A stretch of DNA of 64,000 nt from Candidatus Bipolaricaulota bacterium. GTDB taxonomy: Bacteria > Bipolaricaulota > Bipolaricaulia > RBG-16-55-9. The position numbers and the translations under genes are program-made. The notes under the pieces were generated by a model. That model had not been told where the DNA came from and did no database searches. It worked only from the letters and a program-made list of their open reading frames with translations. Where the stretch lies: positions 30 to 64,029 of the forward strand of contig JALSGO010000083.1 of assembly GCA_026982655.1 (NCBI GenBank), given 5' to 3'. Shown piece after piece: positions 1 to 64,000 of the stretch (positions are counted from its first letter, which is position 1; every line of letters starts with the position of its first letter).

Positions 1-1
1 G

Positions 2-247
2 ACGTGGGACCTGGAGACGGGCCTGCGCTGGCACCTCTCGCCGCAGTTGGCCCTCTCCCTGCAGGCCCTCTTTCTCTTCGACGTCCTCGACGGCTTCGGC
101 CCCCAGCTGGGGGCCGAGGTGCGCTGGAGCTTTCCCCTAACTTCGACAGGGTCGTGGAGGTTCTTCAACGAGGTAGGGCTGTACGTTCCCCTGAAGGAGC
201 GCTTCGTACAGCCCGTCTACGGGGCAGGGATCTCGCTGCGGTTTTGA
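2..247 (+). CDS. Partial CDS (5' end outside window): C-terminal fragment of a putative outer-membrane beta-barrel protein, ending ...SLRF
   Basis: ORF frame 2 runs off the window start; alternating hydrophobic pattern and C-terminal Phe typical of OMP beta-barrels. Confidence 0.3.
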   Translation, partial: TWDLETGLRWHLSPQLALSLQALFLFDVLDGFGPQLGAEVRWSFPLTSTGSWRFFNEVGLYVPLKERFVQPVYGAGISLRF

Positions 248-424
248 CGACGGAGGGTGGGATCCACCGGGCGATGATCCGGCTCATGTCCTGGTGAGCA
301 GGTAAGCTTTGCAGGTTTGACATGGGAGGATCTGCGAACTCCACAGACCTTCTCGTCGGAGTCTCGAAAGGAGGGGGACTAAAGCTGGGTACGTGCCAGC
401 CGGATGGGGAGAGAACGCCCCGCC

Positions 425-814
425 CTACTCCCGGCGGTGCCGGGATCGTCGGCGCTCCGGAAAGAAAGCTAAAGCAAGCCCGATGCCCACGGCATCGATG
501 AGCACGTCCCGGGGGCTCCCCTCCCGCCCCGGAACGAAGCTTTGGTGGTACTCGTCGAGCGCGGCGTAGAAGAGGGCCAAGGCCGCTGCCGTGATCCGAA
601 CATGTCGCGGTGCCAGCGAGTGAGCGCGGAGCGCCCGTCCCAGGAGCCAGGTAAGAACCGCATATTCGAACACATGCCCGACCTTCCGAAGGACGAGGTC
701 TCCGGCCCGGGGCAGCCCCGATTCCAGGGAGGGCACCGAGGAGAGGGCGAAGATGAGCCCCGCCCAGGCGAACACGGGGAGCCAGTAGCGAAGAAAAAGC
801 CTCGGGCTGTGCAT
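425..814 (-). CDS. VanZ family membrane protein
   Basis: Start chosen at internal Met (MHSPRLFLRYWLPVFAWAGLIF...); VanZ-like motifs ...EYAVLTWLLGRAL... and DEYHQSFVPGREGSPRDVLIDAVG; hydrophobic segments. Confidence 0.55.
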   Translation of the reverse strand: MHSPRLFLRYWLPVFAWAGLIFALSSVPSLESGLPRAGDLVLRKVGHVFEYAVLTWLLGRALRAHSLAPRHVRITAAALALFYAALDEYHQSFVPGREGSPRDVLIDAVGIGLALAFFPERRRSRHRRE

Positions 815-897
815 CGTAGTCGGGATGATAGCACAGATGCAGACACAGAGGAAGTTAGGTTGACGGGAGAGAGACGATCCCCTAAGCTCAGAGCGCG

Positions 898-2595
898 ATG
901 AGCTGCGGGGTCGTCGGGGTCCTCCCCCTTGCGAGCGTCGAGGCACGCGAGGCCGTAGGGCTGACCATCGAGCTGCTGGAGAACTGCCGCAACCGCGGCG
1001 AGGACGGCACCGGCTTGCTGTTGTACGGCCAAGGGCTCTTCCCCCGGCTCTTCCACATCGAGAAGTGGTTCGGCTCCGCGTACGAGATCCCGCAACGCCT
1101 CTACGAGCTCAACCTGGAACACCACCCCGAGGCCATCCTGGGGCACACCCGCTACGCCACCCGCGGCGTCATCCAGGAGGAGAACATCCACCCCGTCTGG
1201 GCCGGATTTTCACCTTCCTGCGACGGGAATTCCCGAGACTTTGAGGAAGAAGTCCACCTCTTTCTGGTGATGAACGGCGAGGTCTCGTTCACAGAGCGCT
1301 GGGTTCGCCTCGCAGAGCGAAGGGGCATCAACCTCCACGGGGCCACCACGGACACCGCCGGGTGCGCCGGGTACTTGCTGGCGCTCTACCTCGAGCGTCG
1401 CGATCTGGGGGAGGCGCTCACGGAGTTCTACAAGCAGGCCTTCCCCTTCGGTGGCTTTTCGATTCTGGGCCTGCTCCTCGACGGCCCGCAGGCGTGGTTT
1501 CTCTATCTGAGGGACGGGATGCGCCCGCTCCACCGCGCCCGCTACGAGGGCTACGAGATCTTCGTCTCGGAGACGAAGCCCTTAACGAGCTTAGGGCTCC
1601 TCTATGAGGACATCGCCGCGATCCCGGCGGGGAGCGTGGGCTTTTGCTCCTTAGAGGATCGGGCTTGGGAGCACTTGGACATGACAAAAAGGCTTAAGGG
1701 CCGGGCGTTTCGTGGGGAGTGCTCCTTCGAGTACGCGTATTTTCAAGAGCCCAACTCCGTCATGCACGGGAGGAGCATGGACGAGATCCGGAGGGAGTTC
1801 GGCAAGGCCGCCTGCCGGGAGCATCCGCCCCAAAAACCCGAAACCGACCCGGGGGCTCGGGTGGTGGTGACCCCGGTGCCCAAGTCGGGGATCAGCGCCG
1901 CCTATGGGTACGCGGAGCAGGCGCTGCGCGACGGGTACGACGTCCACCTGGGGGCGGTGGTGCTGCGCCGGGGTGGGAGGGGGAGCGAGACCCGCTCCTT
2001 CCTGGGGGAGGGCCGCCCGGAGATCGTCCGCCGTCTGCGCAAGAAGTTCGAGATCAACGTCCAAGAGGCCAAGGACGCCGTGATCGTCAACGTGGACGAC
2101 TCCATCGTCCGGGGGAACGTCTCGGCCTGGATCACCCAGGGGGAGCGAAGAGCGGGGGCGCGGGAGGTTCGATTTGTCTCGGCCTGGCCGCCCATCCTCG
2201 GCCCCTGCTTTGCGGGGATCGCCATCGACATGGGCGAGCCCTTGGCGCATCTGGTGGCGGAGTTCGAGCCCGAAGAGCTCGCCCAAGACCACACCCCCCT
2301 GGAGGAGGAACTCAAGGAGGGCTTCGAGCACGAGGAGTTCGGCCCCACGCGCTTCGACGAGGTGGGCTACGTGAGCGTCCGGGCCGTCACCGACATCTTG
2401 CGGAAGATCGTCCCCGGGGACTTCTGCACCGGCTGCTTTACGGGGCTGTACAACTACATCAACCCGCTCAACATCCGGGGGAAGCCCTATCGCTACGCGA
2501 GGTGGCTCGACGAGTTCATCGAACAGAACGGCGTGGAGATGCCGAACGCCGAGGCCCCCGAACGAGGAGAACGGGGAGAAGGAGGCGCTTCGTGA
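898..2595 (+). CDS. Class II (Ntn) glutamine amidotransferase / amidophosphoribosyltransferase-like protein, atypically long at 565 aa
   Basis: N-terminal MSCGVVG (Cys nucleophile); PRTase motif VIVNVDDSIVRGNVS; C-terminal Cys cluster CTGCFTGLYNY like the PurF Fe-S site; putative TTGACG/TAAGCT promoter about 40 nt upstream. Confidence 0.6.
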   Translation: MSCGVVGVLPLASVEAREAVGLTIELLENCRNRGEDGTGLLLYGQGLFPRLFHIEKWFGSAYEIPQRLYELNLEHHPEAILGHTRYATRGVIQEENIHPVWAGFSPSCDGNSRDFEEEVHLFLVMNGEVSFTERWVRLAERRGINLHGATTDTAGCAGYLLALYLERRDLGEALTEFYKQAFPFGGFSILGLLLDGPQAWFLYLRDGMRPLHRARYEGYEIFVSETKPLTSLGLLYEDIAAIPAGSVGFCSLEDRAWEHLDMTKRLKGRAFRGECSFEYAYFQEPNSVMHGRSMDEIRREFGKAACREHPPQKPETDPGARVVVTPVPKSGISAAYGYAEQALRDGYDVHLGAVVLRRGGRGSETRSFLGEGRPEIVRRLRKKFEINVQEAKDAVIVNVDDSIVRGNVSAWITQGERRAGAREVRFVSAWPPILGPCFAGIAIDMGEPLAHLVAEFEPEELAQDHTPLEEELKEGFEHEEFGPTRFDEVGYVSVRAVTDILRKIVPGDFCTGCFTGLYNYINPLNIRGKPYRYARWLDEFIEQNGVEMPNAEAPERGERGEGGAS

Positions 2596-2614
2596 TTCGT
2601 TTCGTGAGATCAAG

Positions 2615-3100
2615 ATGAGGAAGCGGCGGACGTGGGCTTTTGTGTTCGTGCTCTTGCTTGCGATAAGCCTTTTGTCGGGGGAGGTCCGGGCGGTCGTCCG
2701 CGTCGGTGGGGGGGTGGGGTTCGTCGGCGGGGAGGCGGCTCCGGTGGGGCGGGTCGTGCTGGACGTGCTGCCCCTGTGGTTCATCGCCCTCTCGCTGGAC
2801 GTGGAGTACTGGCTCCTCCCCGACCGGGGGGAGCTGCTGCCGTTTTTGACCGCAAGCACGACGCTGATCCTCCAAGCTACCTTGGGAGCCGGTCCCCTTC
2901 TCGCTTTCAGGCTCGCGGATGAGGAGAGGAAGATAGCGCTGCAGGGGGTGGGGCTTAAGGCCGGAATCGGGACGGTGCTCGGGCCCTTAGGACTCTTTGC
3001 CGAAGCGATCGTGCTCCCGGGAGCGGATGCTCCCCTGGCCCCGCCCCTCCGGGTGCGGGGGGAGCTGCGCTTCGCCGTCGGAGCCACGCTGGGGTTCTAG
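2615..3100 (+). CDS. Small secreted protein, possible outer-membrane beta-barrel (ends ...TLGF)
   Basis: Signal-peptide-like N-terminus MRKRRTWAFVFVLLLAISLLSGEVRA; Gly/Val-rich alternating pattern; C-terminal Phe. Confidence 0.35.
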   Translation: MRKRRTWAFVFVLLLAISLLSGEVRAVVRVGGGVGFVGGEAAPVGRVVLDVLPLWFIALSLDVEYWLLPDRGELLPFLTASTTLILQATLGAGPLLAFRLADEERKIALQGVGLKAGIGTVLGPLGLFAEAIVLPGADAPLAPPLRVRGELRFAVGATLGF

Positions 3101-3138
3101 GGGCTGGGAAGGAGGAGGAGAAAGGGAGGGGATCCTCG

Positions 3139-4945
3139 GTGAACAAGTGGATTCTGCTCGTGCTGGCGGCGCTCGTCGTAGCGCTGCTGCTCCTGGGCTT
3201 GGGACGCCCCAAGCCGGAGGCGCCGGAGCAGGTGGCTCCTACCCCTACTCCGGCACCGAGGACGGAGAGGAGGGCGGAGCCCGTCGCGGAGGAGGGCGCG
3301 TTTAGGATGCTCTACGCGGGCTCGCCCGTCGGGGAGGAGCGCTACTCCCTGCGGAGCGTCGAAGGGGAGTGGGAGCTCCGCTCCGAGGTGGACCTCTCGA
3401 TCTTCGGGCAGGAGGCTACGCTTCGGACGAACCTGCAGCTCGCAGCGCCGGACCTCCCCCAGACGTACAGCCTCCAGGCGGACACACCCCAGGAGAGACA
3501 AGAGCTGCGGGTCACCCTCGACTGGACCGCCGGAAAGGCCTCCCTCCAAGCGAAGGCGGGAAGGCGGACGGTTCAACGCGAGCTCTCCGTGGAACGCCCG
3601 CTCTTCGTGATCGACAACAACGTGAGCAGCCACTTCGTCGTGCTCTACCGGGCGCTCCGCGTCCATGACTGGGGTGCCCGCCCGGAGCTGAAGGGGATGG
3701 CGCTCGCCCCACAACCCATGCTGACGGTCCCCCTGCGGGCCGAGCCTCCGCAGTCCGCTTCCGTCGTGAACAGAGCCACGGGGGAGACGGTGGACGTACA
3801 GAGCTTCCGCGTGCAGCTGGGAGACCTTGCGATCACGGTCTATGGGCAGGGGGACACCCTGCTGGTCATCGACAACCCGGCCCAACAGGTGCTCGTCTAC
3901 CGCTCCGACCTCCTGCCGGAGGGCGTAGAGCTCTCCGCTCCCTCGTCGGAGGCGGAAGCGTCCGAATCAGCCCTTCCCCGAGGGGTGCGGGAGGTGGAGC
4001 TCTCGTTCCGGAGCGAGGGGCTCACGCTGGCGGGGACGCTCGCGCTCCCCCAAGGGGAGGGGCCGTTCCCCGCCGTGCTGCTGCTCCCCGGCTCCGGGCC
4101 CGTAGATCGCGATGAGAACGCCCCCGGATTGCCGATCGACTTCTTCCGGGAGGCAGCCCATCGCTTGGCCCGAGAGGGGATCGCGAGCTTCCGCTACGAC
4201 AAGCGCGGCGTGGGGGAGAGCGAGGGCGACCTCTCCCGGGCGGGGATGCGCGATTTGGTAAGAGACGCCCGGGCCGCCCTAGAATTTCTCAGATCCCGGG
4301 AGGAAGTCGACCCCCGCAGGGTCTTCGTGCTGGGCCACAGCGAAGGAGGGGTCTTGGCCCCCCTGCTCGCCTCGGAGGGCGGGGTCGCCGGGGTCATCCT
4401 CGTGGCCGCGCCCGCCCAGCCCCTCGATCGGGTGCTCCTAGAGCAAGCCCGGCGAATCGCCGAAGCGATGGGCCTTCCGCCCGAACAGGTGGAAGCCCAA
4501 GTCCGGCAGACCCGACGGTTCATCGAGCTGGTGAAGTCCACCGAGGGCGATTGGGAGGACCTCCCCCCGGAGGAGCTCCAAGAGCGCTTCCCCTTGGCTC
4601 ACCGAGGAGCTGCTCGAGGCGTATCAGGGCCTCTCTCTGAGGTGGTTCCGCGAGCACTTTCGGCACAACCCCCTGCGGGCCGTGCAGTTCGTGCAGGCCC
4701 CCGTGCTGATCCTCCACGGCGAGAAGGATTTGCAGGTCGCGCCCTACCACGCGGAGCGCCTGGCCGAGGCCCTGCGCGAGGCCGGAAACCCGGACGTCAC
4801 GGTGAAGATCCTCCCCGACCTCAACCACCTCCTGCGCCGCCACCCGGAGGAACCCAGCGTCGCCTATCGGCATCTGGACGAGCCCGTGGACGAGCGCGTC
4901 CTGCGCCTCATCGCCGACTGGGTGAAGGAGCGCCTAGGGGGCTAA
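3139..4945 (+). pseudogene. Signal-anchored alpha/beta hydrolase (dienelactone hydrolase / S9-like fold) with an apparent +1 frameshift near 4590-4600
   Basis: Frame-1 ORF 3139.. encodes a TM anchor, a domain of unknown function and the hydrolase core (GHSEGG nucleophile elbow), then degenerates into Pro/Arg-rich sequence. The homologous C-terminus (VLILHGEKD...LPDLNHLL, Asp/His of the triad) is in frame 2 (ORF 4682..4945). GTG start with GGAGGAGGAG RBS. Confidence 0.55.
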
Positions 4946-6844
4946 GTGCTCCGTGAAGAAGCGGACGATCTCGTTATAGCATCGAACTTTGTTGGGGAAC
5001 TTCGTCACGTCGTGCCCCTCGTCCTCGAACACCAAGTATTCGACCTGCTTCCCCTGCCGACGGAGTTCCTCGACCAAGTCGCGCGACTCGGCTTCCACCA
5101 CCCGCGGGTCGTTCTTCCCCTGAATCACCAGTAGGGGGCACGCCAGACGGTGCAAATGCGTCTTGGGCGATCGCTCCACCAAGAAGTCGCGGTCGCGCTC
5201 GGGATCCCCTAGGATCATCCGGAAGTACGTCTGCCACGTCGGGGGGATGCGCTCCAAAAACGTTAAGAGGTTGTACGGCCCGAACATGTCGCAGGCGGCC
5301 TTCCACAATTCGGGGTGGCAGCCTGCGAGCATCAACGTCATATAGCCCCCGTAGGAGCGGCCCATGACGCCCGCACGCTCTAGGTCCAGCCTCTCGTCGT
5401 CCTTGAGGTGCTCGAAGGCGGCTACGTGGTCTAAGCGGTCCTTCCCGCCCCAGTCGCGGTCCACCTGCTTCATGTAGGAGAGCCCATAGCCGGAGCTGCC
5501 CCGGACGTTGGGGACGAAGACCGCAAAGCCCTTCAGCGTGAAGTACTGGATCAAGGGCATGGAGAACCAGGTGAAGTCGGGGCGCTCCTGGCTGTGGGGT
5601 CCCCCGTGGATGTAGAAGATCACGGGCCGTGGGCCTCGATACCCCAGCTGCTCCGAGGGCAGATACAACCGGGCGGAGACCCGCAGCCCGTCGTGGCTCT
5701 CATACGAGGCGTCCTCCCCCGGGGAGAGGAGCTCTTGAGGGATCCCCAGCACCCGCTCGCGGGTGTGCCGCCTCACCTCCCCGTCCTCCACGGTGTAGAT
5801 CTGCGCGGGCGAGGTGGCGGTGGAGAACGTCAGCACGAAGTGCCCGCTCCCCTTGTCGAAGTGCAAAGACTGGAGCACGCCGTCCCGCAGCGGGGCTTGG
5901 AGGCCGCAGATCGGGCGCTCGATGCGCAGTCGAAGGGCCTCTTCGTCGAAGGTCCCCTCGTAGACGTAGGAGCAGCCGTCGATGTTGTAATAAACGAGGT
6001 AGCGGTCGCCGTGGAGGCGCTCCAGGCCGGTAAGCTCCCCGAGGCCTCGGTGGAGGGTCCCCTCCACAGCCACGGGGCGCACGTCCTTGGGGTTCGCCAG
6101 CGGGAAGTACCCCAGGCCGTAGGTATCCTCGAAGAGGGAGGTCACAAAGAGCAGCCCCTCCCGCGTGAAGTGGCAGTCGTGGATCGAGTTTAAGGGGACC
6201 TCCTCGCCCGCTCGTCGTCCCTCTAAAGGCGTGCCGAAGAGGAGCTCCCGCCGTCGGGAGCCCTCCTCCCAGAGGTAGAGCACGTGATCCCCCGCCGTGT
6301 AGGAGTCCCGGAGGATGAGCTTTCGGTGATCCTCGCTTACGCCGTCCACGAGGTTGCCGTAGAGGCTCGTCCCCAGCTCTTCCCGTTTTAGGGTCTCGAG
6401 ATGGCAGCGGAACGTGAGGTGATTCGGGTCGGTGCGCGGGTCGACGGAGAAGTACGCTAGGTTGGCGTCGGGATCGCAGCGGAGGAGCCGGAGCTGTTGG
6501 CCCTCAAATTCTTCCCCGAAGAGCGGCTCGGGGAAGCCCCCCTCCAGGGGGATGACGTACGGCTGATAGTTCTCGTCCCCGTCGCGGTCGATCATCACCA
6601 CGATCTTCCCCAGTCGGGGGAAGACGGAGAAGGGCTTCCCGAACAGGAGGGCCGGGGTGTGCAGCGCCACGTCCCGGGGCAGCAAGGGCTCGGGGACGCT
6701 CCCGCCCTGGTCCATGGCGTACAGACTCAGGCGCCCGGAGAGGTCGCTGACGAAGTAGATGCGCTCCCCCACGAGCTGGGGGCTTACGAAGAGCCGAGTC
6801 GACAATAGGGCTTCTACAGATACAGACGTGCGGAGCGATGTCAT
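4934..6844 (-). CDS. S9 family peptidase (prolyl oligopeptidase / acylaminoacyl-peptidase-like), N-terminal beta-propeller plus C-terminal alpha/beta hydrolase
   Basis: YIHGGPHSQ...GRSYGGYMTL (GxSxG), Asp and His (DEGHD) downstream; start set at MTSLRTSV with AAGGGGAGAG RBS. Confidence 0.85.
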   Translation of the reverse strand: MTSLRTSVSVEALLSTRLFVSPQLVGERIYFVSDLSGRLSLYAMDQGGSVPEPLLPRDVALHTPALLFGKPFSVFPRLGKIVVMIDRDGDENYQPYVIPLEGGFPEPLFGEEFEGQQLRLLRCDPDANLAYFSVDPRTDPNHLTFRCHLETLKREELGTSLYGNLVDGVSEDHRKLILRDSYTAGDHVLYLWEEGSRRRELLFGTPLEGRRAGEEVPLNSIHDCHFTREGLLFVTSLFEDTYGLGYFPLANPKDVRPVAVEGTLHRGLGELTGLERLHGDRYLVYYNIDGCSYVYEGTFDEEALRLRIERPICGLQAPLRDGVLQSLHFDKGSGHFVLTFSTATSPAQIYTVEDGEVRRHTRERVLGIPQELLSPGEDASYESHDGLRVSARLYLPSEQLGYRGPRPVIFYIHGGPHSQERPDFTWFSMPLIQYFTLKGFAVFVPNVRGSSGYGLSYMKQVDRDWGGKDRLDHVAAFEHLKDDERLDLERAGVMGRSYGGYMTLMLAGCHPELWKAACDMFGPYNLLTFLERIPPTWQTYFRMILGDPERDRDFLVERSPKTHLHRLACPLLVIQGKNDPRVVEAESRDLVEELRRQGKQVEYLVFEDEGHDVTKFPNKVRCYNEIVRFFTEHLAP

Positions 6845-6930
6845 ATGGGTTCTCTCCCCTTGGATCTCGATTGAGGGTAACGGCATCGTACCCCAAACGG
6901 GGAGGGGGCACAAGGTCCGCCTGCTGGTCG

Positions 6931-7263
6931 TCAGGTTGGCATGACTTCGTAGAGTTGAAACTCGTTGGGACGGCTGAACCACTCCTTCGACGCTCCGCGG
7001 CGATGGCCTTTTTGGAACTCCTCCGAGTTCGTCCAGCGTTCGAAGTCCTCTCTCGATTCCCACCAGGTCATCACCAGGTAGTCCTCTCCGGTGGTGGGGC
7101 GGAGGATCTGGATGCGCACGAACCCCGGCATCGTCTCCACCAGCCGCTCCCGCTCGCGGAACCGCTGCTCGAAGGACTCCCGATACTCCGGTTTCACGAA
7201 GATCCGGTTGACGGCAACGATCATCTCGTCTACCTCCTCGCTACGGGATCGGATGTGCATCAC
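6931..7263 (-). CDS. Antibiotic biosynthesis monooxygenase (ABM) domain protein
   Basis: About 110 aa, ferredoxin-like ABM pattern (VAVNRIFVKPEYRESFEQRF...GFVRIQILRP...); start GTGATG overlaps the stop of the upstream methyltransferase (translational coupling). Confidence 0.65.
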   Translation of the reverse strand: MMHIRSRSEEVDEMIVAVNRIFVKPEYRESFEQRFRERERLVETMPGFVRIQILRPTTGEDYLVMTWWESREDFERWTNSEEFQKGHRRGASKEWFSRPNEFQLYEVMPT

Positions 7264-8384
7264 GTTCTCATTATAGTGCGCGGCGTCTCCGCTCGATAGA
7301 GCGTGTGCGCTCCGGTGGCTGCGAGTGTCTCCACCTGTTGGAAGGACTCCCGGAGCCAGCGGAGGAGGGGGAGCCCCGCGGAGCTTACGACGTAGGCCCT
7401 CCCCCGGGGCTGCAACACCCGGGCTGCCCCCTGGATGAACCGCTGGGCCGTCTCCCGATCCCGCGTCCAGTCGCGATGAGCCGGGGGGTAGGTCAGCACG
7501 ACGTCAAAGCGTTCCCCTGCGATGCCGGAGGTGACGTCGCTATATCGTACCGCCGCCTGGGGCTCGGAGAGCCCGTAGAGCGCGAGGGTGCGCCGGGAGG
7601 CCTCCAAGGCGGCGGCGCTTACGTCCACCAGCACCGCTCGCGCCGCAAAGCGCCGGACTGCGAGGAGCCCCACGATTCCGGACCCGCATCCCAGGTCCAG
7701 CACGCGCTCCCCCGGCCTGAGGTCCATAGATTCTAGCAGCATGCGGGTCCCTGGGTCGAGTCCCTCGGCACCGTAGGCGAAGAGGGCCGGGTGGGTGTAG
7801 CTGTGCCACCTTTGCCCGTAGACCTCGACCTCGTGGAGCCGAAACCCCTCTCCGGGGTCCTCCCTCCGGGAGGAGAGAAGGAGCACGGCGCAGGCAGCTC
7901 GGCAGCCTCCGCCGTACGTCTCCTCCTCCAGATCCCCAAACAGCTCCCGTGTGAAGGCCAGGGCACCGGAGATGCCGCCGCGCTTCGGACCCGCCAGGCA
8001 GAACCGCCCGCCGGGTCGAAGGTACCAAGCGGCCAGCCGGATCAGTCGGCGGGTGAACTCCTTCCCCTTGGGGATGGAAAGACAGACGAGATCGAAGCTT
8101 CCCGGCGTAAGAACCGCGTAGCCGTCGCCGTGGAGGAGTCGGATTCGTCGCCCTGGATCGCGATCGCCCATGAGGCTGTCGCGGGCGAGAGCCCGGCGGA
8201 GGGCTTCAATGGCCCCTCCGTGGTCGTCCGCCAGCACCACGTCCCCGAGAGCTCGGCGGACGAGGAAGCGGGCGAGCTCACCCTTCCCTGCGCCACACCG
8301 CAGGTCGAGAACCCGGCGGGTGGGAGGAGAGAGGCTCAACCGGGCGATGAGCAGGCGGGCTGCGGGATCGCCGGGCTCCCTCAT
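7260..8384 (-). CDS. Tandem-domain class I SAM-dependent methyltransferase, RsmC/RlmG-like (rRNA guanine-N2 methyltransferase family)
   Basis: Two Rossmann methyltransferase halves; C-terminal half has motif I VLDLGCGSGIVG and motif IV DVVLTYPPAH (NPPF-like). Start taken at Met77 of the ORF, giving an ATGA overlap with the upstream gene. Confidence 0.55.
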   Translation of the reverse strand: MREPGDPAARLLIARLSLSPPTRRVLDLRCGAGKGELARFLVRRALGDVVLADDHGGAIEALRRALARDSLMGDRDPGRRIRLLHGDGYAVLTPGSFDLVCLSIPKGKEFTRRLIRLAAWYLRPGGRFCLAGPKRGGISGALAFTRELFGDLEEETYGGGCRAACAVLLLSSRREDPGEGFRLHEVEVYGQRWHSYTHPALFAYGAEGLDPGTRMLLESMDLRPGERVLDLGCGSGIVGLLAVRRFAARAVLVDVSAAALEASRRTLALYGLSEPQAAVRYSDVTSGIAGERFDVVLTYPPAHRDWTRDRETAQRFIQGAARVLQPRGRAYVVSSAGLPLLRWLRESFQQVETLAATGAHTLYRAETPRTIMRT

Positions 8385-9175
8385 TCTAGGGGGGCCGGGG
8401 GACTCCAAAACCCCACGAGCCAAACCTCCGATGCTGCGGCACGGAGTCGGATCGGACGGGCTGCGGAGAGCAGGGTCAACCCGCCGGGCTCCACCGTCAC
8501 CTCGGAGCCGAAGCGGTTCGTGCCCAGCCGCAACCCACCCCGCATCACGTAGAGCGCGACATCGCCTTCCGCCGGCCGCAGAGACCCCGTCCCCCGCAGG
8601 CGCAGGAGCCAAACGCTCCCGGTGGGGGACTCGAAGACGGGGGAGCCCTCTATGCTCTCGCCCTCTCCGGCTTCGGCTTCGACGTCGGTACCGGCCTTGA
8701 GCGACCTCAGAGGTTGGGTAAACCGCACGTCAAGAGCGATCCGAAGCGGAAAGAGCCCTCCAGAGATCGGCGGCTCGTCCCGGGTCACCGAGGGGGGAGG
8801 CGTGGAGAAGACGAGCAGGAGGAGAGTCCGATCGCCCGAAGGGCGGATCTCCGCTTGGGTCCCTTGGAAGAGGATGAGCAGCTCCTCCGCGTCCAGGCGG
8901 AGGTCCCCCTGAGGGAAGGTGGCGTGCCCTTGGCCCCGAAGGGCGAGCACGGCCTCGTGGCTGGCGGGGTTCGAGCGCCAGCTCTCCCCCGGCGGGATGC
9001 GCCAGAGGGTAAGGCGCCCCGACGGGTTCTCCCAGAGGACCCAAGGGGAAGGGGAGAGGGGGTCCCGGATCTCCTCCGGCGCGAGCACCCGAGGCCGAGA
9101 GCCCCCGCCGACGAGGAGATTCAGCGCCCACAGCCCCGTAAGCGCAGCGATCAGGAGGGCGAGAACCCAACGCAT
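8381..9175 (-). CDS. Secreted hypothetical protein
   Basis: Signal peptide MRWVLALLIAALTGLWALNLLVGG; no recognisable catalytic motif. Confidence 0.45.
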   Translation of the reverse strand: MRWVLALLIAALTGLWALNLLVGGGSRPRVLAPEEIRDPLSPSPWVLWENPSGRLTLWRIPPGESWRSNPASHEAVLALRGQGHATFPQGDLRLDAEELLILFQGTQAEIRPSGDRTLLLLVFSTPPPSVTRDEPPISGGLFPLRIALDVRFTQPLRSLKAGTDVEAEAGEGESIEGSPVFESPTGSVWLLRLRGTGSLRPAEGDVALYVMRGGLRLGTNRFGSEVTVEPGGLTLLSAARPIRLRAAASEVWLVGFWSPPAPLE

Positions 9176-9188
9176 GCGGCCCCGTCCT

Positions 9189-9563
9189 TCAGCCCCTCAT
9201 CGTGGGGGGGGGAGCGGGTTGGTCTCGACGGATCTCGTCCAGGGTTTCCACCGCCCTTCGCAAATGGGGGATGACGATGGACCCGCCTACGATCAAGGCA
9301 ACGCCGAACGCTTCGAAGAGCTCCTCGTCGGTTACGCCCTGCTCGGTGCACCGTAAGAGGTGGTACGTGATGCAGTCGTCACAGCGGAGCACCATCGAGG
9401 CTACCAACCCCATAAGCTCCTTCGTGCGGGCGGGCAGGGCCCCGTCCCGATACATCTGGGTGTCCAAGCTGAAGAGCCGGTTGATCGCAAGGTTCCCCTG
9501 GCGAAAGATCCGCTCGTTCATCCGTTCGCGGTACTCCTGGAATGCCTTGAGGCGATCGCCCAT
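9189..9563 (-). CDS. Carboxymuconolactone decarboxylase (AhpD-like) family protein
   Basis: 124 aa; CxxC-type motif RCDDCITYHLLRC characteristic of the AhpD/CMD core. Confidence 0.7.
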   Translation of the reverse strand: MGDRLKAFQEYRERMNERIFRQGNLAINRLFSLDTQMYRDGALPARTKELMGLVASMVLRCDDCITYHLLRCTEQGVTDEELFEAFGVALIVGGSIVIPHLRRAVETLDEIRRDQPAPPPTMRG

Positions 9564-10510
9564 CAAGGACTTCCCCCTTTCCTCCGCTCCGGTAAAGGAA
9601 GCGTCTTCCTCAAGAACGTCACGACGAGCTGGGTGGCGGGATCCTCCCTCCGGCCCAGGAACGCTACGATCGACCCGTGGTCCCGATCCGGGACCTCGGA
9701 GAGGTCCGCGTCCGCTCCTTGGGCGAGGAGGGCGCGATAGAAGACCTGCGCTTGGTGGCCCAACGTGGGGATATCGTACTGAGCGTACAAGATGAGAAAG
9801 GGAAACGGGGGAGGGTCGCCCTCCCGAGCGTACGTGAGGGGGGAAGCGTCTCGCCGGCGTTCGGGGTCGTTCCCGAAGACCTCGGCAAACCCGGGGACGG
9901 CGTTGAGGTCGTAGACGCCGCTGATGGGGATCACGCCGTCGAGGATCCGGGGGGAGAGCCCCTGCTCGCGGAGGTAGCGGTCGTCGAGGGCCAGCAGCGC
10001 GACGAGATGCCCCCCGGCCGAGTGGCCCATGAGGACGATCCGTTCGGGGTCTCCGCCGTAGTCGGCGATGCGGTTGTAGGTCCAGGCCACGGCGCGGGCG
10101 ACGTCCCGGACGTGCACCGGGTGCTGCACCTCGGGGCTCAGGCGGTAGTTGGGGATCACGGTCACGTACCCCTGGGAGGCGAAGGCATTCCCCAGGTAGC
10201 CATAGGTGCCCTTGTCGCCGCTCGTCCACCCCCCGCCGTGGACGAAGAGGAGCACCGGGGCCGCCTCCGCCCCCCGGAGGCGGTAGAGGTCCAGCGCGTT
10301 GCGCCGGGGATCCGCTCCGAACCCCTCGAAGTAGGGAAGGTCTTGGAGGACCTCTACCGCCGTCTCGGGCGAAAGGGGCTGTGCGTAAGGGATCAGCCCT
10401 CCCAGCAAGAGCAGAACCCAAGCTGCTCCTAGGTCCTGAAGCGTTCGGTGCCCACGCCGATCCCGATCCCGAGAGCGGTGCCGTCTCGGTCGTGCTGGGC
10501 GATCGATCAT
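9563..10510 (-). CDS. Secreted alpha/beta hydrolase, HGGG-motif esterase/lipase family (paralog A)
   Basis: LLFVHGGGWTSGDK oxyanion motif; GHSAGGHL nucleophile elbow; N-terminal hydrophobic signal; GGAGG RBS; the alternative upstream Met would overlap the neighbouring gene. Confidence 0.8.
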   Translation of the reverse strand: MIDRPARPRRHRSRDRDRRGHRTLQDLGAAWVLLLLGGLIPYAQPLSPETAVEVLQDLPYFEGFGADPRRNALDLYRLRGAEAAPVLLFVHGGGWTSGDKGTYGYLGNAFASQGYVTVIPNYRLSPEVQHPVHVRDVARAVAWTYNRIADYGGDPERIVLMGHSAGGHLVALLALDDRYLREQGLSPRILDGVIPISGVYDLNAVPGFAEVFGNDPERRRDASPLTYAREGDPPPFPFLILYAQYDIPTLGHQAQVFYRALLAQGADADLSEVPDRDHGSIVAFLGRREDPATQLVVTFLRKTLPLPERRKGGSP

Positions 10511-10529
10511 GAGGGACCTCCTCGGGAGG

Positions 10530-11945
10530 TCAAAACTCCTCCCATACAAGGTCGGTCACCACAGGGAGGCCGTTCTCCAAGCGCTTGACCTCCGCGCGCT
10601 GGATGCGAACGCGAACCTCACCCGTCTGCGAGTCCCAGTCCAGAAGCTTGCGGTAGGCGTACGGGAACCCCCGGAAGAGCCGAACCACGAAGGCGATCTT
10701 CTCGCGCAAGACCGTCTTGCCCGTGAGCGATTCGATGCGCTGCGCTCGGCTCACCATCGCGGGGGTGTCTCGGGTGTACGCTTCGAAGGTCGAGGCGAAA
10801 TCTTCGAAGCGATTGACCATGGCGTAGTGGAGGATCCCTGCCCGGCGGGCTCCGGCATCGGCGTCTTGGATGGGATAGCGATCGGAGTCCTCGCCTGAGC
10901 GCCGATGGAGCTGTATCCAGCGCTGCTGCTCCGAGGGGGTGAAGAGGCGATCCTGGAGGACGTGGCCGATCTCGTGATAGGTGGTCTCGGCAAAGGCCTT
11001 GAGGTGCCGGAGGTTGGCGAAGAGCCGTACGGTGCCCACCCCTGTGTACATGCCGGCGATCTCTTCGCTCTCCGGCATGCGGATGAACTGTGCGATCGGG
11101 TTGCGTAAGGGGTCCGGCAGGCTGCGGAGGACGGCCAGCAGGATCGCGCAGTAGGGCTCCGTCAGCGGCTCGGCCCCCTCCCGCTCGCCGATGAAGAGGA
11201 GGAACTCCTCAAAGATCCGGGTGCAGCTCTCCTCCGGCTGGGGAGGAGGGGCGGCAAAGAGGTCCACCGTGTCCCCTTCTCGGACGGCAAGCACCGCGAT
11301 GTCGTACGCTTGGCCCGCGCTGCGGTTGTCCCAACCGCGGGAAGTCGACCGTTCGTCCACATAGATCCCCCAGGAGCGGATCCTCTGCAGGGAGGTTTCC
11401 CAGTTGTAGAAGGCGGCATTTCCCGCGAGGTCCACGTCTTGGGAGTTAAGGACGAAGAACCCTCCTTCCCGGTTCCTCTCCGCCGTGTTGTCGCGGAGAC
11501 GCACCCGCTGTGAGTCGACGACCTGGAAGCCCCGATCGCTGCCCGTGACCCGGCAGGCCTCCACGGTGACGTTCGCAACCCGCTCCAGCAGGATCCCTAC
11601 CTCCCGGGCGTTGAGCACCTCACAGCGGCGTAGGATCACATACGCATCCGTGTCGGAGAGGTGAACCCCCACGGAGGCTTCGGAGGCGTCGATGCGCCAA
11701 CCTTCGATCACGTAGGGATCCCTTTCGGTGCCCGATCCCCGCAGCACGCCGTTTCTCCCCGTGAACTCTTCGTTCCCTCGGATGACGATGGGCGCGTGGG
11801 ACCGGAGAGGGCGCTCCTCCCGAGCTTGGGCCCAGACCGAGGAGCCCAAGTCCTCGGCCGGGAGGGCCAGGATTCCCACTAGCAAAGCTCCCCACAGGAA
11901 CGCCCGGATCGTGGCCATCCCTCGGGGCTTCTCCTCCTGCAGCAT
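10530..11945 (-). CDS. Secreted protein with right-handed beta-helix (pectate-lyase/NosD-like) repeats and a C-terminal HEXXH zinc-metallopeptidase-like motif (HEIGH)
   Basis: Signal peptide MATIRAFLWGALLVGILALPAEDLG; repeated ...VxxCxV / NAxERNREGGFFV beta-helix-like segments; TTYHEIGHVLQD. Confidence 0.55.
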   Translation of the reverse strand: MLQEEKPRGMATIRAFLWGALLVGILALPAEDLGSSVWAQAREERPLRSHAPIVIRGNEEFTGRNGVLRGSGTERDPYVIEGWRIDASEASVGVHLSDTDAYVILRRCEVLNAREVGILLERVANVTVEACRVTGSDRGFQVVDSQRVRLRDNTAERNREGGFFVLNSQDVDLAGNAAFYNWETSLQRIRSWGIYVDERSTSRGWDNRSAGQAYDIAVLAVREGDTVDLFAAPPPQPEESCTRIFEEFLLFIGEREGAEPLTEPYCAILLAVLRSLPDPLRNPIAQFIRMPESEEIAGMYTGVGTVRLFANLRHLKAFAETTYHEIGHVLQDRLFTPSEQQRWIQLHRRSGEDSDRYPIQDADAGARRAGILHYAMVNRFEDFASTFEAYTRDTPAMVSRAQRIESLTGKTVLREKIAFVVRLFRGFPYAYRKLLDWDSQTGEVRVRIQRAEVKRLENGLPVVTDLVWEEF

Positions 11946-12153
11946 GCGGTGCTCCTCCTCCTTGCTTGCGTCGCCGGAAGTTGAAACAGGGGCGCTGCGG
12001 TAGATTCTGCCCTCCCAAGGGAGCGCACGCAACCCGTACCCTCCCCCCGGGGGGGCCAGGCTGTCGCGGGCGAGGCAGCCGTCCTTGTCTGCTCGACAAA
12101 GGTCGGGTATACCCAATCATCCGGTGGAACGGGCAAGGAAGGGAGGCGTCTCA

Positions 12154-12585
12154 ATGCTGGCTAAAGTGTTTGGGCAACCCGACGACGTAGCGTTGTTTCT
12201 CGGGCGGGTCATCCTCGGGGTGATCTTCTTTGCCCACGGGTATCAGAAGTTCTTCGACATCGGGGTGGAGAACGTCGCGTCCTTCTTCGCATCGATAGGG
12301 ATTCCGGCCCCCCTGTTCTTTGCCTGGGGGGTCTCGTTGGTGGAGCTCCTGGGCGGAGCGGCGCTGGTGGTGGGGGTCTTTACCCGCTGGGCGGCGTTGG
12401 GCGTTGCGATCATCCTGGTGGTGGCTACCCTCACCGTGAAGTTGCCTGTGGGACTCATCGCGCCCCCGGGGAAGGGAGCCGGCTACGAGCTCGACCTGGC
12501 CCTTTTGGGGCTGGCTTTGATCTTCCTCCTCGTCGGGCCCGGGCGCCTCTCTCTGGAGAAGGGCGTGCTCCGGAGGGAGATGTAG
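12154..12585 (+). CDS. DoxX family membrane protein
   Basis: MLAKVFGQ...FLGRVILGVIFFAHGYQKF... DoxX signature, four TM segments; AAGGAAGGGAGG RBS. Confidence 0.8.
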   Translation: MLAKVFGQPDDVALFLGRVILGVIFFAHGYQKFFDIGVENVASFFASIGIPAPLFFAWGVSLVELLGGAALVVGVFTRWAALGVAIILVVATLTVKLPVGLIAPPGKGAGYELDLALLGLALIFLLVGPGRLSLEKGVLRREM

Positions 12586-12599
12586 CCTCCCTCGGGTCC

Positions 12600-12628
12600 T
12601 TGCCGGACGGAAGGGGCTCCGGTATGCT
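12600..12628 (+). promoter_or_regulatory. Sigma-70-type promoter for the sigma factor gene (TTGCCG - 17 nt - TATGCT)
   Basis: Hexamers and spacing read directly from the sequence; leaves a 5' UTR of about 165 nt. Confidence 0.45.
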
Positions 12629-12755
12629 GAACGGGGTCGGCTCGAGAGGCCCTGCCCGACTCGGCGGTGCGACGGATGCCAGGCTGGGGAGGGGGGAGGA
12701 GGGGAGCCCTTTCAGCAAGACCGACGTCGATACGGGACCGGGGGAGGATCGGATC

Positions 12756-12779
12756 GAAGGGGTGGGAGAAGGGGTGGGA
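12756..12779 (+). repeat. Tandem direct repeat 2 x GAAGGGGTGGGA in the sigma-factor 5' UTR
   Basis: Exact 12-nt duplication 17 nt upstream of the start codon; contains the GGGGTGGGA half-site of the palindromes found in the copper island. Confidence 0.8.
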
Positions 12780-12795
12780 TAGGAGAGGCAGGATC

Positions 12796-13866
12796 ATGCG
12801 GGAACGGAGATCGGAAGAGATCGAGGAGAGCCGGAGCGAGAGGGAAGCGGCAGCAGAAGCCGGAGCAGGCGCGGAGGAGGCTTTTGTCTCCTCGGGGTCT
12901 GACCTCGCCCCCGACCCCGATCCTGCCCTGGAGGGGAGCTGGGGCCCCTTGGGGGAGTGGGAAGAGGGAGAAGGGGAAGGGGATCGAGCCGAGGAGGGGA
13001 GCGCCCCGCCTGCGGAAGGAGGATCGGGAGGCCGGGAGGATCCGATCCAAACCTACCTCCGGGAGATCGGCCGCATCCCGCTGCTGACGGCGGAGGAGGA
13101 GAAGGAGTTGGCCCGTCGCGCCCGTGCCGGGGACGAGGAAGCCAAGGCGAAGCTCGCCGCGGCCAACCTGCGCCTGGTGGTCTCCATCGCCAAGCGCTAC
13201 ACCGGACTGGGGCTCCCCCTGCTCGATTTGATCCAAGAGGGGAACGTGGGCCTGATGCGGGCCGTAGAGAAGTTTGACCCCGAGCGGGGATACAAGTTCA
13301 GCACCTACGCCACGTGGTGGATTCGTCAGGCCATCACGCGGGCCCTAACGCAGACTGCTCGATCCATCCGCCTCCCGGAGTCCCTCCTGCAGCGGTTGCG
13401 CAAGATCCAGGAAGCCGAGTCGGAGTGGCTCCAGGAGTACGGCGAGCTCCCCACGGACGAGGAGCTGGCGGAAGTGCTGGGGATGCCCGTTGAACAGATC
13501 CAAGAGGCCCGTCAGGCCCCGCAGTACACCCCCTCCCTCGATCAGCCCTTGGACGAAGAGGAGGACGGGGACGAGCTGGAGCAGCTCATCGGCAACGGGA
13601 GCCTCCCCTCCCCGCTGCGCACCGCCTTGAAGGAGCTGCGTCGCGAGGAGCTGCTCAAAGCTTTGGAATCGTTGAGTGAACGGGAGCGCAAGGTCCTCTC
13701 GCTGCGGTACGGTCTGGAGGACGACCAGCCCCGCACCCTCGAGGAGACCGGACGCATCCTGGGGATCAGCCGCGAGCGGGTCCGCCAGATCCAGAACGAA
13801 GCGCTGGAGAAGCTGCGCCAGCCCAAGATCCGCAAACGCTTGGAGAAGTTCCTCGACTTCACGTGA
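12796..13866 (+). CDS. RNA polymerase sigma factor, sigma-70 family (RpoD/SigA-like; regions 1.2-4 present, acidic N-terminus)
   Basis: [17 protein letters not shown] (region 1.2), [37 protein letters not shown] (2.2-2.4), [29 protein letters not shown] (4.2). Confidence 0.9.
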
Positions 13867-13967
13867 GGGGCGACGCTCCGGCCCCAGGCGCGGCGGAAAG
13901 CGAATCCCCTCCCTGGCGCCCTGAGGATGGAGGCCTCGAAATCCCATCCTCTCCTTCCCTGTGTCCG

Positions 13968-13996
13968 TTGCCCCCGGACAGGTGCTCTGCTATACT
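13968..13996 (+). promoter_or_regulatory. Sigma-70-type promoter upstream of ferredoxin (TTGCCC - 17 nt - TATACT)
   Basis: Read from sequence; about 110 nt upstream of the fdx start. Confidence 0.45.
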
Positions 13997-14107
13997 CCGT
14001 CTAACCGTGTCGTACCGTGACGTGCGTGCTGCACCGAAGGGCGTCGGGCGGAGACCCGGAGTGCAAGACGAAGGAGAAGGAGTAGTAAAGGGAGAAGGAG
14101 GAAGCGT

Positions 14108-14368
14108 ATGGCCTTTGTCATCGCGGAGCCCTGTGTGAACACCAAGTCGGGCGAGTGCCTCCAAGTCTGTCCGGTGGATTGCATCCACCCGCGTCCGGAT
14201 GAGCCCGGATACGACGAGGCCCCCCAGCTGTACATCGACCCACAGACCTGCATCAACTGCGGCGCGTGCGCGTCCGTCTGCCCGGTGGAGGCGATCTTCC
14301 CCGAGGAGGACCTCCCCGAGGAGTGGCGCAAGTACATCGAGATCAACGCGCAGTACTATCAGAAGTGA
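14108..14368 (+). CDS. Ferredoxin, 7Fe type ([3Fe-4S][4Fe-4S])
   Basis: CVNTKSGECLQVCPVDCIH ... CINCGACASVCPVEAI; GGAGAAGGAGG RBS. Confidence 0.9.
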   Translation: MAFVIAEPCVNTKSGECLQVCPVDCIHPRPDEPGYDEAPQLYIDPQTCINCGACASVCPVEAIFPEEDLPEEWRKYIEINAQYYQK

Positions 14369-14437
14369 CCCGCACGGAACGGAACGGGTCGTCTCCGCCT
14401 CCTCCAGGCCGTTCGGCGGTCCTGAAGGGCTTTCCTT

Positions 14438-15256
14438 TCAAGGGTCGAGGGCCGGATCCTTGGGAGGGCTCTGCCCCGTTCGGGGGACGAAGAGACGGAT
14501 CAACCCCATCCCGGCCAGGAATCCCCCGATATGGGCGATCCAAGCGACCCCGCCGCCGGCTCCGGATCCGGCCAGGGAAGCGTTCAGGAGCTGGAACAGG
14601 AACCAAAAGCCCAGGAAATACAGAGCCGGAAGCCGGAGGAGGCGCACGAAGTAGAAGAACCACAAGAGGGTGAGGACCCTTCCCCGAGGGTAGAGGACTA
14701 GGTAGGCCCCCAGCACGCCGGAGACGGCTCCCGAGGCACCGATCATCGGCACCGTCGAAGTAGGGTCTGCGGCGATCTGCGCTCCGGCGGCCGCCAATCC
14801 GCTTAGGAGATAGAAGAGAACAAAGCGAACCTTCCCCATCGCGTCTTCCACGTTGTCTGCAAAGACCCAAAGGTACCACATGTTCCCCACCAGATGGAGT
14901 ATGCTTCCGTGAAGAAACATAGAGGTGAATAGAGTCATCCAGAGGGGGAACTCGACGGGCGGGAAGGGCGAACAGCTCCCCAGCACCTCGCAGGGGGAGA
15001 GGCCGTAGGTGTAGAGGAAGAGCATCTCTCGGCTGAGATAAGCACCATGCCCTCCTCCGAGCTCAACCCAAACCCTACGATCGCCCAGGAGAAAGGCCTG
15101 ATAGAGGTAGATGAGGACGTCGATCGCGATGATCGTGACGGTCACCCCGGGGAAGGTGCGGCTGGGCCGGTAATCGCGCAGGGGGAAGAACACCGAGCAT
15201 CGCCTCGCTCTCCGGAAAGTCGGGCCCACTCTACCGCTTGGGGGAAAGCGCTGCAA
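14438..15256 (-). CDS. Rhomboid family intramembrane serine protease
   Basis: GASGAVSGVLGAY (GxSG catalytic Ser) and a downstream His in the TM region; multiple TM helices. Confidence 0.75.
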   Translation of the reverse strand: MQRFPPSGRVGPTFRRARRCSVFFPLRDYRPSRTFPGVTVTIIAIDVLIYLYQAFLLGDRRVWVELGGGHGAYLSREMLFLYTYGLSPCEVLGSCSPFPPVEFPLWMTLFTSMFLHGSILHLVGNMWYLWVFADNVEDAMGKVRFVLFYLLSGLAAAGAQIAADPTSTVPMIGASGAVSGVLGAYLVLYPRGRVLTLLWFFYFVRLLRLPALYFLGFWFLFQLLNASLAGSGAGGGVAWIAHIGGFLAGMGLIRLFVPRTGQSPPKDPALDP

Positions 15257-15303
15257 CTCCGCTCCGTTTGAGTTCGCGGAGGCGCGGGCCTACAATGATA
15301 ACG

Positions 15304-15702
15304 ATGCGCTCCTCAAAGCTTCTTGCGTTCTTCGCGCGCTGGGTGGCCGGGACCCTGGCCATCTACGCCGTGGCTTGGCTTCTGCCGGGCATCGTGGTGG
15401 AGGACTTCGCCGCGGCGATCTGGGCCGGGCTGGCGTTGGGGCTCCTCAACGCTTTCCTACGCCCGCTGTTGATCTTCTTCACCCTCCCGGCCACGATCGT
15501 GACGTTGGGGCTGTTTATCCTGGTGATCAACGCGTTCATCCTCTATTTGGTGGGGGAGCTGGTGGCGGGCGTGGAGATCCGCGGCTTCGGCTCCGCGTTC
15601 CTGGGGGCGCTCCTCATCAGCCTCCTGAGCAGCGTCCTCTACGCCCTCATCGGACCGGAAGAATATCGTGTGCGGGTGGAACTTCGACGGGGACCCCGAT
15701 GA
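15304..15702 (+). CDS. Phage-holin family / DUF360 small membrane protein
   Basis: About 130 aa, three or four TM helices, LVINAFILYLVGELV... pattern typical of DUF360. Confidence 0.55.
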   Translation: MRSSKLLAFFARWVAGTLAIYAVAWLLPGIVVEDFAAAIWAGLALGLLNAFLRPLLIFFTLPATIVTLGLFILVINAFILYLVGELVAGVEIRGFGSAFLGALLISLLSSVLYALIGPEEYRVRVELRRGPR

Positions 15703-15977
15703 AGAGGAAGACGAGGGTGAAGGTCTTCTCCCTTCGGCGCTATGTCGAGGAAGCGCTGAAAAGGGCTTGCTACGAGGTCGACGAGAACGGCGTGGTGATC
15801 GCCAAGGTGCCGGATGCGTCCGGGTTCTTCGCCCAAGGGGAGACGTTCGAGGAGGCCCGGGAGAACCTGCGCGACGTCATTGAGGGAAACGTCATACTGG
15901 CCTTGCAGTTGGGGCTGGAGATCCCCCAGGTCTCCGGCGTCAAGATCGAAGAGCGCGAGGTTCCTATCGAGTCGTGA
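15699..15977 (+). CDS. hicB: HicB-like antitoxin (UPF0150 domain, no DNA-binding extension)
   Basis: 93 aa; ...ACYEVDENGVVIAKVPDASGFFAQGETFEEARENLRDVIEG... matches the HicB N-terminal domain consensus; start ATG overlaps the upstream stop. Confidence 0.6.
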   Translation: MKRKTRVKVFSLRRYVEEALKRACYEVDENGVVIAKVPDASGFFAQGETFEEARENLRDVIEGNVILALQLGLEIPQVSGVKIEEREVPIES

Positions 15978-15984
15978 GGGGCGG

Positions 15985-16209
15985 ATGGCCAAGCTCACCC
16001 CTCTCAAGCCCCGGCAGGTGATTCAAAAGCTGAGGAAGCTCGGCTACGTCGGTCCCTTCCCCGGCGGACGCCATCGCAGAATGGTACACCCGGAGTCGGG
16101 CAAGATCATTCCCATCCCCATGCACAGGGGGAAGGATGTGAGCGTAGGCCTCATCCGCGAGATCCTCCGCGAACTCGGCATCTCGCGTGAGGAGTGGCTG
16201 GACCTATAG
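15985..16209 (+). CDS. hicA: HicA-family mRNA interferase toxin (YcfA-like)
   Basis: 74 aa; RQVIQKLRKLGYVGPFPGGRHRRMVHP...IPIPMHRGKDVSVGLIREILRELGIS matches the HicA pattern; begins 8 nt after the hicB stop. Confidence 0.6.
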   Translation: MAKLTPLKPRQVIQKLRKLGYVGPFPGGRHRRMVHPESGKIIPIPMHRGKDVSVGLIREILRELGISREEWLDL

Positions 16210-16273
16210 CTTCTCCTTCCCTGCTTGCAAGGCGGCTGGCGGACCGGAAGGTCGCAGGCAGGAGGAACTGGAC

Positions 16274-17230
16274 CTATAGCTCCAGCTCCTTCCCCACCCC
16301 CTGCTCCCGGGCCTTCCGGAAGAGGTGTGCCCCTACGGCGACGTCCTCCAGCGCGATCCCCTGGGACTCGAAGAGGGTGATCTCCTCGGCCTGAAGCCTT
16401 CCGGGGACGATCCCCGCCACCACGTCCTTGAGCTCACGGACCTGCTCCCAGCGCAGCACCCCCCGTTCGACCGCGGGGAGGAGGTCCCCGCACTCGACCC
16501 GGGCCTGCTCGAGGTCGTCCACCACCACGCGATTCGCCCGGCGGACGGCCTCGGTGTCCAGCTCGCGCCGGAGCCAGTGGTTCGAGCCCGCCGCCAGCAC
16601 GCACGTCCCCGGGGCGAGCCACTCCCCCCGGAGGACGGGCTCACGGGCCGAGGTGATCGTGATCACGATGTCCGCGCCCTCCACGGCCTCCCGCGCGTCG
16701 TCCACGGGTCGGATCTCCACACCCAGATGTTGGCCCATGCGCTCGGCGAAGGCCCGGCGGCGCTCGGGGGTGCGGCTGTAGACCCGGACGCGCTCGACGG
16801 GGCGGACCCGGCAGACGGCCTCCAACTGGGTCTCCGCTTGGTAGCCCGCGCCCAGAAGGCCCACGACCCAGGAGTCCTCTCGGGCCAAGTATTTGGCGGC
16901 CACCCCGGAGGCCGCGCCCGTGCGCACCTGCCCCAGGCGGTCGGCCTCCATCAAGGCCAAGACCTCCCCGGTCTCCGCGCCGAAGAGCACCACGAGGAAG
17001 CGGGCCCGGTGGCCCGCGACGGTGGAGTAGGACTTAAAGCCCATCACGCGCTCGTCGAGGGCCGCCGCGGGCATCAGGTGCAGAAAGCCGTGGGGCACCC
17101 GCACGCGCATCCGGGGACGGTTCACCGCCCTCCCCTCCCCCCAGCTGCGAAACGCCTCCTCCACGGCTCGGAGGGCGTCGTCCAGGGTGAGCAGCCTCTC
17201 CACATCGGATTCTCGAAGGAAAAGGGCCAT
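16274..17230 (-). CDS. Ornithine cyclodeaminase / mu-crystallin family protein
   Basis: Full-length match to the OCD family pattern (VVGLLGAGYQAETQLEA..., ITITSAREPVL...). Confidence 0.85.
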   Translation of the reverse strand: MALFLRESDVERLLTLDDALRAVEEAFRSWGEGRAVNRPRMRVRVPHGFLHLMPAAALDERVMGFKSYSTVAGHRARFLVVLFGAETGEVLALMEADRLGQVRTGAASGVAAKYLAREDSWVVGLLGAGYQAETQLEAVCRVRPVERVRVYSRTPERRRAFAERMGQHLGVEIRPVDDAREAVEGADIVITITSAREPVLRGEWLAPGTCVLAAGSNHWLRRELDTEAVRRANRVVVDDLEQARVECGDLLPAVERGVLRWEQVRELKDVVAGIVPGRLQAEEITLFESQGIALEDVAVGAHLFRKAREQGVGKELEL

Positions 17231-17261
17231 GCGAGTCCTCCTTTCTCATCCCAAGCCTTAC

Positions 17262-18533
17262 TTACGGTTGCTTCCGTAGCGCGGGGAAGACCCACGCGCC
17301 CACGAGGCCCGAGAGCGCCCCGCCCGCGCCCGCCAGCCCGAAGAGCCACGGCGCCTCCAACGCCTCGCCCAAGGCCCCCGTAGCAAACGACGAGAGGGCC
17401 ATAAACCCCACCACGGTAAGGTTCACCAGCGCGAAGACCCGCCCCAGGCGCTCCGGGGGCACAAGTTCTTGAATGAGCGACGTTCGGGTCACGGTGATGA
17501 GCGGGATGAACAGCCCGTGAAACGCGATCAGCGCCAAGCTCAGCCCGTAGGAGCGCACGTCCCCGCTCAGAAACGCCAGAAAGGGCAAATAGGTCGCCCC
17601 GTCCATCGCGATCCCGAGCAGCAGCAACTTCCCCTTGGGGAGGCGCTTGCCGTAGCGGAGCATCCCCAGCGTCCCCAGGAGCCACCCCGCCGCCAGCGCC
17701 GCCTGGAAGAACGCCAGGTGTCGGGCCTCCAGCTCGAGGGTTTGCTTGACGAAGAGGTTGGCCCCCACCACCGCCGGGCCCATGATGAAGAGGTTATCGA
17801 TGGCCGTGAGCAGCAGCAGCCCCCGCAGCACGGGCGAGCCCCACGCATACCGCAGCCCCTCGACGGCCTCCCGCCACGCCGAGGGCACCTCTCGTCGACG
17901 GCTCCCCAGGGGCGGCTCGTCCACCCGGATGAGCCAGACGCACAGGAACGAGACGAAGAAGGTGAGCCCGTCCAGCACCAGAAGCCGGATCATCGGGAGC
18001 ACCTCGTCCTCGCCCGCGCCTCCTCCGCTTCCCGTCTGCACGCTGAGCAGAACCCCGGCCAAGAGCGTCCCCGTGATCATCGCCAGCTGCGTCGAGGTCT
18101 GGACCCAGGCGTTCGCCTGCACCAGGCGCTCCTTCCCTACTAAAGAGGGGATCAGCGCGTCGCGGGCCGGGTTGAAGAGCGTGGAGAACGTCGAGAGCAG
18201 GAACGCGATCGCTCCCAAGGAGACCCAGCTCAGCCACCCCAGCGCCCAGAGCAGGGGCACCGCAAAGAGCAGAAGCCCCCGGGCGGCGTCGGAGAGGAGC
18301 ATCATCGTCCGGCGGCGGTAGCGGTCCACCAACGATCCGGCCAGGAGCCCGAACAACAAGAAGGGCAGCGTCTCCAAGGTGCTGACCGTCCCGGCCTTGA
18401 GCGCGCCCTGGGCGGGCTCGATCGTGAGGATCAAGAAGAGGACCGTGGCCTGAAACAGGAAATCCCCCGTCTGGGAGATGAACTGCCCGGCCCAAAGCAG
18501 CACCAAATTGCGGCTCTCCCGGAGGGCGATCAT
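17262..18533 (-). CDS. MFS transporter (EntS/macrolide-efflux-like subfamily)
   Basis: 12 TM profile; N-terminal LLWAGQFISQTGDFLF...GLLAGSLVDRYRRR MFS motifs. Confidence 0.85.
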   Translation of the reverse strand: MIALRESRNLVLLWAGQFISQTGDFLFQATVLFLILTIEPAQGALKAGTVSTLETLPFLLFGLLAGSLVDRYRRRTMMLLSDAARGLLLFAVPLLWALGWLSWVSLGAIAFLLSTFSTLFNPARDALIPSLVGKERLVQANAWVQTSTQLAMITGTLLAGVLLSVQTGSGGGAGEDEVLPMIRLLVLDGLTFFVSFLCVWLIRVDEPPLGSRRREVPSAWREAVEGLRYAWGSPVLRGLLLLTAIDNLFIMGPAVVGANLFVKQTLELEARHLAFFQAALAAGWLLGTLGMLRYGKRLPKGKLLLLGIAMDGATYLPFLAFLSGDVRSYGLSLALIAFHGLFIPLITVTRTSLIQELVPPERLGRVFALVNLTVVGFMALSSFATGALGEALEAPWLFGLAGAGGALSGLVGAWVFPALRKQP

Positions 18534-18540
18534 CGATCTA

Positions 18541-18563
18541 GGATCTAGACGTTATCTAGACGT
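18541..18563. repeat. Tandem duplication of ATCTAGACGT (two TCTAGA palindromes) between the MFS start and the phosphoesterase stop
   Basis: Read from sequence; AT-rich in a GC-rich context; the second copy carries the stop codon of the downstream gene. Confidence 0.7.
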
Positions 18564-19047
18564 CCACGCGCTCGGCCTCGTGGGTTTCGGTGTCGTAGAG
18601 CGCGAAGGTGGAAGCCCCGAAGCGACCCATCACTTCCCCGGGGTTGATCAACAACGCGTTCCCCTCGCGCGAGAGGTGGAAGCGATGGTCGTGCCCGTAG
18701 CAGACGACGTCGTACTGCCCGGACTTCGCCAGGGCGCGCCCGATCTCGGGGAAGTGGGTCACCGCAAAGCGCTTCCCCCCTAACGAGAGCTCCGCGAACT
18801 CGCCGTGCAGCTTGACGTGCTCATAGCGCAGGGCCTGCTGCGCGATGCGGAAGGGGTCCCCGTCGTTGTTCCCGAAGACGATGTGGATCTCGCCCGAGAA
18901 GCCCTCGGCCAGCTGCGGAACGACGAAGGGCGCGCACAAGTCGCCGCAGCAGATCAGCGCTTCTGCGCCCCGCTTCCCGATCTCCTTCAGAACCTCCGAG
19001 AGCTTCCAGATGTTATCGTGGATGTCGGAGAGAATGACGATCTTCAC
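18556..19047 (-). CDS. Metallophosphoesterase, YfcE-like phosphodiesterase
   Basis: MKIVILSDIHDN ... GDL ... GNNDG ... GHDH ... metallophosphatase motifs. Confidence 0.85.
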   Translation of the reverse strand: MKIVILSDIHDNIWKLSEVLKEIGKRGAEALICCGDLCAPFVVPQLAEGFSGEIHIVFGNNDGDPFRIAQQALRYEHVKLHGEFAELSLGGKRFAVTHFPEIGRALAKSGQYDVVCYGHDHRFHLSREGNALLINPGEVMGRFGASTFALYDTETHEAERVDV

Positions 19048-19062
19048 GCCCTCACCTCCCCT

Positions 19063-19620
19063 TCAGTACTTGTACCCCTTCGCTTCCTCCTCGCTGAACT
19101 CGACGCCCAATCCCAAGGCCACGCGGTTTACGAAGTTGAAGTAGCTCACGATCAAGTTGGCTTGCAGGATCTCCTCGTCGGAGAAGCCGGCTTCCCTGAG
19201 GGTCTGAACGTCCTGCTCCGTCACGGACGAGGGCGATCGGGTGAGTTGGGCCGCGTACTCGACGATCGCCCGATCCTTCGGGGAGAGCTCGACTTGGCGG
19301 TAATCTTCAAGGAGCTTCTGCAGGCGCTCCTCGTCCTTCCAGTAGAAGTTGAGGGCTTCGGCGTGGTGGCGGGTGCAGTAGGCGCAGTCGTTGAGCACGG
19401 AGACGACCGTCGCGATCAGCTCCCGCTGCTCGCGGCGCAGCCCGCCGGGGCGGAACATGAGGGCTACGTAGAGCTCGAGGTGCTGCTGCATCGTCTCGGG
19501 CAGGAGGCTCTGCACCTTGAGGATGTTGGCCACCTTGCCCCGGGCTTCTCGAATTGCCTCGTAGATCCGGGCCAGATCCCCTTGGGCCTCGGGTTCGTCG
19601 ACGACGCGGATCCAGGGCAT
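19063..19620 (-). CDS. Carboxymuconolactone decarboxylase-family protein (peroxidase-related enzyme subfamily)
   Basis: 185 aa from MPWIRVVDEP; CxxC-containing CAYCTRHH core. Confidence 0.7.
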   Translation of the reverse strand: MPWIRVVDEPEAQGDLARIYEAIREARGKVANILKVQSLLPETMQQHLELYVALMFRPGGLRREQRELIATVVSVLNDCAYCTRHHAEALNFYWKDEERLQKLLEDYRQVELSPKDRAIVEYAAQLTRSPSSVTEQDVQTLREAGFSDEEILQANLIVSYFNFVNRVALGLGVEFSEEEAKGYKY

Positions 19621-19732
19621 CGTATGCACCCCTTCGATGGTACGCCGAGCGGGCAGCACGGGCAAGCGAGCGGCATGGGGAACGAACTTGTCTTTTCGCG
19701 AGCCAGCCGTTAAAGTTTCGCAGGAGGGTGCG

Positions 19733-20518
19733 ATGAGTACGAAGATCTTGTGGATCGTAGCGGCGGCGTTGGCAGTGCTGCTGGGCTTCCTCTGGATCTC
19801 CGGGGGCCGAGGCGGGGTGCAGTCGGCCGAGGAACCCGAGGGGGGGGAGGAGTACCCTCTCGCGGTCGCGGAGCTTGTGAACACGGAAGGGATGTTCGTG
19901 GGGATCGCGATCCTCACCGAGCTTCCCGAGGGCGTGCGGGTTCAGCTCAAGGCCGAGAGGCTCCCGCCGGGGGAGCACGCCCTCCACATCCACGAGACGG
20001 GGCGGTGCGAGCCGCCGGATTTCCGCAGCGCCGGGGGTCACTTCAACCCCTTCGGGAAGCGCCATGGGCTCAACAACCCCGAGGGGCCGCACGCAGGGGA
20101 CCTTCCCAACGTGACCGTGGACGAGGACGGCTCCCTGGATGTAGACCTCGTCGCGGAGGGGGTGACGCTCCGGCCCGGGGCGCAGAACTCGCTCTTCGAC
20201 GGGGACGGCTCGGCCTTGGTGATCCACGCCGGGCCCGACGATCTCAGGAGCGACCCGGCAGGGAACGCGGGGCCGCGGATCGCCTGCGGTGTGATCCAAC
20301 AACCGGAGTCCGGAAGCCACATAGACCTGTCTTCCCGCATGTCCTCCGGTAGAGGACAAGAAAGGAACACCGATGGGTGGAGCAGTAGCAGCAGTGCTCG
20401 GGCGTCGCAGGCACCTGCGGCTGGGGGCGTGGGTGTTCGCCCTCTTGGTCGGGTTGGTTTCTTCCTCGGTCGCGCAGATCTCCCCTCAGTCCCCGTCTTC
20501 GCTCAACATTTCTCTTAA
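19733..20518 (+). CDS. sodC: Cu/Zn superoxide dismutase with a signal anchor and a low-complexity C-terminal extension
   Basis: HALHIHETGRCE, GGHFNPFG, HAGDLPNV, ...RIACGVI motifs. The ORF continues about 65 codons past the usual C-terminus and overlaps the next gene by 146 nt. Confidence 0.8.
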   Translation: MSTKILWIVAAALAVLLGFLWISGGRGGVQSAEEPEGGEEYPLAVAELVNTEGMFVGIAILTELPEGVRVQLKAERLPPGEHALHIHETGRCEPPDFRSAGGHFNPFGKRHGLNNPEGPHAGDLPNVTVDEDGSLDVDLVAEGVTLRPGAQNSLFDGDGSALVIHAGPDDLRSDPAGNAGPRIACGVIQQPESGSHIDLSSRMSSGRGQERNTDGWSSSSSARASQAPAAGGVGVRPLGRVGFFLGRADLPSVPVFAQHFS

Positions 20519-21269
20519 CATCCCCTACTTTGCAGGCAAGGACTCCGATCCTCGAAGAAACGCGTTGGACATCTACGCGCAAGCGGGGGCGGAGGCGGCC
20601 CCGGTGCTCCTCTTCGTCCACGGCGGGGGGTGGACGAGCGGCGACAAGGGCACCTATGGCTACCTGGGGCGCTCCTTCGCCTCCCAGGGGTACGTGACCG
20701 TGATCCCCAACTACCGCCTGAGCCCCGAGGTGCAGCACCCGGTGCACGTCCGGGACGTCGCCCGCGCCGTGGCCTGGACCTACAACCGCATCGCCGACTA
20801 CGGCGGAGACCCCGAACGGATCGTCCTCATGGGCCACTCGGCCGGGGGGCATCTCGTCGCGCTGCTGGCCCTCGACGACCGCTACCTCCGCGAGCAGGGG
20901 CTCTCCCCCCGGATCCTCGACGGCGTGATCCCCATCAGCGGCGTCTACGACTTGACCGTGATCCCTGCCTTCACGGAGGTCTTTGGAAACAGCTTGGATC
21001 GCCGTCGTGACGCCTCCCCCCTCTACCACGCCCGGGAAGGGCGCCTCCCGTCCCTCCCCTGGCGAATCCTCTACGCCGAGGAGGACCTGCCCACCCTAGG
21101 GGAGCAAGCGGAAGACTTCTACCAAGCGCTCCGCTCCCGGGGGGCGAGAGCGGAGCTCTTCCGGATCCCAGGCCGGGACCATGAGACGATTATCTCGTTC
21201 CTCGGGCGCAATGCGGACCCGGCTACGCGGCTCGTCCTGGCGTTCCTGAAGGAGCAGATCGGTCCCTGA
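20373..21269 (+). CDS. Secreted alpha/beta hydrolase, HGGG-motif esterase/lipase family (paralog B)
   Basis: Same motifs as paralog A; signal peptide LRLGAWVFALLVGLVSSSVAQ; purine-rich RBS. Confidence 0.8.
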   Translation: MGGAVAAVLGRRRHLRLGAWVFALLVGLVSSSVAQISPQSPSSLNISLNIPYFAGKDSDPRRNALDIYAQAGAEAAPVLLFVHGGGWTSGDKGTYGYLGRSFASQGYVTVIPNYRLSPEVQHPVHVRDVARAVAWTYNRIADYGGDPERIVLMGHSAGGHLVALLALDDRYLREQGLSPRILDGVIPISGVYDLTVIPAFTEVFGNSLDRRRDASPLYHAREGRLPSLPWRILYAEEDLPTLGEQAEDFYQALRSRGARAELFRIPGRDHETIISFLGRNADPATRLVLAFLKEQIGP

Positions 21270-21283
21270 CCTGCGCGGAGGGG

Positions 21284-21302
21284 AACCCCCTACGAGGGGT
21301 TC
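21284..21302 (+). terminator. Hairpin AACCCCT-acg-AGGGGTT followed by TTC (terminator-like) after the esterase gene
   Basis: 7-bp perfect stem, 3-nt loop, short U-run; sits between the esterase stop and the hrcA promoter. Confidence 0.4.
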
Positions 21303-21347
21303 GCGACGTCTCCGCAGTCCGATCCGGAAGGCGAGATACGGCTTCGC

Positions 21348-21376
21348 TTGACAACTCCACGCCTCGCCGGTATCCT
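21348..21376 (+). promoter_or_regulatory. Sigma-A-type promoter of the hrcA operon (TTGACA - 17 nt - TATCCT)
   Basis: Consensus -35 and spacing; the CIRCE element lies 14 nt downstream. Confidence 0.55.
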
Positions 21377-21390
21377 TGGTGGCGCCCGTA

Positions 21391-21417
21391 TTAGCAGTCC
21401 TCCAAGGAGAGTGCTAA
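21391..21417 (+). promoter_or_regulatory. CIRCE operator (HrcA binding site): TTAGCAGTC-N9-GAGTGCTAA
   Basis: One mismatch to the consensus TTAGCACTC-N9-GAGTGCTAA; AGGAGA RBS within the spacer; immediately upstream of the hrcA GTG start. Confidence 0.85.
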
Positions 21418-21420
21418 CCC

Positions 21421-22473
21421 GTGGACGACCGGAAGCGCCTAGTGCTCAAAGCCATCGTCGATCACTACATCAAGACCGGACAACCCTTAAGCAGCCAGAC
21501 GCTGCTTAAGGAGTACGGCCTCGACGTCAGTTCCGCCACGATCCGCAACGACATGAAGGCGCTGGAGCGCGAGGGGCTGATCACCAAGGAGTACAGCTCC
21601 GCGGGGCGCGTCCCCACGGAGAAGGGGTTCCGCTTCTTCGTAGATTGGTTGGTAGAGCTCAGCGAGCTGACCCGTCCCGAGGAGCACGCGCTCATGGAGA
21701 GCTATCGCCTCCAGCGCCAGCCCTTGGAAGAACTCCTCAAACAGACGGCGCTCCTTCTGGCGGGTCTCAGCGGCTACGCCGGGTTCGTCCTCTCCCCCCG
21801 GCTGGAGGAGACCCGCCTCGAGTCCATCACGTGGGTGAAGCTCGACGAGGAGAGCGCTCTGGTCGTCATCTTATCGGAGCTGGGGATCGTGGAGCATCGA
21901 ATCCTGCCCACGTCCCTCTCCCAGGAGGAGCTCGAAGAAATTGGAAGATGGCTGAGCGAGCGGCTCCGAGGGCGCACCCTCAGCGAGGTGCGTGAAGAAG
22001 CCCAACGGTACGTGACGGAGGCGGGCGAGGGCTGGCACGACCCCCGCACCCAGAGCGCCTTCCAACTGCTGCGGAGCGCCCTCGAGCGGCGCTTGGAGCG
22101 GAGACTGTACACCGAGGGGCTCTTCAACCTCCTCCAGAAGCTCCTAGAGGAGGAGGTAGGACTCGCGGAAGTGCGGGACATCGTGCGGCTCCTCAGCGAG
22201 TCCGCCCGCTTCGGGGAGTATTTGGAATCCCAGATCGAGGACTCGAAGCTGCAGGTGCGCATCGGCTCCGAGAACTCTTTGCGGGAACTGCGACCGTGCA
22301 GCTTGGTCCTGATGGGCTACGGCTACTCCGGCGTGCTGGGGGTGCTCGGCCCCGTGCGCATGGACTACTCCAAGGCCTGCTCCATCACCCAGTACATCGG
22401 GAACCGCCTGGAGGCGATCCTCACGCTCAGCCGCCGCGCGCCCATGGAGGCCCCGGAGGTGAACCCGTCGTGA
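21421..22473 (+). CDS. hrcA: Heat-inducible transcription repressor HrcA
   Basis: N-terminal winged helix KRLVLKAIVDHYIKTGQPLSSQTLLKEYGLDVSSATIRNDMKALEREGLI; operon context with grpE-dnaK-dnaJ. Confidence 0.9.
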   Translation: MDDRKRLVLKAIVDHYIKTGQPLSSQTLLKEYGLDVSSATIRNDMKALEREGLITKEYSSAGRVPTEKGFRFFVDWLVELSELTRPEEHALMESYRLQRQPLEELLKQTALLLAGLSGYAGFVLSPRLEETRLESITWVKLDEESALVVILSELGIVEHRILPTSLSQEELEEIGRWLSERLRGRTLSEVREEAQRYVTEAGEGWHDPRTQSAFQLLRSALERRLERRLYTEGLFNLLQKLLEEEVGLAEVRDIVRLLSESARFGEYLESQIEDSKLQVRIGSENSLRELRPCSLVLMGYGYSGVLGVLGPVRMDYSKACSITQYIGNRLEAILTLSRRAPMEAPEVNPS

Positions 22474-23150
22474 GCGACACCGAGAAGGATCAACGCGAAC
22501 GCGAACGCGAGGCCGAGCAGCAGAGGGAGGCTCAGGTCCAGCAGGCGCAAGGGCAGCCCGACGCGGAAGCGCTCCGGAAGGAGCTTCAAGGGCTAAGACA
22601 GCAGTTGGAGGAGCGCGACCGGCAGCTCCAGGAGCTTACGGAGCGCCTCCGGCGCCTGCAGGCAGACTTCGACAACTACAAGAAGCGCGTCGAGCGCGAG
22701 CGGGAGGAGTTCGCCCGCATCGTCGAGGATCGGTTTCTGCTCAAGATCCTCCCGATCTACGACAACCTGGAGCGGGCCTTTCGCTCGTACGACCACAACA
22801 ACGACAAGGACTCGTTCATCGAGGGCATGGAGCGGATCTTCGCCCAGTTCCGCGAGTTCTTGAAGGGCGAGGGGGTCCAGCCCATCGAGGCGTTAGGGAA
22901 ACCGTTCGACCCCTTGCTCCACGAGGCGCTCCTCAGCGTCGAGACCGAGAACGATCCGCCCAACGTGGTGCTCGAGGAGTTCGAGCGGGGGTATCTCAGA
23001 GCGGAGCGGGTGCTGCGCCCCAGCCGCGTCAAGGTGAGCCGCAGGCCCGCCAAAGCCCCGACGCAGGGGACCGACGAGGAAGGCTCCGGATCGGGCGAGA
23101 GCGAAGGCCGGAGCGGGAACGGGAACGGGCAGGCGAAAGAGGAGGGATAG
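22470..23150 (+). CDS. grpE: Nucleotide exchange factor GrpE
   Basis: GTG start overlapping the hrcA stop (GTGA); LQADFDNYKKRVERE ... ILPIYDNLERA ... GrpE signature. Confidence 0.9.
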   Translation: MSDTEKDQREREREAEQQREAQVQQAQGQPDAEALRKELQGLRQQLEERDRQLQELTERLRRLQADFDNYKKRVEREREEFARIVEDRFLLKILPIYDNLERAFRSYDHNNDKDSFIEGMERIFAQFREFLKGEGVQPIEALGKPFDPLLHEALLSVETENDPPNVVLEEFERGYLRAERVLRPSRVKVSRRPAKAPTQGTDEEGSGSGESEGRSGNGNGQAKEEG

Positions 23151-23153
23151 GAG

Positions 23154-25043
23154 ATGGCCAAGGAGAAAGTGGTGGGCATCGATTTGGGCACGACGATGTC
23201 GGCCATCGCCATCGTCGAGGGAGGCCGACCGGAGATCATCCCCAACGCCGAGGGCGAGCGAATCACGCCCTCCGTGGTGGCGTTCACCGAGGACGGCGAG
23301 CGCCTGGTGGGTCGGCTGGCGCTGCGCCAGGCGATCACGAACCCCGAGCGCACCGTCATGGAGATCAAGCGTAAGATGGGGACCTCCCATCGTGTGAAGA
23401 TCCAGACGAACGCCTGGACCAAGGAGTTCTCCCCGGAGGAGATCTCCGCAATGATCCTCCAGAAGCTCAAGAAGGACGCGGAGGAGCGCTTGGGGCACCC
23501 CGTCAAGAAGGCCGTGATCACCTGTCCGGCCTACTTCGACAACACCCAGCGCCAGGCGACCAAGGACGCCGGGAAGATCGCCGGTCTGGAGGTGCTGAGG
23601 ATCATCAACGAGCCGACCGCCGCCGCGCTCGCCTACGGGCTCGACAAAGAAAAAGACCAGACGATCCTGGTGTACGACCTGGGAGGGGGGACCTTCGACG
23701 TCTCGATCCTCGAGATCGGGGAGGGCGTCTTCGAGGTCGTGGCCACCGGCGGGGACAACCAGCTCGGCGGCAAGGACTTCGACGAGCGGATCATGGACTG
23801 GCTCATCGAGGAGTTCAAGGAGGAGACGGGCATCGACCTGCGGAACGACGCCGCCGCGATGCAGCGCCTCAAGGAAGCCGCCGAGAACGCCAAGAAGGAG
23901 CTCTCCTCCAAGAAGGAGACGGTCATCCACCTCCCCTACATCACCGCGGACGCCAGCGGCCCCAAGCACCTCGAGAAGAAGCTCACCCGCGCCAAGCTCG
24001 AGAGCTTGATCGGCGACCTCCTCGAGCGCACGATCGACCTGCTGCACCAGACGCTCAAGGAAGCGAAGATGACCGAAAAAGACATCGACCAGATCGTGCT
24101 GGTGGGCGGGTCCACCCGGATCCCCAAGGTGCAGCAGCTCATCGAGGAGGCGATCCCGGGCAAGATCAACAAGGAGATCAACCCCGACGAGGTGGTCGCC
24201 CTGGGCGCGGCGCTCCAGGGGGCCGTCCTCTCCGGGGAGATCGACGAGATCGTGCTCTTAGATGTAACCCCCTTGACGCTCTCCGTCGAGACCCTGGGCG
24301 GGATCGCCACCCCCATCATCGAGAAGAACACCACCATCCCCTGCGAGAAGACGCGGGTCTTCACCACCGCCGAGGACGGGCAGACCACGGTGGACATCCA
24401 CATCGTCCAGGGGGAGCGCAAGCTCGCCAAGGACAACAAGAGCCTAGGGAGGTTTCAGCTCACGGGCATCCCGCCCGCGCCGCGGGGCGTGCCCCAGATC
24501 GAGGTGAAGTTCGCCATCGACGCCGACGGCATCCTCAACGTCACGGCCAAGGACCTGGGGACGGGCAAGTCCGCGAGCATCGTCATCAAGGAGACCTCGC
24601 GCCTGAGCGAGGAGGAGATCGAGCGGATGCGCAAGGAGGCGGAGGAGCACGCGGAGGAGGACCGCCGCCGGGTCGAGGAGATCGAGACCCGCAACCAAGC
24701 CGACCAACTCGTGTACATGACCGAGAAGAGCCTGAGAGAGTACGGCGACAAGGTGAGCGCCGCCACCCGCCAGAGCATCGAGGAGAAGCTCAAGGAGCTG
24801 AAGGAGCTGATCGAGAAGGAAGCGCCCGTCGCCGATCTGCGAAGGGCGATGGAGGAGCTGCGCCAGGCCTCGTTCGAGCTGGGCCAGCAGATCTATCAGC
24901 AACAGCAGCAGGCGGCCACCGCCGCGGCGGGGTCGACGGAGGCGAGCCCCGACGGCTCGGATGCCCAAGCCGAGGAGGCTGCCACGAAGACCGGCGGGTA
25001 CGTGGAAGCCGAGTACGAGAAGGACGACGAGGAGAAGAAGTGA
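23154..25043 (+). CDS. dnaK: Molecular chaperone DnaK (Hsp70)
   Basis: [43 protein letters not shown] and other Hsp70 signatures. Confidence 0.97.
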
Positions 25044-25046
25044 GGG

Positions 25047-26156
25047 ATGGCGAAGAAGGACTACTACGAGATCCTCGGGGTCTCGCGCGACGCATCCCCA
25101 GAGGAGATCAAGCGGGCCTACCGCCGCTTGGCCAAGAAGTACCACCCCGACGTGGCCAAGGACGGCGGGAGCGCCGAGAAGTTCAAGGAGATCGCCGAGG
25201 CCTACGAGGTCTTGTCGGACCCGGAGAAGCGGGCCCAATACGATCGCTTCGGCCACGTGGGGCCGGAGCAGGGCTTCGACTTCGACGTGGGCGATTTCCG
25301 CCGGGCGCGCGAGACCTTCGAGGAGTTCTTCGGGTTCGGGAGCTGGGAGGACCTCTTCGACCTCTTCTTCGGGGAGGGCCCGAGCACCCGGACCCGGACC
25401 CGCAGACGCACCCGCGCCCGCCGCGGCGAGGACCTCGAGTACAAGCTGCGCCTGACCCTAGAGGACGCCGCGCAGGGGACGCGGGTGAAGGTGACGGTGC
25501 CCCGCTACGTGGCCTGCGACCGCTGCGGCGGGACGGGCCGTGAGCCCGGCACGGACGCCCGGATCTGCCCCACGTGCAACGGGGCCGGACAGGTCGAGTA
25601 CCGCCGCCGGACGATGCTGGGGAGCTTCGTCAACATCCAGACCTGCGGGCGCTGCGAGGGGACCGGCGAGATCATCGAGGAGCCCTGCACCCGCTGCGAC
25701 GGCAAGGGGAGGGTGTGGGAGCAGAGCCGCATCTCGATTAAAGTCCCGCCGGGGGTGGACACGGGCTCCCGCTTGAAGCTCACGGGCGAGGGGAACGCGG
25801 GACTCTACGGGGGCCCGCCGGGGGACCTCTACATCGTGGTAGAGCTTGCGCCCCACGACGTCTTCACCCGCCAGGGGGACGACCTCTACTGCGAGGTGCC
25901 CATCACCTTCCCGCAGGCCGCCTTGGGGGCCACCATCAAGGTCCCCACGCTCTTCGGGGAGGAGGAGCTGAAGATCCCGCCGGGGACGCAGTCGGGGGAG
26001 ACGTTCGTGCTCCGCGGCAAGGGGATTCCGCACCTTCGGGGCCGCGGACGCGGCGATCAGTACGTCACCGTCAAGGTCCAGACCCCCAAGCGGGTGACCC
26101 GCCGGGTGCGGAAACTCCTCGAGGAGCTGGATCAGGAGCTGCGGGAGCAGCAGTAG
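25047..26156 (+). CDS. dnaJ: Molecular chaperone DnaJ (Hsp40): J domain, G/F region, zinc finger CxxCxGxG x4
   Basis: KDYYEILGV...HPD J-domain; [32 protein letters not shown]. Confidence 0.95.
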
Positions 26157-26193
26157 CGCTACAGGGCGTCGTTTGCATCCCATGTTGCAGATG

Positions 26194-26222
26194 TTGCAGG
26201 ACCTCTTCTGTGACGGCATACT
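26194..26222 (+). promoter_or_regulatory. Putative promoter TTGCAG - 17 nt - CATACT, ending 6 nt before the ATG of the small ORF (near-leaderless transcript)
   Basis: Read from sequence; three TTGCA copies in the 72-nt dnaJ-ORF intergenic region. Confidence 0.35.
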
Positions 26223-26228
26223 CCGGGT

Positions 26229-26441
26229 ATGGACGTACGAGACCTGGCCGAAAGCGTGCTGCCCAGCGAGGTCTTCGCCATGGTCACCTTCGACCCGGAG
26301 ACCCAGGAGGTGGGCGTGCAGTACGGCTACGTACTGCTGAGCCTGCCCCGCGAGGACTTCGAAAGCTTCGTCGAGCTGCTCGTCCGGGCGGGAGAGCGGC
26401 TCGAGGGGGCGGAACCGGAAGGCCGAAGGAAGAAGGGATGA
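26229..26441 (+). CDS. Hypothetical small acidic protein (70 aa), co-oriented with the Rad52-like gene
   Basis: High-GC3 ORF; stop is 3 nt before the next start. Confidence 0.4.
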   Translation: MDVRDLAESVLPSEVFAMVTFDPETQEVGVQYGYVLLSLPREDFESFVELLVRAGERLEGAEPEGRRKKG

Positions 26442-26444
26442 ACG

Positions 26445-27191
26445 ATGGCCACCGCGAAGGAGAAGGGCGATCTGCTCTCCTCGGCTGCGCGGACGAAGGA
26501 ACCCCAAGAGCTAACGAAGGCGCCGAGCAGCCCCCTCACCCTCCGACAGATCGAGGAACTCAAGAAACCCCTCGACCCGAGCCGGGTGCTGCGCCGGGTG
26601 GGCTTCCGCGGCCAGCAGCTCGAGTATCTCCCCGTCCACGACGTCATCGAGACGGCCAACCGCATCTTCGGGTACGGGGGCTGGCAGCGGGAGATCCGGC
26701 GCCTCGAGAAGGTCTACGAGGACGAGACGGACGGCGTCTACAGCGTCGGGTACCTCTGCGAGTATCGAGTGCGGGTGGGGGACGTGGTCCACGAGGACGT
26801 GGGGTTTGGCTCCTCTTCGAATCAACCCGACCCGGCCCAGGCCCACGAGATGGCGGTAAAAGCCGCCGTCTCCGACGCGCTCAAGCGCTGCTTTCGGGCC
26901 TTCGGCGATCAGTTCGGGCTGAGCTTATATCGCAAGCACGAGATTGAGGAGGGCCCCGCAGGCGGGGTGCGCACCGCCACCGACGCCCAAGTGGGCAGGC
27001 TGCGCAAGTCGCTCCGGACCCACGGCCTCCAGGAGGGCGACCTCCTGGAGTACATCAACGCCAAGATGGGGACGGACTACGCCCGCCTCTCGGACCTGCC
27101 CCTCAAGGTCGCCAGCCGCGCGATCGAGCGCTTCACCAAGGAAGGGGAGGCCTTCGCCGCCGAGATCCGCGAGATCGCCCAGGCGAAATAA
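26445..27191 (+). CDS. Rad52/22-family single-strand annealing protein (DdrA-like)
   Basis: FGYGGWQREI ... HEDVGFGSSSN ... AVKAAVSDALKRCFRAFGDQFGLSLY: close match to the Rad52 N-terminal signature (FGYNGW ... HEDVGYG ... [24 protein letters not shown]). Confidence 0.75.
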   Translation: MATAKEKGDLLSSAARTKEPQELTKAPSSPLTLRQIEELKKPLDPSRVLRRVGFRGQQLEYLPVHDVIETANRIFGYGGWQREIRRLEKVYEDETDGVYSVGYLCEYRVRVGDVVHEDVGFGSSSNQPDPAQAHEMAVKAAVSDALKRCFRAFGDQFGLSLYRKHEIEEGPAGGVRTATDAQVGRLRKSLRTHGLQEGDLLEYINAKMGTDYARLSDLPLKVASRAIERFTKEGEAFAAEIREIAQAK

Positions 27192-28762
27192 CGAAGACGC
27201 ACCCCCGGATCGAGTGCAAGGAGCAAGAGAAGCGGCCAAAGCGCCGTAGCTGTCGCCCACGCTTCCCCGTCTACGGGGACATAGGCCCAGGGGAGCCGGG
27301 CGAAGAACTCCACCGCATATGTAAGCCCGGAGAGCCACAACCCTTCGAGCCTCCCCACGAGGGCGGCGACCGGAACCGGGACCGGGAAGAGGGCCAGCAC
27401 CAGGAGGAGCACCCCCAGCCAGAGGGCGACGGCCACCATGGGCACGACCACCCCGTTGGCCACCCAAGCCCCCACGTAGAGTCGCTGGAAGTGATAGGCG
27501 ATCACGGGGGCTACCGCCAGCTGCGCCGCCCCGGAGATCACCACCAGGTAGATGCCCTTCTCCAGGACCCAGAGCAGAAAGCGCTTCGGGAGGGGCAGGG
27601 GGCTTCGTGCCCCGCCTCCGCCCTCGCTCCCGCTCCCGCCCCGGAGCCTGCGGAACCGGCGCTGCAGGCGCGGGTGCGCCCACCCGAGCGCGAGCAGGAT
27701 GCCCGCAGTGGCAGCGAAGCTGAGCTGAAAGCTCACGTCGAAGAGCGCGGCGGGCGTCGTCCCCAAGATCACCAGGGCTGCGAGGCTCAACCCCTGGAGG
27801 GGATCGCTCCAGCGCCGCAGGATGAGGCCGCGCTCGGCCAGCACGGAGCCCAGGGCCACGAAGGCCAGCATCAGCGACGCCCGGACCAAGCTCACCTTGA
27901 AGCCCACCAGCGTCAGGTACAGCAGCGTCAGCGGCAGGAGTACCCCATAGGTGGCCGTAGCGGAGAGCCCCGCAGCCCGAAGGAGCCACCAGCCGAGTCC
28001 CAGCAGGATGCTGAGGTGCAGCCCCGAGACGGCGAGGACGTGCATCACCCCCGCGTCGCGAAAGCTCGCCTCCTGTTCGGGGGAGAGATGGGCCCGCTCC
28101 CCGAAGAGAAGCCCTTTGAGCAGTCCCCCTTCCTGCTCCGGGAGATGACGGTCGATGAGGTCGAAAAGCTCCCTTCGGGCTCGATCGCCCCACCGCAGCA
28201 GGGGGTGACCCCCTTCCCGCTCTAGGACCCGCAGCTGCCGCCCGCTCCAGAAGGTTCCCACGCCCCAGACGCCCCGCGTCTCGAGGTACGCGCGGTAGTC
28301 GAAGTCCTCGAACGTCCAGGGGACCTCGAAGTCGGCCTCCAGCTCGACGACGTCGCCGTACGCGACGGCCTTGGAGGCCCCCCGGGGGTGCCGATAGAAG
28401 ATCTGGAGCTGGCCGGGGAGGCCCTCGGGCCGGAGCCGGAAGCTCGTTCGGTCCGGGCGCTCCGTCGGGTAGCTCACGACCGTCCCGCGGACGCGGGCCA
28501 TCCCCTCCAAGAGGGGGTAGAGCCGCTCCACGGGGAGGCGGGTCTCGACGTACCCGAGCGCTCCTACGGCGGCCACGAGCCCGAGGAGCGCGCCGGACCA
28601 TCCCGGATGCCCCCGCAGGTAGAGGGCGGCCGTAAGCCCCAGGAGCCCGACCGCTGTGGCCCACAGAGCCACCGGCGGGACTACGGGCGAGAGCTCGCGG
28701 CCATAGGCGATCCCCAGCGCTCCGGCCAGCCCAAGGTACAGCAGAGGACACCGACGGGCCAT
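27077..28762 (-). CDS. comEC: ComEC/Rec2-family competence membrane protein (DUF4131 plus competence domain; no C-terminal metallo-beta-lactamase domain)
   Basis: Polytopic; HVLAVSGLHLSILLGLGWWLL ... competence-domain motifs. Start taken at MARRCPLL because the upstream part of the ORF is the shadow of the (AGCA)n repeat. 3' end overlaps the convergent rad52-like gene by about 115 nt. Confidence 0.7.
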   Translation of the reverse strand: MARRCPLLYLGLAGALGIAYGRELSPVVPPVALWATAVGLLGLTAALYLRGHPGWSGALLGLVAAVGALGYVETRLPVERLYPLLEGMARVRGTVVSYPTERPDRTSFRLRPEGLPGQLQIFYRHPRGASKAVAYGDVVELEADFEVPWTFEDFDYRAYLETRGVWGVGTFWSGRQLRVLEREGGHPLLRWGDRARRELFDLIDRHLPEQEGGLLKGLLFGERAHLSPEQEASFRDAGVMHVLAVSGLHLSILLGLGWWLLRAAGLSATATYGVLLPLTLLYLTLVGFKVSLVRASLMLAFVALGSVLAERGLILRRWSDPLQGLSLAALVILGTTPAALFDVSFQLSFAATAGILLALGWAHPRLQRRFRRLRGGSGSEGGGGARSPLPLPKRFLLWVLEKGIYLVVISGAAQLAVAPVIAYHFQRLYVGAWVANGVVVPMVAVALWLGVLLLVLALFPVPVPVAALVGRLEGLWLSGLTYAVEFFARLPWAYVPVDGEAWATATALWPLLLLLALDPGVRLRYFAWAISRISAAKASPSLVKRSIARLATLRGRSERRA

Positions 28763-28808
28763 CTCCCTTGGCCTCCCGGGGAGGACAACGTTATACTCGT
28801 TCGTGCCC

Positions 28809-28851
28809 TGTGCTACCTGTACCAGCTGTACTATGTACCATCTGTACCATC
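28809..28851. repeat. Four to five tandem copies of TGTACCA(TC/GC) (9-bp period) in the divergent comEC / binding-protein promoter region
   Basis: tgtgctacc tgtaccagc tgtacta tgtaccatc tgtaccatc read from sequence. Confidence 0.8.
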
Positions 28852-28910
28852 CCGGGCCCGGGCGAGCCAACGCCGGTTCGGTGCTTGCGCATACGGTGCA
28901 GGAAGCAAGG

Positions 28911-28940
28911 AGCAAGCAAGCAAGCAAGCAAACAAGCAAG
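28911..28940. repeat. Tetranucleotide microsatellite (AGCA)5-AACA-AGCA immediately upstream of the substrate-binding-protein RBS
   Basis: Read from sequence. Confidence 0.9.
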
Positions 28941-28951
28941 GAGGGAGAACG

Positions 28952-30565
28952 ATGGCTACGACCGCAAGGGATGTCGTCGTCCGGTGGGCACAGCGTGGGG
29001 GCCGTGCCCTGATCGTCGTGGGCCTAGGGGTCCTGGGGTTGCTGGGAGCCCTGGGGTGGGAGAGCGGGACGACGGCCGTTGGACAGGGTGCCTCCGAACT
29101 CGTCATCGGCGTGGCCAAGGACCAATATCGTCTCGAAGGGGACGCGGCCGCCTTGGGGGTTTACCCCTTGAACGCGAACATCACCGAGACGCTGGTGCGT
29201 CTCACCCCGGACTTCCAGATCATCCCCTGGCTAGCCACCTCGTGGGAGTACGTCGGGGAAAACACCTGGCGGTTCTCCCTGCGCCGGGGGGTCAAGTTCC
29301 ACAACGGGGACGAGATGGACGCCGAAGCCGTCAAGTGGTCGCTGGCCAAACAGCAGCGCTTCCAGCCCCTCTTCCCCGCGGGCGAGGAGAACATCCGCGT
29401 GGTGGACAAGTACACGATCGAGATCACGACCCGCTGGGACTTCCGCCGGGTGGTGGAGGCGCTCACCCACCCGAGCTACGCGATCTACTCACCCAAGGGC
29501 GACCCGGGGCGCAACCCCATCGGGACGGGGCCGTTCCGCCTGGTGGAGTACCGCCAGAACGAGGTCCTCGTCGTGGAGCGCTTCGCAGACTACTGGAACG
29601 CGGAGGAGGCCCCGCGGGTGGACCGCCTCGTCTTCCGCTTCGTCCCCGACGGTTCGACGCGTATCCTCGCGCTCCAGGCCGGCCAAGTCGACCTGATCGT
29701 GCCGGTCCCGCGCGAGAACGCCGCCGCGCTGGCTCAGCAGCCGGGCATCACCGTCTATCAAGCCCCTGCGAACGCTTACTACGCGCTCTACTTCGCCACC
29801 AAGGACCAAGTCCCACCCTATGATACCCTCACCGACCCTCGGGTGCGCAAGGCCGTCAACTACGCGATCGACCGGGAGACGATCGTCGAGCAGATCTACT
29901 CGGGCTTCGCCGAGGTGGCCAAGACCCTCACGCCGCCCGCCGTGCTCCCCGAAGTCGACGCCGGGGTAGAGGGCTTCTCGTTCTCCCCGGAGCGCGTGGC
30001 CGAGCTGCTCACGGAGGCGGGCTACACCCGCGGAGCCGACGGCTTCTGGGAGAAGGACGGCGAGCCGCTCGCCCTGACGCTGGTGTCGGGCTTCCCGCCC
30101 GCCAGCATCATCAAGCCCCTGCCGGAGGTCCTCCAGGCGATGCTCGAGGACCAGGGCATCCGGGTGCGCCTCGTCGAGTTCGACGACATCGGGGCCTACT
30201 ACGACTACGTCGACACCGGGGAGCTCCACATGGTCATCGAATCGGGCAGCTGGAACATGCCCGACCCCTCGTTCATCCCCTTCGGGCTCTTCTGCTCCTG
30301 CAACACCGAGGGGGAGGCCATCCTCTACCAGCGCTTCTGGATCAACGAGGCGTTCGAGCAAGAGGTCATGCGCATGGTCTCCGCCGAGGACCGGGCCGAG
30401 GTCGTAGAGGCCGCCGTCCGGGCCGCCCAGATCCTGGTCGACGAGTTCACGGGGGTGGGCCCGATCGCCTACATCCCGAACCTGATCGCCGCCCGCGATG
30501 AGGTCCAGGGGGTGGTCGTCCACCCGGCGGCCGTCCACCAGCGCTGGACGGGGATGGGCAAGTAA
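28952..30565 (+). CDS. ABC transporter substrate-binding protein, family 5 (Dpp/Opp/Nik-like)
   Basis: Signal sequence then the SBP_bac_5 pattern (...IPWLATSWEYVGENTWRFSLRRGVKFHNGDEMDAEAVKWSL...); AAGGAGGGAG RBS. Confidence 0.85.
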   Translation: MATTARDVVVRWAQRGGRALIVVGLGVLGLLGALGWESGTTAVGQGASELVIGVAKDQYRLEGDAAALGVYPLNANITETLVRLTPDFQIIPWLATSWEYVGENTWRFSLRRGVKFHNGDEMDAEAVKWSLAKQQRFQPLFPAGEENIRVVDKYTIEITTRWDFRRVVEALTHPSYAIYSPKGDPGRNPIGTGPFRLVEYRQNEVLVVERFADYWNAEEAPRVDRLVFRFVPDGSTRILALQAGQVDLIVPVPRENAAALAQQPGITVYQAPANAYYALYFATKDQVPPYDTLTDPRVRKAVNYAIDRETIVEQIYSGFAEVAKTLTPPAVLPEVDAGVEGFSFSPERVAELLTEAGYTRGADGFWEKDGEPLALTLVSGFPPASIIKPLPEVLQAMLEDQGIRVRLVEFDDIGAYYDYVDTGELHMVIESGSWNMPDPSFIPFGLFCSCNTEGEAILYQRFWINEAFEQEVMRMVSAEDRAEVVEAAVRAAQILVDEFTGVGPIAYIPNLIAARDEVQGVVVHPAAVHQRWTGMGK

Positions 30566-30651
30566 CCCGGGCGGCAAACGCAAAGCGCGCAAGGCTTGCG
30601 TGAGGCTCCGGGGGACGAGGGACAGTCCGGAGGGGCAGGAGGGCGAACGGC

Positions 30652-31584
30652 GTGTTGCGCTATCTCGCCTCGCGTCTGGTGCAGCTGGGGGTCGTCTTGT
30701 TCGCCATCACGGTACTGAGCTTCGCCCTCCTGCACCTGGCCCCCGGCGACCCGGCCCAGATCCTCCTACGCAACCAGGGGGCGCTGCTCACCCAGACGAC
30801 CGTCGAGAAGATGCGGGCGGAGCTGGGGCTGGATCAGCCCCTTCCCGTGCAGTATTGGAGGTGGTTGAGGGGCGCCGTGCGCTTGGATTTCGGGGTCTCT
30901 TTCCGGACGGGGCAACCCGTCGCCGAGCTGCTCCTCGGGCGCTTGGGGGCGACGGTGGAGCTGGCCGCGGCGGCGTTGGTCCTGGCCCTGCTGTGGTCGG
31001 TGCCCTTGGGCATCCTCGCCGCCGTCTATCGGGACACCCTCCTCGACCACGCGAGCCGTCTGCTCGCGCTGGTAGGGGCGTCCATGCCCAGCTTTTGGCT
31101 TGGACTTCTGCTCATCTACGCCTTCGCCGTCCAATTGGGTTGGTTTCCCGTCCTGGGCCGGGGGTCGCTGGCCCACCTGGTGCTCCCTGCGATCACCCTT
31201 GCGTTGAGCTTGGCCCCCGTCTACATGCGCCTGATCCGGGCGAACCTCTGCGATGCGCTGCGGGAAGACTACATCCGGACCGCGCGGGCCAAAGGGGCCT
31301 CCGAGCGGCGGGTGATCCTGCGCCACGGGCTGCGGACGGCCCTCATCCCCGTGGTCACCCTCTTCGGGATGACGCTGGCCCACTTGTTGGGCGGCACCGT
31401 CGTGGTCGAGACGATCTTCGCTTGGCCGGGGATTGGCCAGCTCGCCGTCGAGGCGATCCTGAACCGAGACTTTCCCGTTGTCCAGGCCTTTGTGCTGCTC
31501 CTGTCCCTCGCCTTCGCGCTGGCCAACCTGGCCGTCGACCTCTTCTACGTCTTGCTGGACCCGCGGATCCGAGTGGAGGGATAG
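30652..31584 (+). CDS. ABC transporter permease (DppB/OppB-like)
   Basis: Six TM helices, BPD_transp_1 EAA-like loop (RTARAKGASERRVILRHGLR). Confidence 0.9.
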   Translation: MLRYLASRLVQLGVVLFAITVLSFALLHLAPGDPAQILLRNQGALLTQTTVEKMRAELGLDQPLPVQYWRWLRGAVRLDFGVSFRTGQPVAELLLGRLGATVELAAAALVLALLWSVPLGILAAVYRDTLLDHASRLLALVGASMPSFWLGLLLIYAFAVQLGWFPVLGRGSLAHLVLPAITLALSLAPVYMRLIRANLCDALREDYIRTARAKGASERRVILRHGLRTALIPVVTLFGMTLAHLLGGTVVVETIFAWPGIGQLAVEAILNRDFPVVQAFVLLLSLAFALANLAVDLFYVLLDPRIRVEG

Positions 31585-31587
31585 GGC

Positions 31588-32415
31588 GTGTGGAGACGGC
31601 TTCGGAGGGATCGGCTGGCCTGGGTGGGGCTCCTCCTCCTTGGGGGCATCGGCGCCGCGGCCCTGTTCGCCCCGTGGCTGACGGACCGGGATCCCCTCGA
31701 GACCGACTTCCTCCGGCGCTTCGAGCCGCCGAGCCGGGAGCACCCCTTGGGCACCGACCAGCTGGGGAGGGATCTGCTCGCCCGCTTGCTCTACGGCGCC
31801 CGCTACACCCTGGGGGCGGGCTTGGCGGCCTTGGTCCTCATCCTTACGGTGGGCACGGCGGTCGGCTTGGGGGCCGGACTCGTGGGAGGGCGCGTGGACG
31901 CCTTTCTGATGCGGATTGTGGACGTCCTGCTCGCCTTCCCCGGACTGATCTTGGCGTTGGCGATCGTCGGAATGCTGGGGCCCAGCTTGGGCAACGTGCT
32001 GATCGGAATCGCGGCCGTAAGCTGGGCTTCGTACGCTCGGGTGGTGCGGGGGTTGGTGCTCAGCCTGCGGGAACGGGAGTTCGTCGAAGCCGCCCGCGCC
32101 TTGGGCGCCCCTCGCCTCTGGGTGGCGCGACGGCACATCCTGCCCCATGTGCTCCCGACGGTCGTGGTGCTGGCCAGCCTCGATCTGGGCAACCTGCTGT
32201 TGGCCATCTCGGCGCTCTCCTTCCTCGGCGTCGGCGCGCAGGCTCCCACCCCGGAGTGGGGACGCATGCTCAACGACGCGCGGGCCTTCCTCTGGCAGGC
32301 TCCCCACCTGATGCTCTTTCCCGGGTTGGCCCTCTTCTTGGTGGTGCTCGCCTGTAACTTCTTGGGGGACGGGCTGCGCGATCTGCTCGATCCGCACCTT
32401 CGACAAGGGAGCTGA
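31588..32415 (+). CDS. ABC transporter permease (DppC/OppC-like)
   Basis: GTG start 4 nt after the upstream stop; N-terminal OppC_N-like region, conserved permease loop. Confidence 0.9.
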   Translation: MWRRLRRDRLAWVGLLLLGGIGAAALFAPWLTDRDPLETDFLRRFEPPSREHPLGTDQLGRDLLARLLYGARYTLGAGLAALVLILTVGTAVGLGAGLVGGRVDAFLMRIVDVLLAFPGLILALAIVGMLGPSLGNVLIGIAAVSWASYARVVRGLVLSLREREFVEAARALGAPRLWVARRHILPHVLPTVVVLASLDLGNLLLAISALSFLGVGAQAPTPEWGRMLNDARAFLWQAPHLMLFPGLALFLVVLACNFLGDGLRDLLDPHLRQGS

Positions 32416-32439
32416 CGGATGCCGGATCCGTTCCCGCCC

Positions 32440-32468
32440 TTGACAACCCGGGTCGGTCGTGGTATCGT
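32440..32468 (+). promoter_or_regulatory. Sigma-70-type promoter TTGACA - 17 nt - TATCGT for the Rieske-copA-csoR operon
   Basis: Consensus -35 and spacing. Confidence 0.5.
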
Positions 32469-32478
32469 AGGATCGCCT

Positions 32479-32502
32479 TTCCCACCCCACCGGGGGTGGG
32501 AA
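32479..32502 (+). promoter_or_regulatory. Perfect palindrome TTCCCACCCC-accg-GGGGTGGGAA (CsoR-type operator candidate, site A) at about +1..+25 of the promoter
   Basis: 10-bp perfect inverted arms, 4-bp spacer; same motif found at three other promoters; csoR is in the downstream operon. Confidence 0.6.
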
Positions 32503-32530
32503 GAGCCCGAGGAAAGGGGAGGGATCTCTC

Positions 32531-33181
32531 GTGAAAGCGCGGAAGAAACGGCCCGAGGAGGAGCGGTGGGAACTCTCGCCGGAGGCGCGTCGACTGAGCC
32601 GGCGGAAGTTCCTGGCTCGCTTGGGCCTGGGCTCGCTGGTCCTCACGGCGGGAGGAGCGGTCAGCAGCATCGGCGCCTACATCCTGCCGAAGGTGAACTT
32701 TGAGCCCTCTCAAGCGTTTACCGCCGGGCGACCGGAGGACTACAACGTCGGGGACGTGCGGCTGATCGAATCCCAGGCCGTGTTCATCTTCCGCACGCCC
32801 TATGGCTTTCAGGCCGTCTCGGACATCTGCACCCACCTGGGGTGCGCCTATCAGCCGTACGGCCCGCCGGACGACGAGTACCCCCAGGTCCATGCCCATT
32901 GCCCCTGTCACGGGTCGGTCTTCGCGCGGGACGGGCGGGTGTTGCGGGCTCCCGCTCCTCGGCCCGTGCCCTTCTACTACATGACGATCAACCCATCGGG
33001 CTTGCTGGTGGTGGACAAGGGGGTCTACGATCCCACGGACGAGCTGAGCCGCCAGAGCGGCGAGGGGGTAGGGCACAACCTCTATCTCGACCCCGAGACG
33101 GGGCAGATGGTAGAGGGTCCGCTGCCCACCGGCGAGGACCTCCGGTTCGGAGCGATCCGAACCGAGCCCTCTCGAGGCTGA
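32531..33181 (+). CDS. Rieske [2Fe-2S] protein with Tat signal
   Basis: SRRKFLARLGLG twin-arginine; CTHLGC ... CPCHGS Rieske boxes; GTG start. Confidence 0.8.
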   Translation: MKARKKRPEEERWELSPEARRLSRRKFLARLGLGSLVLTAGGAVSSIGAYILPKVNFEPSQAFTAGRPEDYNVGDVRLIESQAVFIFRTPYGFQAVSDICTHLGCAYQPYGPPDDEYPQVHAHCPCHGSVFARDGRVLRAPAPRPVPFYYMTINPSGLLVVDKGVYDPTDELSRQSGEGVGHNLYLDPETGQMVEGPLPTGEDLRFGAIRTEPSRG

Positions 33182-33268
33182 AGCCCGCGGGTGCGGAACG
33201 GGCGTGGAATAGAGAGAACAAAGAAGGAAGGCAAAGAAAGAATCTCCCAACGATGGAGGTGCTGTTCG

Positions 33269-35848
33269 GTGCAGAGATCGCAGGCACAGGCGAGGACGGC
33301 GACGGAGAAACGGGAGCAAAGCTCCGCGGACACGCGTCTGGAGCTCCCCATCCGCGGGATGACGTGCGCTTCGTGCGTGGCCCGGGTCGAGCGGGCGCTC
33401 CAAGGCGCGCCCGGCGTCCGGGAGGCCCAGGTGAACTTCGCCGCGGAGCGCGCGTCCGTGGTGCTCAACCCGGAGGCGGGCTCCCCGGAAGCGCTGGTGG
33501 AGGCCGTCCGCGAGGCCGGCTATGAGGTCCCCACCGAGGCGCTCACCCTGCGGGTAAAGGGGATGACGTGCGCTTCGTGCGTGGCCCGGGTCGAGCGGGC
33601 GCTTCGCGAGGTCCCGGGAACCTTGAAGGCCGCGGTCAACTTCGCCGCGGAGACGGCCCAGATCGAGTACCTCCCCGGGGTGGCCTCGCCGCAGGACTAC
33701 CTCCAGGCCGTCCGGGACGCGGGCTACGAGGCCCAGCTCGCCGAGGAGGAGCGGGGCGAGGACGCGCTGGAGCGCCAGAGGCGGGAACACGAGGCCCATC
33801 TCAAGAAGCTCCGCCTTAAGATCGCCGTCGGTGCGATCATCAGCGTCCCCGTCTTCTTCGGCAGCTACCCCAAGCTCTTCCCCTGGGTGCCGGAGATCCT
33901 GCAGAACTTCTACGTGCTCTGGGCGCTGACCACCCCGGTGCAGTTCTGGGTCGGCTGGCAGTTCTACAAGGGGACCTGGGCGGCCTTAAAGCACAAGTCC
34001 GCGGACATGAACACGCTGATCGCCGTCGGCACCTCCGCGGCCTACCTCTACAGCGTGCTCCTCATCTTGTTCCCCCGGTTCTTCGAGGCCCAGGGGATCG
34101 CCCGGGAAGTGTACTTTGACACCTCGACGATCATCATCACCCTCATCCTGGTGGGGCGGTATCTCGAGGCCGTGGCCAAGGGACGCACCTCGGAGGCCAT
34201 CCGCAAGCTCATGGGGCTCCAAGCCAAGACGGCCCGCGTGGTCCGCGACGGGCGCGAGATCGAGATCCCCGTCGAGGAGGTCCAGGTCGGCGACATCGTG
34301 GTGGTGCGCCCCGGCGAGAAGGTGCCTGTAGACGGCGTGGTGATCGAGGGCTCCTCCGCGGTGGACGAGTCGATGGTCACGGGCGAGTCGATCCCCGTGG
34401 AGAAGGGCCCCGGCGACGAGGTGATCGGGGCGACGATCAACAAGACGGGGACCTTTACCTTCAAGGCGACCCGAGTGGGCAAGGACACCTTCCTGAGCCA
34501 GATCATCAAGCTGGTCGAGGAGGCCCAGGGCTCGAAGGCCCCCATCCAGCGCCTGGTCGACAAGGTGACGGGCGTCTTCGTCCCGGCGGTGATGCTCATC
34601 GCCTTGGGGACGTTCGTCGTGTGGTACTTCTTCGGGCCGCACCCCGCTTTGACCTATGCGCTGCTCAACGCCGTGTCGGTGCTGATCATTGCCTGCCCCT
34701 GCGCGCTGGGGCTGGCCACTCCGACGTCCATCATGGTGGGGATGGGCAAGGGGGCCGAGCACGGCATCTTGATTCGCAGCAGCGAGGCGCTCGAGCGGGC
34801 GGGCAAGATACAGACCATCGTCTTCGACAAGACGGGGACGCTCACCCGCGGAGAGCCCCAACTGACGGACATCCTCCCCGCGGAGGGCTTCACGGAGGCC
34901 GAGGTGCTCCGACTGGCGGCGGCCGCGGAGCGGCGGAGCGAGCACCCCCTGGGGGAGGCGATCGTCCGAGGCGCCGAGGAGCGGGGGTTGGACTTGGCCG
35001 AGCCGGAGGGCTTCCAGGCGATCCCGGGCCACGGCATCGAGGCCACGGTCGAGGGGCACCGGGTGCTGTTGGGCAACCGGCGGCTCATGGAACGGGAGGG
35101 CGTCGACGTGCGCGCCTTGCAGGCCCAACTGGAGCGACTGGCCGACGAGGGCAAGACCCCCATGATCGTGGCCGTCGACGGCCGGGCAGCCGGGGTGCTG
35201 GCCGTGGCCGACACCCTCAAGGAGGGCTCCCGAGAGGCGATCGAGGCGCTGCACCGGTTGGGCATCGAGGTGGCGATGATCACGGGCGACAACCGGCGCA
35301 CCGCCGAGGCGATCGCCCGCCAGGTGGGGATCGATCGGGTGCTGGCCGAGGTGCTCCCCCAGGACAAGGCCAAGGAGGTCAAGCGCCTCCAGCAGGAGGG
35401 CCGGGTGGTGGCCATGGTGGGCGACGGGATCAACGACGCGCCCGCGCTGGCCCAGGCCGACGTGGGGATCGCCCTGGGGACGGGGACGGACATCGCCATC
35501 GAGACGGCCGAGGTCATCCTGATCTCGGGCGACGTGCGCGGGGTGGTGACCGCCATCGCCCTCTCCCGGGCCACGATCCGCAACATCAAGCAGAACCTCT
35601 TCTGGGCCTTCTTCTACAACACGGCGCTCATCCCTGTGGCCGCCGGGGTGCTCTACCCGTTCACGGGCCTGTTGCTCAACCCCATCCTCGCCGCGGCGGC
35701 GATGGCCACCAGCTCCGTCTCCGTGGTGACGAACGCCCTGAGGCTGCGGCGGTTCCGCCCCCCGGTCGTCCAGGGACCGCCCGGCCCCTCGCGCGGGGAG
35801 CCGCGCCCCGACTCCGTCCCGGTCCCGGCGGCCGGAGCGGGCCGCTAG
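33269..35848 (+). CDS. copA: Copper-translocating P1B-type ATPase (CopA-like), two N-terminal HMA domains
   Basis: 2 x [15 protein letters not shown]; CPC in TM6; DKTGT; YN...MATSS Cu(I) signature; GDGINDAP. Start uncertain (GTG 33269 after GGAGG; the ORF opens at 33191). Confidence 0.85.
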
Positions 35849-35923
35849 AGGGCAGAGCGGACGACCGTCGATCGCCCTTGCCCTCGCAACCACAACGAAG
35901 AAGAGAAGAGAGGAGAGGAGAGG

Positions 35924-36238
35924 ATGACCGAAGAACTACTGGTGTTGTTACAGCAGGGGAGCCTGGCGGCCCACCCGGAGGCGAAGCGCCACGCCCAGCG
36001 GCTCGTCCGCACCGTCATCGGCCACACCCAGGGCATCGAGCGGATGATCGAGGAAGAGCGATACTGCATCGACATCTTAAAGCAGATCGCCGCGGTGCAG
36101 GGGCTGCTGACCAAGCTGGCCCACACCGTAAGCGAAGCCCACATGAAACACTGCGTGCGACTGGCCATCGAGGAGGGCCACGGCGAGGAGGCCGTTGAAG
36201 AACTGATGGAGACGCTGAAATACCTGCGGAGCGTATAG
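35924..36238 (+). CDS. csoR: CsoR-family copper-sensing transcriptional repressor
   Basis: Strong similarity to M. tuberculosis CsoR across the core (GHTQGIERMIEEERYCIDILKQIAAVQGLL...HMKHCV), with the Cys/His/Cys Cu(I) ligand pattern conserved; GAGAGGAGAGG RBS. Confidence 0.85.
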   Translation: MTEELLVLLQQGSLAAHPEAKRHAQRLVRTVIGHTQGIERMIEEERYCIDILKQIAAVQGLLTKLAHTVSEAHMKHCVRLAIEEGHGEEAVEELMETLKYLRSV

Positions 36239-36245
36239 TTCCCCC

Positions 36246-38663
36246 ATGGGGTGGCTGGACGGCCTGCTGCGCCATCGTGGGCTCGTGCTGGGGGCGGCTT
36301 TGCTGCTCACCGTTCCGGCGCTCCTGTCTCTCAGTCGATTGGAGTCCCAGGACACCTACGATGCTTGGTTCCCCCCGGACGACCCGGCGTATCGCTTCTA
36401 TCGGGAGTTCCAGCGGCGGTTTGAGAACGACATGTTCATCGTGGTGGCCTATCGAGACGAGACCCTCTTCACCCGGGAGGGGCTGGCGTTCCTCGCGGAG
36501 CTCACCGCCCGTCTTGCGGAGCTCCCCTACGTGCGGGAGGTGACCAGCCTCACGAACGTCGAGCACGTCCGGGGGGAAGAGCAGGCGCTCATCGTCGAAC
36601 CCCTCGTCCCCGATCCGGAGCGCCTCGATCCCGACGTCGTCCGGCAACGGGCCCTCTCGCGCCCCCTCTACCGCGGGCTGCTGATCTCCGAGGACGGGAC
36701 GACGACCGCGGTCGTCGCCGAACTCGACCGGATCGCCTCCATGGACGAGGAGGCCGCTCTGGTGGGGGCCCTCAAGGACCTCCTGCGCACGCTGGAGGTC
36801 CGAACGGGCAAGTCCTTCTACATCGGGGGCTATCCCGTCCTCGACGTCGAGATCATGCAGGCTTCCGAGCGGGATATCCGGACGTTCATCCCCTTGACCG
36901 TCGGGGCCATCTTCCTCGTATTGTGGGGGGTCTTCCGCCGACCGTCGCTGGCCGCCCTGGCGTTCGTGTCCGTCTCGCTGGCGCTGGCTTGGACCTTCGG
37001 GCTGTACGCCGGCCTGGGTCTTAAGTACAGCATGATGCTGAGCATCCTGCCCACGATCATCCTCGCCATCGGGATTGCGGATGCGGTACACATCTTGGTC
37101 CACTACTACGAGGAGCTCGCCCGGGGGCGGCCGCAGCGGGAGGCCCTCCGTCAGACCCTACGAAAGATGCTCCGCCCCTGTCTGTTCACGACGCTGACGA
37201 CCGGAGCCGGGTTCATCTCGTTCTTGAGCAGCGATATCCCCGTGGTGCGGCTGACGGGGCTCTTTGCCGCGGTGGGCATCGGGCTTGCGTTCGTGCTCAC
37301 GGTGCTCGTGCTGCCCGCAGCCGTCTCGTTTTTCCGCCCGCCGCACGGGACGGCCCGGCGACGGTCTCAGGGCACGTTCGCTCGGGCCTTGGAGGGGCTG
37401 ACCCGAACGACCCTGGCCCACCCGCGCGCCGTGCTCCTGGGGGCCGGGATCGTGCTCGTCTTCGGCCTGTACGGGATCTCCCGCTTGGAAGCCGAGACGC
37501 TGGGCCTGGAGTGGCTGCGCGACGACCACCCCCTCCAGCAGAGCTATCGCTTCATCGAGGAGAACCTCACCGGGCTGTACAACCTCGAGCTCATCGTCGA
37601 GGGCGAACGGGACGCGCTCCGCTCCCCCGAGATGCTCCGCCGGATCGAGGAACTCAGTGCGTTTGCGCTCCAACAGCCGGGCGTGCGCAAGGCGATCTCC
37701 GTGGTCGACTACGTCAAAGAGATCCACCGGGCGCTCCGCGGGGGAGATCCCCGGTACTACACGATCCCGGACACGGCCCGCGACGTCGCGCAGGCGTTGT
37801 TGCTCTACGAGTTCTCCGGGGGACGCGAGCTGCGCGAGATCGTAAGCGGCGACTACAGCGCCGGACGACTCACCCTGCTGCTGGATGCCCTCTCCAGCCG
37901 GGAGTACACCGAGCTCAACCGACGCATCCTCGAGCGCGCCGAGACGTTGGACTTCCCTCGGCCCGTGCAGGCAACCGGTGCAGTGGTCCTGGTCGAGGCG
38001 ATGCTCAAGAAGCTCACCCTCAGCCAGGTCCGGAGCTTGGGGTTGGCTTTGGCCCTGATCACCTTGCTTATGATCGCCCTGTTGCGCTCCTGGAAGTTGG
38101 GGCTGCTCAGCTTGATCCCCAACGGGCTGCCGATCCTGCTGATGTTTGCGACCATGGGCCTGCTCTCCATCCCCCTGGACGCGGCGACGTCCACGGTCGC
38201 GGGGATGGCTTTAGGGATCGCCGTGGACGACACGATCCACTTCTTGACCCGCTTCCGACGCGAACTGAACGTGACGGGCGACTATCGCCGGGCGCTCACG
38301 CAGACGGCCCGGACGGTCGGCCAGGCGATCGTGTTCACGTCCGTGATCCTGCTGGCCGGCTTCAGCGTGCTGTTGCTGGGCAGCTTCAAGGGAACGGTGT
38401 ATATGGGGTTGCTCGTCGGGCTCACGATGCTCTTCGCGCTCGTAGGGGATTTGGTGCTCCTACCCGCGCTGCTCTGGGTCCTCAAGCCCCTCCCTGTGTC
38501 CGCAGCTGCTTCGACCCCGGCTCCGGCTCCGATGGCGGACGATGGCCGATCAGCTTCCGACCAGAGGAGGTTGAGGGAGGTCATGGACGACGCCCCCCGG
38601 GTGCAGGGTACGCTTATGCGTGGCCGGGACGAGGAAACAGGAGCCCGCGAAGCCGGCAGGTGA
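36246..38663 (+). CDS. RND-superfamily / MMPL-type exporter (HAE3/HpnN-like), paralog 1
   Basis: 805 aa, two 6-TM bundles with periplasmic loops; N-terminal LSRLESQDTYDAWFPPDDPAY...VREVTSLTNV pattern shared by the three paralogs. Confidence 0.8.
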   Translation: MGWLDGLLRHRGLVLGAALLLTVPALLSLSRLESQDTYDAWFPPDDPAYRFYREFQRRFENDMFIVVAYRDETLFTREGLAFLAELTARLAELPYVREVTSLTNVEHVRGEEQALIVEPLVPDPERLDPDVVRQRALSRPLYRGLLISEDGTTTAVVAELDRIASMDEEAALVGALKDLLRTLEVRTGKSFYIGGYPVLDVEIMQASERDIRTFIPLTVGAIFLVLWGVFRRPSLAALAFVSVSLALAWTFGLYAGLGLKYSMMLSILPTIILAIGIADAVHILVHYYEELARGRPQREALRQTLRKMLRPCLFTTLTTGAGFISFLSSDIPVVRLTGLFAAVGIGLAFVLTVLVLPAAVSFFRPPHGTARRRSQGTFARALEGLTRTTLAHPRAVLLGAGIVLVFGLYGISRLEAETLGLEWLRDDHPLQQSYRFIEENLTGLYNLELIVEGERDALRSPEMLRRIEELSAFALQQPGVRKAISVVDYVKEIHRALRGGDPRYYTIPDTARDVAQALLLYEFSGGRELREIVSGDYSAGRLTLLLDALSSREYTELNRRILERAETLDFPRPVQATGAVVLVEAMLKKLTLSQVRSLGLALALITLLMIALLRSWKLGLLSLIPNGLPILLMFATMGLLSIPLDAATSTVAGMALGIAVDDTIHFLTRFRRELNVTGDYRRALTQTARTVGQAIVFTSVILLAGFSVLLLGSFKGTVYMGLLVGLTMLFALVGDLVLLPALLWVLKPLPVSAAASTPAPAPMADDGRSASDQRRLREVMDDAPRVQGTLMRGRDEETGAREAGR

Positions 38664-38722
38664 GCGGCCTGCTCTGCCGGACGAAGCCATTCGGAAGCGA
38701 GAGGAAGGGAGGAAAGGAACTC

Positions 38723-39373
38723 ATGAACCCGCAGGAACGATGGAACGATGCTCTGACGCCGGAGAAGGAACCGACCGAGGGAGCTCTCTCGACGCCGCCC
38801 CCGGACGGCGCGTCCGAGGGGACCGGAGAGGGGCGGTCCCCTAAGGGGCGAACCGTGGGGATCGCCCTGATCCTCGCCGTGGTCGTGGGGATCGGCATCG
38901 GGTACTCGCTGTATTCCTTGCGGGCCGAGAGGGTGTCCGGGCTGGCGTCCACGGGGAGGGAGGTAGACCGGGGCCTCGGCGGCGGCATGCCGGCGATCGT
39001 GGTGGCCCCGCTGCTTAGGGATCTCGGGGAGGTGAGCGTCCAAGGGGGGACGGTGACCACCTTCTTCACCGTGCGCAATCCCGGGGACGGGGTGCTGGTC
39101 ATCACCGACATGGAGACTTCCTGTATGTGCACGGAGGTCGCTTTGATCGTGGACGGCGTGGAAGGCCCTCGACTCGGGATGCGCGGCCACGGTCCGCGGC
39201 CCGAGTGGTCGGCCCGGCTGAACCCGGGCGAGGAGGCGACCCTTAAGGTCTACTACGACCCCACGGTACACGAGGAGCTACGCGGACCGGTCACCCGCGT
39301 GGTGCGGGTTCACACGAACGTCCCCACCCGTCCCTACGTGGACATCTTGATCGATCTGGTGCAAACGGACTGA
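38723..39373 (+). CDS. DUF1573-domain secreted/anchored protein (variant motif SCMCT)
   Basis: N-terminal TM; VSVQGGTVTTFFTVRNPGDGVLVITDMETSCMCTEV...LNPGEEATLKVYYDP fits the DUF1573 consensus (F.F.N.G..PL.I..V..SCGCT ... PG....I.V.F). Confidence 0.55.
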   Translation: MNPQERWNDALTPEKEPTEGALSTPPPDGASEGTGEGRSPKGRTVGIALILAVVVGIGIGYSLYSLRAERVSGLASTGREVDRGLGGGMPAIVVAPLLRDLGEVSVQGGTVTTFFTVRNPGDGVLVITDMETSCMCTEVALIVDGVEGPRLGMRGHGPRPEWSARLNPGEEATLKVYYDPTVHEELRGPVTRVVRVHTNVPTRPYVDILIDLVQTD

Positions 39374-39424
39374 CTCCCGTGGGCAGACCGAAGGCTACAC
39401 GACAATCGGGGAGGGAATGCCAAG

Positions 39425-40000
39425 GTGATGAACGGGGAATCGAGGGACAAGGACCAAGGTCAGAATACGGAGATGCACGCGATCCGCCGCCGGGCGGCCT
39501 TCTTGAGCCGAGGCGGAGTGAGCCTGCCCCTCCTGATCATCGGGGTCCTCCTGGCCCTGGGGACGACTGCGGGCCTGGGGTATTTGCGTCTGGCGGGCCC
39601 ACCGGCGGCAGGCCCTCCGCGCATCGAGGTCACGCCGGAGCTCATCGAGTTCGGAGAGATCTCCCCCACCGAGAAGGCGGTCGTGGAGTACCGTGTGCGA
39701 AACGCCGGGGGAAGCCCGTTGGAGATCACCCGCGTGAGCACCTCGTGTGGGTGCACCACCGCCGAGGTCGGCAAGACGACGCTCCTCCCCGGCGAGACGA
39801 CTCCGTTGCGCGTCACCTTCGACCCCCAAGCGATGCGGGCCGAAGGGCTCAACGAGGAGGACATCTACCGGATCATCTTCCTAAGGAGCAACGACCCCGA
39901 GCGGCCGGAGGTTACCGTCGAGCTTCGCGGTCGCGTCCTGCCGTCGGACTCGGACTCGAACTCGAACTCGGAGCCGGAGTCTGCCGTCGAGGGGAGGTAA
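39425..40000 (+). CDS. DUF1573-domain protein (canonical SCGCTT motif) with a C-terminal Ser/Asp-rich tail
   Basis: EFGEISPTEKAVVEYRVRNAGGSPLEITRVSTSCGCTTAEV...LLPGETTPLRVTFDP. Confidence 0.65.
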   Translation: MMNGESRDKDQGQNTEMHAIRRRAAFLSRGGVSLPLLIIGVLLALGTTAGLGYLRLAGPPAAGPPRIEVTPELIEFGEISPTEKAVVEYRVRNAGGSPLEITRVSTSCGCTTAEVGKTTLLPGETTPLRVTFDPQAMRAEGLNEEDIYRIIFLRSNDPERPEVTVELRGRVLPSDSDSNSNSEPESAVEGR

Positions 40001-40098
40001 CCGAAGCGCTCGGTTGGGGCCGGGCACGGGGGACGGCCCCCTAATCCCACCCCAGGAGGGAAGGGAAAGGGGAAGCTTCCTGAAGGAAGAAGAAGCCC

Positions 40099-42771
40099 AT
40101 GGCCAAGGTCAAAGACCCCGTCTGCGGGATGGAGATCGACGAGGAAGAGGCCGTCGCCTCCCACGTCTACGAGGGGCAGACGTACTCCTTCTGCTCCAAG
40201 GACTGCGAGAAGGAGTTCGTCGAGAAGCCCGAGTTTTATGTCAAGCCGGAGCCCGCCCGCTCGGCGACCACGGGCGTGGACGTCGAGAGCACGGAGCCGG
40301 TGCACGCCGAGCTCCCCCTGGCGGGCTTGGACTGCACCAGCTGCGTGGTGACCGTCGAGCGCACCCTGCGGGAGGTCCCCGGCGTGGAGAGGGCCCACGT
40401 CAACTTCTCGCTGGGGATCGCGCACGTCACCTACGATCCCAAGGAGGCGAGCGTCGAGGACGCCGTCCAGGCGCTCAAGAAGGCGGGCTACGACGTGGGG
40501 GCCGCCGAGATGCGGGTGCGCATCGAGGGGCTTCGCTGCGCCTCCTGTGTGGGCTTCATCGAGGAGGCCCTGCGGAAGGTCCCCGGCGTCTTGGAGGCCA
40601 CGGTGAGCCCCGGAACGGAGACGGCGGTCATCCGCTACGTCCCCGGGATGGTGAGTTTTCCGGCGATCAAGGAAGCGATCGAATCTACGGGCTACAAAAC
40701 GGTCCACCGCCTGGAGGAGGAGGAGCCGCCCGATCAGGAGGCCGCCGCCCGCGAGCGGGAGTACCGCCTGCTCATGCGCCGCTTCCTCTTCGCCGCCGTC
40801 GTCTCCGTCCCGGTGCTCCTTACGGCCTATCCCGAGTTCGTGCCCTTCTTGAGGGATCTTCCCCGGAGCACGATCCGGCTCATCTGGGCCTTCGACGCGC
40901 TGCTGACGCTGCCCGTGTTGTTGTGGTCGGGTCAGCGCTTCTTCACGGGCGCTTGGGCGGCGTTCAAGCACCACAGCGCGGACATGAACACGCTGATCGC
41001 GCTGGGCACCGGCGCGGCGTGGGCCTATTCGACGGTCGCGATCGCCTTCCCTCAAGTGTTCCCCGAGGGGACGGCGGAGCCCTTCTTCGACGTGGCCGCC
41101 GTGGTCATCGCCTTGGTCGTGTTGGGCCAAGCGCTCGAGGTCCGGGCCAAGGGGCGCACCAGCGCGGCGATCAAAAAGCTTCTCGACTTACAAGCCAAGA
41201 CGGCCCGCGTGGTGCGCGACGGGCAGGAGATGGACATCCCCGTGGAAGAGGTGCTCGTGGGCGACGTGGTGGTGGTCCGCCCCGGCGAGAAGGTGCCTGT
41301 AGACGGCGTGGTGATCGAGGGCTCCTCCGCGGTGGACGAGTCGATGATCACCGGGGAGCCGATCCCCGTGGAAAAAAATCCCGGGGATGAGGTGATCGGC
41401 GGGACGATCAACAAGACGGGGTCCTTCAAGTTCCGGGCGACCAAGGTGGGCAAGGAGACGGCGCTGGCGCAGATCGTCCAGCTCGTACAACAAGCCCAAA
41501 GCACCAAGCCCCCGATCGCCCGGCTGGTGGATGTGGTGAGCGGCTACTTCGTGCCCGCGGTGATGATCATCGCGGTGCTGGCGTTCTTGGTATGGTTTAA
41601 TTTCGGGCCGGAGCCGCGGCTGACCTTCGCCCTGGTGACCGCGGTGACCACGCTGATCATCGCCTGCCCCTGCGCGCTGGGGCTGGCCACCCCCATGAGC
41701 ATCATGGTCGGGGTGGGCAAGGCCGCCGAACACGGGATTCTCATTCGCAACGGCGAGGCCCTCCAAAAGGCCTCGAAGCTGGACACGATCGTGCTCGACA
41801 AGACGGGCACGGTCACCAAGGGGAAGCCCGAGCTGACCGACGTGATCGCCGCTGAGGGCTTTACAGAAGACGAGGTGCTCCGCCTGGCGGCCAGCGCGGA
41901 GCGGGCCAGCGAACACCCCTTGGCCGAGGCGATCGTCCAGGGCGCCCAGGCGCGCGGACTGGAGCTTGCGGACCCCGAGACGTTCAACGCCGTCCCCGGC
42001 CACGGGATCGAAGCCACGCTCGACGGCAAGAGAGTGCTCCTGGGCAACGTAAAACTCATGAAGCGCGAGGGCATCGACGTCGGCGGCCTCCGCGAGGCGG
42101 CGGAGCGCCTCTCCGACGAGGGCAAGACCCCGATGTACATGGCCGTCGACGGCCAAGCCGCGGGGCTGATCGCCGTGGCCGACACGATCAAGGAAGACTC
42201 CGTCGCGGCCATTCGGACGCTCCAGGAGCTGGGGCTGGAGGTCGTCATGCTCACCGGGGACAACCGCCGCACCGCCGAGGCGATCGCCCGCCAGGTCCAC
42301 ATCGACCGGGTCCTGGCCGAAGTGCTCCCGGAGCAGAAGGCGGCAGAGGTGAAGAAGCTGCAGCTCGAGGGCCGCAGGGTCGGCATGGTCGGCGACGGGA
42401 TCAACGACGCGCCCGCCCTGGCCCAGGCCGACGTGGGCTTCGCCATCGGGACGGGGACGGACGTGGCCATTGAAGCTGCGGACATCACGCTCGTGGGCGG
42501 AAGCCTCCGCGGGGTGGTCACCGCCATCGAGATCTCCAAGGCCACCATGCGCAACATCAAGCAAAATCTCGTGGGAGCCTTCATCTACAACACGCTGGGC
42601 ATCCCGGTGGCCGCGGGGGTCTTCTATCCCCTCACGGGGATGCTGCTGAGCCCCCTCATCGCGGGGGCGGCGATGGCGTTTAGCAGCGTGACCGTGGTGA
42701 CGAACGCCAACCGCCTGCGGCGGTTCCGGCCCCGGATCGTCTCCGACTTCGAGGAAGGAGGTACGACATGA
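40099..42771 (+). CDS. copA: Copper-translocating P1B-type ATPase with N-terminal YHS/TRASH domain plus two HMA-like domains (second CopA paralog)
   Basis: [11 protein letters not shown]...[12 protein letters not shown] (YHS); GLDCTSCV and GLRCASCV; CPC; DKTGT; YN...MAFSS. Confidence 0.85.
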
Positions 42772-43142
42772 TCGCGCAAATCGTGGTGAACGTCTTGGGG
42801 CTGCTCGCGATCGTCTGGATCGTCTGGTACTTCTGGATCTACGAGAAGAAGGGCGTCGTGGCCGCGGAGGCGGGCGGCGCTCAAGAAGTTCGCATTCGGG
42901 TCAAGGGGGGCTACGACCCCGACGTCATCGTCGTCCAGGCCGGAAAGCCCGTGAAACTCCACTTCTACCGCGAGGAGGAGGCGTCGTGCAGCGAGACGGT
43001 CGTCTTCCCGGACTTCGCCCAGTCGCTGAAGCTTCCGCCCTTTGAGACCGTCACCCTGGAGCTTCTGCCGGAGAAGCCGGGGGAGTACGAGTTCCACTGC
43101 CAGATGAACATGCTGCGGGGCAAGCTCATCGTGGAGGAGTGA
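42768..43142 (+). CDS. Membrane-anchored cupredoxin_1-like small copper-binding protein
   Basis: ATGA overlap with the copA stop; TM anchor then ...[10 protein letters not shown]...[17 protein letters not shown] (His/Cys/Met cupredoxin-like ligand pattern). Confidence 0.6.
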
Positions 43143-43190
43143 GCCCTACGTGCGATCCACCTCCACAGAGAACGAAAGGATCGAAAGGGC

Positions 43191-44582
43191 ATGGGCGTAG
43201 ACTTGACGTTCCTCGGCGCCGCCGGGACGGTCACGGGCTCCAAGTATTGGCTCTCGGCGGGCGGCAAAAACTATCTCATCGACTGCGGGCTCTTCCAGGG
43301 ACCGGACGAGCTGGAGCAGCTCAACTGGGAACAGCTTCCCATCGCCCCCGCGGAGCTGGACGCCGTGGTGCTGACCCACGGGCACCTCGACCACTCGGGG
43401 TACCTCCCGCGGCTTGCGAAGAGGGGCTACTCCGGGCCGGTCTACGCCTCGGAGGCCACCTGCGCGCTGCTCGAGCTGCTTTTGCCCGACTCGGGATACC
43501 TGCAGGAGGAGCACGCGGGCTACGCCAACCGCAAGGGCTACTCCCGCCACAAGCCCGCGCTTCCGCTGTACACCTACGACCAAGCGCTCGAGTCCCTAAA
43601 GCTCTTACGGCCCGTGAAGCTCGCGGAGCCCTTCGCCGTAGACAAACACCTCACGGTCACGATGCGCCCGGCGGGCCACATCCTGGGCTCCGCGATCGTA
43701 GAGTGCGAGCTTGATAATAAAAAGATCGTCTTCTCCGGGGACCTGGGCCGCTACGATCAGGAAGTGATGAAATCCCCAGCGACGGTGACGCGGGCCGACT
43801 ATCTGCTGGTCGAGTCGACGTACGGCGATCGGGAGCACGGCGAGGACCCCATCGAAGATCAGCTGGCCCCCGTGGTGAACGCCGCTGTCGAGCGCGGCGG
43901 GGCGCTTCTCATCCCGAGCTTCGCCGTGGGCCGCACCCAGCACGTCCTCTACTACCTGCGAAAGCTCCAAGACCAAAAGCGCATCCCCGAGGTGCCCATC
44001 TACGTGGACAGCCCGATGGCCATCGACGCGACGGCGATCTACTGCCGCTTCGGAGATGAGCTCAACCTCAACGTCAACCTGCTGATGGACGACGAAGCCT
44101 GCCCGCTGCGCTGCCGCGACACGCGCTTTACGCGGACGGTCCCCGAGTCGAAGCGGCTCAACGACGCGCCGGGGCCTCTTGTGATCCTCTCCGCGAGCGG
44201 GATGTGCACCGGCGGTCGGATCCTCCACCACCTGAAGCACCGCCTGCCCGACCCCAAGAACACCGTGCTCTTCGTGGGCTACCAGGCCCAAGGCACCCGG
44301 GGCCGCAGGCTCCTCGAGGGAGCCGACGAGATCAGAATTCACGGGATGACCGTCCCGGTGCGGGCGGAGATCGCCCAGATCGACGGCCTCTCCGCCCACG
44401 GAGACGCCCGGGAGCTGATGCGCTGGCTCTCCGGGTTCGAGCGGCCTCCCGAACAGACGTTCCTCGTCCACGGGGAGCCGCACGCCTCCCAAGCGCTGGA
44501 GGAGCGCATTCGGAAGGAGCTGGGCTGGGCGACCCACCGGCCCCGCTACGGCGAGACCGTCTCCTTGGAGGGCAGGGGATGA
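43191..44582 (+). CDS. MBL-fold metallo-hydrolase with beta-CASP domain (RNA-metabolising, RNase J/CPSF-like)
   Basis: VLTHGHLDHSGYLP (HxHxDH), beta-CASP motifs, 463 aa. Confidence 0.8.
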   Translation: MGVDLTFLGAAGTVTGSKYWLSAGGKNYLIDCGLFQGPDELEQLNWEQLPIAPAELDAVVLTHGHLDHSGYLPRLAKRGYSGPVYASEATCALLELLLPDSGYLQEEHAGYANRKGYSRHKPALPLYTYDQALESLKLLRPVKLAEPFAVDKHLTVTMRPAGHILGSAIVECELDNKKIVFSGDLGRYDQEVMKSPATVTRADYLLVESTYGDREHGEDPIEDQLAPVVNAAVERGGALLIPSFAVGRTQHVLYYLRKLQDQKRIPEVPIYVDSPMAIDATAIYCRFGDELNLNVNLLMDDEACPLRCRDTRFTRTVPESKRLNDAPGPLVILSASGMCTGGRILHHLKHRLPDPKNTVLFVGYQAQGTRGRRLLEGADEIRIHGMTVPVRAEIAQIDGLSAHGDARELMRWLSGFERPPEQTFLVHGEPHASQALEERIRKELGWATHRPRYGETVSLEGRG

Positions 44583-45304
44583 TCCGCTACGCGCTCTTCG
44601 ACTTGGACGACACGCTCTATCCCCCGGCGGCGGGGCTCATGGAGGCCCTCAGCCGCCGCTTTACGCAGTGCATCGCCGAGGAGCTGGGCATCTCCCTCGA
44701 ACAAGCCGAGGCCCTGCGGCGCGAGTACGGCAAGCGCTACGGCTCGACCACGCGGGGGCTCGCCCTGCATCACCACGTGGACATCGGGGGATTTTTGGCC
44801 AAGGTCCACGACCTGCCCATCGAGGAGTATCTGCAGCCCGACCCCGAGCTGGGGTGTTTGTTGGACTGCATCGACGCGCAGAGGTGCATCTTCACCAACG
44901 CGCCGGAGGCCTACGCCCGGCGGGTGTTAGACGTCCTGGGCGTCGCGGATCGCTTCTGTCGGGTCTTCGCGGTCGAGTTCTCGGGTTATAGGGGCAAGCC
45001 CGACCCCCTCGTCTACGAGCGGGTGGTCGCCGAGCTGGGCGCTTCCGACCCGGAGATCGTGATGCTCGACGACGTGCGGGCCAACCTCCTCCCCGCCGCG
45101 CAGAGGGGCTGGACGACCGTCTGGGTCAACGGGCGGGGGAAGCCCGCCGACCCTCAAGACCTCGACGGGATCTCCTATGCGGTGGGCGACCTCTGGGAGG
45201 TGGCCCGCGTCTTCCGCGAGATCGGGCTCCTCGACGAGGCCCACCACGAGGAGTGGAACCGCTGCCTCCTCCGGTGCCCGCTGGGCCGGAGACGGGCTGG
45301 GTGA
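44579..45304 (+). CDS. HAD-superfamily hydrolase (pyrimidine 5'-nucleotidase-like)
   Basis: ALFDLDDTLY (motif I DxDxT), ...FTNAP..., ...MLDDVRANL...; ATGA overlap with the upstream gene. Confidence 0.75.
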   Translation: MIRYALFDLDDTLYPPAAGLMEALSRRFTQCIAEELGISLEQAEALRREYGKRYGSTTRGLALHHHVDIGGFLAKVHDLPIEEYLQPDPELGCLLDCIDAQRCIFTNAPEAYARRVLDVLGVADRFCRVFAVEFSGYRGKPDPLVYERVVAELGASDPEIVMLDDVRANLLPAAQRGWTTVWVNGRGKPADPQDLDGISYAVGDLWEVARVFREIGLLDEAHHEEWNRCLLRCPLGRRRAG

Positions 45305-45344
45305 CCTTGCTGGACGTCTTCCGGGGGGAACATGACGCAGATCA

Positions 45345-45374
45345 TTGATCCCACCCCACGGGGGGTGGGATAAT
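45345..45374 (+). promoter_or_regulatory. Promoter TTGATC - 18 nt - GATAAT whose spacer is the perfect palindrome ATCCCACCCC-acgg-GGGGTGGGAT (CsoR-type operator candidate, site B; palindrome 45348..45371)
   Basis: Read from sequence; the operator occupies the -35/-10 spacer, a classic repressor position; 35 nt upstream of the cytochrome b start. Confidence 0.65.
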
Positions 45375-45405
45375 GGCGGGCGAAAGGCGGGCGAAGGAGG
45401 GACGC

Positions 45406-46491
45406 ATGGAAGCACAGAAGACGGTCATGCAAAGCCGACGGCGACGCCTCTGGGAGGCGCTCGACGAGCGCCTGGGGTTGAGCGCCCTGAGGTACCCCGT
45501 CCCCGCCCACGCCAACACGCTGGGATATATGTTAGGCGGGATCACCCTCTTTGGCTTCCTCATCTTGATCGCCACAGGCATTTATCTTACGCAGTTCTAC
45601 AACCCCGACCCCAGCCAAGCCCACGACAGCGTCGTCTACCTCGTCGAGCAGACGACGTTCGGGGACCTCGTCCGCAGCATCCACTACTGGACGGCCAACT
45701 TGGTGGTCGTCACCGTTCTCCTCCACCTTCTACGGATCTTCTTTGCGGGGGCGTACAAGCGGCCCCGGGAGGCCAACTGGCTGGTCGGCTTGGCGCTTTT
45801 GGCGATCACCATCGGCTTCGTCTTCACCGGCACGGTCCTCAAGTGGGACCAAGAGGCCTACGAGGCGATGCTCCACAACATGGCCTTCTCGGAGCTTCTG
45901 GGCGGGATCGGGAGCTGGTTCTCCCCAAGTTTTACCCTGAGCGTGCCGATGCTCACCCGCCTCTACGCCGTCCACATCGCGGTGCTCCCGGCGCTCTTCC
46001 TCATCTTGATCGCGATTCATCTGATGCTGGTCAAGTACCACGGGATCTCGCCGCTGCCCACCCTGAACGCTCGGGCGGGCACCTGGGGCAAGGAAGGGAC
46101 GGGCCGCTTCTCCGCGCACCTGCGGCGCATGGTGGGCTACGGGCTATGGCTGCTGGCCTTAGCGGGGGTGCTGGCGCTCCTCTGGCCCGCGCCGCTGGGC
46201 TATCCCCCGGTTCCGGGCGCCGAGGTGACGAAGCCCCCGTGGTTGTTCCTGTGGCTCTACGCCTTCGAGAACTGGGTGGGGACCGCCGGGCTGCTCTGGC
46301 CACCGCTTGTGCTCTTCCTGCTGCTGGCGTTGGTGCCCTTCCTCGACCGCAGCCCCTATCTGGCACCCCGAAAGCGACCCGTAACCGTCACGCTCGGCGT
46401 GGTGCTGTTGCTCTTTTTGGTCGGGTTGAGCGTGTACGTGGCCCTCACCCCGCCGGTGAGCCACATCCAAGGGCAAGGGATGGGAGGTTGA
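45406..46491 (+). CDS. Cytochrome b (bc-complex cytochrome b N-terminal domain), paralog 1
   Basis: RSIHYWTANLVVVTVLLHLLRIFFAGAYKRPRE (R..H..A....H..R..F.G.Y heme-ligand pattern), 8 or 9 TM; GAAGGAGGGA RBS. Confidence 0.8.
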   Translation: MEAQKTVMQSRRRRLWEALDERLGLSALRYPVPAHANTLGYMLGGITLFGFLILIATGIYLTQFYNPDPSQAHDSVVYLVEQTTFGDLVRSIHYWTANLVVVTVLLHLLRIFFAGAYKRPREANWLVGLALLAITIGFVFTGTVLKWDQEAYEAMLHNMAFSELLGGIGSWFSPSFTLSVPMLTRLYAVHIAVLPALFLILIAIHLMLVKYHGISPLPTLNARAGTWGKEGTGRFSAHLRRMVGYGLWLLALAGVLALLWPAPLGYPPVPGAEVTKPPWLFLWLYAFENWVGTAGLLWPPLVLFLLLALVPFLDRSPYLAPRKRPVTVTLGVVLLLFLVGLSVYVALTPPVSHIQGQGMGG

Positions 46492-46495
46492 GACC

Positions 46496-47077
46496 ATGCG
46501 ACCACAGAGCAGTTGGGTTCACGTCGGTTGGATCACAGCGTTGCTGACGGTGGCGGTGGGGATCGGGCTTGCGGTGGGGCTTCCGGGACGGGCCCACGAG
46601 GGCGCGGAGGTGAGCGCCTATCCTACCACCGTGGCCCCGGGGGAGACGCTCTTCGTGGAGGGCGCGGACATCAACCCTAACGGCCCGATCGCCCTCTTCT
46701 TGGAGGGCGTAAAGGGCAAGTTCCGCCTGGGTCAGGTCCGGGGGGACGAGGACGGCGGGTTCAAGACGAGCGTGGCCCTCCCGCCGGATCTCCCGCCGGG
46801 GACCTATTTGTTGGTGGCCGTCGGGGCCAACGGGGAGAAGGCCACCTTCTCGGTGACGGTGGCCGCCGCGGTAAGCTCCCTCACCCAAGAGCCCAGGGAG
46901 CCCACGGACGCGCTCATGGAGCTGGACCGGTCAAGGTCCTCCGAGGAGTGGGCGTTCCTCGCCGTCGTGATCGGGCTGAGCCTGCTCCTGGGGGCGTGGC
47001 TGGCCCGCCCGGAACGGATGGTTGCACCTGCCTCTCCTTCTGCCTCCGCCGCCGAGCCCGACGGGAGCGGGCCTTGA
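46496..47077 (+). CDS. Hypothetical bitopic membrane protein (N- and C-terminal TM helices, central beta-rich domain) co-transcribed with cytochrome b
   Basis: ORF begins 5 nt after the cytochrome b stop; no heme (CxxCH) or copper motif. Confidence 0.4.
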   Translation: MRPQSSWVHVGWITALLTVAVGIGLAVGLPGRAHEGAEVSAYPTTVAPGETLFVEGADINPNGPIALFLEGVKGKFRLGQVRGDEDGGFKTSVALPPDLPPGTYLLVAVGANGEKATFSVTVAAAVSSLTQEPREPTDALMELDRSRSSEEWAFLAVVIGLSLLLGAWLARPERMVAPASPSASAAEPDGSGP

Positions 47078-47103
47078 GCGCAAAGGGGGCCGAGAGGAAG
47101 GAG

Positions 47104-48309
47104 ATGAGCCGACGGGGGTACGAAGGAGTTTCGGTCGTGGGGGCCGGACCGGCGGGGCTTGTGGCGGCCCTCACGCTGGCCCGCGCAGGCGTCCCCGTCA
47201 CCGTCTACGAGAAGGGGCCGACGGTGGGCACCCGCTTCCACGGCGACTTTCAAGGCTTAGAGAACTGGTCCCGCGAGCTCGACGTCTTGGAGGATCTCCG
47301 GACGATGGGGCTTGCGATCAACTTCGCCGTGCAACCGCGCGACTCAGCGGACTTCTACGACGCCTGGGACCGGAAGTACGACATCAGGACCCGAGAGCCC
47401 CTCTTCTATCTGGTGCGCCGCGGGGGTGGGGAGGGGAGCCTCGACCGCGGGCTCTACGCCCAGGCCCGGGAGGCCGGGGTGCGGTTCCGTTTCCACACCA
47501 AGCTCGATCGGGTGGAGGGCCCGGCGATCGTGGCCACCGGCCCGCGCTACGCCGACGGCATCTGCGTGGGCTACCTCTTCGAGACGGACCTAGAAGACCT
47601 TACGGCCTGCATCCTCTCCCAGCGCCTGGCCCCCCGCGGCTACAGCTACCTCCTGGTGGCCGACGGTCGGGCGACGCTGGTGAGCTGCCACTTCGCCGAC
47701 CTCCCCCGCTGGCGGGATCATCTGGAGGCCACCGTCGAGGCCTTCCGAAAGCTTTACCGCTTTGAGATGCGGAACCCCCGCTTCTTCTCCGGCTACGGGA
47801 ACCTCTTCGCCCGGGGGCGCTTCCGCGACGGCCAAAAACTCTACGTGGGCGAGGCCGCCGGGCTCCAGGACGGCCTGTGGGGCTTCGGGATGCGCTTTGC
47901 CCTGCGCTCGGGATATCTGGCGGCCCAGAGCCTGCTCTCCGGCCAAGACTACGACGAGCTGGTCCGAAGGGAGCTTCTGCCGCACCACCGGGCGGGGCTG
48001 GTCAACCGCTTTTTCTGGAACCTCTTGAGCGATCGCATGTTGGCGTTCTTCCTGCGGCGGGCGGCGCGCTGGACCGACCTTCGGGGGCGGCTGCGCGAGC
48101 TCGCCGGGCCCCGTCCCTGGAAGGATCGGCTCTATCCCTTCATCCGGGGAGCCTGCGGCTGGCGGGCCCGCTACCGCGACGAGCGCTGCCTCCGGGAGGG
48201 GTGTCCCTGCATCGGGTGCGCGTGTCGGAGTCCTTCGCGTACGATCTCGAGCCCCTGCGTCTCTTGGGGAGCGGCTCGGTTCCGACTCGACATGACGCAA
48301 GTCATTTGA
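47104..48309 (+). CDS. FAD-dependent oxidoreductase (geranylgeranyl-reductase-like family) with a Cys-rich C-terminus
   Basis: VSVVGAGPAGLVAALTLARAG dinucleotide-binding motif; ...GEAAGLQDG...; C-terminal CPCIGCACRS; GAGGAAGGAG RBS. Confidence 0.7.
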   Translation: MSRRGYEGVSVVGAGPAGLVAALTLARAGVPVTVYEKGPTVGTRFHGDFQGLENWSRELDVLEDLRTMGLAINFAVQPRDSADFYDAWDRKYDIRTREPLFYLVRRGGGEGSLDRGLYAQAREAGVRFRFHTKLDRVEGPAIVATGPRYADGICVGYLFETDLEDLTACILSQRLAPRGYSYLLVADGRATLVSCHFADLPRWRDHLEATVEAFRKLYRFEMRNPRFFSGYGNLFARGRFRDGQKLYVGEAAGLQDGLWGFGMRFALRSGYLAAQSLLSGQDYDELVRRELLPHHRAGLVNRFFWNLLSDRMLAFFLRRAARWTDLRGRLRELAGPRPWKDRLYPFIRGACGWRARYRDERCLREGCPCIGCACRSPSRTISSPCVSWGAARFRLDMTQVI

Positions 48310-48334
48310 CCCACCCCCTCTGGGGTGGAATAAT
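48306..48334 (+). promoter_or_regulatory. Promoter TTGACC - 17 nt - AATAAT containing the near-palindrome GACCCACCCC-ctct-GGGGTGGAAT (CsoR-type operator candidate, site C)
   Basis: Core arms match 7/8; the -35 overlaps the stop codon of the upstream oxidoreductase gene. Confidence 0.5.
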
Positions 48335-48342
48335 AGAGTGAA

Positions 48343-48669
48343 ATGTCTGCAGAAGCGCGGCGCGGGATCGACAGCAGGTTCCGGGATCTCCTGTCCCTGT
48401 TGCTCATCGGGGTGTTGATCCTGCCGATGGCCGGCCCCTCCGGCCCCTTCACGGAGTCAGGGGCGTGTTCGGGGAACCCGCTTGAGGCGGGATGCGCTGC
48501 GATTCTGCATGTCGCCCGAGGCACGGCCGGTCATTGCCTGCCTTGTGGTGCCGTTGTCCTCCTGAGCTCTCCTCTGCCCTTTGCCTGGGCACTCGTAGGG
48601 GATTGGACTTCCGCCGGACTTGGCAGCCCGTTGGATCCGTCCTTTGTGCCCTGGCGTCCCCCTGCCTGA
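48343..48669 (+). CDS. Putative small Cys-rich membrane protein (uncertain; GC3 drops in the 3' half)
   Basis: First ORF after the site-C operator; hydrophobic N-terminus; five Cys (CSGNPLEAGC...HCLPCG). Confidence 0.25.
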   Translation: MSAEARRGIDSRFRDLLSLLLIGVLILPMAGPSGPFTESGACSGNPLEAGCAAILHVARGTAGHCLPCGAVVLLSSPLPFAWALVGDWTSAGLGSPLDPSFVPWRPPA

Positions 48670-48784
48670 CCTCCGCTTCGTTCTTTTGCCCGTGCCCGCG
48701 GTCCTTTGAACGGGCCTTCGTCGGCCTAAGGGATCGTACGTATCTCAACTCCATCTGCAATCTGCACAAGGAGCAGGAGGTCGA

Positions 48785-49270
48785 GTGCCAATGCCTAAGA
48801 AGACGAACAAGGATCGGAAGGTCAAGCAGCAGCGTCTACTCCGGCAGGGGGCGGCCGGGGGCTGGCGGCCCTGGGCCTTTGGGGCCGTCACCCTCGGGGT
48901 GCTAACAGCCGCGTTTGGGCTGCTCTTGCCGAAGTTCTTCGCCGACGGTCCCGCAGCGGACGGGGAGGCCAACGTCATCCTGGTCGAAGCGGACATGGCC
49001 GGGCTCTATCCCAAGGAGATCCGGGTCAAGGCCGGGGAGCCCGTGACCATCCGCCTGCGCAGCTTGGACAACCGGTTCCACCTGGACGGGGGAGGCAAGC
49101 ACCAGTTCGCCATCGACGAGCTGGGGGTCAACATCATCGCTCCGCCGCTCGGCACGGCCGAGGCCACCTTCATCCCTACGGAACCGGGTGAATACGAGTT
49201 CTACTGCGACATCTGCTGCGGCGGGCGGGCCAACCCGACCATGGTAGGGAGGCTGATCGTCGAGCTATGA
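48785..49270 (+). CDS. Membrane-anchored cupredoxin_1-like copper-binding protein (paralog 2)
   Basis: ...HLDGGGKHQFAIDELGV...EYEFYCDICCGGRANPTMVGRLIV, same architecture as the protein at 42768. Confidence 0.6.
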   Translation: MPMPKKTNKDRKVKQQRLLRQGAAGGWRPWAFGAVTLGVLTAAFGLLLPKFFADGPAADGEANVILVEADMAGLYPKEIRVKAGEPVTIRLRSLDNRFHLDGGGKHQFAIDELGVNIIAPPLGTAEATFIPTEPGEYEFYCDICCGGRANPTMVGRLIVEL

Positions 49271-50109
49271 GCGCTCTGACCCAGATCTCCGCGCGCAAGG
49301 TGGTGCTGGCCTCGGCGATCGCCCTGGGGGTGATCGCCGCCGCGGTCTTCTTGGGGCTGCGGCACCCCTCCGCCCAGGCCGTCCCGATGAGCCCGCTCCT
49401 CCCGGCGGTGACGCTGGGGACCATCGTGGTGGCCGGGATCGTCGACGGGATCAACCCCTGTGCCTTCACGGTGCTCCTACTGTTCGTTACTGCCCTGCTC
49501 GCGAGCCTGCAAACCCGCAGCGACGTCGGGATCGCCGAGAACGTGGGGGCCACGCGCGCCCGGATCGTGGGGCTCGGCTCCATCTACATCGCAGCCATCT
49601 TCCTCACCTACCTGGCGCTGGGGGCGGGGCTCTTGGTGACGGCAGATCTCTTCGTGCGGGAGCACCTGCCCGCCCGGATCGGGGCGCTGCTCGCCATCTT
49701 CCTCGGGCTGTGGATGCTCAAGGACTACTTCCTGCCCGGGTGGGGCTGGCGGCTGGGGGCCCCCAAGGTCGTGGGGGAGTGGGCCCGGCGCGCGGCCCGG
49801 AAGATGACCGTCCCGGCGCTGGCGCTCGGGGGCTTTCTCATCGGGCTCTGCACCGTGCCCTGCAGCGGGGCGGTCTACCTGGCGGTGCTGGCGCTCCTCT
49901 CGACCCAGCCGACCGCGACGGCCTTCGGGTACCTGGTGCTCTACAACCTGATGTTCATCCTCCCGTTGGTCGGGGTGCTGGCCGTGGCCGCGTCGCGCCC
50001 GGCGCTGAACCGCTTGGCCCGCTGGAACCTCCACCACCGGGAGGGGGTCCGGCTGGCCTTGGGGTCGGGTGTCGTGCTCATGGGGCTGTTCATCCTGTAC
50101 ACCGTCTAG
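49267..50109 (+). CDS. CcdA/DsbD-family transmembrane thiol-disulfide protein (cytochrome c-type biogenesis CcdA-like)
   Basis: ATGA overlap with the upstream gene; DGINPCAFTVLLLFV (TM1 Cys) and LCTVPCSGAVYL (TM4 Cys), six TM. Confidence 0.6.
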   Translation: MSALTQISARKVVLASAIALGVIAAAVFLGLRHPSAQAVPMSPLLPAVTLGTIVVAGIVDGINPCAFTVLLLFVTALLASLQTRSDVGIAENVGATRARIVGLGSIYIAAIFLTYLALGAGLLVTADLFVREHLPARIGALLAIFLGLWMLKDYFLPGWGWRLGAPKVVGEWARRAARKMTVPALALGGFLIGLCTVPCSGAVYLAVLALLSTQPTATAFGYLVLYNLMFILPLVGVLAVAASRPALNRLARWNLHHREGVRLALGSGVVLMGLFILYTV

Positions 50110-50159
50110 CTGGGAAACGGAGAACGGATCGAGAACCCAGGAGAAAGGAGGAAGCGGCG

Positions 50160-50480
50160 GTGAACAACCATCATGCGGGAGGCGGCAAGCCCTGCCACGT
50201 CGAGCGGCTGGAGAAAGAGGTGGACATGGAGGCGCTGCGCTCCACCCGGGTCAGCATCCTGGCGGTGACGGGGATGGGGTGTCCCAACTGTGCCCTGCGG
50301 GTGCACAACGCGCTCCTCGCCCTCCCCGGCGTCCATCGGGTGGACGTGGAGCTGGAGGCCGAGCGGGCGATCGTCTACTGGGACCCGACCGCCCTGCAGC
50401 CGGAGAGGCTGATCGAGGCGGTCTCCCAGGCTGCGGCGGGGACCCCTCACGACTACCGGGCGTACTTCGTGAAGCCGTAG
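50160..50480 (+). CDS. copZ: Heavy-metal-associated (HMA) domain copper chaperone, CopZ-like, with a His-rich N-terminal tail
   Basis: GTG start after AGGAGAAAGGAGG; NNHHAGGGKPCH tail; VTGMGCPNCALRV (MxCxxC). Confidence 0.7.
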   Translation: MNNHHAGGGKPCHVERLEKEVDMEALRSTRVSILAVTGMGCPNCALRVHNALLALPGVHRVDVELEAERAIVYWDPTALQPERLIEAVSQAAAGTPHDYRAYFVKP

Positions 50481-50503
50481 CGGAGCCACAGACGCAGAGC
50501 GGG

Positions 50504-50590
50504 GCTGCCCGGGGCCCGAGTCACCGTCGTCGCATCGGCTTCCACCTCCGCCCCGGGCAGCTCCCCGCCCTGCCCGCCGACGGCAGGGAG
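50504..50590 (+). other. Two GC-rich hairpins (12-bp perfect inverted repeat GCTGCCCGGGGC ... GCCCCGGGCAGC, then CCCTGCC-N7-GGCAGGG) after the copZ-like gene
   Basis: Read from sequence; approximate coordinates. Confidence 0.4.
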
Positions 50591-50642
50591 CTCCCACACA
50601 CGGGGAGAGAAGGAGAAAGGGAAGACACAAGGAGGGATTTCC

Positions 50643-51173
50643 ATGGACCTTAGGCTCATCGCCGTTGCGATCGTCTCCTTGGCGCTGGGGTTCCTCTTGG
50701 CCTCCGGCCTGCGCCCGGAGGTCGGGGTGGGGCCTTCGGAGGCGGAGCGGATCTTGGAGCGGCTGCGGCGCGAGATCATCCCGGAGGAGGGCAGCCCCAC
50801 GGGCTACGGGATCGCCTTCAGCGAGGCGGGCTACCAGACCCTGGTGGCCAAGAACCGCACACTCAGCGTCCCGCCCGAGCGGGCGGACGACTTCGAGGGC
50901 CTGGACATGAGCCTGCCCTGCTGTCCCTTCCAGAGCCCGAGCGTCGACGAGGCGAAGAACTGCCCGTGCGAGCACCATCAGGCGCTCTACGGGCTGGCCA
51001 AGTGGCTCCTCCAAGAAGACTATCCCGCAGACCGGGTCCAGGAGGAGGTGGCGCGCTGGAGCCGCTACCTCTTCCCCAAGGAGGCGCTGCGGGCGGAGAT
51101 GGAGCGGCGGGCGAAGCTCGATCCCGCCGTCGAAGCCGCCCTGGAGGAGCTCAAGGCCAAGGGGAAGTGCTAG
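50643..51173 (+). CDS. Membrane-anchored protein with Cys/His metal-binding-like motifs (LPCCPF, NCPCEHH, C-terminal Cys)
   Basis: N-terminal TM; motifs reminiscent of the CopG/DUF411 or PCYCGC families, but assignment is uncertain. Confidence 0.4.
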   Translation: MDLRLIAVAIVSLALGFLLASGLRPEVGVGPSEAERILERLRREIIPEEGSPTGYGIAFSEAGYQTLVAKNRTLSVPPERADDFEGLDMSLPCCPFQSPSVDEAKNCPCEHHQALYGLAKWLLQEDYPADRVQEEVARWSRYLFPKEALRAEMERRAKLDPAVEAALEELKAKGKC

Positions 51174-51227
51174 GCCGATTGGAACAGGGACGACCCGACG
51201 AGATCGAGGACGAGGAGGCGAGCGACG

Positions 51228-52541
51228 ATGATGGCATCCACAGCCGAACCGGCGGAAACGGAACCCCGACGGGGCGGGGGCCTGGGGAAGAGCCTTCGGG
51301 AGCGCTGGGCGCTCTGGACCCTGGGGCTGTTCGCCCTGCTGATCGTAGGGCTCTTCTTCTTCTACCGCCCGCCCATGGAGGAGAGCATCACGGGGGACAC
51401 CTTCCACCCCATCCGCGGGCTGATCGGCTTCCCCCACGGCCCGGGGGCCGCCGCGGAACCCTACGACGAGGAGGCCCTCGACCGCTTCGTGGAGGAGACG
51501 ATCGCGGAGACCTACGCCAAGGCGCGCATCGATCAGATCAAGCTCCTCCTCATGGGGCTCCTCATCGGCTTGATCCCGCTGGGCTATTACCGCGGTCGGT
51601 CGGACCGCCTAAAGCGCCTGGGACAGCGGGTCAACAAGATCTGGGACCCCTACACCTTCGGCACCGTCTCGGGGCTCCTTTTGGTGGGGGTGATCATCCC
51701 TACGGGGACGGTCCTCGGCCTCTTCTACAGCGCCGACGCGGAGAAGCTCTACGAGAGCATGGCGGGCATCGTGGGGAACCCCATCCTGAGTTTCCTGCGC
51801 AACCTCCACCTCTGGGCCTCGGAGGCGTTCTTGCTCTTCCTGTTCCTGCACACGGCCCGGATCGTCTCCACGCGGGCCTACTTTGCGGGACGCAAGCTCG
51901 TCTGGGTTCTGGGTGTCGTGCTGCTTGTGATCAGCTGGGCGACCTTCCTGATCGGCACCTTCATCCGGGGGGACCAGGAAGCGTTTGAGGCCTGGGTCCA
52001 CATGATGGCCCTCATCCGCTTCATCCCCCTCGTCGGGGACCCGATCGCCGACTTCTTCTCCGGCCCCTTCGCCGTCATGCGGCTGTACGTCTTCCACATC
52101 GTGATCACCACCATCGCCTTGCTGCTGATTCTGGCACCCCACGTGCTGATGCAGAAGGTGTACGTCCACGTGCAGCGGCGCTGGAGGGCGGCCCTTCGCT
52201 ACACCCTGGGGCTTACGGCCCTGATCGCGGTCCTCAGCCTGCTGGTGCCCGCCCCCTTCCTGGCGGAGCCCTACCACGACCTGGAGATCACCAAGCCACC
52301 GTGGCCCTATTACTTCCTGTACGCCTGGGAGAACATCGGCGGCGCGGTGAGCATGATCTGGTCGCCGCTGCTCATCCTGGTGCCGCTGCTTCTGCTGCCG
52401 TACGCGCTGGAGCAGCTGCCACTCGCCCGCCGGACCGCCCAACGGGTGGGCGACTGGGTCTTCTACGGCGGGGTCCTGATCACCTTAGGGCTGAGCTACT
52501 GGGTGGCCGCCTCGGGAATTGTGGCCCACGTCTTCGAATGA
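51228..52541 (+). CDS. Cytochrome b-like protein (bc-complex cytochrome b N-terminal domain), paralog 2 with an N-terminal extension
   Basis: RNLHLWASEAFLLFLFLHTARIVSTRAYFAGRK heme-ligand pattern; polytopic. Confidence 0.7.
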   Translation: MMASTAEPAETEPRRGGGLGKSLRERWALWTLGLFALLIVGLFFFYRPPMEESITGDTFHPIRGLIGFPHGPGAAAEPYDEEALDRFVEETIAETYAKARIDQIKLLLMGLLIGLIPLGYYRGRSDRLKRLGQRVNKIWDPYTFGTVSGLLLVGVIIPTGTVLGLFYSADAEKLYESMAGIVGNPILSFLRNLHLWASEAFLLFLFLHTARIVSTRAYFAGRKLVWVLGVVLLVISWATFLIGTFIRGDQEAFEAWVHMMALIRFIPLVGDPIADFFSGPFAVMRLYVFHIVITTIALLLILAPHVLMQKVYVHVQRRWRAALRYTLGLTALIAVLSLLVPAPFLAEPYHDLEITKPPWPYYFLYAWENIGGAVSMIWSPLLILVPLLLLPYALEQLPLARRTAQRVGDWVFYGGVLITLGLSYWVAASGIVAHVFE

Positions 52542-52590
52542 GGAGGGCCGGACTTGACAACCCTCCCCGGATGGGGTACAGTGAGACCAT

Positions 52591-52616
52591 ATCCCACCCC
52601 AGGTGGGGTGGATAAG
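52591..52616 (+). promoter_or_regulatory. Near-palindrome ATCCCACCCC-aggt-GGGGTGGAT overlapping a GATAAG -10-like hexamer (CsoR-type operator candidate, site D)
   Basis: Right arm lacks one G relative to a perfect repeat; immediately upstream of the RND paralog 2 start. Confidence 0.5.
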
Positions 52617-52627
52617 GGGTGAAGCGA

Positions 52628-55573
52628 ATGGCCCGAGGGCCGGACTTCCTGATACGTTGGCGCGTGCCGCTGCTGGTCGCCGTCCTGGTGGCCACCGCGC
52701 TCTTGGGCGCGGCGGTCATGGGAGCCAAGCTCAACGCCGACTTCTCCACGTATCTTTCCCAAGACAGCCCGCTCGTCCGGGAGTTCAACCGCGTCGGCGA
52801 GGTCTTCAAGGCCAACTACGTCGGCATGGTCCTCGTCCGGACCGAGGATCTGTTCACCCCCGAGAACCTCAGGCTGCTGGATCGCCTGACCCGAGCGTAT
52901 AAGTCCATCGAGGGCGTCGACTCGGTGACCAGCCTCACCAACGCCGTCGACTTCCGGCGGGCCGACGGCGGCCTGGTTGTGGGAAAACTCCTCGAGGGCA
53001 AGCCCCTCCCGACGGCGCCCGAGGAGCTGGAGAGGTTCAAGCGCTACGTGCTCTCCAAGGAGATGTACGTCGGCGCGTTGGTCAACGCCAAGGGCACCAC
53101 CGCCGTGATCCTGGTGCGCCTGCTTCCCAAGGTGAATCACTTCAAGGTCGCCGGGCAGATCGACCAAGTCACCCAGGAGATCGCGCCCAATGCAGAAAAC
53201 ATCTACTACGGCGGGATGCCCTTCCTCATCTACTCCATGACCGGGCTCATCCTCGACAACCTCTTCTTCCTGGTGCCGCTGATCATCCTGTTGCTCGTGG
53301 GGGTGCTGGAGCTGGGTTTCCGCCGCCTGGGCGGGGTGCTCGCCCCCCTGACCGTGGTGCTGCTCGCCGTGGTCTGGACGATGGGGATCCTGGCGCTCCT
53401 GGGCCGCCCGATCGACCTTCTGACCGGGATCGTCCCCATCATCCTCATCGCGATGGGCTCGGCGGACGGGATCCACTTCATGCGGCGCTTCTACGAGGCG
53501 CGGGCCGCCGGAGCCGAGCGCCGCGAGGCCGTGAAAATCACAATGAGGGAGATGGGCACGCCGATCGTCTTTACGTCCATCACGACCATGATCGGGTTCG
53601 CCTCGCTGGCCATCTCGAACTTCGACATCATCCGGACGTTCGGCTGGGCCACCGCGCTGGGGATCTTCCTGGCGCTGGTCGTCACCCTGATCGTGCTCCC
53701 CGCCGGACTGTCCTTTGGCCGGGAGCGGGCCTCCGTGCCTGCCGAGACGGACAACAGCGGGAGGCCGCGCAGCGTCCGGGGAGGGAGCCGGGCGATGGCC
53801 GCCCTGGGCGGGGGGATCCACCGGCGTCCGGGCGCGATCGCGCTCCTGACGGTGGGGGTGATCGCGCTGGCCGCGGTGGGGATCCCCCGCATCGTGGTGA
53901 ACGTGGACTGGTCGCTCTGTCTGGCACGGGGCAGCAAGCCGTACTTGGCGGAGATGCTGCTGCGCCGGGAGTTCGGCGGCTCCCTGCCCCTGCTCGTGTC
54001 CGTGAAGGGCGACGTCAAGGACCCGGCGACGCTGGAGACGATGCGGGCCGTGGAGCGCCACCTCGACGCGCTGCCCGAGGTGAGCGAGGCCGAGTCGATA
54101 GCGTCGGTGCTGGCGGAGATGAACTGGACGCTCAACGGGCGCTTCGCCGTGCCCACCGAGCGGGCTCAAGTCAACAACTTGTGGTTCCTGCTCCAGGGAC
54201 AAGACGTGCTCGATCAGATGGTCCGCTCGGACAACCAAGAGGCGCTGGTGCAGGCGAAGGTGGCCTCGCTGGGCACGGCGGTGATCAGCCGGGTGGTCGA
54301 GGACGTGAACGCCTTCTTGAGCCGCCTGCCCCAGAAGTTGGTCGTCGTGGACGCCGCCCAAGCGCCCCCGGATGCTCAACAGGCGCTGAGGGAACTCCAA
54401 GCTCAGCAAGTGAAAGAGGCTCTGGCTCAAGACCTGCGGGCCAAAGGCCTTTCGGTTGAACCCGCGGCGCTCGAAGCTGTTGTTGAGGCAGCGCAGAGCT
54501 GGACCCCCGGCGAACCCGACTACGCGGCGCTCGGCGAAGCCATTGAGAAATATTTGCTGAGCCCCGAGTCCGAGGTGCCGTTCGACGACCCTGCACAGGC
54601 CGCGACGATAGCCGAGTCGATCACCACAGCGCTCAGCGAGCGAGGCGGACGGCCATTGAGTGTCTCTGAGTTAGAAGCGTTGCTGCGCCCCCAGGTCGAG
54701 ACGTCCTACCCCGAGGACGTGGCCTGGCTGGCAGAGGCGTTAGTTTATCGCGTCGATGAGTTTTTAGATGCCCGTCGCGTGGAGGCGGCTTACGCGCAGC
54801 TGGCCGCCCAGCTGCCCCCGGAGGCGCGCTCCAACACGGATCTTGCGAAGAAGCTGCGCGGCGACCTTTGGGGGCTGACGACTGCGACGCTGGCGCTCGG
54901 TCCCCAGCAGTACGAGTCCCTGCAGGCCCAATATGGTCTGGACCTCGCGCGGACGGTGACCCTGGCCGCCGAGCCCTCGGGCCTAGCCCCGGTGCTGGAT
55001 CAGATGGAGAAGGAGCTGCTCCCCACCCAGATCGAGAGCACGGCGCTGGCCTTGTTGGCCGTGACGCTCTTGCTGATTTTGGTGTTCCGCTCGCTGCGGG
55101 CGGGGCTTTTGGGGATCGTCCCCGTGGGCCTGACCATTCTGGTCAATTTCGCAGTGTTAGGCTACTTCGGCATCGGCCTGGACTCGTTCACCGCGATGAT
55201 CGCCAGCATCACCATCGGCCTGGGGATCGACTACGCGATCCACTTCACCCACCGCTTCCGGAAGGAGTTCGAGCGCTCCGGCGACGAGCGGACGGCCCTC
55301 ATCACCACGTTGCAGACGACGGGCGTGGCGATCCTCATCAATTCGTTTTCGGTGGGCGCGGGGTTCGCCGTGCTGCTCTTGGCCGGCGGCCAGCACATCC
55401 GGCTCTTGGGAGGCCTTACGGCAATAGCGCTCCTGGTGAGCGCGCTCTTCACCCTGGTCGTGCTCCCGGCGCTCACGCTCTTGTGGAAGCCGCGCTACTT
55501 TCAGACCCCCGTCGTCGTGGAGCCGAAGCTGCGCCCTGAGCCCGAAGCCGAGAGGGGAGTTCAAAGCGCGTGA
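52628..55573 (+). CDS. RND-superfamily / MMPL-type exporter, paralog 2 (984 aa, enlarged periplasmic domain)
   Basis: Same N-terminal pattern and twin 6-TM bundles as paralog 1; ATG 52628 preferred over GTG 52619 (RBS AAGGGG). Confidence 0.8.
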   Translation: MARGPDFLIRWRVPLLVAVLVATALLGAAVMGAKLNADFSTYLSQDSPLVREFNRVGEVFKANYVGMVLVRTEDLFTPENLRLLDRLTRAYKSIEGVDSVTSLTNAVDFRRADGGLVVGKLLEGKPLPTAPEELERFKRYVLSKEMYVGALVNAKGTTAVILVRLLPKVNHFKVAGQIDQVTQEIAPNAENIYYGGMPFLIYSMTGLILDNLFFLVPLIILLLVGVLELGFRRLGGVLAPLTVVLLAVVWTMGILALLGRPIDLLTGIVPIILIAMGSADGIHFMRRFYEARAAGAERREAVKITMREMGTPIVFTSITTMIGFASLAISNFDIIRTFGWATALGIFLALVVTLIVLPAGLSFGRERASVPAETDNSGRPRSVRGGSRAMAALGGGIHRRPGAIALLTVGVIALAAVGIPRIVVNVDWSLCLARGSKPYLAEMLLRREFGGSLPLLVSVKGDVKDPATLETMRAVERHLDALPEVSEAESIASVLAEMNWTLNGRFAVPTERAQVNNLWFLLQGQDVLDQMVRSDNQEALVQAKVASLGTAVISRVVEDVNAFLSRLPQKLVVVDAAQAPPDAQQALRELQAQQVKEALAQDLRAKGLSVEPAALEAVVEAAQSWTPGEPDYAALGEAIEKYLLSPESEVPFDDPAQAATIAESITTALSERGGRPLSVSELEALLRPQVETSYPEDVAWLAEALVYRVDEFLDARRVEAAYAQLAAQLPPEARSNTDLAKKLRGDLWGLTTATLALGPQQYESLQAQYGLDLARTVTLAAEPSGLAPVLDQMEKELLPTQIESTALALLAVTLLLILVFRSLRAGLLGIVPVGLTILVNFAVLGYFGIGLDSFTAMIASITIGLGIDYAIHFTHRFRKEFERSGDERTALITTLQTTGVAILINSFSVGAGFAVLLLAGGQHIRLLGGLTAIALLVSALFTLVVLPALTLLWKPRYFQTPVVVEPKLRPEPEAERGVQSA

Positions 55574-55624
55574 GGAATTTCGTCGGGGAGAGAATATCCC
55601 GTACAATAACAGGAGGTTGTTCCC

Positions 55625-56407
55625 ATGAAGCGTAGTGGAAGTAGAACGAGAACGGTGATCCTCGGACTGACGGTGACGTTGCTCCTGGCGGTCGGCGCTT
55701 GGGCGATCACGGGCGACGAGGTGCTGCAGAGGTCTCAAGAGGCGATGCGGCCCGGCCAGGACGCGACGATCACGGAACGGATGACGATCGCCAAGCCCGA
55801 CGGCCAGACGGACGTGCTGGAGCTCAAGATGTACATGAAGGGGGAGAAGACGCTGATCCGCGTCCTCGCCCCGGAGGACTTCGCGGGCATTGGGCTGTTG
55901 ATCCTGCCCCAGGAGGACGGCGGCGAGGAGATCTGGCTCTATCTTCCGGCCTTCCGGGACGTGAAGCAGATCGTGGCCGAATCCTTGAGCGAGGGCTTCG
56001 TCGGCTCGGACTTCGCCTACGAAGATCTCACGGTGCGCTACACCTCCAAGTGGGACGTGACCTCCATGAGCGAGGAGGAAGGGCAATACGTCCTGACGCT
56101 GGCTCCCAAGCCCGAGGCCCAGCTCAGTTACAGCGGGGCGCGCATGTGGGTGGACCAGGAGACGTTCCTGCCCACGCGGGCGGAGTTCGACCGGGAGGGA
56201 GAGCTGCTCAAGGTGCTGACCCTCTCGGAAGTGCAGGACTTCCCCAGCGTCGCGGACCCCGAGACGAGCTACCCCACCCCGACGCGGATCGAGATGGCCA
56301 ACGTGAAGACGGGGAGCCGGACCCTCATCGAGCTTTTGGAGGTCGAGTACGACACCGGGCTCTCGGACGACTTCTTCACCGTACGCAACCTCAAGCGGGG
56401 CGAATAA
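55625..56407 (+). CDS. Outer-membrane lipoprotein-sorting (LolA-like) domain protein, partner of the preceding RND exporter
   Basis: Signal peptide; EEIWLYLPAFRDVKQI and GSDFAYEDL motifs shared with the paralog at 60626; possible TTCGTC-17-TACAAT promoter upstream. Confidence 0.65.
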   Translation: MKRSGSRTRTVILGLTVTLLLAVGAWAITGDEVLQRSQEAMRPGQDATITERMTIAKPDGQTDVLELKMYMKGEKTLIRVLAPEDFAGIGLLILPQEDGGEEIWLYLPAFRDVKQIVAESLSEGFVGSDFAYEDLTVRYTSKWDVTSMSEEEGQYVLTLAPKPEAQLSYSGARMWVDQETFLPTRAEFDREGELLKVLTLSEVQDFPSVADPETSYPTPTRIEMANVKTGSRTLIELLEVEYDTGLSDDFFTVRNLKRGE

Positions 56408-56460
56408 GACTGGACTGAGCTAAGATAGCCGTACACAAGCCGTAAAGGGAGAGGAGGGGG

Positions 56461-57798
56461 ATGGGAATGGCGCAAGCGACGGCGACGGCAGATCGCACGG
56501 AAGCCCAAGTGCGAGCGGTTTTAGACCGCCTGCTCGAGGCCATCCGCCCGAGGGAGTTCGCCGTGCGACTCTGGAACGGGGAGGTCATCGAGCCCGACCC
56601 CGGCCATCCGGCCCGCTTTACGCTCGTACTTAACCACCCGGGCGCGCTGGGGCGGATGCTCTGGCCGCCCTCGGACCTCACGATAGGAGAAGCCTACATC
56701 CGGGGGGACTTCGACGTCGAAGGAGATCTCATCGCCGCCTTCTCGCTGCGGGAGCACTTCACCCGCCCGCCGTTCCGCCTTACGGAGATGCTGCGCATGG
56801 TCCGCGTCCTGCGCCGAGCGGCCCGGACGGCCCCTCCCCTCCAGCCCGATCGAGGGCCCGCGCGCCTGCGCGGGGCGCGCCACTCCAAGGAGCGGGATCG
56901 GGCCGCCGTCCGCTACCACTACGACGTGGGCAACGACTTCTACGCCCTGTGGCTCGACCGCAACATGGTCTACTCCTGCGCGTATTTTGAGACGGGCACC
57001 GAAGATATTGACACAGCCCAGGAAGCCAAACTGGACTACATCTGCCGCAAGCTGCGCCTTCAGCCGGGAGAACGGCTGTTGGACATCGGCTGCGGCTGGG
57101 GCGGACTCCTGATGCACGCGGCCCAGCACTACGGCGTCGAGGCCGTCGGCATCACGCTAAGCCCCCCGCAAGCCGAATGGGCCCGGGAGCGCATCCGCGA
57201 GCGGGGGCTCGCCGACCGCTGCCGGGTGGAGGTCGCCGACTATCGCGACTTCGACGAGGGCCCCTTTGACAAGCTGGTGAGCGTCGGGATGTTCGAGCAC
57301 GTGGGCGCGAAGATGCTCCCCGTCTACTTCCAAAAGGCCTGGTCGCTGCTTAAGCCCGGCGGGGTTTTTCTCAATCATGGGATTACGCTGGGCCCGGGCC
57401 CGCGCGACGAGCCGAGCTGGTGGGGACGCACGCTCTTTAAGCAGGGGCTGTTCATCCAGCGATACGTCTTCCCCGACGGCGAGCTGGAGCCGATCCACGA
57501 GTCGCTCCAGGCCGCCGGTGAGGTGGGCTTTGAACTTAGGGATGTGGAGTCGCTGCGCGAGCACTACGCGCTCACCCTGCGCCGCTGGGTCCAGCGCCTG
57601 GAGGCCCGCCACGACGAGGCCGTCCGCGCCGCGGGCGAGGCCGTTTATCGCATCTGGCGACTGTTCATGGCCGGATCGGCGTATCACTTCGAGATCGGGA
57701 GGCTCAACGTCTACCAGGCGCTCTTCGTCAAGCCCGATCGCGGGCGGAGCGGTTTGCCTCTGACCCGAGCCGACTGGTATGCTCGCCCTAGTTCCTAG
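56461..57798 (+). CDS. cfa: Cyclopropane-fatty-acyl-phospholipid synthase family methyltransferase
   Basis: VGNDFYALWLDRNMVYSCAYF...LLDIGCGWGGL...SVGMFEHVG CFA-synthase signature. Confidence 0.85.
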   Translation: MGMAQATATADRTEAQVRAVLDRLLEAIRPREFAVRLWNGEVIEPDPGHPARFTLVLNHPGALGRMLWPPSDLTIGEAYIRGDFDVEGDLIAAFSLREHFTRPPFRLTEMLRMVRVLRRAARTAPPLQPDRGPARLRGARHSKERDRAAVRYHYDVGNDFYALWLDRNMVYSCAYFETGTEDIDTAQEAKLDYICRKLRLQPGERLLDIGCGWGGLLMHAAQHYGVEAVGITLSPPQAEWARERIRERGLADRCRVEVADYRDFDEGPFDKLVSVGMFEHVGAKMLPVYFQKAWSLLKPGGVFLNHGITLGPGPRDEPSWWGRTLFKQGLFIQRYVFPDGELEPIHESLQAAGEVGFELRDVESLREHYALTLRRWVQRLEARHDEAVRAAGEAVYRIWRLFMAGSAYHFEIGRLNVYQALFVKPDRGRSGLPLTRADWYARPSS

Positions 57799-57815
57799 GG
57801 AAAGGGGGTGATACG

Positions 57816-58022
57816 ATGAACGAGTCGTTCACCGATCCCGTCTGCGGGATGACGATCGATAAGAGCCAAGTCGCCGCGACCCTCGAGTACGGAGGGAAAA
57901 CGTACTACTTCTGCTCCCCCGGCTGCAAGGTCGCCTTCGAGCGCGAGCCCGAGAGGTATGCCGAGTCGGAGTCCAAGCCGGAGTCCTCGGAGGGGAGCGC
58001 TCCCGGGTCGTCCTCTCCTTGA
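57816..58022 (+). CDS. YHS (TRASH-like) domain small protein
   Basis: DPVCGMTIDKSQ...YYFCSPGCKVAFEREPERY, same domain as the N-terminus of the second CopA. Confidence 0.75.
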   Translation: MNESFTDPVCGMTIDKSQVAATLEYGGKTYYFCSPGCKVAFEREPERYAESESKPESSEGSAPGSSSP

Positions 58023-58060
58023 AGTTCACCCCTTGGATAAACGAGGGAGCGCGAAAGCCT

Positions 58061-58106
58061 CCCGGACCGGCGGGGACCGAGGGACATCCCTCCCCGCCGG
58101 TCCGGG
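58061..58106 (+). other. Strong GC-rich stem-loop: 16-bp perfect inverted repeat CCCGGACCGGCGGGGA ... TCCCCGCCGGTCCGGG
   Basis: Read from sequence; lies between the YHS gene and RND paralog 3; no U-tract. Confidence 0.6.
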
Positions 58107-58188
58107 GCCGAGGACGGACCCCGCCCTCTCCACAAGATCTCCACAGCTCTTTCACCGGGACTTCACACCCCCTCCCTAAGGTGTCCTC

Positions 58189-60585
58189 ATGTCGACGCGA
58201 TCGCTCAAGGAGGAGAATCCCTCGATCATGTACAAGAAATACGTGGAATGGGTGCTGAACCGCCCCAAACTCGTGCTCGCGCTGATCGCGCTGGTGACCC
58301 TGGGGTTCGCCGCGGGGCTCCCGCGCATCCAGACGGACACCGACCCCGAGAACATGCTCCGTCCCGACGCCCCCATCCGCGTCTACAACGACCAGGTCAA
58401 AGCTTGGTTCGACCTCCAAGACGTGCTCGTCTTAGGGATCGTCAACGACCAAGACCCCAACGGGGTCTTGAACGCCCAAACGCTGGGGAAGATCTACCGC
58501 ATCACCCAAGAGATCCTCAAGATCGAGGGCGTCGTCCGCCGCAACGTCTGGAGTTTTCCGACGACCAACCACATCCGGGTGCGGGGAGGCACCCTCGTCC
58601 AAGAGCGTTTGCTCAAGACCGATCGGCCCACGGATGCCGACATCGCCGCGCTCGCCCAGGCCCTCGACGGAAACCCCCTCTTCGAGCGCATTCTCATCTC
58701 GGACGACCGCACGTTGGCCGCCCTCTACATCCCCGTGGAGGACGACGTGGACGCGAAACCCATCACGGATCGCATTCAGGAGATCGTCCAAGCCGAGGGC
58801 GGGCCGGAGGAGTATTACCTCGGCGGACAGCGCGTCGCCGAGGACGTCTTCGGGGTGCTGATGTTCCAACAGATGCTGCTGCTCTCGCCCTTGGTGGCCC
58901 TCGTCATCTGGGTGGGCTTGTGGCTCATGTTTCGAAGGCTGCGCTTTGCGTTTGTCTTCTCCCCCTTGTTGATCGCCTTGGTCTCGGTGATCTGGACGAT
59001 GGGGCTCATGATCTGGCTCGGGATCCCCGTCCACATCATGAGCTCCATGGCCCCCGTGTTTCTGATGAGCATCGGCGTGGTCGACGGGATCCACATCCTC
59101 AGTGAGTTCGTCGATCAGTACCCTAAGAGCCGCAACCGCCGCCGAGCGATCCTCGACACCCTGGTGGCCCTCAAGCGGCCCCTGCTCTACACCTCGCTGA
59201 CCACCGCCGTCGGCTTTGCGTCTTTGTACTTCACGGACATCCCGCCCGTTAGGGTCTTCGGGGTGTTCGTGGCCTTCGGGATCCTGGCCGCCTGGGTGCT
59301 TACGATCACCATGGTCCCGGCGATCGTGATGGTCCTGCGCGAGCAGGATGCCAAGGAGCTCGCTGCCAAGGAGAACCGCCTGGCCCGCGGGCTCCAAGCC
59401 CTGGGACGCTTCAGCATCCGGCGCCGCCGGGCCGTGCTCGTCGGGGGCCTCCTCGCTTTGGCCGTCGCGGGCTTCGGGCTGACTCAAATTCACATCGACG
59501 ACAGCCCCGTCTGGTGGTTCAAGAAGGGCCAGCCCATCCGCGAGGCCACCGCTTTATTGAACGAGAAGCTGGGAGGGACTTCGCTCCTGTATGTCGTGCT
59601 CGAGGGGGAGAAGGGCACGATGAAAGAACCCGAGGTGCTGCGGTACCTCGAGGAACTCCAGCGGTATCTGGAAGAATCCCCGTTGGTGGGCAAGACGACC
59701 TCGCTGGCCGACGTCGTCAAACGCATCAACGAGGCCTGGAACGACGACGATCCTCGGTATCGCGTGATCCCCGACTCCCGCAGGGCCGTAGCTCAGTTCC
59801 TGCTGCTGTACCTCTCCTCGGGGGACCCCAGCGATCTACAAGACTTCGTGACCCATGGCACGGGCTACGACAAGGCCAACGTCATCGTACAGGTGAAGAG
59901 CCCCGGTTCGGCGGCCATGGAGCGGGTCGTAGCACGGGCGCAAGCCTTCGTAGAGGGGAATCCGCCGCCCCGGGGGGTGCGGGTGAGCTTCGCCGGGCCG
60001 GGGTACTTCAATGCGAAGTGGAACGAGGAGATGTTCCGCGGGATGATGCGCGCCGTGGCCGGGGCCACCCTCGTCGTGTGGTTGCTGCTGTCGCTCAACT
60101 TCCGCTCGATGCGTTGGGGGATCGTGGGGCTGCTCCCCTTAGGGTTTACGATCGTGTTCACCTACGGGATGCTGGCTTTGCTGGGGGTGCCCTTCACCAT
60201 GCCCATCGAGGTGATCTCGGCCCTCTCGCTGGGGATGGCCGTGGACTTCGCCATCCACTTCGTCCAACGCTTCCGCGAGCGCTACGCCGAGACTCAAGAC
60301 GTAGAGGGCTCCTTGAGGTGGACCATGGGCGGGCCCGGCGTGGCCATTTTGCGCAACGCCGTCATCCTGTTTGTGGGCTTTACGGTGCTGATCTTCGCGC
60401 CGCTTACGCCGTATATCACCGTGGGGGTCTTTATCGCGATCATCATGGCCCTAAGCTCGCTGACCACGCTCTTCTTCTTGCCCGCGCTCATACGGCAGTT
60501 TGCCCCCTGGCTGGTGGACCGGCCCGCGCGGGCGGCCGTCCCCGCGGCCGCTGAAGTGGAAGCGGAAGTGGAACCGAAAGCCTAA
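58189..60585 (+). CDS. RND-superfamily / MMPL-type exporter, paralog 3
   Basis: 798 aa; same architecture (...LPRIQTDTDPENMLRPDAPIRVYNDQVKAWF...). Confidence 0.8.
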   Translation: MSTRSLKEENPSIMYKKYVEWVLNRPKLVLALIALVTLGFAAGLPRIQTDTDPENMLRPDAPIRVYNDQVKAWFDLQDVLVLGIVNDQDPNGVLNAQTLGKIYRITQEILKIEGVVRRNVWSFPTTNHIRVRGGTLVQERLLKTDRPTDADIAALAQALDGNPLFERILISDDRTLAALYIPVEDDVDAKPITDRIQEIVQAEGGPEEYYLGGQRVAEDVFGVLMFQQMLLLSPLVALVIWVGLWLMFRRLRFAFVFSPLLIALVSVIWTMGLMIWLGIPVHIMSSMAPVFLMSIGVVDGIHILSEFVDQYPKSRNRRRAILDTLVALKRPLLYTSLTTAVGFASLYFTDIPPVRVFGVFVAFGILAAWVLTITMVPAIVMVLREQDAKELAAKENRLARGLQALGRFSIRRRRAVLVGGLLALAVAGFGLTQIHIDDSPVWWFKKGQPIREATALLNEKLGGTSLLYVVLEGEKGTMKEPEVLRYLEELQRYLEESPLVGKTTSLADVVKRINEAWNDDDPRYRVIPDSRRAVAQFLLLYLSSGDPSDLQDFVTHGTGYDKANVIVQVKSPGSAAMERVVARAQAFVEGNPPPRGVRVSFAGPGYFNAKWNEEMFRGMMRAVAGATLVVWLLLSLNFRSMRWGIVGLLPLGFTIVFTYGMLALLGVPFTMPIEVISALSLGMAVDFAIHFVQRFRERYAETQDVEGSLRWTMGGPGVAILRNAVILFVGFTVLIFAPLTPYITVGVFIAIIMALSSLTTLFFLPALIRQFAPWLVDRPARAAVPAAAEVEAEVEPKA

Positions 60586-60625
60586 TGGAGAGATTTTACA
60601 GAACCCCATAGGAGGTTGACCGACC

Positions 60626-61486
60626 ATGAGGCAGAGCACAAGCAACAGACTCCTCACGACCGGACGGACGTTGGGGCTCCTGGCCCTGGGGCTGCTCCTC
60701 ACGCTGGGGGCCTTCCCCGTGGTCCTCACGCAGGCCCAAGCGCAAGGTCCCTCGGCGGAGGAGATCATGCAACAGGCGAAGGACCGCTGGCAGGGCGAGG
60801 ATTTCACGTCGGCCGTGCGGCTTACGACCGCGGAGCCCGGCGGCGGGGAGACCGTCCTCGACGTCGACTTCAAGGCCAAGCTCATCGAGGAGAGCCGGGA
60901 CTCGGGTGCGTTCCGCTACAAGGTGTTGGCCCGCGTCACGGCCCCGGAGGACGTAGCGGGCTGGGCGGTCCTCATCTGGGAGCAGGAGTTCCCCACCCCG
61001 GACGACATCTGGCTCTACCTGCCGGCGCTCGAGTCCACGAAGAAGATCTCGCTGGAGAACTTCCGTAACCCGCTCTTTGGAAGCGAGTTCGTGTTCGAGG
61101 ACGTCATCGGGCGCGAGCCGGGGCTCGACACCCACGAACTCCTGCGGGAGGAGACCCTCAACGTCGGCGGCGAGGACCGCCCCGTCTGGGTGATTAAGAG
61201 CACGCCTCAGGACCCCGATCTGGCGGGCTTCGCCTACCGCATCACCTACGTGGACCGGGAGACGCTCTTGGAGCTCCGCATGGAGCTCTACAACGACACC
61301 GACGCGTTGATCAAGCTCTACCAAGCCGAGGAGGTGCGAGAGCTGCAGGGCATCCCCACGTGGGTTACGGCGACGGCGGAGAACCTCGAGACGGGTCGAG
61401 TCACCACCTTCGAGTTCCTCGAGCCGGTCTACAACACGGGCGTTCCGGACGAGATCTTCGACCCGGAGCGGTTGGGGCAGCCGTAA
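60626..61486 (+). CDS. Outer-membrane lipoprotein-sorting (LolA-like) domain protein, partner of RND paralog 3
   Basis: Signal peptide; DDIWLYLPALESTKKI and GSEFVFEDV motifs paralogous to the protein at 55625. Confidence 0.65.
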   Translation: MRQSTSNRLLTTGRTLGLLALGLLLTLGAFPVVLTQAQAQGPSAEEIMQQAKDRWQGEDFTSAVRLTTAEPGGGETVLDVDFKAKLIEESRDSGAFRYKVLARVTAPEDVAGWAVLIWEQEFPTPDDIWLYLPALESTKKISLENFRNPLFGSEFVFEDVIGREPGLDTHELLREETLNVGGEDRPVWVIKSTPQDPDLAGFAYRITYVDRETLLELRMELYNDTDALIKLYQAEEVRELQGIPTWVTATAENLETGRVTTFEFLEPVYNTGVPDEIFDPERLGQP

Positions 61487-61493
61487 CGGCTGC
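61477..61493 (+). terminator. Hairpin GCAGCCG-taa-CGGCTGC whose loop is the stop codon of the LolA-like gene
   Basis: 7-bp perfect stem, 3-nt loop; followed by AGGGGCTTGC and then the poly-G tract. Confidence 0.3.
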
Positions 61494-61502
61494 AGGGGCT
61501 TG

Positions 61503-61543
<41 letters not shown>

Positions 61544-61681
61544 GATCCCCCTTGCGTTGGGATCTCCCCCTTGCTATCGTGAACCTATGTCGTTACGGAG
61601 GGAAACGTTCATCGCGCTGCGTCCGCAACCGGGGCGCACCGAGACCCTGAGGCACAACTCTGAGGAGGAGGGGATGAGCCC

Positions 61682-63124
61682 ATGAATGAGAAGACGTGGA
61701 TGATCGTGATGGTCGTGCTCGCGCTGGCCCTGGGACTGTGGTGGCTCTCCACACCGAAAGGCCCCCGGATGGAGATGGGGCAGAGAGCGGCCCCTGCGGC
61801 CGAGGAGGCCGTAGCCGGGGCTCAAGGGGGGCTGAACCGCCTGGCGTTCGTCGACCCGAGGACGGGCAGTCGGTTCACGGTCGAGGTCGGCCCGGCCACC
61901 CACGGCGTAGGCGTCCTGCCGGACGGCTCGAAGGCGTACGCCACCAGCTTCGGCGCCGACGAGATCTCCGTAGTCGATTTGGCCCAGAAGAAGACGGTCA
62001 AGACGATCTCCATCGGGGCCAAGTCCCACCATGTCGAGATCAGTCCCGACGGGCGTTGGGCCTACATCACCGCCGCGGACGACACCGTGGCCGTGATCGA
62101 CACCCGCACCGACACCCTGGCCGCGAAGATCGCCGTCCCGCCCGGCCCGATGTACGCCGTCTTCTCGCCCGACGGGCGCTTCGCGTACGTCACCAGCATG
62201 AAGGGCGGCGTGGTGAGCGTCCTCGACGTCGAAGCCCAGCAAGTCGTCCGGGAGATCCCCGTCGGGAAGGGGCCGGATCACGCGGCGCTCACCCCCGACG
62301 GGCGCTTCCTCTACGTCGCAAACCGCAACGACGGGACCGTGAGCGTCATTGACACCCAGCAGGGGAGCGTTATAGCGACGATCCCCGTGGGGAAGGGACC
62401 TCATGGGGTGGCCGTCGTCGAACGCGGTGGGAAACTGCTCGTCTTTGTGGGCAACCGCGGCGAGACGACGATCTCCATCATCGATCCCACGACGAACGCA
62501 GTCCTCGAGACGTTCGATCTGGGGGTAAGCCCCGAGCACCTCACGCCCTCCTTCGACCGCAAGACGCTCTACATCGGGAGCATCCCCGCGAAGCAGCTCT
62601 TCGTCTACGACGTCGAGCGCGGGGAGATCGTGCAGCGCTTCGACGTCGAAGGGGAGATCCACCAGATCGTCGTCGTGCCCCCACGCCAACAGGCCCGCAT
62701 GCCCATGCCGAGGATGCCCATGGAGCCTGAGCAAGAGAAGGGGAAAGAGATGGGCATGCCTATGGAAGTCGAGTACGAGCTCGTCGAGGTCGAGGGCGGC
62801 AGCTACCGAAATATCGACGCCCCCACCCTCTGGGCGATGCTCCAACAGAAGGACTTTCTGCTGATCAACGTCCACATCCCCTACGCGGGCGAGCTGCCCG
62901 AGACGGACTTGTTCATCCCCTTCAACGCCATTGAAGAAAACCTCGACAAGCTCCCGGAAGACAAGGACACGAAGATCGTGGTCTACTGCCGCAGCGGGCC
63001 GATGAGCGCGAAGGCCGCCGCGACGCTGGTGAAGCTGGGCTACACGAACGTCTGGAACTTAGAGCAGGGGATGCGCGAGTGGCAGGCGGCGGGGTTCCCA
63101 CTCTTGACGAACAAGGCGGAGTAG
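61682..63124 (+). CDS. Signal-anchored YVTN-family beta-propeller repeat protein fused to a Met-rich linker and a C-terminal rhodanese domain
   Basis: About seven repeats of the ...SPDG(R/K)xAYVxxxxxxxVSVID... type (YVTN/PQQ-like); MPMPRMPMEPEQEKGKEMGMPMEV linker; rhodanese-like C-terminus with active-site Cys (VVYCRSGPMSAKAA...NVWNLEQGMREW); GAGGAGGAGGGG RBS. Confidence 0.7.
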   Translation: MNEKTWMIVMVVLALALGLWWLSTPKGPRMEMGQRAAPAAEEAVAGAQGGLNRLAFVDPRTGSRFTVEVGPATHGVGVLPDGSKAYATSFGADEISVVDLAQKKTVKTISIGAKSHHVEISPDGRWAYITAADDTVAVIDTRTDTLAAKIAVPPGPMYAVFSPDGRFAYVTSMKGGVVSVLDVEAQQVVREIPVGKGPDHAALTPDGRFLYVANRNDGTVSVIDTQQGSVIATIPVGKGPHGVAVVERGGKLLVFVGNRGETTISIIDPTTNAVLETFDLGVSPEHLTPSFDRKTLYIGSIPAKQLFVYDVERGEIVQRFDVEGEIHQIVVVPPRQQARMPMPRMPMEPEQEKGKEMGMPMEVEYELVEVEGGSYRNIDAPTLWAMLQQKDFLLINVHIPYAGELPETDLFIPFNAIEENLDKLPEDKDTKIVVYCRSGPMSAKAAATLVKLGYTNVWNLEQGMREWQAAGFPLLTNKAE

Positions 63125-63131
63125 GTGCCCC

Positions 63132-63886
63132 ATGGTCTTAGACCCATCCGAGCCCAACCCGGCGCAAAAGGCGATGCCCTCGAAGGCCTTCCCCATAGAT
63201 CCGGAAGCGACGGGGGTCACGCGGGCGCGCTACGACCGCGTGGCCCCCGTCTATGACCTCTACGAAGGCCTGATGGAAGGGCTCTTCTTCCGCTCGTGGC
63301 GGCGGCTCGTCTGGGGCGCCGTCCAAGAGCACCTGGAGCACCTGCAGCAAATCGCAGCCGCCACGAGCGCAGCGAAGCCCCGCTTGCTGGAGGTCGGCGT
63401 GGGCACGGGCAAGAACCTGCCCTACTACCCCGGAGGCGTCGAAGCCCTAGCCATCGACCTCAGCGAGAAGATGCTGGAGCGCGCCCGGAAGCGGGCTCTC
63501 AAGCTGGGAAAGCCCGTAGATTTGCTCCCGATGGACGCCCAGGCCCTCGCCTTCCCCGACGAGTCCTTCGACGTCGTGGTGGCCACGTTCGTGTTCTGCT
63601 CTGTGCCCGATCCCGTCCTAGGGCTCCGCGAAGTCAACCGGGTATTGAAGCCCCACGGACAGGTGGTTTTGCTGGAGCACATGCGTCCGCGCTCCGAGCG
63701 CTTGGGGAAACTCTTCGATCTCTTCAATCCCCTCGCCGTGAGGCTGACCGGGGCGAACATCAACCGCCGTACGGTCGAAAACGTCCGCAAGGCGGGCCTC
63801 GAACTTGAGAGCGTAAGGGAGCTCTCGGCCCAAGGAATCGTAAAGCTTATCGTAGCCCGAAGGGGCTCACCCGAAGGAGGTCAGCC

Positions 63887-63890
<4 letters not shown>
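63132..63890 (+). CDS. Class I SAM-dependent methyltransferase (UbiE/COQ5-like)
   Basis: LEVGVGTGKNL (motif I), ...FDVVVATFVF..., ...LKPHGQVVLLEH. Confidence 0.85.

Positions 63891-64000
<110 letters not shown>

Follow-up and report, generated by a model that had tools for sequence, protein, structure and literature searches.

Conserved G/C-tract palindromes as probable CsoR operators of a predicted multi-operon copper regulon in Bipolaricaulota

In the window, the whole 64 kb stretch of DNA that was analysed, from an uncultured Bipolaricaulota bacterium, four near-identical palindromes are very probably bound by the CsoR repressor, whose gene lies at 35924-36238, judging from sequence comparison. 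The mechanism appears to be textbook CsoR and the operators appear to belong to a known CsoR operator type, with a regulon of unusual size: ~22 same-strand genes between 32.5 and 57.8 kb (~25 kb) lie behind four or five operators.

Palindromes and predicted promoters

The core CCACCCC-N4-GGGGTGG occurs exactly four times in the window, against ~0.01 copies expected. Its 7-mer half-sites are found 25 and 24 times on the + strand, which gives ~0.009 expected pairs and a Poisson P of ~3e-10, and when spacers of 0-12 nt were scanned across the window the 7+7 core was only ever found with a 4-nt spacer. All four sites read CCCACCCC-N4-GGGGTGG(G/A), with a run of at least four G or C in each arm and a fixed N4, and the operator consensus is tnaN-CCCACCCC-ANNT-GGGGTGGG-ATAA. 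A search of 172 kb of unrelated high-GC metagenomic DNA for the box, allowing up to two mismatches, returned zero matches.

Operator A, 32479..32502: TTCCCACCCC-accg-GGGGTGGGAA, perfect 10+10 inverted repeat, 4-nt spacer
Operator B, 45348..45371: perfect 10+10 inverted repeat, 4-nt spacer
Operator C, 48308..48331: one mismatch in the 8+8 core (GGGGTGGA); core 7/8 + 8/8
Operator D, 52591..52614 extended, core 52593-52612: extended ATCCCACCCC-aggt-GGGGTGGATA, core CCCACCCC-aggt-GGGGTGGA; N4 spacer, one core mismatch
Site E, 40046..40065: degenerate box CCCACCCCaggaGGGAAGGG, with arms CCCACCCC-agga-GGGAAGGG; two mismatches, 34 nt before the copA2 ATG

A sequence-only reading of this DNA had reported four copies, each in non-coding DNA; all were found at their positions, and all four core matches in the window are intergenic. 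Direct matching bore out the perfect 10+10 repeats of A and B and the 7/8 core of C, and the one-base indel proposed at site D gives way to an N4 register with one mismatch. Site E, ahead of which the promoter scan found no recognisable, convincing promoter, is possibly an internal or vestigial operator. Two further box-like matches with three mismatches, at 3040 and 6887, were set aside as chance, ~2 such being expected per window; the latter falls within a peptidase gene.

A scan for sigma-70-like consensus elements gave 11 promoter-like sites in the whole window, only four of them in 32000-64000, and these four are exactly those at A, B, C and D.

Promoter A, 32440..32468, + strand: TTGACA-17-TATCGT, 10/12 consensus matches
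Promoter B, 45345..45374, + strand: TTGATC-18-GATAAT, spacer filled by operator B
Promoter C, 48306..48334, + strand: TTGACC-17-AATAAT, spacer filled by operator C
Promoter D, 52554..52582, + strand: TTGACA-17-TACAGT, upstream of the box as at A
Second palindrome at B, 45332..45345: ATGAC-gcag-ATCAT, abutting the -35 of promoter B
Second palindrome at C, 48292..48305: ATGAC-gcaa-GTCAT, abutting the -35 of promoter C

These predicted promoters are of two designs. The box lies in the -35/-10 spacer at B and C, and past the -10 at A and D, where it sits ~10 nt downstream of the hexamer and over the predicted transcription start. By this in silico prediction, each of the boxes A-D lies on promoter hexamers or the start, a repressor-type position. 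The consensus scan agrees with the earlier placement of site A just past TTGACA-17-TATCGT and of site B as the filling of the TTGATC/GATAAT spacer. At site C, previously assigned to an AATAAT -10, it returns TTGACC-17-AATAAT with the box between the hexamers, and at site D the proposed GATAAG -10 is replaced by the upstream TTGACA-17-TACAGT. The second palindrome has the conserved consensus ATGAY-N4-RTCAT at about -42, which suggests that promoters B and C may be co-regulated. This box is CRP/FNR-like.

The CsoR protein

The only CsoR-family open reading frame in the window is csoR.

csoR, 35924..36238, + strand: PF02583 (Trns_repr_metal), E 6e-24; predicted Cu(I)-sensing repressor of 104 aa, within unit A

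Its earlier identification as a bona fide csoR holds, given the Pfam Trns_repr_metal match and the Cu(I) ligands aligned to the M. tuberculosis protein (2HH7). In that ungapped alignment the window CsoR keeps Tyr47, Cys48, His73, Cys77 and Glu93 at the positions of Y35, C36, H61, C65 and E81, and so combines the PF02583 fold with the Cys-His-Cys ligand set and the Tyr/Glu pair; the ligand identities are those of M. tuberculosis CsoR (PMC10601412). The best PDB matches include 3AAI, 4M1P and 2HH7 (E ~1e-18). Against the NCBIfam RicR model the protein scores 63.4 bits, with a cutoff of 175, which places it outside RicR.

The gene follows copA1 behind operator A, an order repeated in five related metagenomic lineages (L003, L004, L006, L007 and L008). 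As csoR lies within unit A, it is predicted to be autoregulated. By analogy with characterised CsoR proteins, apo-CsoR would bind each (T/A)TCCCACCCC-N4-GGGGTGGGA(T/A) box at low copper. Because the box occupies the -35/-10 spacer at B and C, bound CsoR would there exclude RNA polymerase; over the predicted start at A and D, it would keep the polymerase from forming an open complex or from escaping the promoter. On the same analogy, CsoR would leave the DNA once Cu(I) is bound by Cys48, His73′ and Cys77′, and all units would be de-repressed together.

Genes of the four units

We infer the extents of the four units (~22 genes) from short same-strand gaps and the lack of other predicted promoters. 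Unit A would run from the Rieske gene through copA1, csoR and MMPL1 onward to copA2, the cupredoxin, the beta-CASP and the HAD genes. Both ATPases carry CPC, DKTGT and CxxC motifs.

Rieske [2Fe-2S] protein, 32531..33181, + strand: twin-arginine-like leader; first gene of unit A
CopA1, 33191..35848, + strand: P1B-type Cu(I) ATPase with two HMA CxxC domains, CPC and DKTGT
MMPL1, 36246..38663, + strand: HAE3-type RND transporter, unit A
Two DUF1573 membrane-anchored Ig-like proteins, 38723..40000 (38723-39373 and 39428-40000), + strand
CopA2, 40099..42771, + strand: Cu(I) ATPase with an extra N-terminal YHS domain
Cup1, 42768..43142, + strand: membrane-anchored cupredoxin-like protein
Beta-CASP metallo-beta-lactamase RNase-like protein, 43191-44582, + strand: unit A
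HAD hydrolase, about 44579-45304, + strand: unit A
Unit B, 45406..48309, + strand: cyt b1, orf193 and the FAD-dependent oxidoreductase
cyt b1, 45406 (probable start) to 46491, + strand: cytochrome b6-like
orf193, 46496-47077, + strand: unit B
FAD-dependent oxidoreductase, about 47080 (start uncertain) to 48309, + strand: unit B
Unit C, 48343..52541, + strand: six genes, orf108 to cyt b2
orf108, from 48343, + strand: small Cys-rich membrane protein, predicted nearly leaderless, unit C
Cup2, 48785-49270, + strand: CuA-like cupredoxin, unit C
orf280, 49267-50109, + strand: CcdA/DsbD-like, unit C
CopZ-like HMA protein, 50160-50480, + strand: unit C
orf176, 50643-51173, + strand: Cys-rich, unit C
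cyt b2, 51228-52541, + strand: unit C
Unit D, 52628..57798, + strand: MMPL2, LolA-like protein and methyltransferase (predicted extent)
MMPL2, 52628 (probable start) to 55573, + strand: HAE3-type RND transporter, unit D
LolA-like protein, 55625-56407, + strand: unit D
Cyclopropane-fatty-acyl-phospholipid synthase-like methyltransferase, 56461-57798, + strand: unit D

The genes previously listed downstream of the sites (copA-csoR, cytochrome b, cupredoxin/CopZ-like and an RND exporter) are essentially right, with the correction that the first gene behind site A encodes the Rieske protein. The start of CopA1 may be further downstream. For cyt b1, the ATG at 45373 was rejected since it sits within the -10 of promoter B; the start is probably 45406, given a GGAGGG ribosome-binding site and the fit to orthologues. 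An open reading frame at 50069-50653 (orf194) is a GC-frame artefact, the real gene there being the CopZ-like HMA protein.

Conservation in relatives and in other phyla

Orthologous promoters retain the box in eight or more related metagenomic lineages, which answers an earlier proposal to look for the palindrome in related genomes. It precedes the orthologous Rieske/copA-csoR operons in L003, L004, L006, L007, L008 and L014; the first five of these retain the orthologue of operator A, and the first three have the Rieske orthologue in the same place. Boxes also stand before cyt b1, CopZ/cyt b2 and DsbD-like genes (L137, L217, L048) and, matching operator D, before MMPL2 orthologues (L219, L216). 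The beta-CASP/HAD pair recurs in L217 ahead of an MMPL gene, under a CsoR box, and much of the regulon gene content is found again in other Bipolaricaulia.

In footprinting, 18 sites taken from 10 related loci and the window itself showed only three single-base differences at core positions 2-7 of each arm, while the N4, the flanking sequence and the spacers of the promoters are all variable; the arms are almost invariant in surroundings that have diverged. A true 3-nt spacer occurs only in the L216 orthologue. Genomes with positional conservation of the box ahead of orthologous genes have 57-68% GC. No box was found within the 130 nt of upstream sequence of L136, a close cyt b1 orthologue, nor at distant cyt b1 relatives (<=58% identity, L138-L215), which served as background control and were left out of the footprinting. 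Two CsoR homologues (L010 and L012, 61-66% identity) and a CsoR paralogue (L220, 74% identity) have no box nearby, and the presence of the box therefore does not strictly follow the CsoR clade.

Among the 120 exact matches listed from a scan of species-representative genomes, at least 14 lie no more than a few hundred bp from csoR and at least 13 share an 8 kb block with copA. These cases belong to Chloroflexota, Actinomycetota, Acidobacteriota, Thermus and an alphaproteobacterium, and outside the source phylum the box adjoins csoR-copA in five or more phyla. Of the matches listed, about 105 do not adjoin csoR, some of them lying in CRISPR-like arrays, and the 20-mer alone is therefore not diagnostic.

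Comparison with characterised CsoR systems

M. tuberculosis CsoR has one characterised operator, at the four-gene Rv0967 operon (csoR-Rv0968-ctpV-Rv0970), with a reported stoichiometry of two tetramers per operator. The cso operator has the same core, CCCACCCC-N4-GGGGTGGG, as the window sites, and the CsoR duplex 5′-GTAGCCCACCCCCAGTGGGGTGGGATAC (PMC10601412) bears out the proposal in the sequence-only reading that the motif core is that of the M. tuberculosis operator. Promoters B and C resemble the cso promoter in carrying the box over the -35/-10 region, the cso operator overlapping the -35/-10 elements (PMC10318464). The two repressors share the Cys-His-Cys Cu(I) site with its Tyr/Glu second shell, and in both organisms csoR controls its own expression and shares a transcript with the gene for a Cu(I) P-type ATPase, in the window by prediction. 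The proteins are alike at family level only (82 residues aligned, 68 bits, E 6e-18). The window differs in having four or five operators, two promoter geometries and ~22 genes, and in placing csoR third in its operon, after the Rieske gene.

The best PDB match of the window CsoR (3AAI) is T. thermophilus HB8 CsoR, TTHA1719, of the copZ-csoR-copA operon. TTHA1719 governs this one three-gene operon and is not known to control respiratory-type or RND genes. Its site, CCCCACCCCACCTGGGGTGGGG (PMC10318464), has the core and the N4 spacer of the window sites, so that the 8-N4-8 core is identical in the window, M. tuberculosis and T. thermophilus. A Thermus genome in the motif scan (L088) also has csoR beside the box. 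Pseudo-palindromes with G/C tracts in the arms and a fixed short spacer are described for Cu-sensing operators of the CsoR/RcnR family (PMC10318464).

In their breadth, the predicted units recall the multi-operon copper regulons of two other CsoR-family repressors. M. tuberculosis RicR and Streptomyces lividans CsoR each control several dispersed promoters, that of their own gene included, through a shared palindrome. Those boxes are of the TACCC...GGGTA type, unlike CCCACCCC-N4-GGGGTGGG, and the regulons comprise metallothionein, multicopper oxidase or copZA and are not known to include Rieske/cytochrome b or HAE3-LolA genes. T. thermophilus has a further CsoR-family protein, TTHA1953, which regulates genes for sulfur oxidation and illustrates that the family is able to control respiratory or redox pathways (PMC10318464). 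TTHA1953 binds an 8-N4-8 palindrome, TACNNTACNNNNGTANNGTA, and its affinity, measured as Kd, falls 10-15-fold when the spacer is 1 nt longer or shorter. Its signal is thiol oxidation, not Cu(I), and it fails to bind the G/C-rich box of CsoR (PMC10318464).

Alternative explanations of the palindromes

The boxes might serve another regulator encoded outside the window, with the linkage to csoR coincidental. The CsoR homologues that lack a box would agree with such a reading, which we nevertheless consider very unlikely: two CsoR operators defined by experiment have an identical core, csoR adjoins the box in at least 14 unrelated genomes among the matches listed, and it lies within the box-A-controlled unit at every orthologous locus. 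Pfam scans of the open reading frames judged coding in the window show no other metal-sensing regulator, the other transcription proteins recognised being only HrcA and a sigma-70 factor. A role as RNA hairpins (attenuators, stabilisers or terminators) is improbable in the extreme. Transcripts would include boxes A and D, which can fold into a G-C hairpin of 8-10 bp, but boxes B and C sit between -35 and -10 and so are not transcribed from their own promoters. Folding energies are also unexceptional against shuffled sequences (z -1.25, -1.40), and the arms are fixed in sequence and do not co-vary. An Rfam scan of the whole window gave no match, no T-tract follows any site in a test for intrinsic terminators, and the sites are absent from terminator scans.

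Hardly any probability attaches to a GC-rich word recurring by chance or to a REP/MITE or CRISPR-like dispersed repeat. Half-site 8-mers are indeed not rare (12 per strand in the window), and the same 20-mer lies within CRISPR-like arrays of some Clostridia metagenome-assembled genomes. The paired layout, however, is ~400-fold over expectation and occurs with N4 only, the copies are 3-13 kb apart with flanks that share promoter elements only, and the position is kept ahead of orthologous genes. The window sites do not form a CRISPR array or REP-like repeat, and true arrays with the same 20-mer (L081, L126) look different; the chance or repeat explanation is effectively refuted.

Copper, redox chemistry and the envelope

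Taking the palindromes as CsoR operators, the boxes could act as a switch for copper sufficiency rather than for detoxification. With Cu(I) available, CsoR would be released and thereby switch on an electron-transfer branch of Rieske/cytochrome b (with DOMON in relatives) that depends on cupredoxin, along with the ATPase and the chaperone supplying its copper; in a variant, the product would be a chain that oxidises exported Cu(I). Units B and C and the first gene of unit A do encode redox proteins and not exporters (Rieske, two cytochromes b, FAD oxidoreductase, CuA-like cupredoxin and CcdA-like protein), and the same classes, with DOMON added, lie under CsoR boxes in L137 and L217. The YHS domain of CopA2, its translational coupling to the cupredoxin and the extra CRP/FNR-like box at promoters B and C point the same way. 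We regard this role as unlikely, since the two CPC-type exporters, the CopZ-like protein and the thiol-disulfide proteins fit plain copper stress equally well, and a terminal oxidase or reductase is absent from the units.

On a broader and equally tentative proposal, the Bipolaricaulia CsoR might command, beyond copper export, a conserved extracytoplasmic electron-transfer module and envelope-lipid functions. The module would comprise the Tat-type Rieske protein, two b6-like cytochromes b, DOMON (in relatives), CuA-like cupredoxins, the FAD oxidoreductase and CcdA/thioredoxin-like proteins; the envelope-lipid part would comprise HAE3 RND, LolA-like and cyclopropane synthase proteins. The outcome could be a copper-sufficiency respiratory branch, or a quinone-linked Cu(I)/Cu(II) redox chain for detoxification, replacing a multicopper oxidase, and a CRP/FNR-like factor might co-control two of the promoters, B and C, through ATGAY-N4-RTCAT at about -42. 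Our literature searches found no link between CsoR and Rieske or cytochrome b proteins, and nothing relevant on copper regulation in Bipolaricaulota.

Significance

For a phylum with almost no cultured members, the operators yield a testable regulatory map, with one repressor, a precise consensus and four or five promoters in two designs. If the regulon held only efflux and bystander genes, this would be ordinary annotation. Rieske, cytochrome b, cupredoxin, CcdA-like and HAE3/LolA-like proteins are not classical CsoR targets, and the fact that such redox and envelope genes recur downstream of these boxes suggests a connection, so far uncharacterised, of copper with redox chemistry in the membrane or with the envelope. 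Since the operator type is common to CsoR across at least six phyla, it may be used to annotate copper regulons in metagenomes.

Palindromes and promoters

Four copies of an 8-N4-8 palindrome, a candidate CsoR operator (hereafter the CsoR box), lie in the window, and a mismatch search recovered them where the sequence-only reading had placed them. Seven matches to CCCACCCC-N4-GGGGTGGG were found with ≤3 mismatches allowed, four of which carry either none (32481 and 45350) or a single one (GGGGTGGA, at each of 48310 and 52593). Direct reading bears out sites A and B as perfect 10+10 inverted repeats. Site D had been described as having a one-base indel, which is not needed because the usual 4-nt spacer fits there (CCCACCCC-aggt-GGGGTGGA). 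Exactly four instances of the 7+7 core CCACCCC-N4-GGGGTGG are present in the window, and none was found there when the spacer was set to other lengths between 0 and 12. Half-site words are common in the window (8-mers 12 times per strand, 7-mers 25 and 24 times), and from these counts ~0.009 paired 7+7 sites would be expected, against the 4 observed. Unrelated metagenomic DNA of high GC (≥60%), 172 kb in all, gave no match with ≤2 mismatches.

Over the entire window, a consensus promoter scan yielded 11 sigma-70-like sites, of which only four lie between 32 and 64 kb, exactly those at the palindromes.

Palindromes of the window and their promoters
Site A, 32479-32502: promoter 32440-32468, TTGACA-17-TATCGT; box begins ~10 nt past the -10
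Site B, 45348-45371: promoter TTGATC-18-GATAAT; box occupies the whole spacer
Site C, match at 48310: promoter TTGACC-17-AATAAT; box occupies the whole spacer
Site D, match at 52593: promoter 52554-52582, TTGACA-17-TACAGT; box begins ~10 nt past the -10
Site E, 40046-40065: degenerate palindrome, 2 mismatches, 34 nt 5′ of the second copA

On alignment, two architectures are seen: at A and D the box follows the -10 by ~10 nt and therefore lies over the predicted transcription start, whereas at B and C it fills the spacer. The scan thus recovered the promoter previously proposed just 5′ of site A and the placement of site B between TTGATC and GATAAT (spacing 18). Of the -10-like hexamers proposed at C and D, AATAAT stands at C, and GATAAG at D is replaced by TTGACA-17-TACAGT 5′ of the box. 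Site E may be a weak internal or vestigial site. The orf108 ATG is only 8 nt beyond the AATAAT hexamer (48329-48345), and the unit C transcript is therefore predicted to be leaderless or nearly so.

A second palindrome, ATGAY-N4-RTCAT, adjoins the -35 at every B/C-type promoter of the window and of two related loci, L137 and L217/L218.

Copies of ATGAY-N4-RTCAT at B/C-type promoters
Window 45332-45345: ATGACgcagATCAT
Window 48292-48305: ATGACgcaaGTCAT
L137 1428-1441: ATGATttagATCAT
L217 10575-10588 (= L218 3680-3693): ATGACtaagGTCAT

The window has no exact match beyond its two copies. Another copy, at L006 19005-19018, lies on promoter-like sequence 5′ of an orf108-like gene and lacks a CsoR box, so this palindrome is a module separate from the box. 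Its centre lies ~42 nt 5′ of the predicted start, and both the geometry and the TGAY-N4-RTCA core resemble CRP/FNR-family class II sites. As a lead only, this suggests that the redox units may be co-activated in class II fashion; no CRP/FNR-type regulator gene is encoded within the window.

Genes behind the boxes

Every gene from 30.5 to 63.9 kb is on the + strand (GC3 analysis; Pfam and NCBIfam). We delimited putative units by short same-strand gaps and the lack of other predicted promoters or credible terminators.

Genes of units A-D (+ strand)
Unit A, first part: Rieske protein, CopA1, CsoR, HAE3/MMPL-type RND transporter (MMPL1), two DUF1573 proteins
Unit A, second part: site E, CopA2 (YHS domain), cupredoxin, beta-CASP hydrolase, HAD hydrolase
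Unit B: b6-like cytochrome b, orf193, FAD oxidoreductase
Unit C: Cys-rich orf108, CuA-like cupredoxin, CcdA/DsbD-like membrane protein, CopZ-like HMA protein, Cys-rich orf176, second cytochrome b
Unit D: second HAE3/MMPL transporter (MMPL2), LolA-like protein, cyclopropane-fatty-acid-synthase-like methyltransferase

These assignments agree with the copA-csoR, cytochrome b, cupredoxin/CopZ-like and RND exporter genes noted earlier from sequence. Both CopA proteins carry the Cu(I) exporter signatures CPC, DKTGT and CxxC. The CopZ-like HMA-domain gene (50160-50480, +; GTG start, RBS aaggagga, GMGCPNC motif) encodes a protein 73% identical to that at L137 6039-6425; longest-ORF picking overlooks the gene in favour of an overlapping, spurious GC-frame ORF of 194 aa (50069-50653). 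The CcdA/DsbD-like protein (49267-50109) of the predicted CsoR-controlled set has NPC and PC motifs in transmembrane helices. In a further Bipolaricaulia MAG (L048 433-1188), a CsoR box likewise precedes genes for a DsbD_TM protein and a thioredoxin-like protein, and this recalls Scs-type thiol-disulfide copper-tolerance systems. A further block (58180-63890), separated from unit D by a 380-nt gap without a CsoR box, holds a third HAE3/MMPL transporter, a LolA-like protein, a beta-propeller-rhodanese protein and a UbiE-type methyltransferase. The remaining window is ordinary chromosome (hrcA-dnaK-dnaJ, an rpoD-like sigma factor and peptidases among others).

The CsoR protein and published operators

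The only CsoR-family ORF in the window, 35924-36238, encodes a PF02583 protein whose best solved relatives, all at E ~1e-18, are the CsoRs of T. thermophilus (3AAI), Geobacillus (4M1P) and M. tuberculosis (2HH7). In an ungapped alignment with 2HH7, Cys48, His73 and Cys77 match Cys36, His61 and Cys65, the Cu(I) ligands of M. tuberculosis CsoR (PMC10601412), and Tyr47/Glu93 match the Tyr35/Glu81 partners, upholding its designation as a bona fide csoR. Named homologues of CsoR and MMPL2 belong to Candidatus Bipolaricaulota/Bipolaricaulia MAGs, and metagenome contigs carry a CsoR identical to the window protein. A second CsoR paralogue (L220 10001-10312; 74% identical, same Cys-His-Cys motif) shares the 147.8-kb contig of L006, where it closes a ccm operon for cytochrome c maturation and adjoins ArsR-rhodanese, DsrE and MMPL-LolA-like genes syntenic with window 58180-63890; no CsoR box lies nearby.

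The published CsoR sites of M. tuberculosis (5′-GTAGCCCACCCCCAGTGGGGTGGGATAC; PMC10601412) and T. thermophilus (CCCCACCCCACCTGGGGTGGGG; PMC10318464) both contain CCCACCCC-N4-GGGGTGGG, as in the window, so the M. tuberculosis core had been named correctly. CsoR-family sites are pseudo-palindromes with runs of ≥4 G or C, and changing the spacer by one base costs a CsoR paralogue 10-15-fold in affinity (PMC10318464).

Conservation in related genomes

The palindrome is retained at orthologous promoters of sites A, B/C and D, the check that had been proposed. At csoR loci of homologues 58-86% identical to the window CsoR, a box with 0-2 mismatches lies a few nt 3′ of a TTGAC(A)-17-TAnnnT promoter and precedes Rieske-copA-csoR, copA-csoR or csoR; its N4 and all flanks vary from locus to locus. 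L137, the closest cytochrome b1 relative with enough flank (81% identity, 60% GC), has two boxes: a B-type within TTGATC...TATAAT, 5′ of DOMON-cyt b1-orf193-orf108-cupredoxin-CcdA-like, and an A/D-type 5′ of CopZ-like-orf176...cyt b2. The MMPL2 orthologue at L219 (91% identity) keeps its box behind TTGACA-17-TAAGCT, and that at L216 (85% identity) has a 3-nt spacer copy (3483-3503, CCCACCCC-cct-GGGGTGGG), whose short spacer could reflect either natural weakening of the operator or an assembly error in a homopolymer. Bipolaricaulia MAG GCA_046758705.1 (L048, L217; 57-60% GC) has at least five boxes.

Boxes in GCA_046758705.1
5′ of DsbD-like and thioredoxin-like genes
5′ of a Rieske gene
5′ of sigma-fragment-PEMT-beta-CASP-HAD-MMPL
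5′ of DOMON-cyt b...Pyr_redox
5′ of orf96-copA-Rieske-YHS

At L217 4422-5065, a perfect box precedes the gene for a 195-aa protein that has sigma-70 regions 3 and 4 only; genes for PEMT, beta-CASP, HAD and MMPL proteins come next. One possibility for the 195-aa protein is a copper-controlled truncated sigma or anti-sigma-like factor.

Across 18 sites, only three single-base differences occur within positions 2-7 of both arms. Variation at the outermost position is mostly uncompensated, and the spacer tends to A-N-N-T with a preferred 3′ ATAA flank. Because the arm sequence is fixed and the spacer free, the pattern fits DNA recognition by a protein rather than an RNA stem. Window scans gave no Rfam match anywhere and no terminator-like structure among the palindrome sites, and the RNA hairpins of sites A and D are not unusually stable against shuffled sequences.

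Gene order is reshuffled among lineages (in L006 the FAD oxidoreductase follows csoR and orf108 follows MMPL1, for example). The genes still lie 3′ of CsoR boxes, and this speaks for a functional regulon.

An exact-pattern scan of species-representative genomes matched at least 120 loci. Among the matches listed, csoR lies within a few hundred bp at 14 of 120, 13 of them also with copA in the 8-kb block; these csoR-linked matches include Ardenticatenaceae, Anaerolineales, Nitriliruptoria, Acidimicrobiia, Haloechinothrix, Acidobacteria, Devosiaceae, a Thermotogae-labelled MAG and Thermus composti. The other matches listed are background in GC-rich genomes and CRISPR-like arrays in Clostridia MAGs: in L081 the 20-mer palindrome recurs in 29 copies at a ~69-bp period, and in L126 (1562 and 1630) it lies within a repeat with the tail ...GGATTGAAAT. 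Many single matches among those listed fall in 'Lapin' Clostridia MAGs, and the Clostridia copies bear no relation to csoR. Given this background and these arrays, the 20-mer by itself is not diagnostic; on a promoter beside csoR-copA it is.

A probable broad copper regulon

In silico, the window palindromes are very probably CsoR operators. This is supported by the sites with their statistics and their placement on promoters, by sequence identity with proven CsoR operators, by a csoR of Cu(I) type inside the regulated operon, and by conservation at orthologous promoters. Apo-CsoR would bind the operators and repress; for M. tuberculosis, binding of two tetramers to each site has been reported (PMC10601412). 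Cu(I) would release CsoR, and every gene of units A-D would respond.

Neither operator nor sensor departs from the textbook; what is unusual is how large the predicted regulon is and which genes it holds. To our knowledge, the CsoR proteins characterised so far govern one to three small operons of the copA, copZ, csoR type. In contrast, the predicted window regulon has ~22 genes, with a Rieske gene heading the cso operon, two cytochromes b, cupredoxins, thiol-disulfide membrane proteins and lipid-exporter-like RND/LolA pairs. A full-text literature search returned no paper tying CsoR to Rieske or cytochrome b, and none on copper regulation in Bipolaricaulota. A copper-dependent electron-transfer branch or a chain that detoxifies copper by Cu(I)/Cu(II) redox chemistry, taken jointly, is an improbable account of the regulon; alternatively, its genes may serve in envelope repair. 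Much of the content is found again behind CsoR boxes of other Bipolaricaulia, and it is this conserved, unusually broad regulon, with its composite promoters, that is noteworthy.

Follow-up and report, generated by a model that had tools for sequence, protein, structure and literature searches.

Organization of the locus

The stretch of DNA analysed here (64,000 nucleotides from an uncultured bacterium, termed the 'window' below) harbors a predicted CsoR-type copper regulon of five co-oriented operons, extending from 32.4 to 57.8 kb; every feature described below lies on the forward strand. The first operon is opened by the gene for a bc-type Rieske [2Fe-2S] protein (32531-33181; Pfam Rieske, E=1.7e-10), which carries a Tat signal (SRRKFL) and the cluster boxes CTHLGC and CPCHGS. 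As a sequence-only reading of the same DNA had proposed, this is indeed the first gene of a copA-csoR operon: it lies 9 nucleotides upstream of the gene for CopA1 (33191-35848), a Cu(I)-exporting P1B-1 ATPase with two HMA domains (Pfam E1-E2_ATPase and HMA; CPC, YN and MxxSS motifs), which is followed by that for the copper-sensing repressor CsoR (35924-36238; Pfam Trns_repr_metal, E=6e-24; Cys48, His73 and Cys77). Farther downstream are an MMPL/RND-type transporter (36246-38663; Pfam MMPL, E=3.5e-34) and two membrane-anchored, Ig-like DUF1573 proteins with CxC motifs (38723-39373 and 39425-40000; NCBIfam OS_HP2 family), a pair that also occurs in the related contig L002.

The second operon begins with copA2 (40099-42771), encoding another Cu(I) P1B-1 ATPase, in which two HMA domains are preceded by a YHS domain at the N terminus. 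Its stop codon is overlapped by the start of a gene (42768-43142) for a membrane-anchored, 124-residue Cu(I) chaperone of the CupA type (PDB 2mry/4f2e, E=3.6e-22), in which the Cys and CxMxM ligands are conserved and which probably faces the cytoplasm. A beta-CASP metallo-beta-lactamase (43191-44582) and a HAD hydrolase (44579-45304), both assigned by Pfam, follow as syntenic passengers, in a gene order that L002 retains.

Operon 3 encodes cytochrome b1 (45406-46491), a di-haem protein with seven transmembrane (TM) segments in which the b6 and subunit IV portions are fused (Pfam Cytochrome_B, E=1.7e-29); orf193 (46496-47077), with a signal peptide, a mature N-terminal histidine, a seven-stranded Ig-like domain and a C-terminal TM anchor; and an FAD-dependent oxidoreductase of the geranylgeranyl-reductase family (47104-48309), a homologue of which follows csoR in contig L006. 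The six genes of operon 4 specify orf108 (48343-48669), a small secreted or membrane protein with a conserved CxxCG and a C-terminal PWRPPA that is common to its homologues in L002 and L011; the cupredoxin Cupr2 (48785-49270); a polytopic membrane protein (49267-50109) with 8-9 TM segments and two 'PC' motifs; a single-domain HMA copper chaperone (50226-50480; GMGCPNC; Pfam HMA, E=1e-13); the membrane-anchored orf176 (50643-51173), whose LPCC...NCPCEHH motif is conserved in L002 and L011 and for which no family match was found in Pfam or NCBIfam; and, as the distal gene, cytochrome b2 (51228-52541; Pfam Cytochrome_B, E=3.5e-18). The last operon (52619-57798; Pfam and NCBIfam assignments) encodes a second MMPL transporter of the HAE3 type (52619-55573), a LolA-like protein (55610-56407) and a cyclopropane-fatty-acid-synthase-like methyltransferase (56446-57798).

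The products of 42768 and 48785 had been described as membrane-anchored cupredoxins and 'type-1 copper carriers'. Both are membrane-anchored and match Pfam Cupredoxin_1, but neither displays the His-Cys-His-Met type-1 ligand set, and no type-1 cupredoxin is found within the window. The former is homologous to CupA, the Cu(I) chaperone of pneumococci. Cupr2, an outward-facing protein of 161 residues, instead possesses a Cys-rich, CuA-like site (H..DGGG.H and YC..CCGG...P.M, both invariant in its family; match to the CuA domain of N2O reductase in the PDB, E=1e-5). The 'CcdA-like' assignment of 49267 was not confirmed: as a possible CcdA/DsbD-like thiol-disulfide transporter, it is suggested by a sub-threshold match to Pfam SfLAP (23 bits against a cutoff of 35) and by the two membrane 'PC' motifs. 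A CcdA-like protein follows Cupr2 in about 20 loci.

Predicted copper-responsive control

Four of the five operons are headed by the palindrome CCCACCCC-N4-GGGGTGGG (without mismatch at 32481 and 45350; with a single one at 48310 and 52593), and the remaining one, that of copA2, by a degenerate copy with two mismatches (40046-40065), at the equivalent place of which L002 has an exact operator. A search allowing up to three mismatches recovered seven sites, against 2.1 expected. The motif is identical to the core of the published operator of Mycobacterium tuberculosis CsoR (PMC10601412).

Operator O1 (CCCACCCCACCGGGGGTGGG; 32481-32500) lies downstream of a TTGACA...TATCGT promoter, before the Rieske gene. 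When 39900-52700 (12.8 kb) was scanned for sigma-70-like promoters, only those at 45345, 48306 and 52554 were found, and all coincide with operators: O3 (45350-45369) and O4 (48310-48329) are located inside the spacers of P3 (TTGATC-18-GATAAT; 45345-45374) and P4 (TTGACC-17-AATAAT; 48306-48334), respectively, while P5 (TTGACA-17-TACAGT) and O5 (52593-52612) together occupy 52554-52612, with an orthologous site in L002. Among related contigs, orthologous operators precede the Rieske gene (L006 and L171) and the cytochrome b1 gene (L002, L011 and L013). Copper-conditional control of the Rieske and cytochrome b genes by these predicted operators can soundly be inferred, because the operator core is that of M. 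tuberculosis CsoR, a CsoR with C-H-C ligands is encoded in the first operon, and orthologous operators are present in relatives.

The earlier proposal that each cytochrome b gene sits behind a palindrome-containing promoter holds for b1 (operator at 45350) but not for b2, which is the sixth and last gene after the 48306 promoter and has neither a promoter nor a palindrome of its own. The 52593 palindrome was rejected as an operator for b2, being located downstream of that gene and before an MMPL gene.

The Rieske and cytochrome b proteins

Rieske and cytochrome b proteins are usually components of the respiratory chain. All four haem-ligating histidines are found in both cytochromes, with b6-type spacing. 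The Qo motif is of the PPW type (PPWL in b1, PPWP in b2) and lacks the usual tyrosine. The N-terminal half of cytochrome b1 resembles cytochrome b6 (PDB, E=2e-37), and an AF2 model of the whole protein matches the bc1/bcc cytochrome b fold (TM 0.65-0.73). Across 80 homologues the four haem histidines are invariant (80/80), the PPW motif and a KWDQE motif are conserved, and three further histidines (157, 238 and 353) are family-specific; of these, the invariant His157 and His353 lie on the outer side. Based on the b6-like half, the intact haem ligands, the fold match and the PPW motif, a quinol-oxidising role for cytochrome b1 is plausible. The closest NCBIfam model is that of the Geobacter cytochrome b ExtP (176 bits against a cutoff of 290), and the SoxC model also matches below its cutoff (112 bits). 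No CxxCH motif occurs in any of the 18 proteins checked, in agreement with the earlier remark that cytochrome c1 or f is not encoded nearby, and a c1/f-type partner is thus lacking.

Cytochrome b2 is a paralogue that has diverged from b1 (32% identity); it carries two additional TM segments at the N terminus and a C-terminal histidine. Its family is very small: a search of 1.84 billion proteins yielded seven representatives at E<1e-30. A homologue of 53% identity is encoded beside a two-component system and SHOCT and DUF302 genes, with no Rieske gene or copA nearby.

For the Rieske protein, the best NCBIfam match is PetC, below cutoff. The cop-linked Rieske clade is nested within the Rieske proteins of Rieske-cytochrome b-Rnf clusters of the same lineage, to which its members are 64-72% identical while having lost their C-terminal DC.PC motif. 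The regulon's Rieske protein is a lineage-specific duplicate of the Rieske protein from those clusters. The notion that the copper-linked genes stand in place of a constitutive bc complex finds no support in the relatives, where Rieske and cytochrome b genes form an operon of their own that is linked to Rnf genes.

A cytochrome b family beside copper genes

Cytochrome b1 belongs to a hitherto undescribed family that is found beside copper genes in hundreds of species (at least 361 species harbor a member, mostly Chloroflexota). Neighborhoods were counted in 80 loci, of which 52 species loci extend over at least 12 kb. Within those 52, the constant partner is a homologue of the Ig-like orf193, located immediately downstream of cytochrome b1 in 45; nearby genes encode a P1B-ATPase in 38, a CupA-like protein in 25, a Cys-rich cupredoxin in 21 and a CcdA-like protein in 20. 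A true type-1 cupredoxin is present in 21 of these loci, in most cases encoded 1-3 kb downstream and in the same orientation. The recurrent, tight order is cytochrome b1, orf193, cupredoxin(s), CcdA-like protein, CupA and CopA. Lgt often accompanies this cassette, which is present in 3-4 copies in several genomes, as is typical of resistance islands; a small subunit with two TM segments is found in most of the loci and is absent from the window. A Rieske gene is rare, being found near cytochrome b1 in only 4 of the 52 large loci and in 5 of all 80; in one of these (L025), Rieske, cytochrome b1, orf193 and CopA are encoded in one row.

Possible function of the regulon

The reading that we tentatively prefer, while giving it somewhat less than an even chance, is that of a copper-induced, quinol-oxidising cytochrome b module that would deliver electrons to copper proteins located on the external side of the membrane; it is drawn from sequence, synteny and analogy. 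A rise in cytoplasmic Cu(I) would release CsoR from its operators, and the module would then be built along with the efflux machinery. Its core would be cytochrome b1 and the N-terminal-His, Ig-like orf193; in this lineage a dedicated Rieske paralogue is probably used too, with cytochrome b2 as a second version. Electrons would flow from the quinol pool to copper-binding proteins outside the membrane, the acceptor here being the Cys-rich, CuA-like Cupr2 (kept reduced by the CcdA-like protein) and in many Chloroflexota a type-1 cupredoxin; we infer both this direction and the final acceptor. The likeliest purpose would be control of the redox state of extracytoplasmic copper and its capture, through a cupric-reductase-like activity that feeds Cu(I)-thiolate sites, with ordinary energy conservation a less likely purpose. 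Eukaryotic cupric/ferric reductases (Fre1 and Dcytb), which are transmembrane di-haem b proteins, provide a precedent.

Several observations count against this preferred reading. The Rieske and two cytochrome b genes occupy separate operons, and both the small two-TM subunit and a type-1 cupredoxin are missing from the window. For orf193, no Pfam family was found, and its well-predicted domain (AF2 pLDDT >90 for residues 38-122) matches only generic Ig folds, so that any metal site in orf193 would be putative. Cupr2 might serve solely to store or chaperone Cu(I), without acting as a redox centre. Finally, it is not obvious what a cell would gain by externally reducing Cu(II) to Cu(I), the more toxic form, unless the product were immediately trapped or exported.

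A copper-conditional respiratory branch, which is essentially the idea put forward in the sequence-only reading, is rather unlikely. The Rieske protein and cytochrome b paralogues would form an alternative bc-like complex, in which copper-protein acceptors replace c-type cytochromes and which is expressed only when copper is plentiful (compare the plastocyanin/cytochrome c6 switch); CopA, CupA, the CcdA-like protein and the Cys-rich cupredoxin would mainly metallate the acceptors. Such designs exist in archaeal SoxM-type complexes with sulfocyanin, and the idea draws further support from other species, in which 27 of 80 loci have a genuine type-1 cupredoxin adjoining the cytochrome b1 homologue, from the lack of a c-type cytochrome in the region, from Lgt as a frequent companion, and from the L006 island, which encodes a CuA-type COX2 and COX1 oxidase. 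However, the window harbors neither a type-1 cupredoxin nor an oxidase, no terminal haem-copper oxidase was found in any of the 80 cytochrome b1 loci, the multi-copy cassette with several Cu-efflux ATPases per locus resembles a resistance island, and CsoR regulons are classically detoxification regulons. Quinol oxidation itself survives as plausible from the ligands, fold and PPW motif of b1; a single module of the kind first proposed fares poorly, with the Rieske and two cytochrome b genes in three operons and a Rieske gene near so few b1 loci.

It is distinctly improbable that the proteins are stress isoforms, namely copper-tolerant replacements for a housekeeping Rieske/cytochrome b(-Rnf) complex in which Cu(I) damages the exposed Fe-S clusters, performing ordinary quinol oxidation with no direct part in copper chemistry. 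Alternative Rieske isoforms are known in cyanobacteria, and the cop-linked Rieske protein, which has lost the DC.PC motif, arose by recent duplication within the Rnf-cluster clade; cytochrome b1, however, is no duplicate of the short Rnf-linked cytochrome b, but represents a separate family, which has invariant His157 and His353 and a partner of its own in orf193, and which is associated with copper genes in phyla where a Rieske gene is not found nearby. It is likewise improbable that the region is a mosaic metal-resistance island in which the Rieske protein, cytochrome b1/orf193 and cytochrome b2 travel independently and share nothing but CsoR co-regulation (the cytochromes, for example, feeding electrons into MsrQ-like envelope repair or acting on another metal or metalloid): their three separate operons, the neighbors of the b2 homologue, gene content that differs between close relatives and a closest NCBIfam model from a selenite/tellurite cluster all fit such an arrangement, but the operator is conserved before each gene in several relatives, and both the recurrent cassette order and the L025 row argue against it.

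Comparison with known systems

The proteins share several features with Rieske/cytochrome b complexes (bc1, b6f and the actinobacterial bcc). The di-haem cytochrome b has the subunit-IV portion fused to it, b6-type spacing of the histidines, a P-x-W motif in the ef loop and a predicted fold matching solved cytochrome b chains; the Rieske protein is Tat-anchored and has both cluster boxes as well as the disulfide cysteines. Unlike those complexes, the present system has no c1, f or di-haem c subunit, a Qo motif (PPWL/PPWM/PPWP) missing the usual tyrosine, additional invariant outer-side histidines, copper-repressor control, and a Rieske gene that adjoins neither cytochrome b gene; 75 of the 80 family loci have no Rieske gene.

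Comparable in design are the quinol oxidase complexes of Sulfolobus (SoxM and SoxABCD), in which a blue copper protein, the sulfocyanin SoxE, replaces cytochrome c1 beside the cytochrome b homologues SoxG and SoxC. SoxC works without a Rieske protein and has a PPW-type motif, PPWF (PMC4122944). Those complexes are archaeal and fused to a terminal haem-copper oxidase, of which there is none in the window or the 80 loci, whereas the present system is bacterial and set in a copper-efflux context. The petI bc1 complex of Acidithiobacillus ferrooxidans (Qo motif PPWY; PMC4122944) is similarly tied in function to a cupredoxin, rusticyanin, but has cytochrome c1 and serves iron oxidation. In Geobacter sulfurreducens, a Rieske/cytochrome b core (ExtO/ExtP/ExtQ) lies inside the extHIJKLMNOPQS cluster for selenite/tellurite reduction (PMC5877670), so that there too a gene cluster for metal(loid) handling has acquired a Rieske/b6-like pair; Ext differs in its metal, its many multihaem c-type cytochromes and its outer-membrane porin, and cytochrome b1, scoring below the ExtP cutoff, is not an ExtP orthologue.

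With respect to copper tolerance, CopI of Rubrivivax and Pseudomonas is an example of a periplasmic, cupredoxin-like protein that acts as a tolerance factor, but it is soluble, with a His/Met-rich region and no known cytochrome b partner, and Cupr2 matches its model only at E=0.0065. The cop operon of Streptococcus pneumoniae encodes a clear homologue of the 124-residue protein, CupA, with the same Cu(I) ligands, an N-terminal membrane anchor and a gene adjoining that of a Cu(I) ATPase; it differs in its regulator (CopY, not CsoR), its gene order (here copA, then cupA) and its lack of redox proteins. The cso operon of M. tuberculosis (csoR, Rv0968, ctpV and Rv0970) shares the operator core, a CsoR with C-H-C ligands and a Cu(I) P-type ATPase in one operon. 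Literature searches found no Rieske protein or cytochrome b in known CsoR regulons; unlike that of M. tuberculosis, the regulon described here contains genes for both.

Gene content and operon structure

The window has a G+C content of 67%, and the nearest relatives of its proteins are found in MAGs labelled Bipolaricaulia, Fraserbacteria or 'uncultured bacterium'. Between 32.5 kb and 57.8 kb every gene lies on the + strand, and the genes of this island, identified through Pfam, NCBIfam and PDB sequence searches, fall into five operons (TU1 to TU5). TU1 encodes a Rieske protein (32531-33181), CopA1 (33191-35848), CsoR (35924-36238), MMPL1 (36246-38663) and two DUF1573 proteins (38723-40000). 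TU2 encodes CopA2, which carries a YHS domain (40099-42771), a 124-residue Cupredoxin_1 protein, here termed CupA-like (42768-43142), and a beta-CASP and a HAD hydrolase (43191-45304). TU3 comprises the genes for cytochrome b1 (45406-46491), the Ig-like protein orf193 (46496-47077) and an FAD oxidoreductase (47104-48309). TU4 comprises those for orf108 (48343-48669), the 161-residue, Cys-rich Cupredoxin_1 protein Cupr2 (48785-49270), a polytopic, CcdA-like 'PC-motif' membrane protein (49267-50109), an HMA chaperone (50226-50480), orf176 (50643-51173) and cytochrome b2 (51228-52541), and TU5 those for MMPL2, a LolA-like protein and a CMAS-like methyltransferase (52619-57798). Both CopA proteins display the full set of P1B-1 Cu(I) ATPase features (CPC, YN and MxxSS transmembrane motifs, together with HMA domains).

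Several of the less familiar genes deserve description. The two DUF1573 proteins are membrane proteins of the Ig-like type that bear SCMCT and SCGCT motifs and match the NCBIfam OS_HP2 (seleno)protein family; the pair, which sits inside the Rieske-copA-csoR operon, is kept in the related locus L002 and is also found near the cassette in L020 and L024. The flavoprotein co-transcribed with cytochrome b1 belongs to the geranylgeranyl-reductase family, follows csoR in L006 and has its own operator in L011; it might conceivably modify quinone side chains under copper stress. Neither orf108 (CxxCG and an invariant C-terminal PWRPPA) nor the membrane-anchored orf176 (LPCC...NCPCEHH) belongs to a family; both occur in L002 and L011, and both look like further metal-binding parts of the operon. 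Behind each of two MMPL/HAE3 transporters lies a LolA-like protein (52619-56407 and 58180-61486), and the transporter region (52593-61486) also contains the cyclopropane-fatty-acid-synthase-like gene (56446-57798). A CsoR-type operator precedes the first of these pairs, pointing to remodelling of the envelope or of lipids in response to copper. Downstream of the island, a cytochrome-d1/YncE-like beta-propeller is fused to a rhodanese domain (61664-63124), and similar propeller genes are present in the L002 and L006 islands. The window also carries, between dnaK-dnaJ and an oligopeptide ABC transporter, a gene of the Rad52/Rad22 family (26442-27191; Pfam E=7e-35), a family that is uncommon in bacteria outside prophages.

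Probable copper control of the island

A 20-bp palindrome, CCCACCCC-N4-GGGGTGGG, is found exactly at 32481 and 45350, with one mismatch at 48310 and 52593, and with two at 40046, corresponding to a putative operator at four promoters and a degenerate fifth. Its core is identical to that of the operator bound by CsoR of Mycobacterium tuberculosis, 5'-GTAGCCCACCCCCAGTGGGGTGGGATAC (PMC10601412). The window CsoR retains the Cu(I) ligand set Cys48, His73 and Cys77. A consensus scan of 39900-52700 returned only three sigma-70-like promoters, each coinciding with an operator, which lies inside the promoter spacer at 45345 and 48306 and just downstream of the promoter at 52554. In two related loci (L006 and L171) the Rieske orthologue likewise lies behind this operator, as does the cytochrome b1 orthologue in three (L002, L011 and L013). 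On the strength of the operator core, the CsoR ligands, the promoter overlap and the orthologous operator sites, CsoR-type copper control can be inferred on good grounds, and what emerges is a putative CsoR-type regulon that includes cytochrome b proteins and a Rieske protein. The sequence-only reading had placed cytochrome b2 behind a palindrome-containing promoter of its own; it has neither, and lies within TU4.

The promoters of TU3 and TU4 share approximately 45 nucleotides (45331-45374 and 48291-48334), with a second palindrome (ATGACGCAnnTCAT / CATGACGCAnnTCAT) just upstream of the -35 box in both. This element was considered as a second operator and rejected, being present only at these two promoters in the window and in none of the relatives; that distribution looks like the outcome of a recent promoter duplication.

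Cytochrome b1, cytochrome b2 and orf193

The N-terminal half of cytochrome b1 aligns with cytochrome b6 (E=2e-37), and all four heme histidines are present with the 14/15 spacing of the b6 type. These residues (H93, H107, H190 and H205) align with the cytochrome b6 ligands; they occur without exception in the 80 homologues and are also present in cytochrome b2, so that the two histidine pairs expected on helices B and D for hemes bL and bH are kept in both paralogues. Binding of heme cn as in cytochrome b6 was considered and rejected, the equivalent of Cys35 being a methionine (YMLGG). The AlphaFold model of cytochrome b1 contains seven transmembrane helices (mean pLDDT 76) and resembles cytochrome b of bc1/bcc complexes with TM-scores of 0.65-0.73. 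At the position of the Qo motif, in the ef loop, cytochrome b1 reads PPWL, cytochrome b2 PPWP and 71 of the 80 homologues PPWM, so that proline and tryptophan are kept and tyrosine is lost; the accessible part of one paper describes PPWF and PPWY among Qo variants, and does not include PPWM, PPWL or PPWP (PMC4122944).

Cytochrome b2 is a divergent paralogue (32% identity to cytochrome b1) with two extra N-terminal transmembrane segments, and its family is very small (seven representatives at E<1e-30 among 1.84 billion proteins). The two paralogues have in common a histidine in the cd loop (His157) and another near the C-terminus (His353), both on the outer side. Within the family, 79-80 of 80 members have these residues, which the short, Rnf-linked cytochrome b proteins described below lack. 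No CxxCH motif was found in the 18 island proteins checked, among which there is thus no heme c acceptor subunit of the c1, f or di-heme c type. By their sequences, the cytochrome b proteins look competent.

The neighboring orf193 has a signal peptide whose predicted cleavage site carries a near-invariant 'AH', as well as a C-terminal anchor and, in a structure prediction from a shallow alignment of 15 sequences, a confident seven-stranded Ig-like domain. It has no Pfam family, and in a search by fold it matched only generic Ig, MG2 and CARDB structures and none of the YcnI, CopC or LPMO type; a 'histidine brace' is accordingly unsupported.

The cupredoxin-like proteins

Neither window cupredoxin carries the type-1 set (His...Cys-x(n)-His-x(n)-Met), and a motif scan of all window ORFs detected no type-1 copper site; the proposal that these two proteins serve as type-1 copper carriers is not supported. 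Their ligand patterns are Cys...CxMxM (the protein at 42768) and H..H...C..CC...M (the protein at 48785). The former is a homologue of CupA, a Cu(I) chaperone of Streptococcus pneumoniae (PDB 2mry/4f2e, E=3.6e-22), with the Cys and CxMxM ligands aligned. It agrees with the CupA type also in its transmembrane segment (residues 1-19) and in the overlap of its gene with the copA2 stop codon. As in CupA, whose soluble domain is in the cytoplasm, the soluble domain is predicted from the charge distribution to be cytoplasmic.

When Cupr2 is aligned to the N2O-reductase CuA domain (E=1e-5), the first histidine, both cysteines and the methionine are retained; the loop histidine is replaced (CCGGRANPTM), and the CuA ligand set is therefore incomplete. 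In its place, a third cysteine and a second upstream histidine are invariant in the family, whose invariant motifs are H..DGGG.H and YC..CCGG...P.M. A basic N-terminus followed by a transmembrane segment predicts that the domain faces outward. The adjacent CcdA-like protein has only a sub-threshold match to Pfam SfLAP (23 bits versus 35) and no NCBIfam match, and displays NPCAF and VPCSG motifs within predicted transmembrane segments.

A conserved cassette

A conserved cassette ties copper pumps, copper chaperones and cupredoxins to the cytochrome b1 family. When one genome per species was scanned, relatives of cytochrome b1 were identified in 361 genomes, mostly of Chloroflexota, with some in Fraserbacteria, Bipolaricaulia and Actinomycetota, and in some cases with three or four copies per genome. 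Six-frame ORFs of the 80 best loci from other species were searched with the window proteins, and neighbors within 10 kb were counted in the 52 loci of at least 12 kb. An orf193 homologue was present in 45 of the 52, always directly downstream of cytochrome b1, a P1B-ATPase in 38, a CupA-like protein in 25, a Cupr2-like protein in 21, a CcdA-like protein in 20 and an HMA protein in 12; CsoR and Rieske genes were each found in four. With a Rieske profile HMM the number of loci with any Rieske gene within 10 kb rises only to five of 80, and the gene order in one locus (L025) is Rieske, cytochrome b1, orf193, CopA. In many loci, including the closest relatives, an ORF of 68-81 residues with two transmembrane segments lies between cytochrome b1 and orf193 (for example, at 3260-3475 in L011 and at 11051-11266 in L013); it is missing from the window, where these genes are only 4 nt apart (46491-46496).

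Clustering of all neighboring ORFs added Lgt, EamA, ICMT/PEMT, two-component systems and two genuine type-1 cupredoxin families, with the motif H...C-x2-[PAV]GH-x3-4-GM. The island of the closest relative, L006, encodes a true type-1 cupredoxin (FYCAIPGHRERGM; 1513-1929) and a COX2-like protein with a CuA motif (YCSFYCGIGHQLM) beside a COX1 gene (16598-19417); the window has neither. The context of an actinomycete member, in Myceligenerans indicum (L089), contained nothing informative.

Origin of the Rieske protein

The window Rieske protein has the features of a Rieske subunit, with an SRRKFL Tat motif and CTHLGC and CPCHGS boxes that include the bc-type disulfide cysteines. It is not co-encoded with the cytochrome b genes, which lie 12 kb and 18 kb away in separate operons. 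A relative of 72% identity, on the same contig as the L002 island, is found in the order Rieske, CopA, CsoR, FAD, and another of 67% identity heads a Rieske...CopA(YHS), CupA cluster. Relatives of 53-64% identity occur in clusters with a short cytochrome b (252-271 residues), RnfC, RnfD and further genes, one of them from the same metagenome as L002 and L006. In a neighbor-joining tree the Rnf-linked proteins enclose a single clade of cop-linked ones, which have lost the C-terminal DC.PC motif of the former. The nested clade and the cluster contexts indicate that the copper-regulated Rieske protein is a lineage-specific duplicate. A scan of metagenomes with the Rieske alignment returned, among the matches listed, only generic Rieske genes of 43% identity or less. 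A pairing of this lineage-specific protein with the equally rare cytochrome b2 was rejected, because the sole cytochrome b2 homologue context examined lacks a Rieske gene.

The Rnf-linked clusters of Bipolaricaulota-like relatives, which hold the nearest non-cop homologues (L007, 8001-14175; L009, 8001-15622; L172, 2754-8540; L173, 8001-13834), share the order Rieske, short cytochrome b without a subunit-IV part, RnfC, RnfD, (RnfG/E/A) and Fer2/FeS proteins. The joining of a Rieske/cytochrome b pair to Rnf genes is unusual, and no description of it was found in the literature.

Possible roles of the module

The sequence-only reading envisaged a copper-conditional, quinol-oxidizing module that uses type-1 copper carriers. 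Its observation stands in part, and its interpretation is supported in part. A separate Rieske/cytochrome b operon, which it had named as a possible ground for abandoning the idea, is present in relatives; the heme histidines, whose absence was named alongside, are kept in the window paralogues. The cytochrome b module would oxidize quinol and pass electrons outward to copper proteins. The role that we favor, tentatively, is extracytoplasmic copper redox control and capture, because several efflux ATPases are nearby, the distribution is multi-copy and island-like, the thiol-rich, outward-facing cupredoxin has a CcdA-like partner, and terminal oxidases are lacking (no heme-copper or other terminal oxidase was found in the 80 loci).

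That same lack speaks against the next reading, a copper-conditional respiratory branch with cupredoxin carriers, and the presence of type-1 cupredoxins in 27 of the 80 loci (21 of the 52), mostly 1-3 kb downstream and on the same strand, speaks for it; this reading we consider rather unlikely. In a more radical and frankly improbable proposal, cytochrome b1, the two-transmembrane peptide and orf193 would constitute a new, Rieske-independent class of bc-like enzyme, widespread in Chloroflexota. Here a copper site or third cofactor on the outer face, and not a Rieske cluster, would be the high-potential acceptor for a Qo-type site. This outer-face site would be formed by His157 and the C-terminal His353, both invariant and specific to the family, by the N-terminal histidine of orf193, or by all of these. 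The enzyme would be dedicated to copper handling as a quinol:copper (or quinol:cupredoxin) oxidoreductase, to which this lineage would have added its Rieske paralogue later. That the proteins are copper-tolerant isoforms of the housekeeping complex, an explanation favored by the duplicate Rieske protein but at odds with the invariant outer histidines missing from the Rnf-linked cytochrome b, is doubtful. It is equally doubtful that the genes are unrelated passengers of a mosaic island.

If the module acts on copper, as in the favored role, bacterial copper defence would gain a redox step that is driven by quinol and needs no oxygen; this would matter for anaerobes, which, to our knowledge, cannot use multicopper oxidases. 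Should it form a copper-conditional respiratory branch instead, bacteria would have their own equivalent of the plastocyanin switch and of the blue-copper bc analogues of archaea. On either reading, a conserved but unnamed set of proteins (orf193, the two-transmembrane peptide, the Cys-rich cupredoxin, orf108 and orf176), found in at least 361 species, gains a testable function, and the known range of Qo motifs becomes wider.

Comparison with known systems

Copper homeostasis and quinol-oxidizing Rieske/cytochrome b complexes are both well-studied fields. Literature searches turned up no report of a CsoR regulon that includes a cytochrome b or a Rieske protein, none of this cassette, and none of a cytochrome b family whose genes regularly accompany those for Cu(I) pumps, copper chaperones and cupredoxins. 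The bc1, b6f and bcc complexes have the same cytochrome b and Rieske architecture as the window, but differ in possessing a heme c subunit and in lacking copper regulation. The SoxM and SoxABCD systems of Sulfolobus employ cytochrome b homologues that are paired with blue copper or act without a Rieske protein, and have a PPWF motif (PMC4122944). In Geobacter, the ExtO/ExtP proteins form a Rieske/cytochrome b pair inside a metalloid-reduction cluster (PMC5877670); among NCBIfam models, that of ExtP matches cytochrome b1 best, though with a score below the cutoff, and the ext cluster, like the window with its propeller-rhodanese fusion, includes a rhodanese-like protein. Further likenesses are to the pneumococcal CupA/CopA pair and to the CsoR regulon of M. 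tuberculosis.

Follow-up and report, generated by a model that had tools for sequence, protein, structure and literature searches.

The closest described systems combine an RND transporter with a carrier of the LolA type. In Castellaniella defragrans, AmeABCD confers monoterpene tolerance through the HAE3 RND AmeD, its LolA-superfamily partner AmeB (DUF1329), the beta-propeller AmeC and the DUF1302 outer-membrane protein AmeA (PMC6394551). Clusters of DUF1302, DUF1329, BNR and COG1033 RND genes in Shewanella and Pseudomonas are cofit in mutant screens (10.1101/072470), and in Porphyromonas and Prevotella the PG1175-81 operons, which encode an MMPL protein and an "outer membrane lipoprotein-sorting protein", are induced 13- to >100-fold by iron depletion (PMC10434189). 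In E. coli, copper blocks the acylation and trafficking of lipoproteins (PMC6538781).

Here we describe three RND genes in the copper island of a member of the Bipolaricaulota, a toga-bearing diderm. The features lie in a stretch of 64,000 nucleotides, which we call the window (Table 1). The reading that we favour, tentatively and with slightly less than even confidence, is that the trio are PMF-driven MMPL/HAE3-like transporters of the lipid/hydrophobe class that were recruited into the CsoR copper regulon for envelope remodelling or repair.

Table 1. Genes and regulatory elements of the locus, with positions in the window.
Feature	Coordinates	Strand	Description
Promoter A and CsoR-type operator A	32440..32501	+	TTGACA 32440-32445, 17 nt, TATCGT 32463-32468; operator TCCCACCCCACCGGGGGTGGGA 32480-32501
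CopA-type P1B ATPase	33191..35848	+	Two HMA domains; context gene, operon A
CsoR-family copper-sensing repressor	35924..36238	+	PF02583, 84.7 bits; Cys-His-Cys Cu(I) triad
RND1	36246..38663	+	805 aa; MMPL/HAE3-like RND transporter, rare subfamily; start 7 nt past csoR stop
DUF1573a	38723..39373 (about)	+	N-terminal TM anchor and Ig-like DUF1573 domain; SCMCT motif, conserved GMRGH insert
DUF1573b	39425..40000 (about)	+	TM anchor and DUF1573 domain; SCGCT motif
Promoter D and operator D	52554..52613	+	Sigma-70-like TTGACA-17-TACAGT 52554-52582; operator ATCCCACCCCAGGTGGGGTGGAT 52591-52613
RND2	52628..55573	+	981 aa; MMPL/HAE3-like RND transporter, widespread 950-985 aa subfamily
LolA-like 1	55625..56407	+	PF17131/TP_0789-like, 161 bits; signal peptide; neither a lipobox Cys nor any other Cys or His
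CMAS-family SAM-dependent lipid methyltransferase (CFA-synthase-like)	56461..57798	+	PF02353, 320 bits
Small YHS-domain protein	57816..58022	+	68 aa; YHS-like ORF; Pfam YHS on identical gene in L001
GC-rich hairpin	58064..58103	+	13-bp outer stem; in 166-nt YHS-RND3 spacer; no U-tract after
RND3	58189..60585	+	798 aa; MMPL/HAE3-like RND transporter, large subfamily
LolA-like 2	60626..61486	+	PF17131, 143 bits; signal peptide
YncE-like secreted beta-propeller with C-terminal rhodanese domain	61682..63124	+	Recurs beside RND3-type pairs
UbiE/PmtA-like SAM methyltransferase	63132..63890	+	Recurs near RND2- and RND3-type modules

Architecture of the three transporters

All three proteins match the Pfam MMPL model at 118-141 bits (cut-off 20.5), as well as the Sterol-sensing and Patched-SSD models, and the best NCBIfam model for each is HAE3 (TIGR00921) at 248-266 bits, which is below its curated cut-off. 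Hydropathy follows the RND pattern of TM1, a large loop, TM2-6, TM7, a large loop and TM8-12; both six-TM repeats of each protein bear a Gxx(x)D..H motif, and the D/H pairs of TM4 and TM10 are invariant across the trio. The RND2 reading frame opens at a GTG at 52619, the probable start being the ATG at 52628 with an AAGGGG Shine-Dalgarno sequence, which gives the length of the database entry P0203. The first-pass annotation described three paralogs with the same twin-SSD architecture. All of its genes are present at or close to the positions that it gave, and the family and the two six-TM repeats stand, but the kinship is distant: judged by sequence, the three are members of separate subfamilies and not recent paralogs, because their pairwise identity is only 28-29%, against 43-50% to the nearer relatives that each has in other phyla. 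The Pfam SSD model is detected in the first half only of each protein, and "twin-SSD" is therefore a loose label for two six-TM repeats.

Each subfamily has features of its own. In RND2 the second periplasmic loop is enlarged by some 190 aa (domain 2, approximately residues 580-770), an insert that is all-helical in the structural model, and RND2-type proteins share a nearly invariant juxtamembrane Cys431. RND3 contains no Cys; invariant in its subfamily are the TM residues H282, M284, M287 and M293, together with two MxxxM motifs, M225/M229 at the start of TM2 and M615/M619 at the start of TM8. These His and Met residues would also fit a soft-metal or chalcogen substrate, an observation that runs against the favoured reading.

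Predicted copper-responsive operators

The CsoR triad, YC...H..HC, aligns to C36/H61/C65 of the M. tuberculosis protein, and the best PDB matches are the CsoR proteins of Thermus, Geobacillus and M. tuberculosis (E ~1e-18). Known CsoR operators take the form of G-tract pseudopalindromes (PMC3902906), and the palindrome CCACCCC-N4-GGGGTGG has four matches in the window, against 0.02 expected by chance. Operator A, with its promoter, precedes the gene string Rieske-CopA1-csoR-RND1-DUF1573; the -35 context CTTGACAACCC is identical in promoters A and D. The site that the first-pass annotation placed directly before the second transporter is indeed one of the four: operator D (CCACCCCAGGTGGGGTGG at 52594-52611) lies just downstream of the promoter D -10 element, 15 nt ahead of the RND2 start, and in its longer form (52591-52613) ends 14 nt before the ATG. 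The same operator stands ahead of Rieske-CopA-CsoR-RND1-type genes in one relative (L007) and ahead of an operon ending in an RND2-type gene in another (L009). The arrangement supports a predicted tie of RND1, in the csoR operon, and of RND2 to the copper sensor.

A scan of the window found no operator palindrome ahead of RND3. The hairpin in the spacer before it is strong (101-nt fold -59.2 kcal/mol, z = -4.3), has no Rfam match and is possibly a terminator or processing site. The earlier description of the whole module as copper-triggered fits RND1 and RND2, which are linked to predicted CsoR operators, more readily than RND3, for which copper control is only a possibility. With no operator of its own, a strong hairpin parting it from the upstream genes and a subfamily that often occurs in copper-free loci, RND3 is an observation that speaks against the favoured reading. 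A relative from the Fraserbacteria (L004) has another tandem motif, CTCCATnAGnTCTCC (five sites against 0.53 expected), which its copA promoter shares with the promoter of an RND3type-LolA-RR-HK operon.

Transport class, and metal efflux as an unlikely alternative

The CusA/CzcA model (TIGR00914) gives the RNDs about 24 bits against a cut-off of 701, and no MFP or OMF genes lie alongside the RND genes. With the AF2 model of RND2 (pLDDT 87.7) as query, Foldseek places MmpL5/MmpL4 closest, followed by HpnN, MmpL3 and NPC1; AcrB-type pumps score far lower, and CusA/CzcA entries are absent from the top 50 structure matches. HMM scores, protein size, the lack of MFP and OMF genes and the nearest folds together support the conclusion that the three are not HME-type metal pumps, and so uphold the first-pass claim that this is not classic CusA/CzcA-type efflux.

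A non-HME RND might nevertheless take Cu(I) or Ag(I) itself out of the membrane or the periplasm, with the LolA-like protein as a structural adaptor and not a lipid carrier. Such efflux would suit the position of the RND genes in the CsoR regulon and their recurrence beside copper genes, the invariant His, Met and MxxxM residues of the RND3 subfamily, Cys431 of RND2-type proteins and the conserved CxC and GMRGH of DUF1573a. We consider it unlikely, as the CusA/CzcA model scores next to nothing, the closest folds belong to lipid and siderophore transporters, no conserved Met/His/Cys cluster was found in the periplasmic loops of the RNDs, and conserved Met, His or Cys residues are missing from the LolA-like proteins. 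The TM Met and His residues of RND3 are not shared with RND1 or RND2, and they are equally invariant in 82 distant homologs (43-47% identity), both examined contexts of which (L026, L027) are without copper genes; moreover, at least four P1B ATPases are already encoded in the island.

Genomic context in relatives

The context sample comprised about 20 independent loci and was weighted to close relatives. Copper genes lie near all four RND2-type loci (the window, L009, L010 and L029), all three RND1-type loci of at least 60% identity and 5 of 13 RND3-type loci; they are missing from the RND3-type loci L002/3, L012, L013, L014, L018 and L026-28, and an RND1-type locus of 50% identity (L008) has neither copper nor DUF1573 genes nearby. 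In the cultured Aliifodinibius salipaludis (L029), the RND2-type pair has as neighbours copRS, a two-component system of the OmpR type, together with a multicopper oxidase and CopB. Because the sample is small and biased to close relatives, some of the RND-copper linkage could be inherited island structure.

RND3-type modules are linked more consistently to sulfur- and selenium-trafficking genes (ArsR/rhodanese/DUF302/DsrE/selD) than to copper genes. An ArsR-rhodanese fusion adjoins the RND3-type pair in L013 and L024, the former also encoding a CoA-disulfide-reductase-like protein with a rhodanese domain; ArsR and DUF302 occur in L011 and L014, DUF302 also in L018, rhodanese and methyltransferase in L011, a class-V aminotransferase and SelR in L002/3, ArsR, TauE, a YgaP-like TM protein, DsrE and AIRS in L026, ArsR, DrsE_2 and a YgaP-like TM protein in L027, and selD-yedF-DUF3343 in Ilyobacter polytropus (L028). 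In the window, the secreted rhodanese-propeller follows LolA-like 2 and is possibly a third component of the module. The RND3-LolA-like pair, with the propeller-rhodanese protein and the methyltransferase, might then be mainly a reactive-sulfur/selenium stress or trafficking system that exports a hydrophobic chalcogen or guards the envelope against it, and would owe its place in a copper island solely to the coupling of copper and sulfide chemistry. This seems improbable: the link is one of association alone, with no chalcogen-handling residue identified in the RND or LolA-like proteins and no Cys in RND3, copper genes are present at five RND3-type loci, the L004 module shares its promoter motif with copA, and RND1 and RND2 are left unexplained.

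Partner proteins

The genes reported around the second and third transporters in the first-pass annotation were confirmed, with a PF17131 protein after each, a shared motif (EEIWLYLPA and DDIWLYLPA) and the CMAS-family and YHS genes between the two pairs; the methyltransferase scores 392 bits with NCBIfam CfaB, under the cut-off of 650. RND and LolA-like genes adjoin in every related locus with sufficient sequence, and natural fusions of the two exist (P0039, P0077, P0094, P0231 and P0262), which makes their predicted partnership solid. The claim that each RND has a small partner carries over less well to RND1: the DUF1573 proteins are weaker candidates, because the pair is also found away from RND1-type genes (L004). 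Lipid enzymes near related modules include CMAS in the window, PEMT/ICMT in L009, L010, L026 and L029, and patatin in L009 and L029, and a PmtA/UbiE-like methyltransferase recurs in the window, L011, L024 and L029.

The LolA superfamily membership of the partners, the impairment by copper, in E. coli, of the acylation and trafficking of lipoproteins (PMC6538781) and the outer toga-like membrane of Bipolaricaulota, Fraserbacteria and Thermotogae would agree with a copper-induced back-up route, in which the pairs extract lipoproteins, or mis-acylated forms of them, and ferry them to a toga-type outer membrane. We regard such a route as quite unlikely, since the PF17131 partners are not LolA orthologs (no match to the LolA-family profile, and only E = 8e-4 with the LolA3 model), they are paired with an RND and not with an ABC transporter of the LolCDE type, small hydrophobes are what the characterised analog AmeABCD handles, and the same modules occur in many copper-unrelated contexts.

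It is very unlikely that the exporters are generic stress cargo hitch-hiking in a resistance island, with the operator incidental or for neighbours only: RND3-type and distant RND1-type genes do often lie away from copper genes and the island mixes functions (cytochrome b, Rieske, beta-CASP, HAD, methyltransferases), but operator D separates the -10 element from the RND2 start codon, the csoR-RND1 gap is 7 nt, the operator-operon layouts are conserved in L007 and L009, and the copper association recurs in other phyla with different gene orders, copper genes and regulators.

A proposed model of copper-induced envelope remodelling

In the favoured model of lipid-class transporters under CsoR control, Cu(I) would free CsoR from the G-tract operators, allowing transcription of operon A (Rieske-CopA1-csoR-RND1-DUF1573a/b) and of operon D (RND2-LolA-like-CFA-synthase-like-YHS), the latter possibly reading through into RND3-LolA-like. 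From the cytoplasmic membrane each RND would presumably extract a hydrophobic or amphiphilic envelope molecule (a lipid, a lipoprotein or a lipophilic toxic adduct), and RND2 and RND3 would pass it to the soluble periplasmic LolA-like carrier, which in classical diderm relatives may deliver it to a DUF1302-like outer-membrane barrel. The co-encoded lipid methyltransferase would modify acyl chains. Taken together, these steps would remodel or repair the envelope under copper stress, complementing the metal-directed P1B ATPases, cupredoxins and multicopper oxidase. Lipid or lipoprotein export, as the first-pass annotation proposed, is the best inference for the function of the RNDs: the MMPL/HAE3 class, the MmpL/HpnN folds and the LolA-like partner agree with it, but the identity of the substrate is something we infer. 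Related pairs also turn up next to copper-resistance genes in other phyla, a recurrence that points to a so far undescribed arm of copper defence, one directed at the envelope.

Comparison with known systems

CusCFBA and CzcCBA share with this locus the RND superfamily, a copper-resistance setting and a small periplasmic partner encoded close by. They differ in that RND1 and RND3, at about 800 aa, fall short of the 1,051 positions of TIGR00914, that the RND loci here lack MFP, OMF and a periplasmic Met cluster, and that the partner has a LolA-like fold without metal ligands. As in LolCDE-LolA, a LolA-superfamily periplasmic carrier is encoded beside an inner-membrane extractor; here, however, a PMF-driven RND takes the place of the ABC transporter, PF17131 is a family apart from LolA, and no LolB equivalent is present. 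The PG1175-81 operons likewise join an MMPL-family RND to a PF17131-type protein under a metal-related signal, but their signal is iron or hemin and they also encode ABC ATPases and a TetR regulator, whereas here the predicted regulator is CsoR and the signal copper.

Among solved structures, MmpL4/MmpL5 (with MmpS4/5), MmpL3 and HpnN come closest to the RND2 model (Foldseek E 1e-26 to 1e-18; TM-score 0.53-0.59, query-normalised), with the same 12-TM architecture and two small periplasmic domains and, in MmpL4/5, a helical insertion within the periplasmic portion. Sequence identity to RND2 is only 13-16%, NCBIfam HpnN scores are far under the cut-off, the RND2 partner is LolA-like and not of the MmpS type, and the predicted insert consists of several short helices instead of one long coiled-coil hairpin. 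MmpL4/MmpL5, MmpL3 and HpnN carry lipids, siderophores or hopanoids and not metal ions.

AmeABCD and the cofit clusters differ from the window in their full-length DUF1329 partner, where ours is the shorter PF17131 type, in their DUF1302 gene, which the window lacks, in a Ycf48/BNR propeller instead of a YncE-like one with a rhodanese domain, and in their control by terpene or hydrocarbon metabolism, against the predicted CsoR/copper control here. Shared features are the pairing of an RND of the COG1033/HAE3-like kind, about 780 aa long, with a LolA-superfamily protein of the periplasm, a beta-propeller gene (after RND3-LolA-like 2 in the window, and as BNR propellers after the modules in L011 and L018) and, in the diderm relatives L010, L026, L027 and L029, DUF1302 or DUF1302-like barrels that follow; these reference systems are inducible stress and tolerance modules for hydrophobic compounds.

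Genomic setting of the copper cluster

The window has a G+C content of 66%, and among named homologs of its RND genes the closest belong to Candidatus Bipolaricaulia/Bipolaricaulota MAGs. The 5' ~27 kb are housekeeping DNA, with an RpoD-like sigma factor and hrcA-dnaK-dnaJ, and from ~28 kb on there is a very large copper-homeostasis cluster in which nearly all genes lie on the + strand. Its order is ABC peptide-type transporter, Rieske protein, CopA1 and CsoR; RND1 and two DUF1573 proteins; YHS-CopA2, cupredoxin, beta-CASP hydrolase and HAD hydrolase; cytochrome b and FAD oxidoreductase; cupredoxin 2, 8-TM protein, CopZ-like HMA protein and cytochrome b-like protein; RND2, LolA-like 1, CMAS methyltransferase and YHS protein; and RND3, LolA-like 2 (LolA2), propeller-rhodanese and methyltransferase. 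All the elements that the first-pass annotation had listed, namely the RND, LolA-like, DUF1573, CMAS and YHS genes, are present.

L001 is another assembly of this locus; in it the cluster extends to a further copper P1B ATPase, a multicopper oxidase, which lies just past the window end, and another P-type ATPase. Some 45 kb hold four or more genes for P1B-type (copper) ATPases, a striking redundancy; two of these have a YHS or HMA N-terminus. The beta-CASP-HAD pair also occurs upstream of the RND2-type gene in the related locus L009. Where the dnaK-dnaJ housekeeping genes give way to the copper cluster there are a recombinase gene and a 620-aa ORF, which may mark an island boundary. The G tract behind LolA2 differs between the two assemblies, through either hypervariability or an artefact of assembly. 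A search of the window against Rfam gave no match.

Positions of features in the window and in related loci
Feature	Sequence	Position	Strand	Remarks
Rad52/Rad22-family recombinase gene	window	26445-27191	-	
Uncharacterised 620-aa ORF	window	27077-28939	-	
Predicted operator, site A	window	32480-32501	+	after TTGACA-17-TATCGT, upstream of Rieske-CopA1-csoR-RND1
P1B-type ATPase genes	window	33191; 40099		
P1B-type ATPase genes	L001	6362-8596; 11974-13082		
CsoR gene	window	35924-36238		
RND1	window	36246-38663	+	
DUF1573a + DUF1573b + multi-TM protein	window	38723-40000 + 49267-50109		multi-TM protein with weak SfLAP match
Same trio	L004	15867-18076		
Same trio	L006	10863-13074		
Operator half-site	window	40045		upstream of YHS-CopA2
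HAD hydrolase gene	window	44579-45304		start overlaps beta-CASP stop by 4 nt; missed by GC3-based gene filter
Predicted operator, site B	window	45349-45370	+	in promoter-like spacer ahead of cytochrome b group
Predicted operator, site C	window	48309-48330	+	in promoter-like spacer ahead of cupredoxin-2 group
CopZ-like HMA protein gene	window	50160-50480		GMGCPNC motif; missed by GC3-based gene filter
Predicted operator, site D	window	52591-52613	+	after TTGACA-17-TACAGT
RND2	window	52628-55573	+	
RND2 Cys431 codon	window	~53918-53920		motif DWSLCL
LolA-like 1	window	55625-56407		
GC hairpin, very stable	window	58064-58103		YHS-RND3 spacer; 13-bp outer stem; no U-tract, no Rfam match
RND3	window	58189-60585	+	
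LolA-like 2 (LolA2)	window	60626-61486		
39-G run	window	61504-61542		LolA2/propeller-rhodanese spacer
Corresponding G run	L001	3975-4035		much shorter, interrupted
Tandem direct repeat	L004	1368-1393		promoter of copA
Tandem direct repeat	L004	6272-6286		promoter of beta-propeller gene
Tandem direct repeat	L004	8872-8897		promoter of RND-LolA-RR-HK operon

Three RND subfamilies distinct from the HME-RND family

RND1, RND2 and RND3 all score above the Pfam MMPL/SSD cut-offs (PF03176, 118.7-140.9 bits against 20.5; PF12349, 46.6-55.3 bits against 22.3) and well above that of the Patched-SSD model, and they have the canonical 1+5/1+5 pattern of 12 TM helices with two extracytoplasmic loops. The three have in common an Asp/His pair in the TM4-like helix (D279/H282 by the numbering of RND1) and another in the TM10-like helix (D661/H665), both invariant. 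The top NCBIfam model for each is the HAE3 model TIGR00921 (TC 2.A.6.7; 248.6, 265.7 and 247.7 bits), and because these scores are under its cut-off of 351.9, "HAE3-like" is the safe label. The three had been described as paralogs, a term that here does not stand for a local duplication: their pairwise identity is only 28-29% and each has its closer relatives in a separate family, which implies that three old subfamilies were assembled here. The RND1 clade is rare (~14 proteins at at least 42% identity among 5.8 billion), the RND2 subfamily of 950-985 aa is widespread (Balneolales, Calditrichota, Gemmatimonadota, Aminicenantes and even Bacillota), and the RND3 subfamily of ~760-790 aa is very large. 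Searches of plasmids by tblastn gave no match with RND2 and one informative match, from Ilyobacter, with RND3. RND2 has a single nearly invariant Cys, Cys431 (at least 90% of 46 RND2-type sequences), on the periplasmic side directly after TM7; RND1 has one invariant Cys (C312) and RND3 none.

Membership of the HME-RND (CusA/CzcA) family is ruled out by HMM scores, size, absent partner genes and fold, bearing out the earlier view that these are not CusA/CzcA-type pumps. The CusA/CzcA model TIGR00914 gives 24.7 bits for RND1 and 24.0 bits for RND3 against a cut-off of 701, and no match to RND2 at E <= 0.001. RND1 and RND3 have 798-805 aa, and the 981 aa of RND2 are due only to its helical insert. 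No HlyD/MFP or OEP family, as expected of CusB/CzcB- or CusC/CzcC-type partners, was found by Pfam among the scanned likely genes of the window. The AF2 model of RND2 (pLDDT 87.7, pTM 0.82) is nearest to MmpL5/MmpL4, HpnN, MmpL3 and NPC1-type proteins; AcrB/MexB are far lower, with a TM score of only 0.43-0.46 for AcrB, and there are no CusA/CzcA entries among the top 50 structure matches. The insert of ~190 aa in the second periplasmic loop is predicted to be all-helical (pLDDT ~90); MmpL4/5 also have a coiled-coil domain in their periplasmic part.

Direct export of Cu(I) is a less likely rival to an envelope-directed function. A search of the RND proteins for a clade-specific periplasmic Met/His/Cys cluster found none, and the conserved Met/His residues lie nearly all within TM segments and not in the periplasmic loops. 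In RND3-type proteins a set of TM residues (H282, M284, M287, M293, M225-x3-M229 and M615-x3-M619) is invariant in 113 sequences down to 43% identity, M615 being 85% conserved in a distant RND3-type set; these residues may be structural or may bind soft ligands. RND1 and RND2 lack the set. As a signature of a copper clade it was ruled out, being subfamily-wide to 43% identity and present in two context-examined distant members without copper genes.

LolA-like partners and lipid-modifying enzymes

RND2 and RND3 are each followed by a LolA-like protein with a common (D/E)(D/E)IWLYLPA motif, as originally proposed: both proteins match PF17131, the LolA_like/TP_0789-like family (161.4 bits for LolA-like 1 and 143.4 bits for LolA-like 2; cut-off 30), and their alignment, at 33% identity, places the motif in both. 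Each has an N-terminal hydrophobic signal peptide without a lipobox Cys. PDB relatives are 9tp6, 3bk5 and 4z48; an AF2 model of LolA-like 1 from a 2-sequence alignment was unusable (pLDDT 39.7). A PF17131 gene directly adjoins the RND gene in every related locus with enough sequence. A scan with a 4-sequence LolA-like alignment yielded just 7 loci from each of the genome and metagenome collections. Natural RND-LolA-like fusions occur among both RND3-type (P0039, P0077, P0094) and RND2-type proteins (P0231, P0262), and P0193 fuses an RND protein with a BNR propeller. In classical diderm relatives (L010, L026, L027, L029) the pair is followed by a DUF1302 or DUF1302-like protein of ~415-450 aa, and L011 and L018 have a BNR propeller.

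Canonical LolA/LolB was considered as an identity for the LolA-like proteins and rejected, the sole match being LolA3_fam to one protein at 19 bits against a cut-off of 83. There are no LolCDE-type genes near the LolA-like genes.

The gene behind LolA-like 1 carries the PF02353 domain (320 bits) and scores 392 bits with NCBIfam CfaB (cut-off 650) and 250 with PRK11705 (cut-off 400); its product is a CMAS-family lipid methyltransferase, which may be a cyclopropane-fatty-acyl-phospholipid synthase. Lipid-modifying enzymes recur around the relatives as PEMT/ICMT-like proteins, patatin and PmtA/UbiE-like methyltransferases.

DUF1573 proteins

The DUF1573 pair is kept after the RND1-type genes of L006 and L007. 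In the Fraserbacteria locus L004 it lies away from the RND gene, in a trio of its own with a homolog of the window's membrane protein at 49267-50109, and for this reason we regard the DUF1573 proteins as components of the island and not as proven partners of RND1. The trio recurs in the copper islands of both Bipolaricaulota and Fraserbacteria. A TM anchor and an invariant TSC-x-CT motif are common to the two DUF1573 proteins, and DUF1573a has in addition a conserved insert, DGVEGP..MR.H, which contains GMRGH in Bipolaricaulota. The two may make up an extracytoplasmic thiol/copper-binding module; DUF1573 is also known in selenoprotein (UGC) forms.

Predicted CsoR regulon

The palindrome CCACCCC-N4-GGGGTGG has four matches in the window, all intergenic on the + strand, against a chance expectation of 0.02, and CsoR operators described in the literature are G-tract pseudopalindromes (PMC3902906). 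The window's CsoR has the PF02583 fold and, aligned to Mtb CsoR, the Cys-His-Cys ligands of Cu(I); among solved structures it is best matched by the CsoR proteins of Thermus, Geobacillus and M. tuberculosis. By fold, ligands and four predicted operators it appears to be a copper sensor with a regulon of its own, which is predicted to be unusually large. Its four predicted operators precede not only copA genes and cupredoxins but also the genes of the Rieske protein, two cytochrome b-like proteins (top NCBIfam match ExtP, under cut-off), the FAD oxidoreductase and the 8-TM protein.

Promoters A and D have the identical -35 context CTTGACAACCC, and sites B and C have in common an extra upstream block, ACATGACGCAnnTCATT. 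Site D does lie directly ahead of RND2, as first suggested: the palindrome, downstream of the promoter, ends 14 nt upstream of the ATG. Only 7 nt separate the csoR stop from the RND1 start, and the gaps from RND2 through YHS are 51, 53 and 17 nt. The YHS-RND3 gap is 166 nt; as this spacer contains a hairpin and no CsoR-type operator, RND3 is only a tentative target of copper control in this genome. The hairpin is a candidate terminator, processing site or repeat element.

The GC-rich operator is absent from the low-GC L004. Here, a tandem direct repeat, CTCCATnAGnTCTCC, occurs at 5 sites against 0.53 expected; the OmpR-type regulator from the RND-LolA-RR-HK operon probably binds to it. A search for a shared CopR box in Aliifodinibius gave no more than a 9-mer, AAGCTTAAA, in AT-rich DNA.

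Copper and chalcogen genes around related exporters

In a sample that is small and biased toward relatives of the window, copper genes accompany the RND1-type genes of the window, L006 (65% identity) and L007 (67%), the latter with the same operator upstream of the same RND1-type operon; L008 (50%) lacks both copper and DUF1573 genes. Every RND2-type locus examined has copper genes: besides the window, L009 (72%, Bipolaricaulia) has the operator upstream of an operon ending in the RND gene, with CopA, Rieske and YHS genes nearby, L010 (48%) has YHS, YHS-HMA ATPase and cupredoxin genes in its flanks, and in L029 (44%), from the cultured Aliifodinibius salipaludis, the pair lies beside an OmpR-type two-component system (copRS-like), a multicopper oxidase and CopB. 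RND3-type genes have copper genes in the window, in L004 (58%), where copA and the RND-LolA-RR-HK operon have a tandem motif in common, in L011 (62%; multicopper oxidase, plastocyanin-like protein, CDF transporter and YHS-ATPase), in L016 (multicopper-oxidase-like gene upstream) and in L024 (YHS gene and CsoR-type operator), and have none in L002/3, L012, L013, L014, L018, L026, L027 and L028. Gene order, copper-gene type and regulator differ among the loci, which speaks against one island having simply been inherited. Mere hitch-hiking of the exporters in a copper island is an unlikely rival reading.

Around RND3-type modules, sulfur/selenium-trafficking and ArsR-type neighbours are more regular than copper genes. 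These include ArsR-rhodanese fusions (L013, L024), a CoADR-like rhodanese protein (L013), ArsR with DUF302 (L011, L014; DUF302 also in L018), a class-V aminotransferase and SelR (L002/3), ArsR, TauE, YgaP-like TM, DsrE and AIRS (L026), ArsR, DrsE_2 and YgaP-like TM (L027) and selD-yedF-DUF3343 (L028, Ilyobacter); in the window, LolA2 is followed by a secreted propeller-rhodanese and a methyltransferase. Such neighbours suggest a link of the RND3 subfamily to reactive sulfur/selenium handling, and a chalcogen-linked role for RND3 is a less likely rival to the main reading.

A proposed envelope-directed copper response

In the best-supported reading, copper would derepress the CsoR regulon and so switch on exporters that are driven by the PMF and act on hydrophobic envelope molecules, together with the CMAS-family lipid methyltransferase, and RND2 and RND3 would hand their cargo to soluble LolA-like carriers. 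In E. coli, copper blocks both the acylation and the trafficking of lipoproteins (PMC6538781), which makes a role in envelope repair plausible, and Bipolaricaulota have an outer, toga-like membrane. A bypass of lipoprotein trafficking is a less likely reading of the same modules. More broadly, we speculate, while holding it somewhat doubtful, that HAE3-like RND proteins with a PF17131 partner, above all the RND2-type, form a phylum-spanning, hitherto unrecognised accessory arm of copper resistance that targets the envelope (lipids, lipoproteins, lipophilic copper/sulfur adducts) and not free metal, with a sensor that differs by lineage (CsoR for Bipolaricaulota, two-component systems for Fraserbacteria and Balneolales).

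COG1033/MMPL-type RND pumps paired with PF17131 proteins make up a very large family of thousands of homologs, almost none with an assigned function, and the link to copper sensors, if reproducible, would be the first physiological handle on it. Such a link would indicate that copper defence has an envelope-directed part in addition to efflux ATPases, Cus-type pumps and oxidases, and the idea is open to direct test in the cultured carrier Aliifodinibius salipaludis. In toga-bearing phyla (Bipolaricaulota, Fraserbacteria, Thermotogae) the pairs are candidates for lipid or lipoprotein trafficking to the outer membrane.

Comparison with known systems

The component families are already known and routinely annotated. 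A literature search found no described tie of MMPL/COG1033 and LolA-like pairs to CsoR or copper resistance, an absence that is no proof of novelty. HAE3 systems with LolA-superfamily proteins have been described for hydrocarbon tolerance (PMC6394551), and operons of MMPL and "lipoprotein-sorting" genes in Porphyromonas/Prevotella respond to iron limitation (PMC10434189). The window does not have the AmeABCD-type cassette of RND, DUF1329, Ycf48/BNR propeller and DUF1302: it has RND and PF17131 genes, with a YncE-like propeller-rhodanese, and no DUF1302 gene. The RND and LolA-like modules of the window and its relatives do mirror the RND-partner arrangement of AmeABCD (PMC6394551) and, likewise, the DUF1302/DUF1329/BNR/COG1033 cofit clusters (10.1101/072470).
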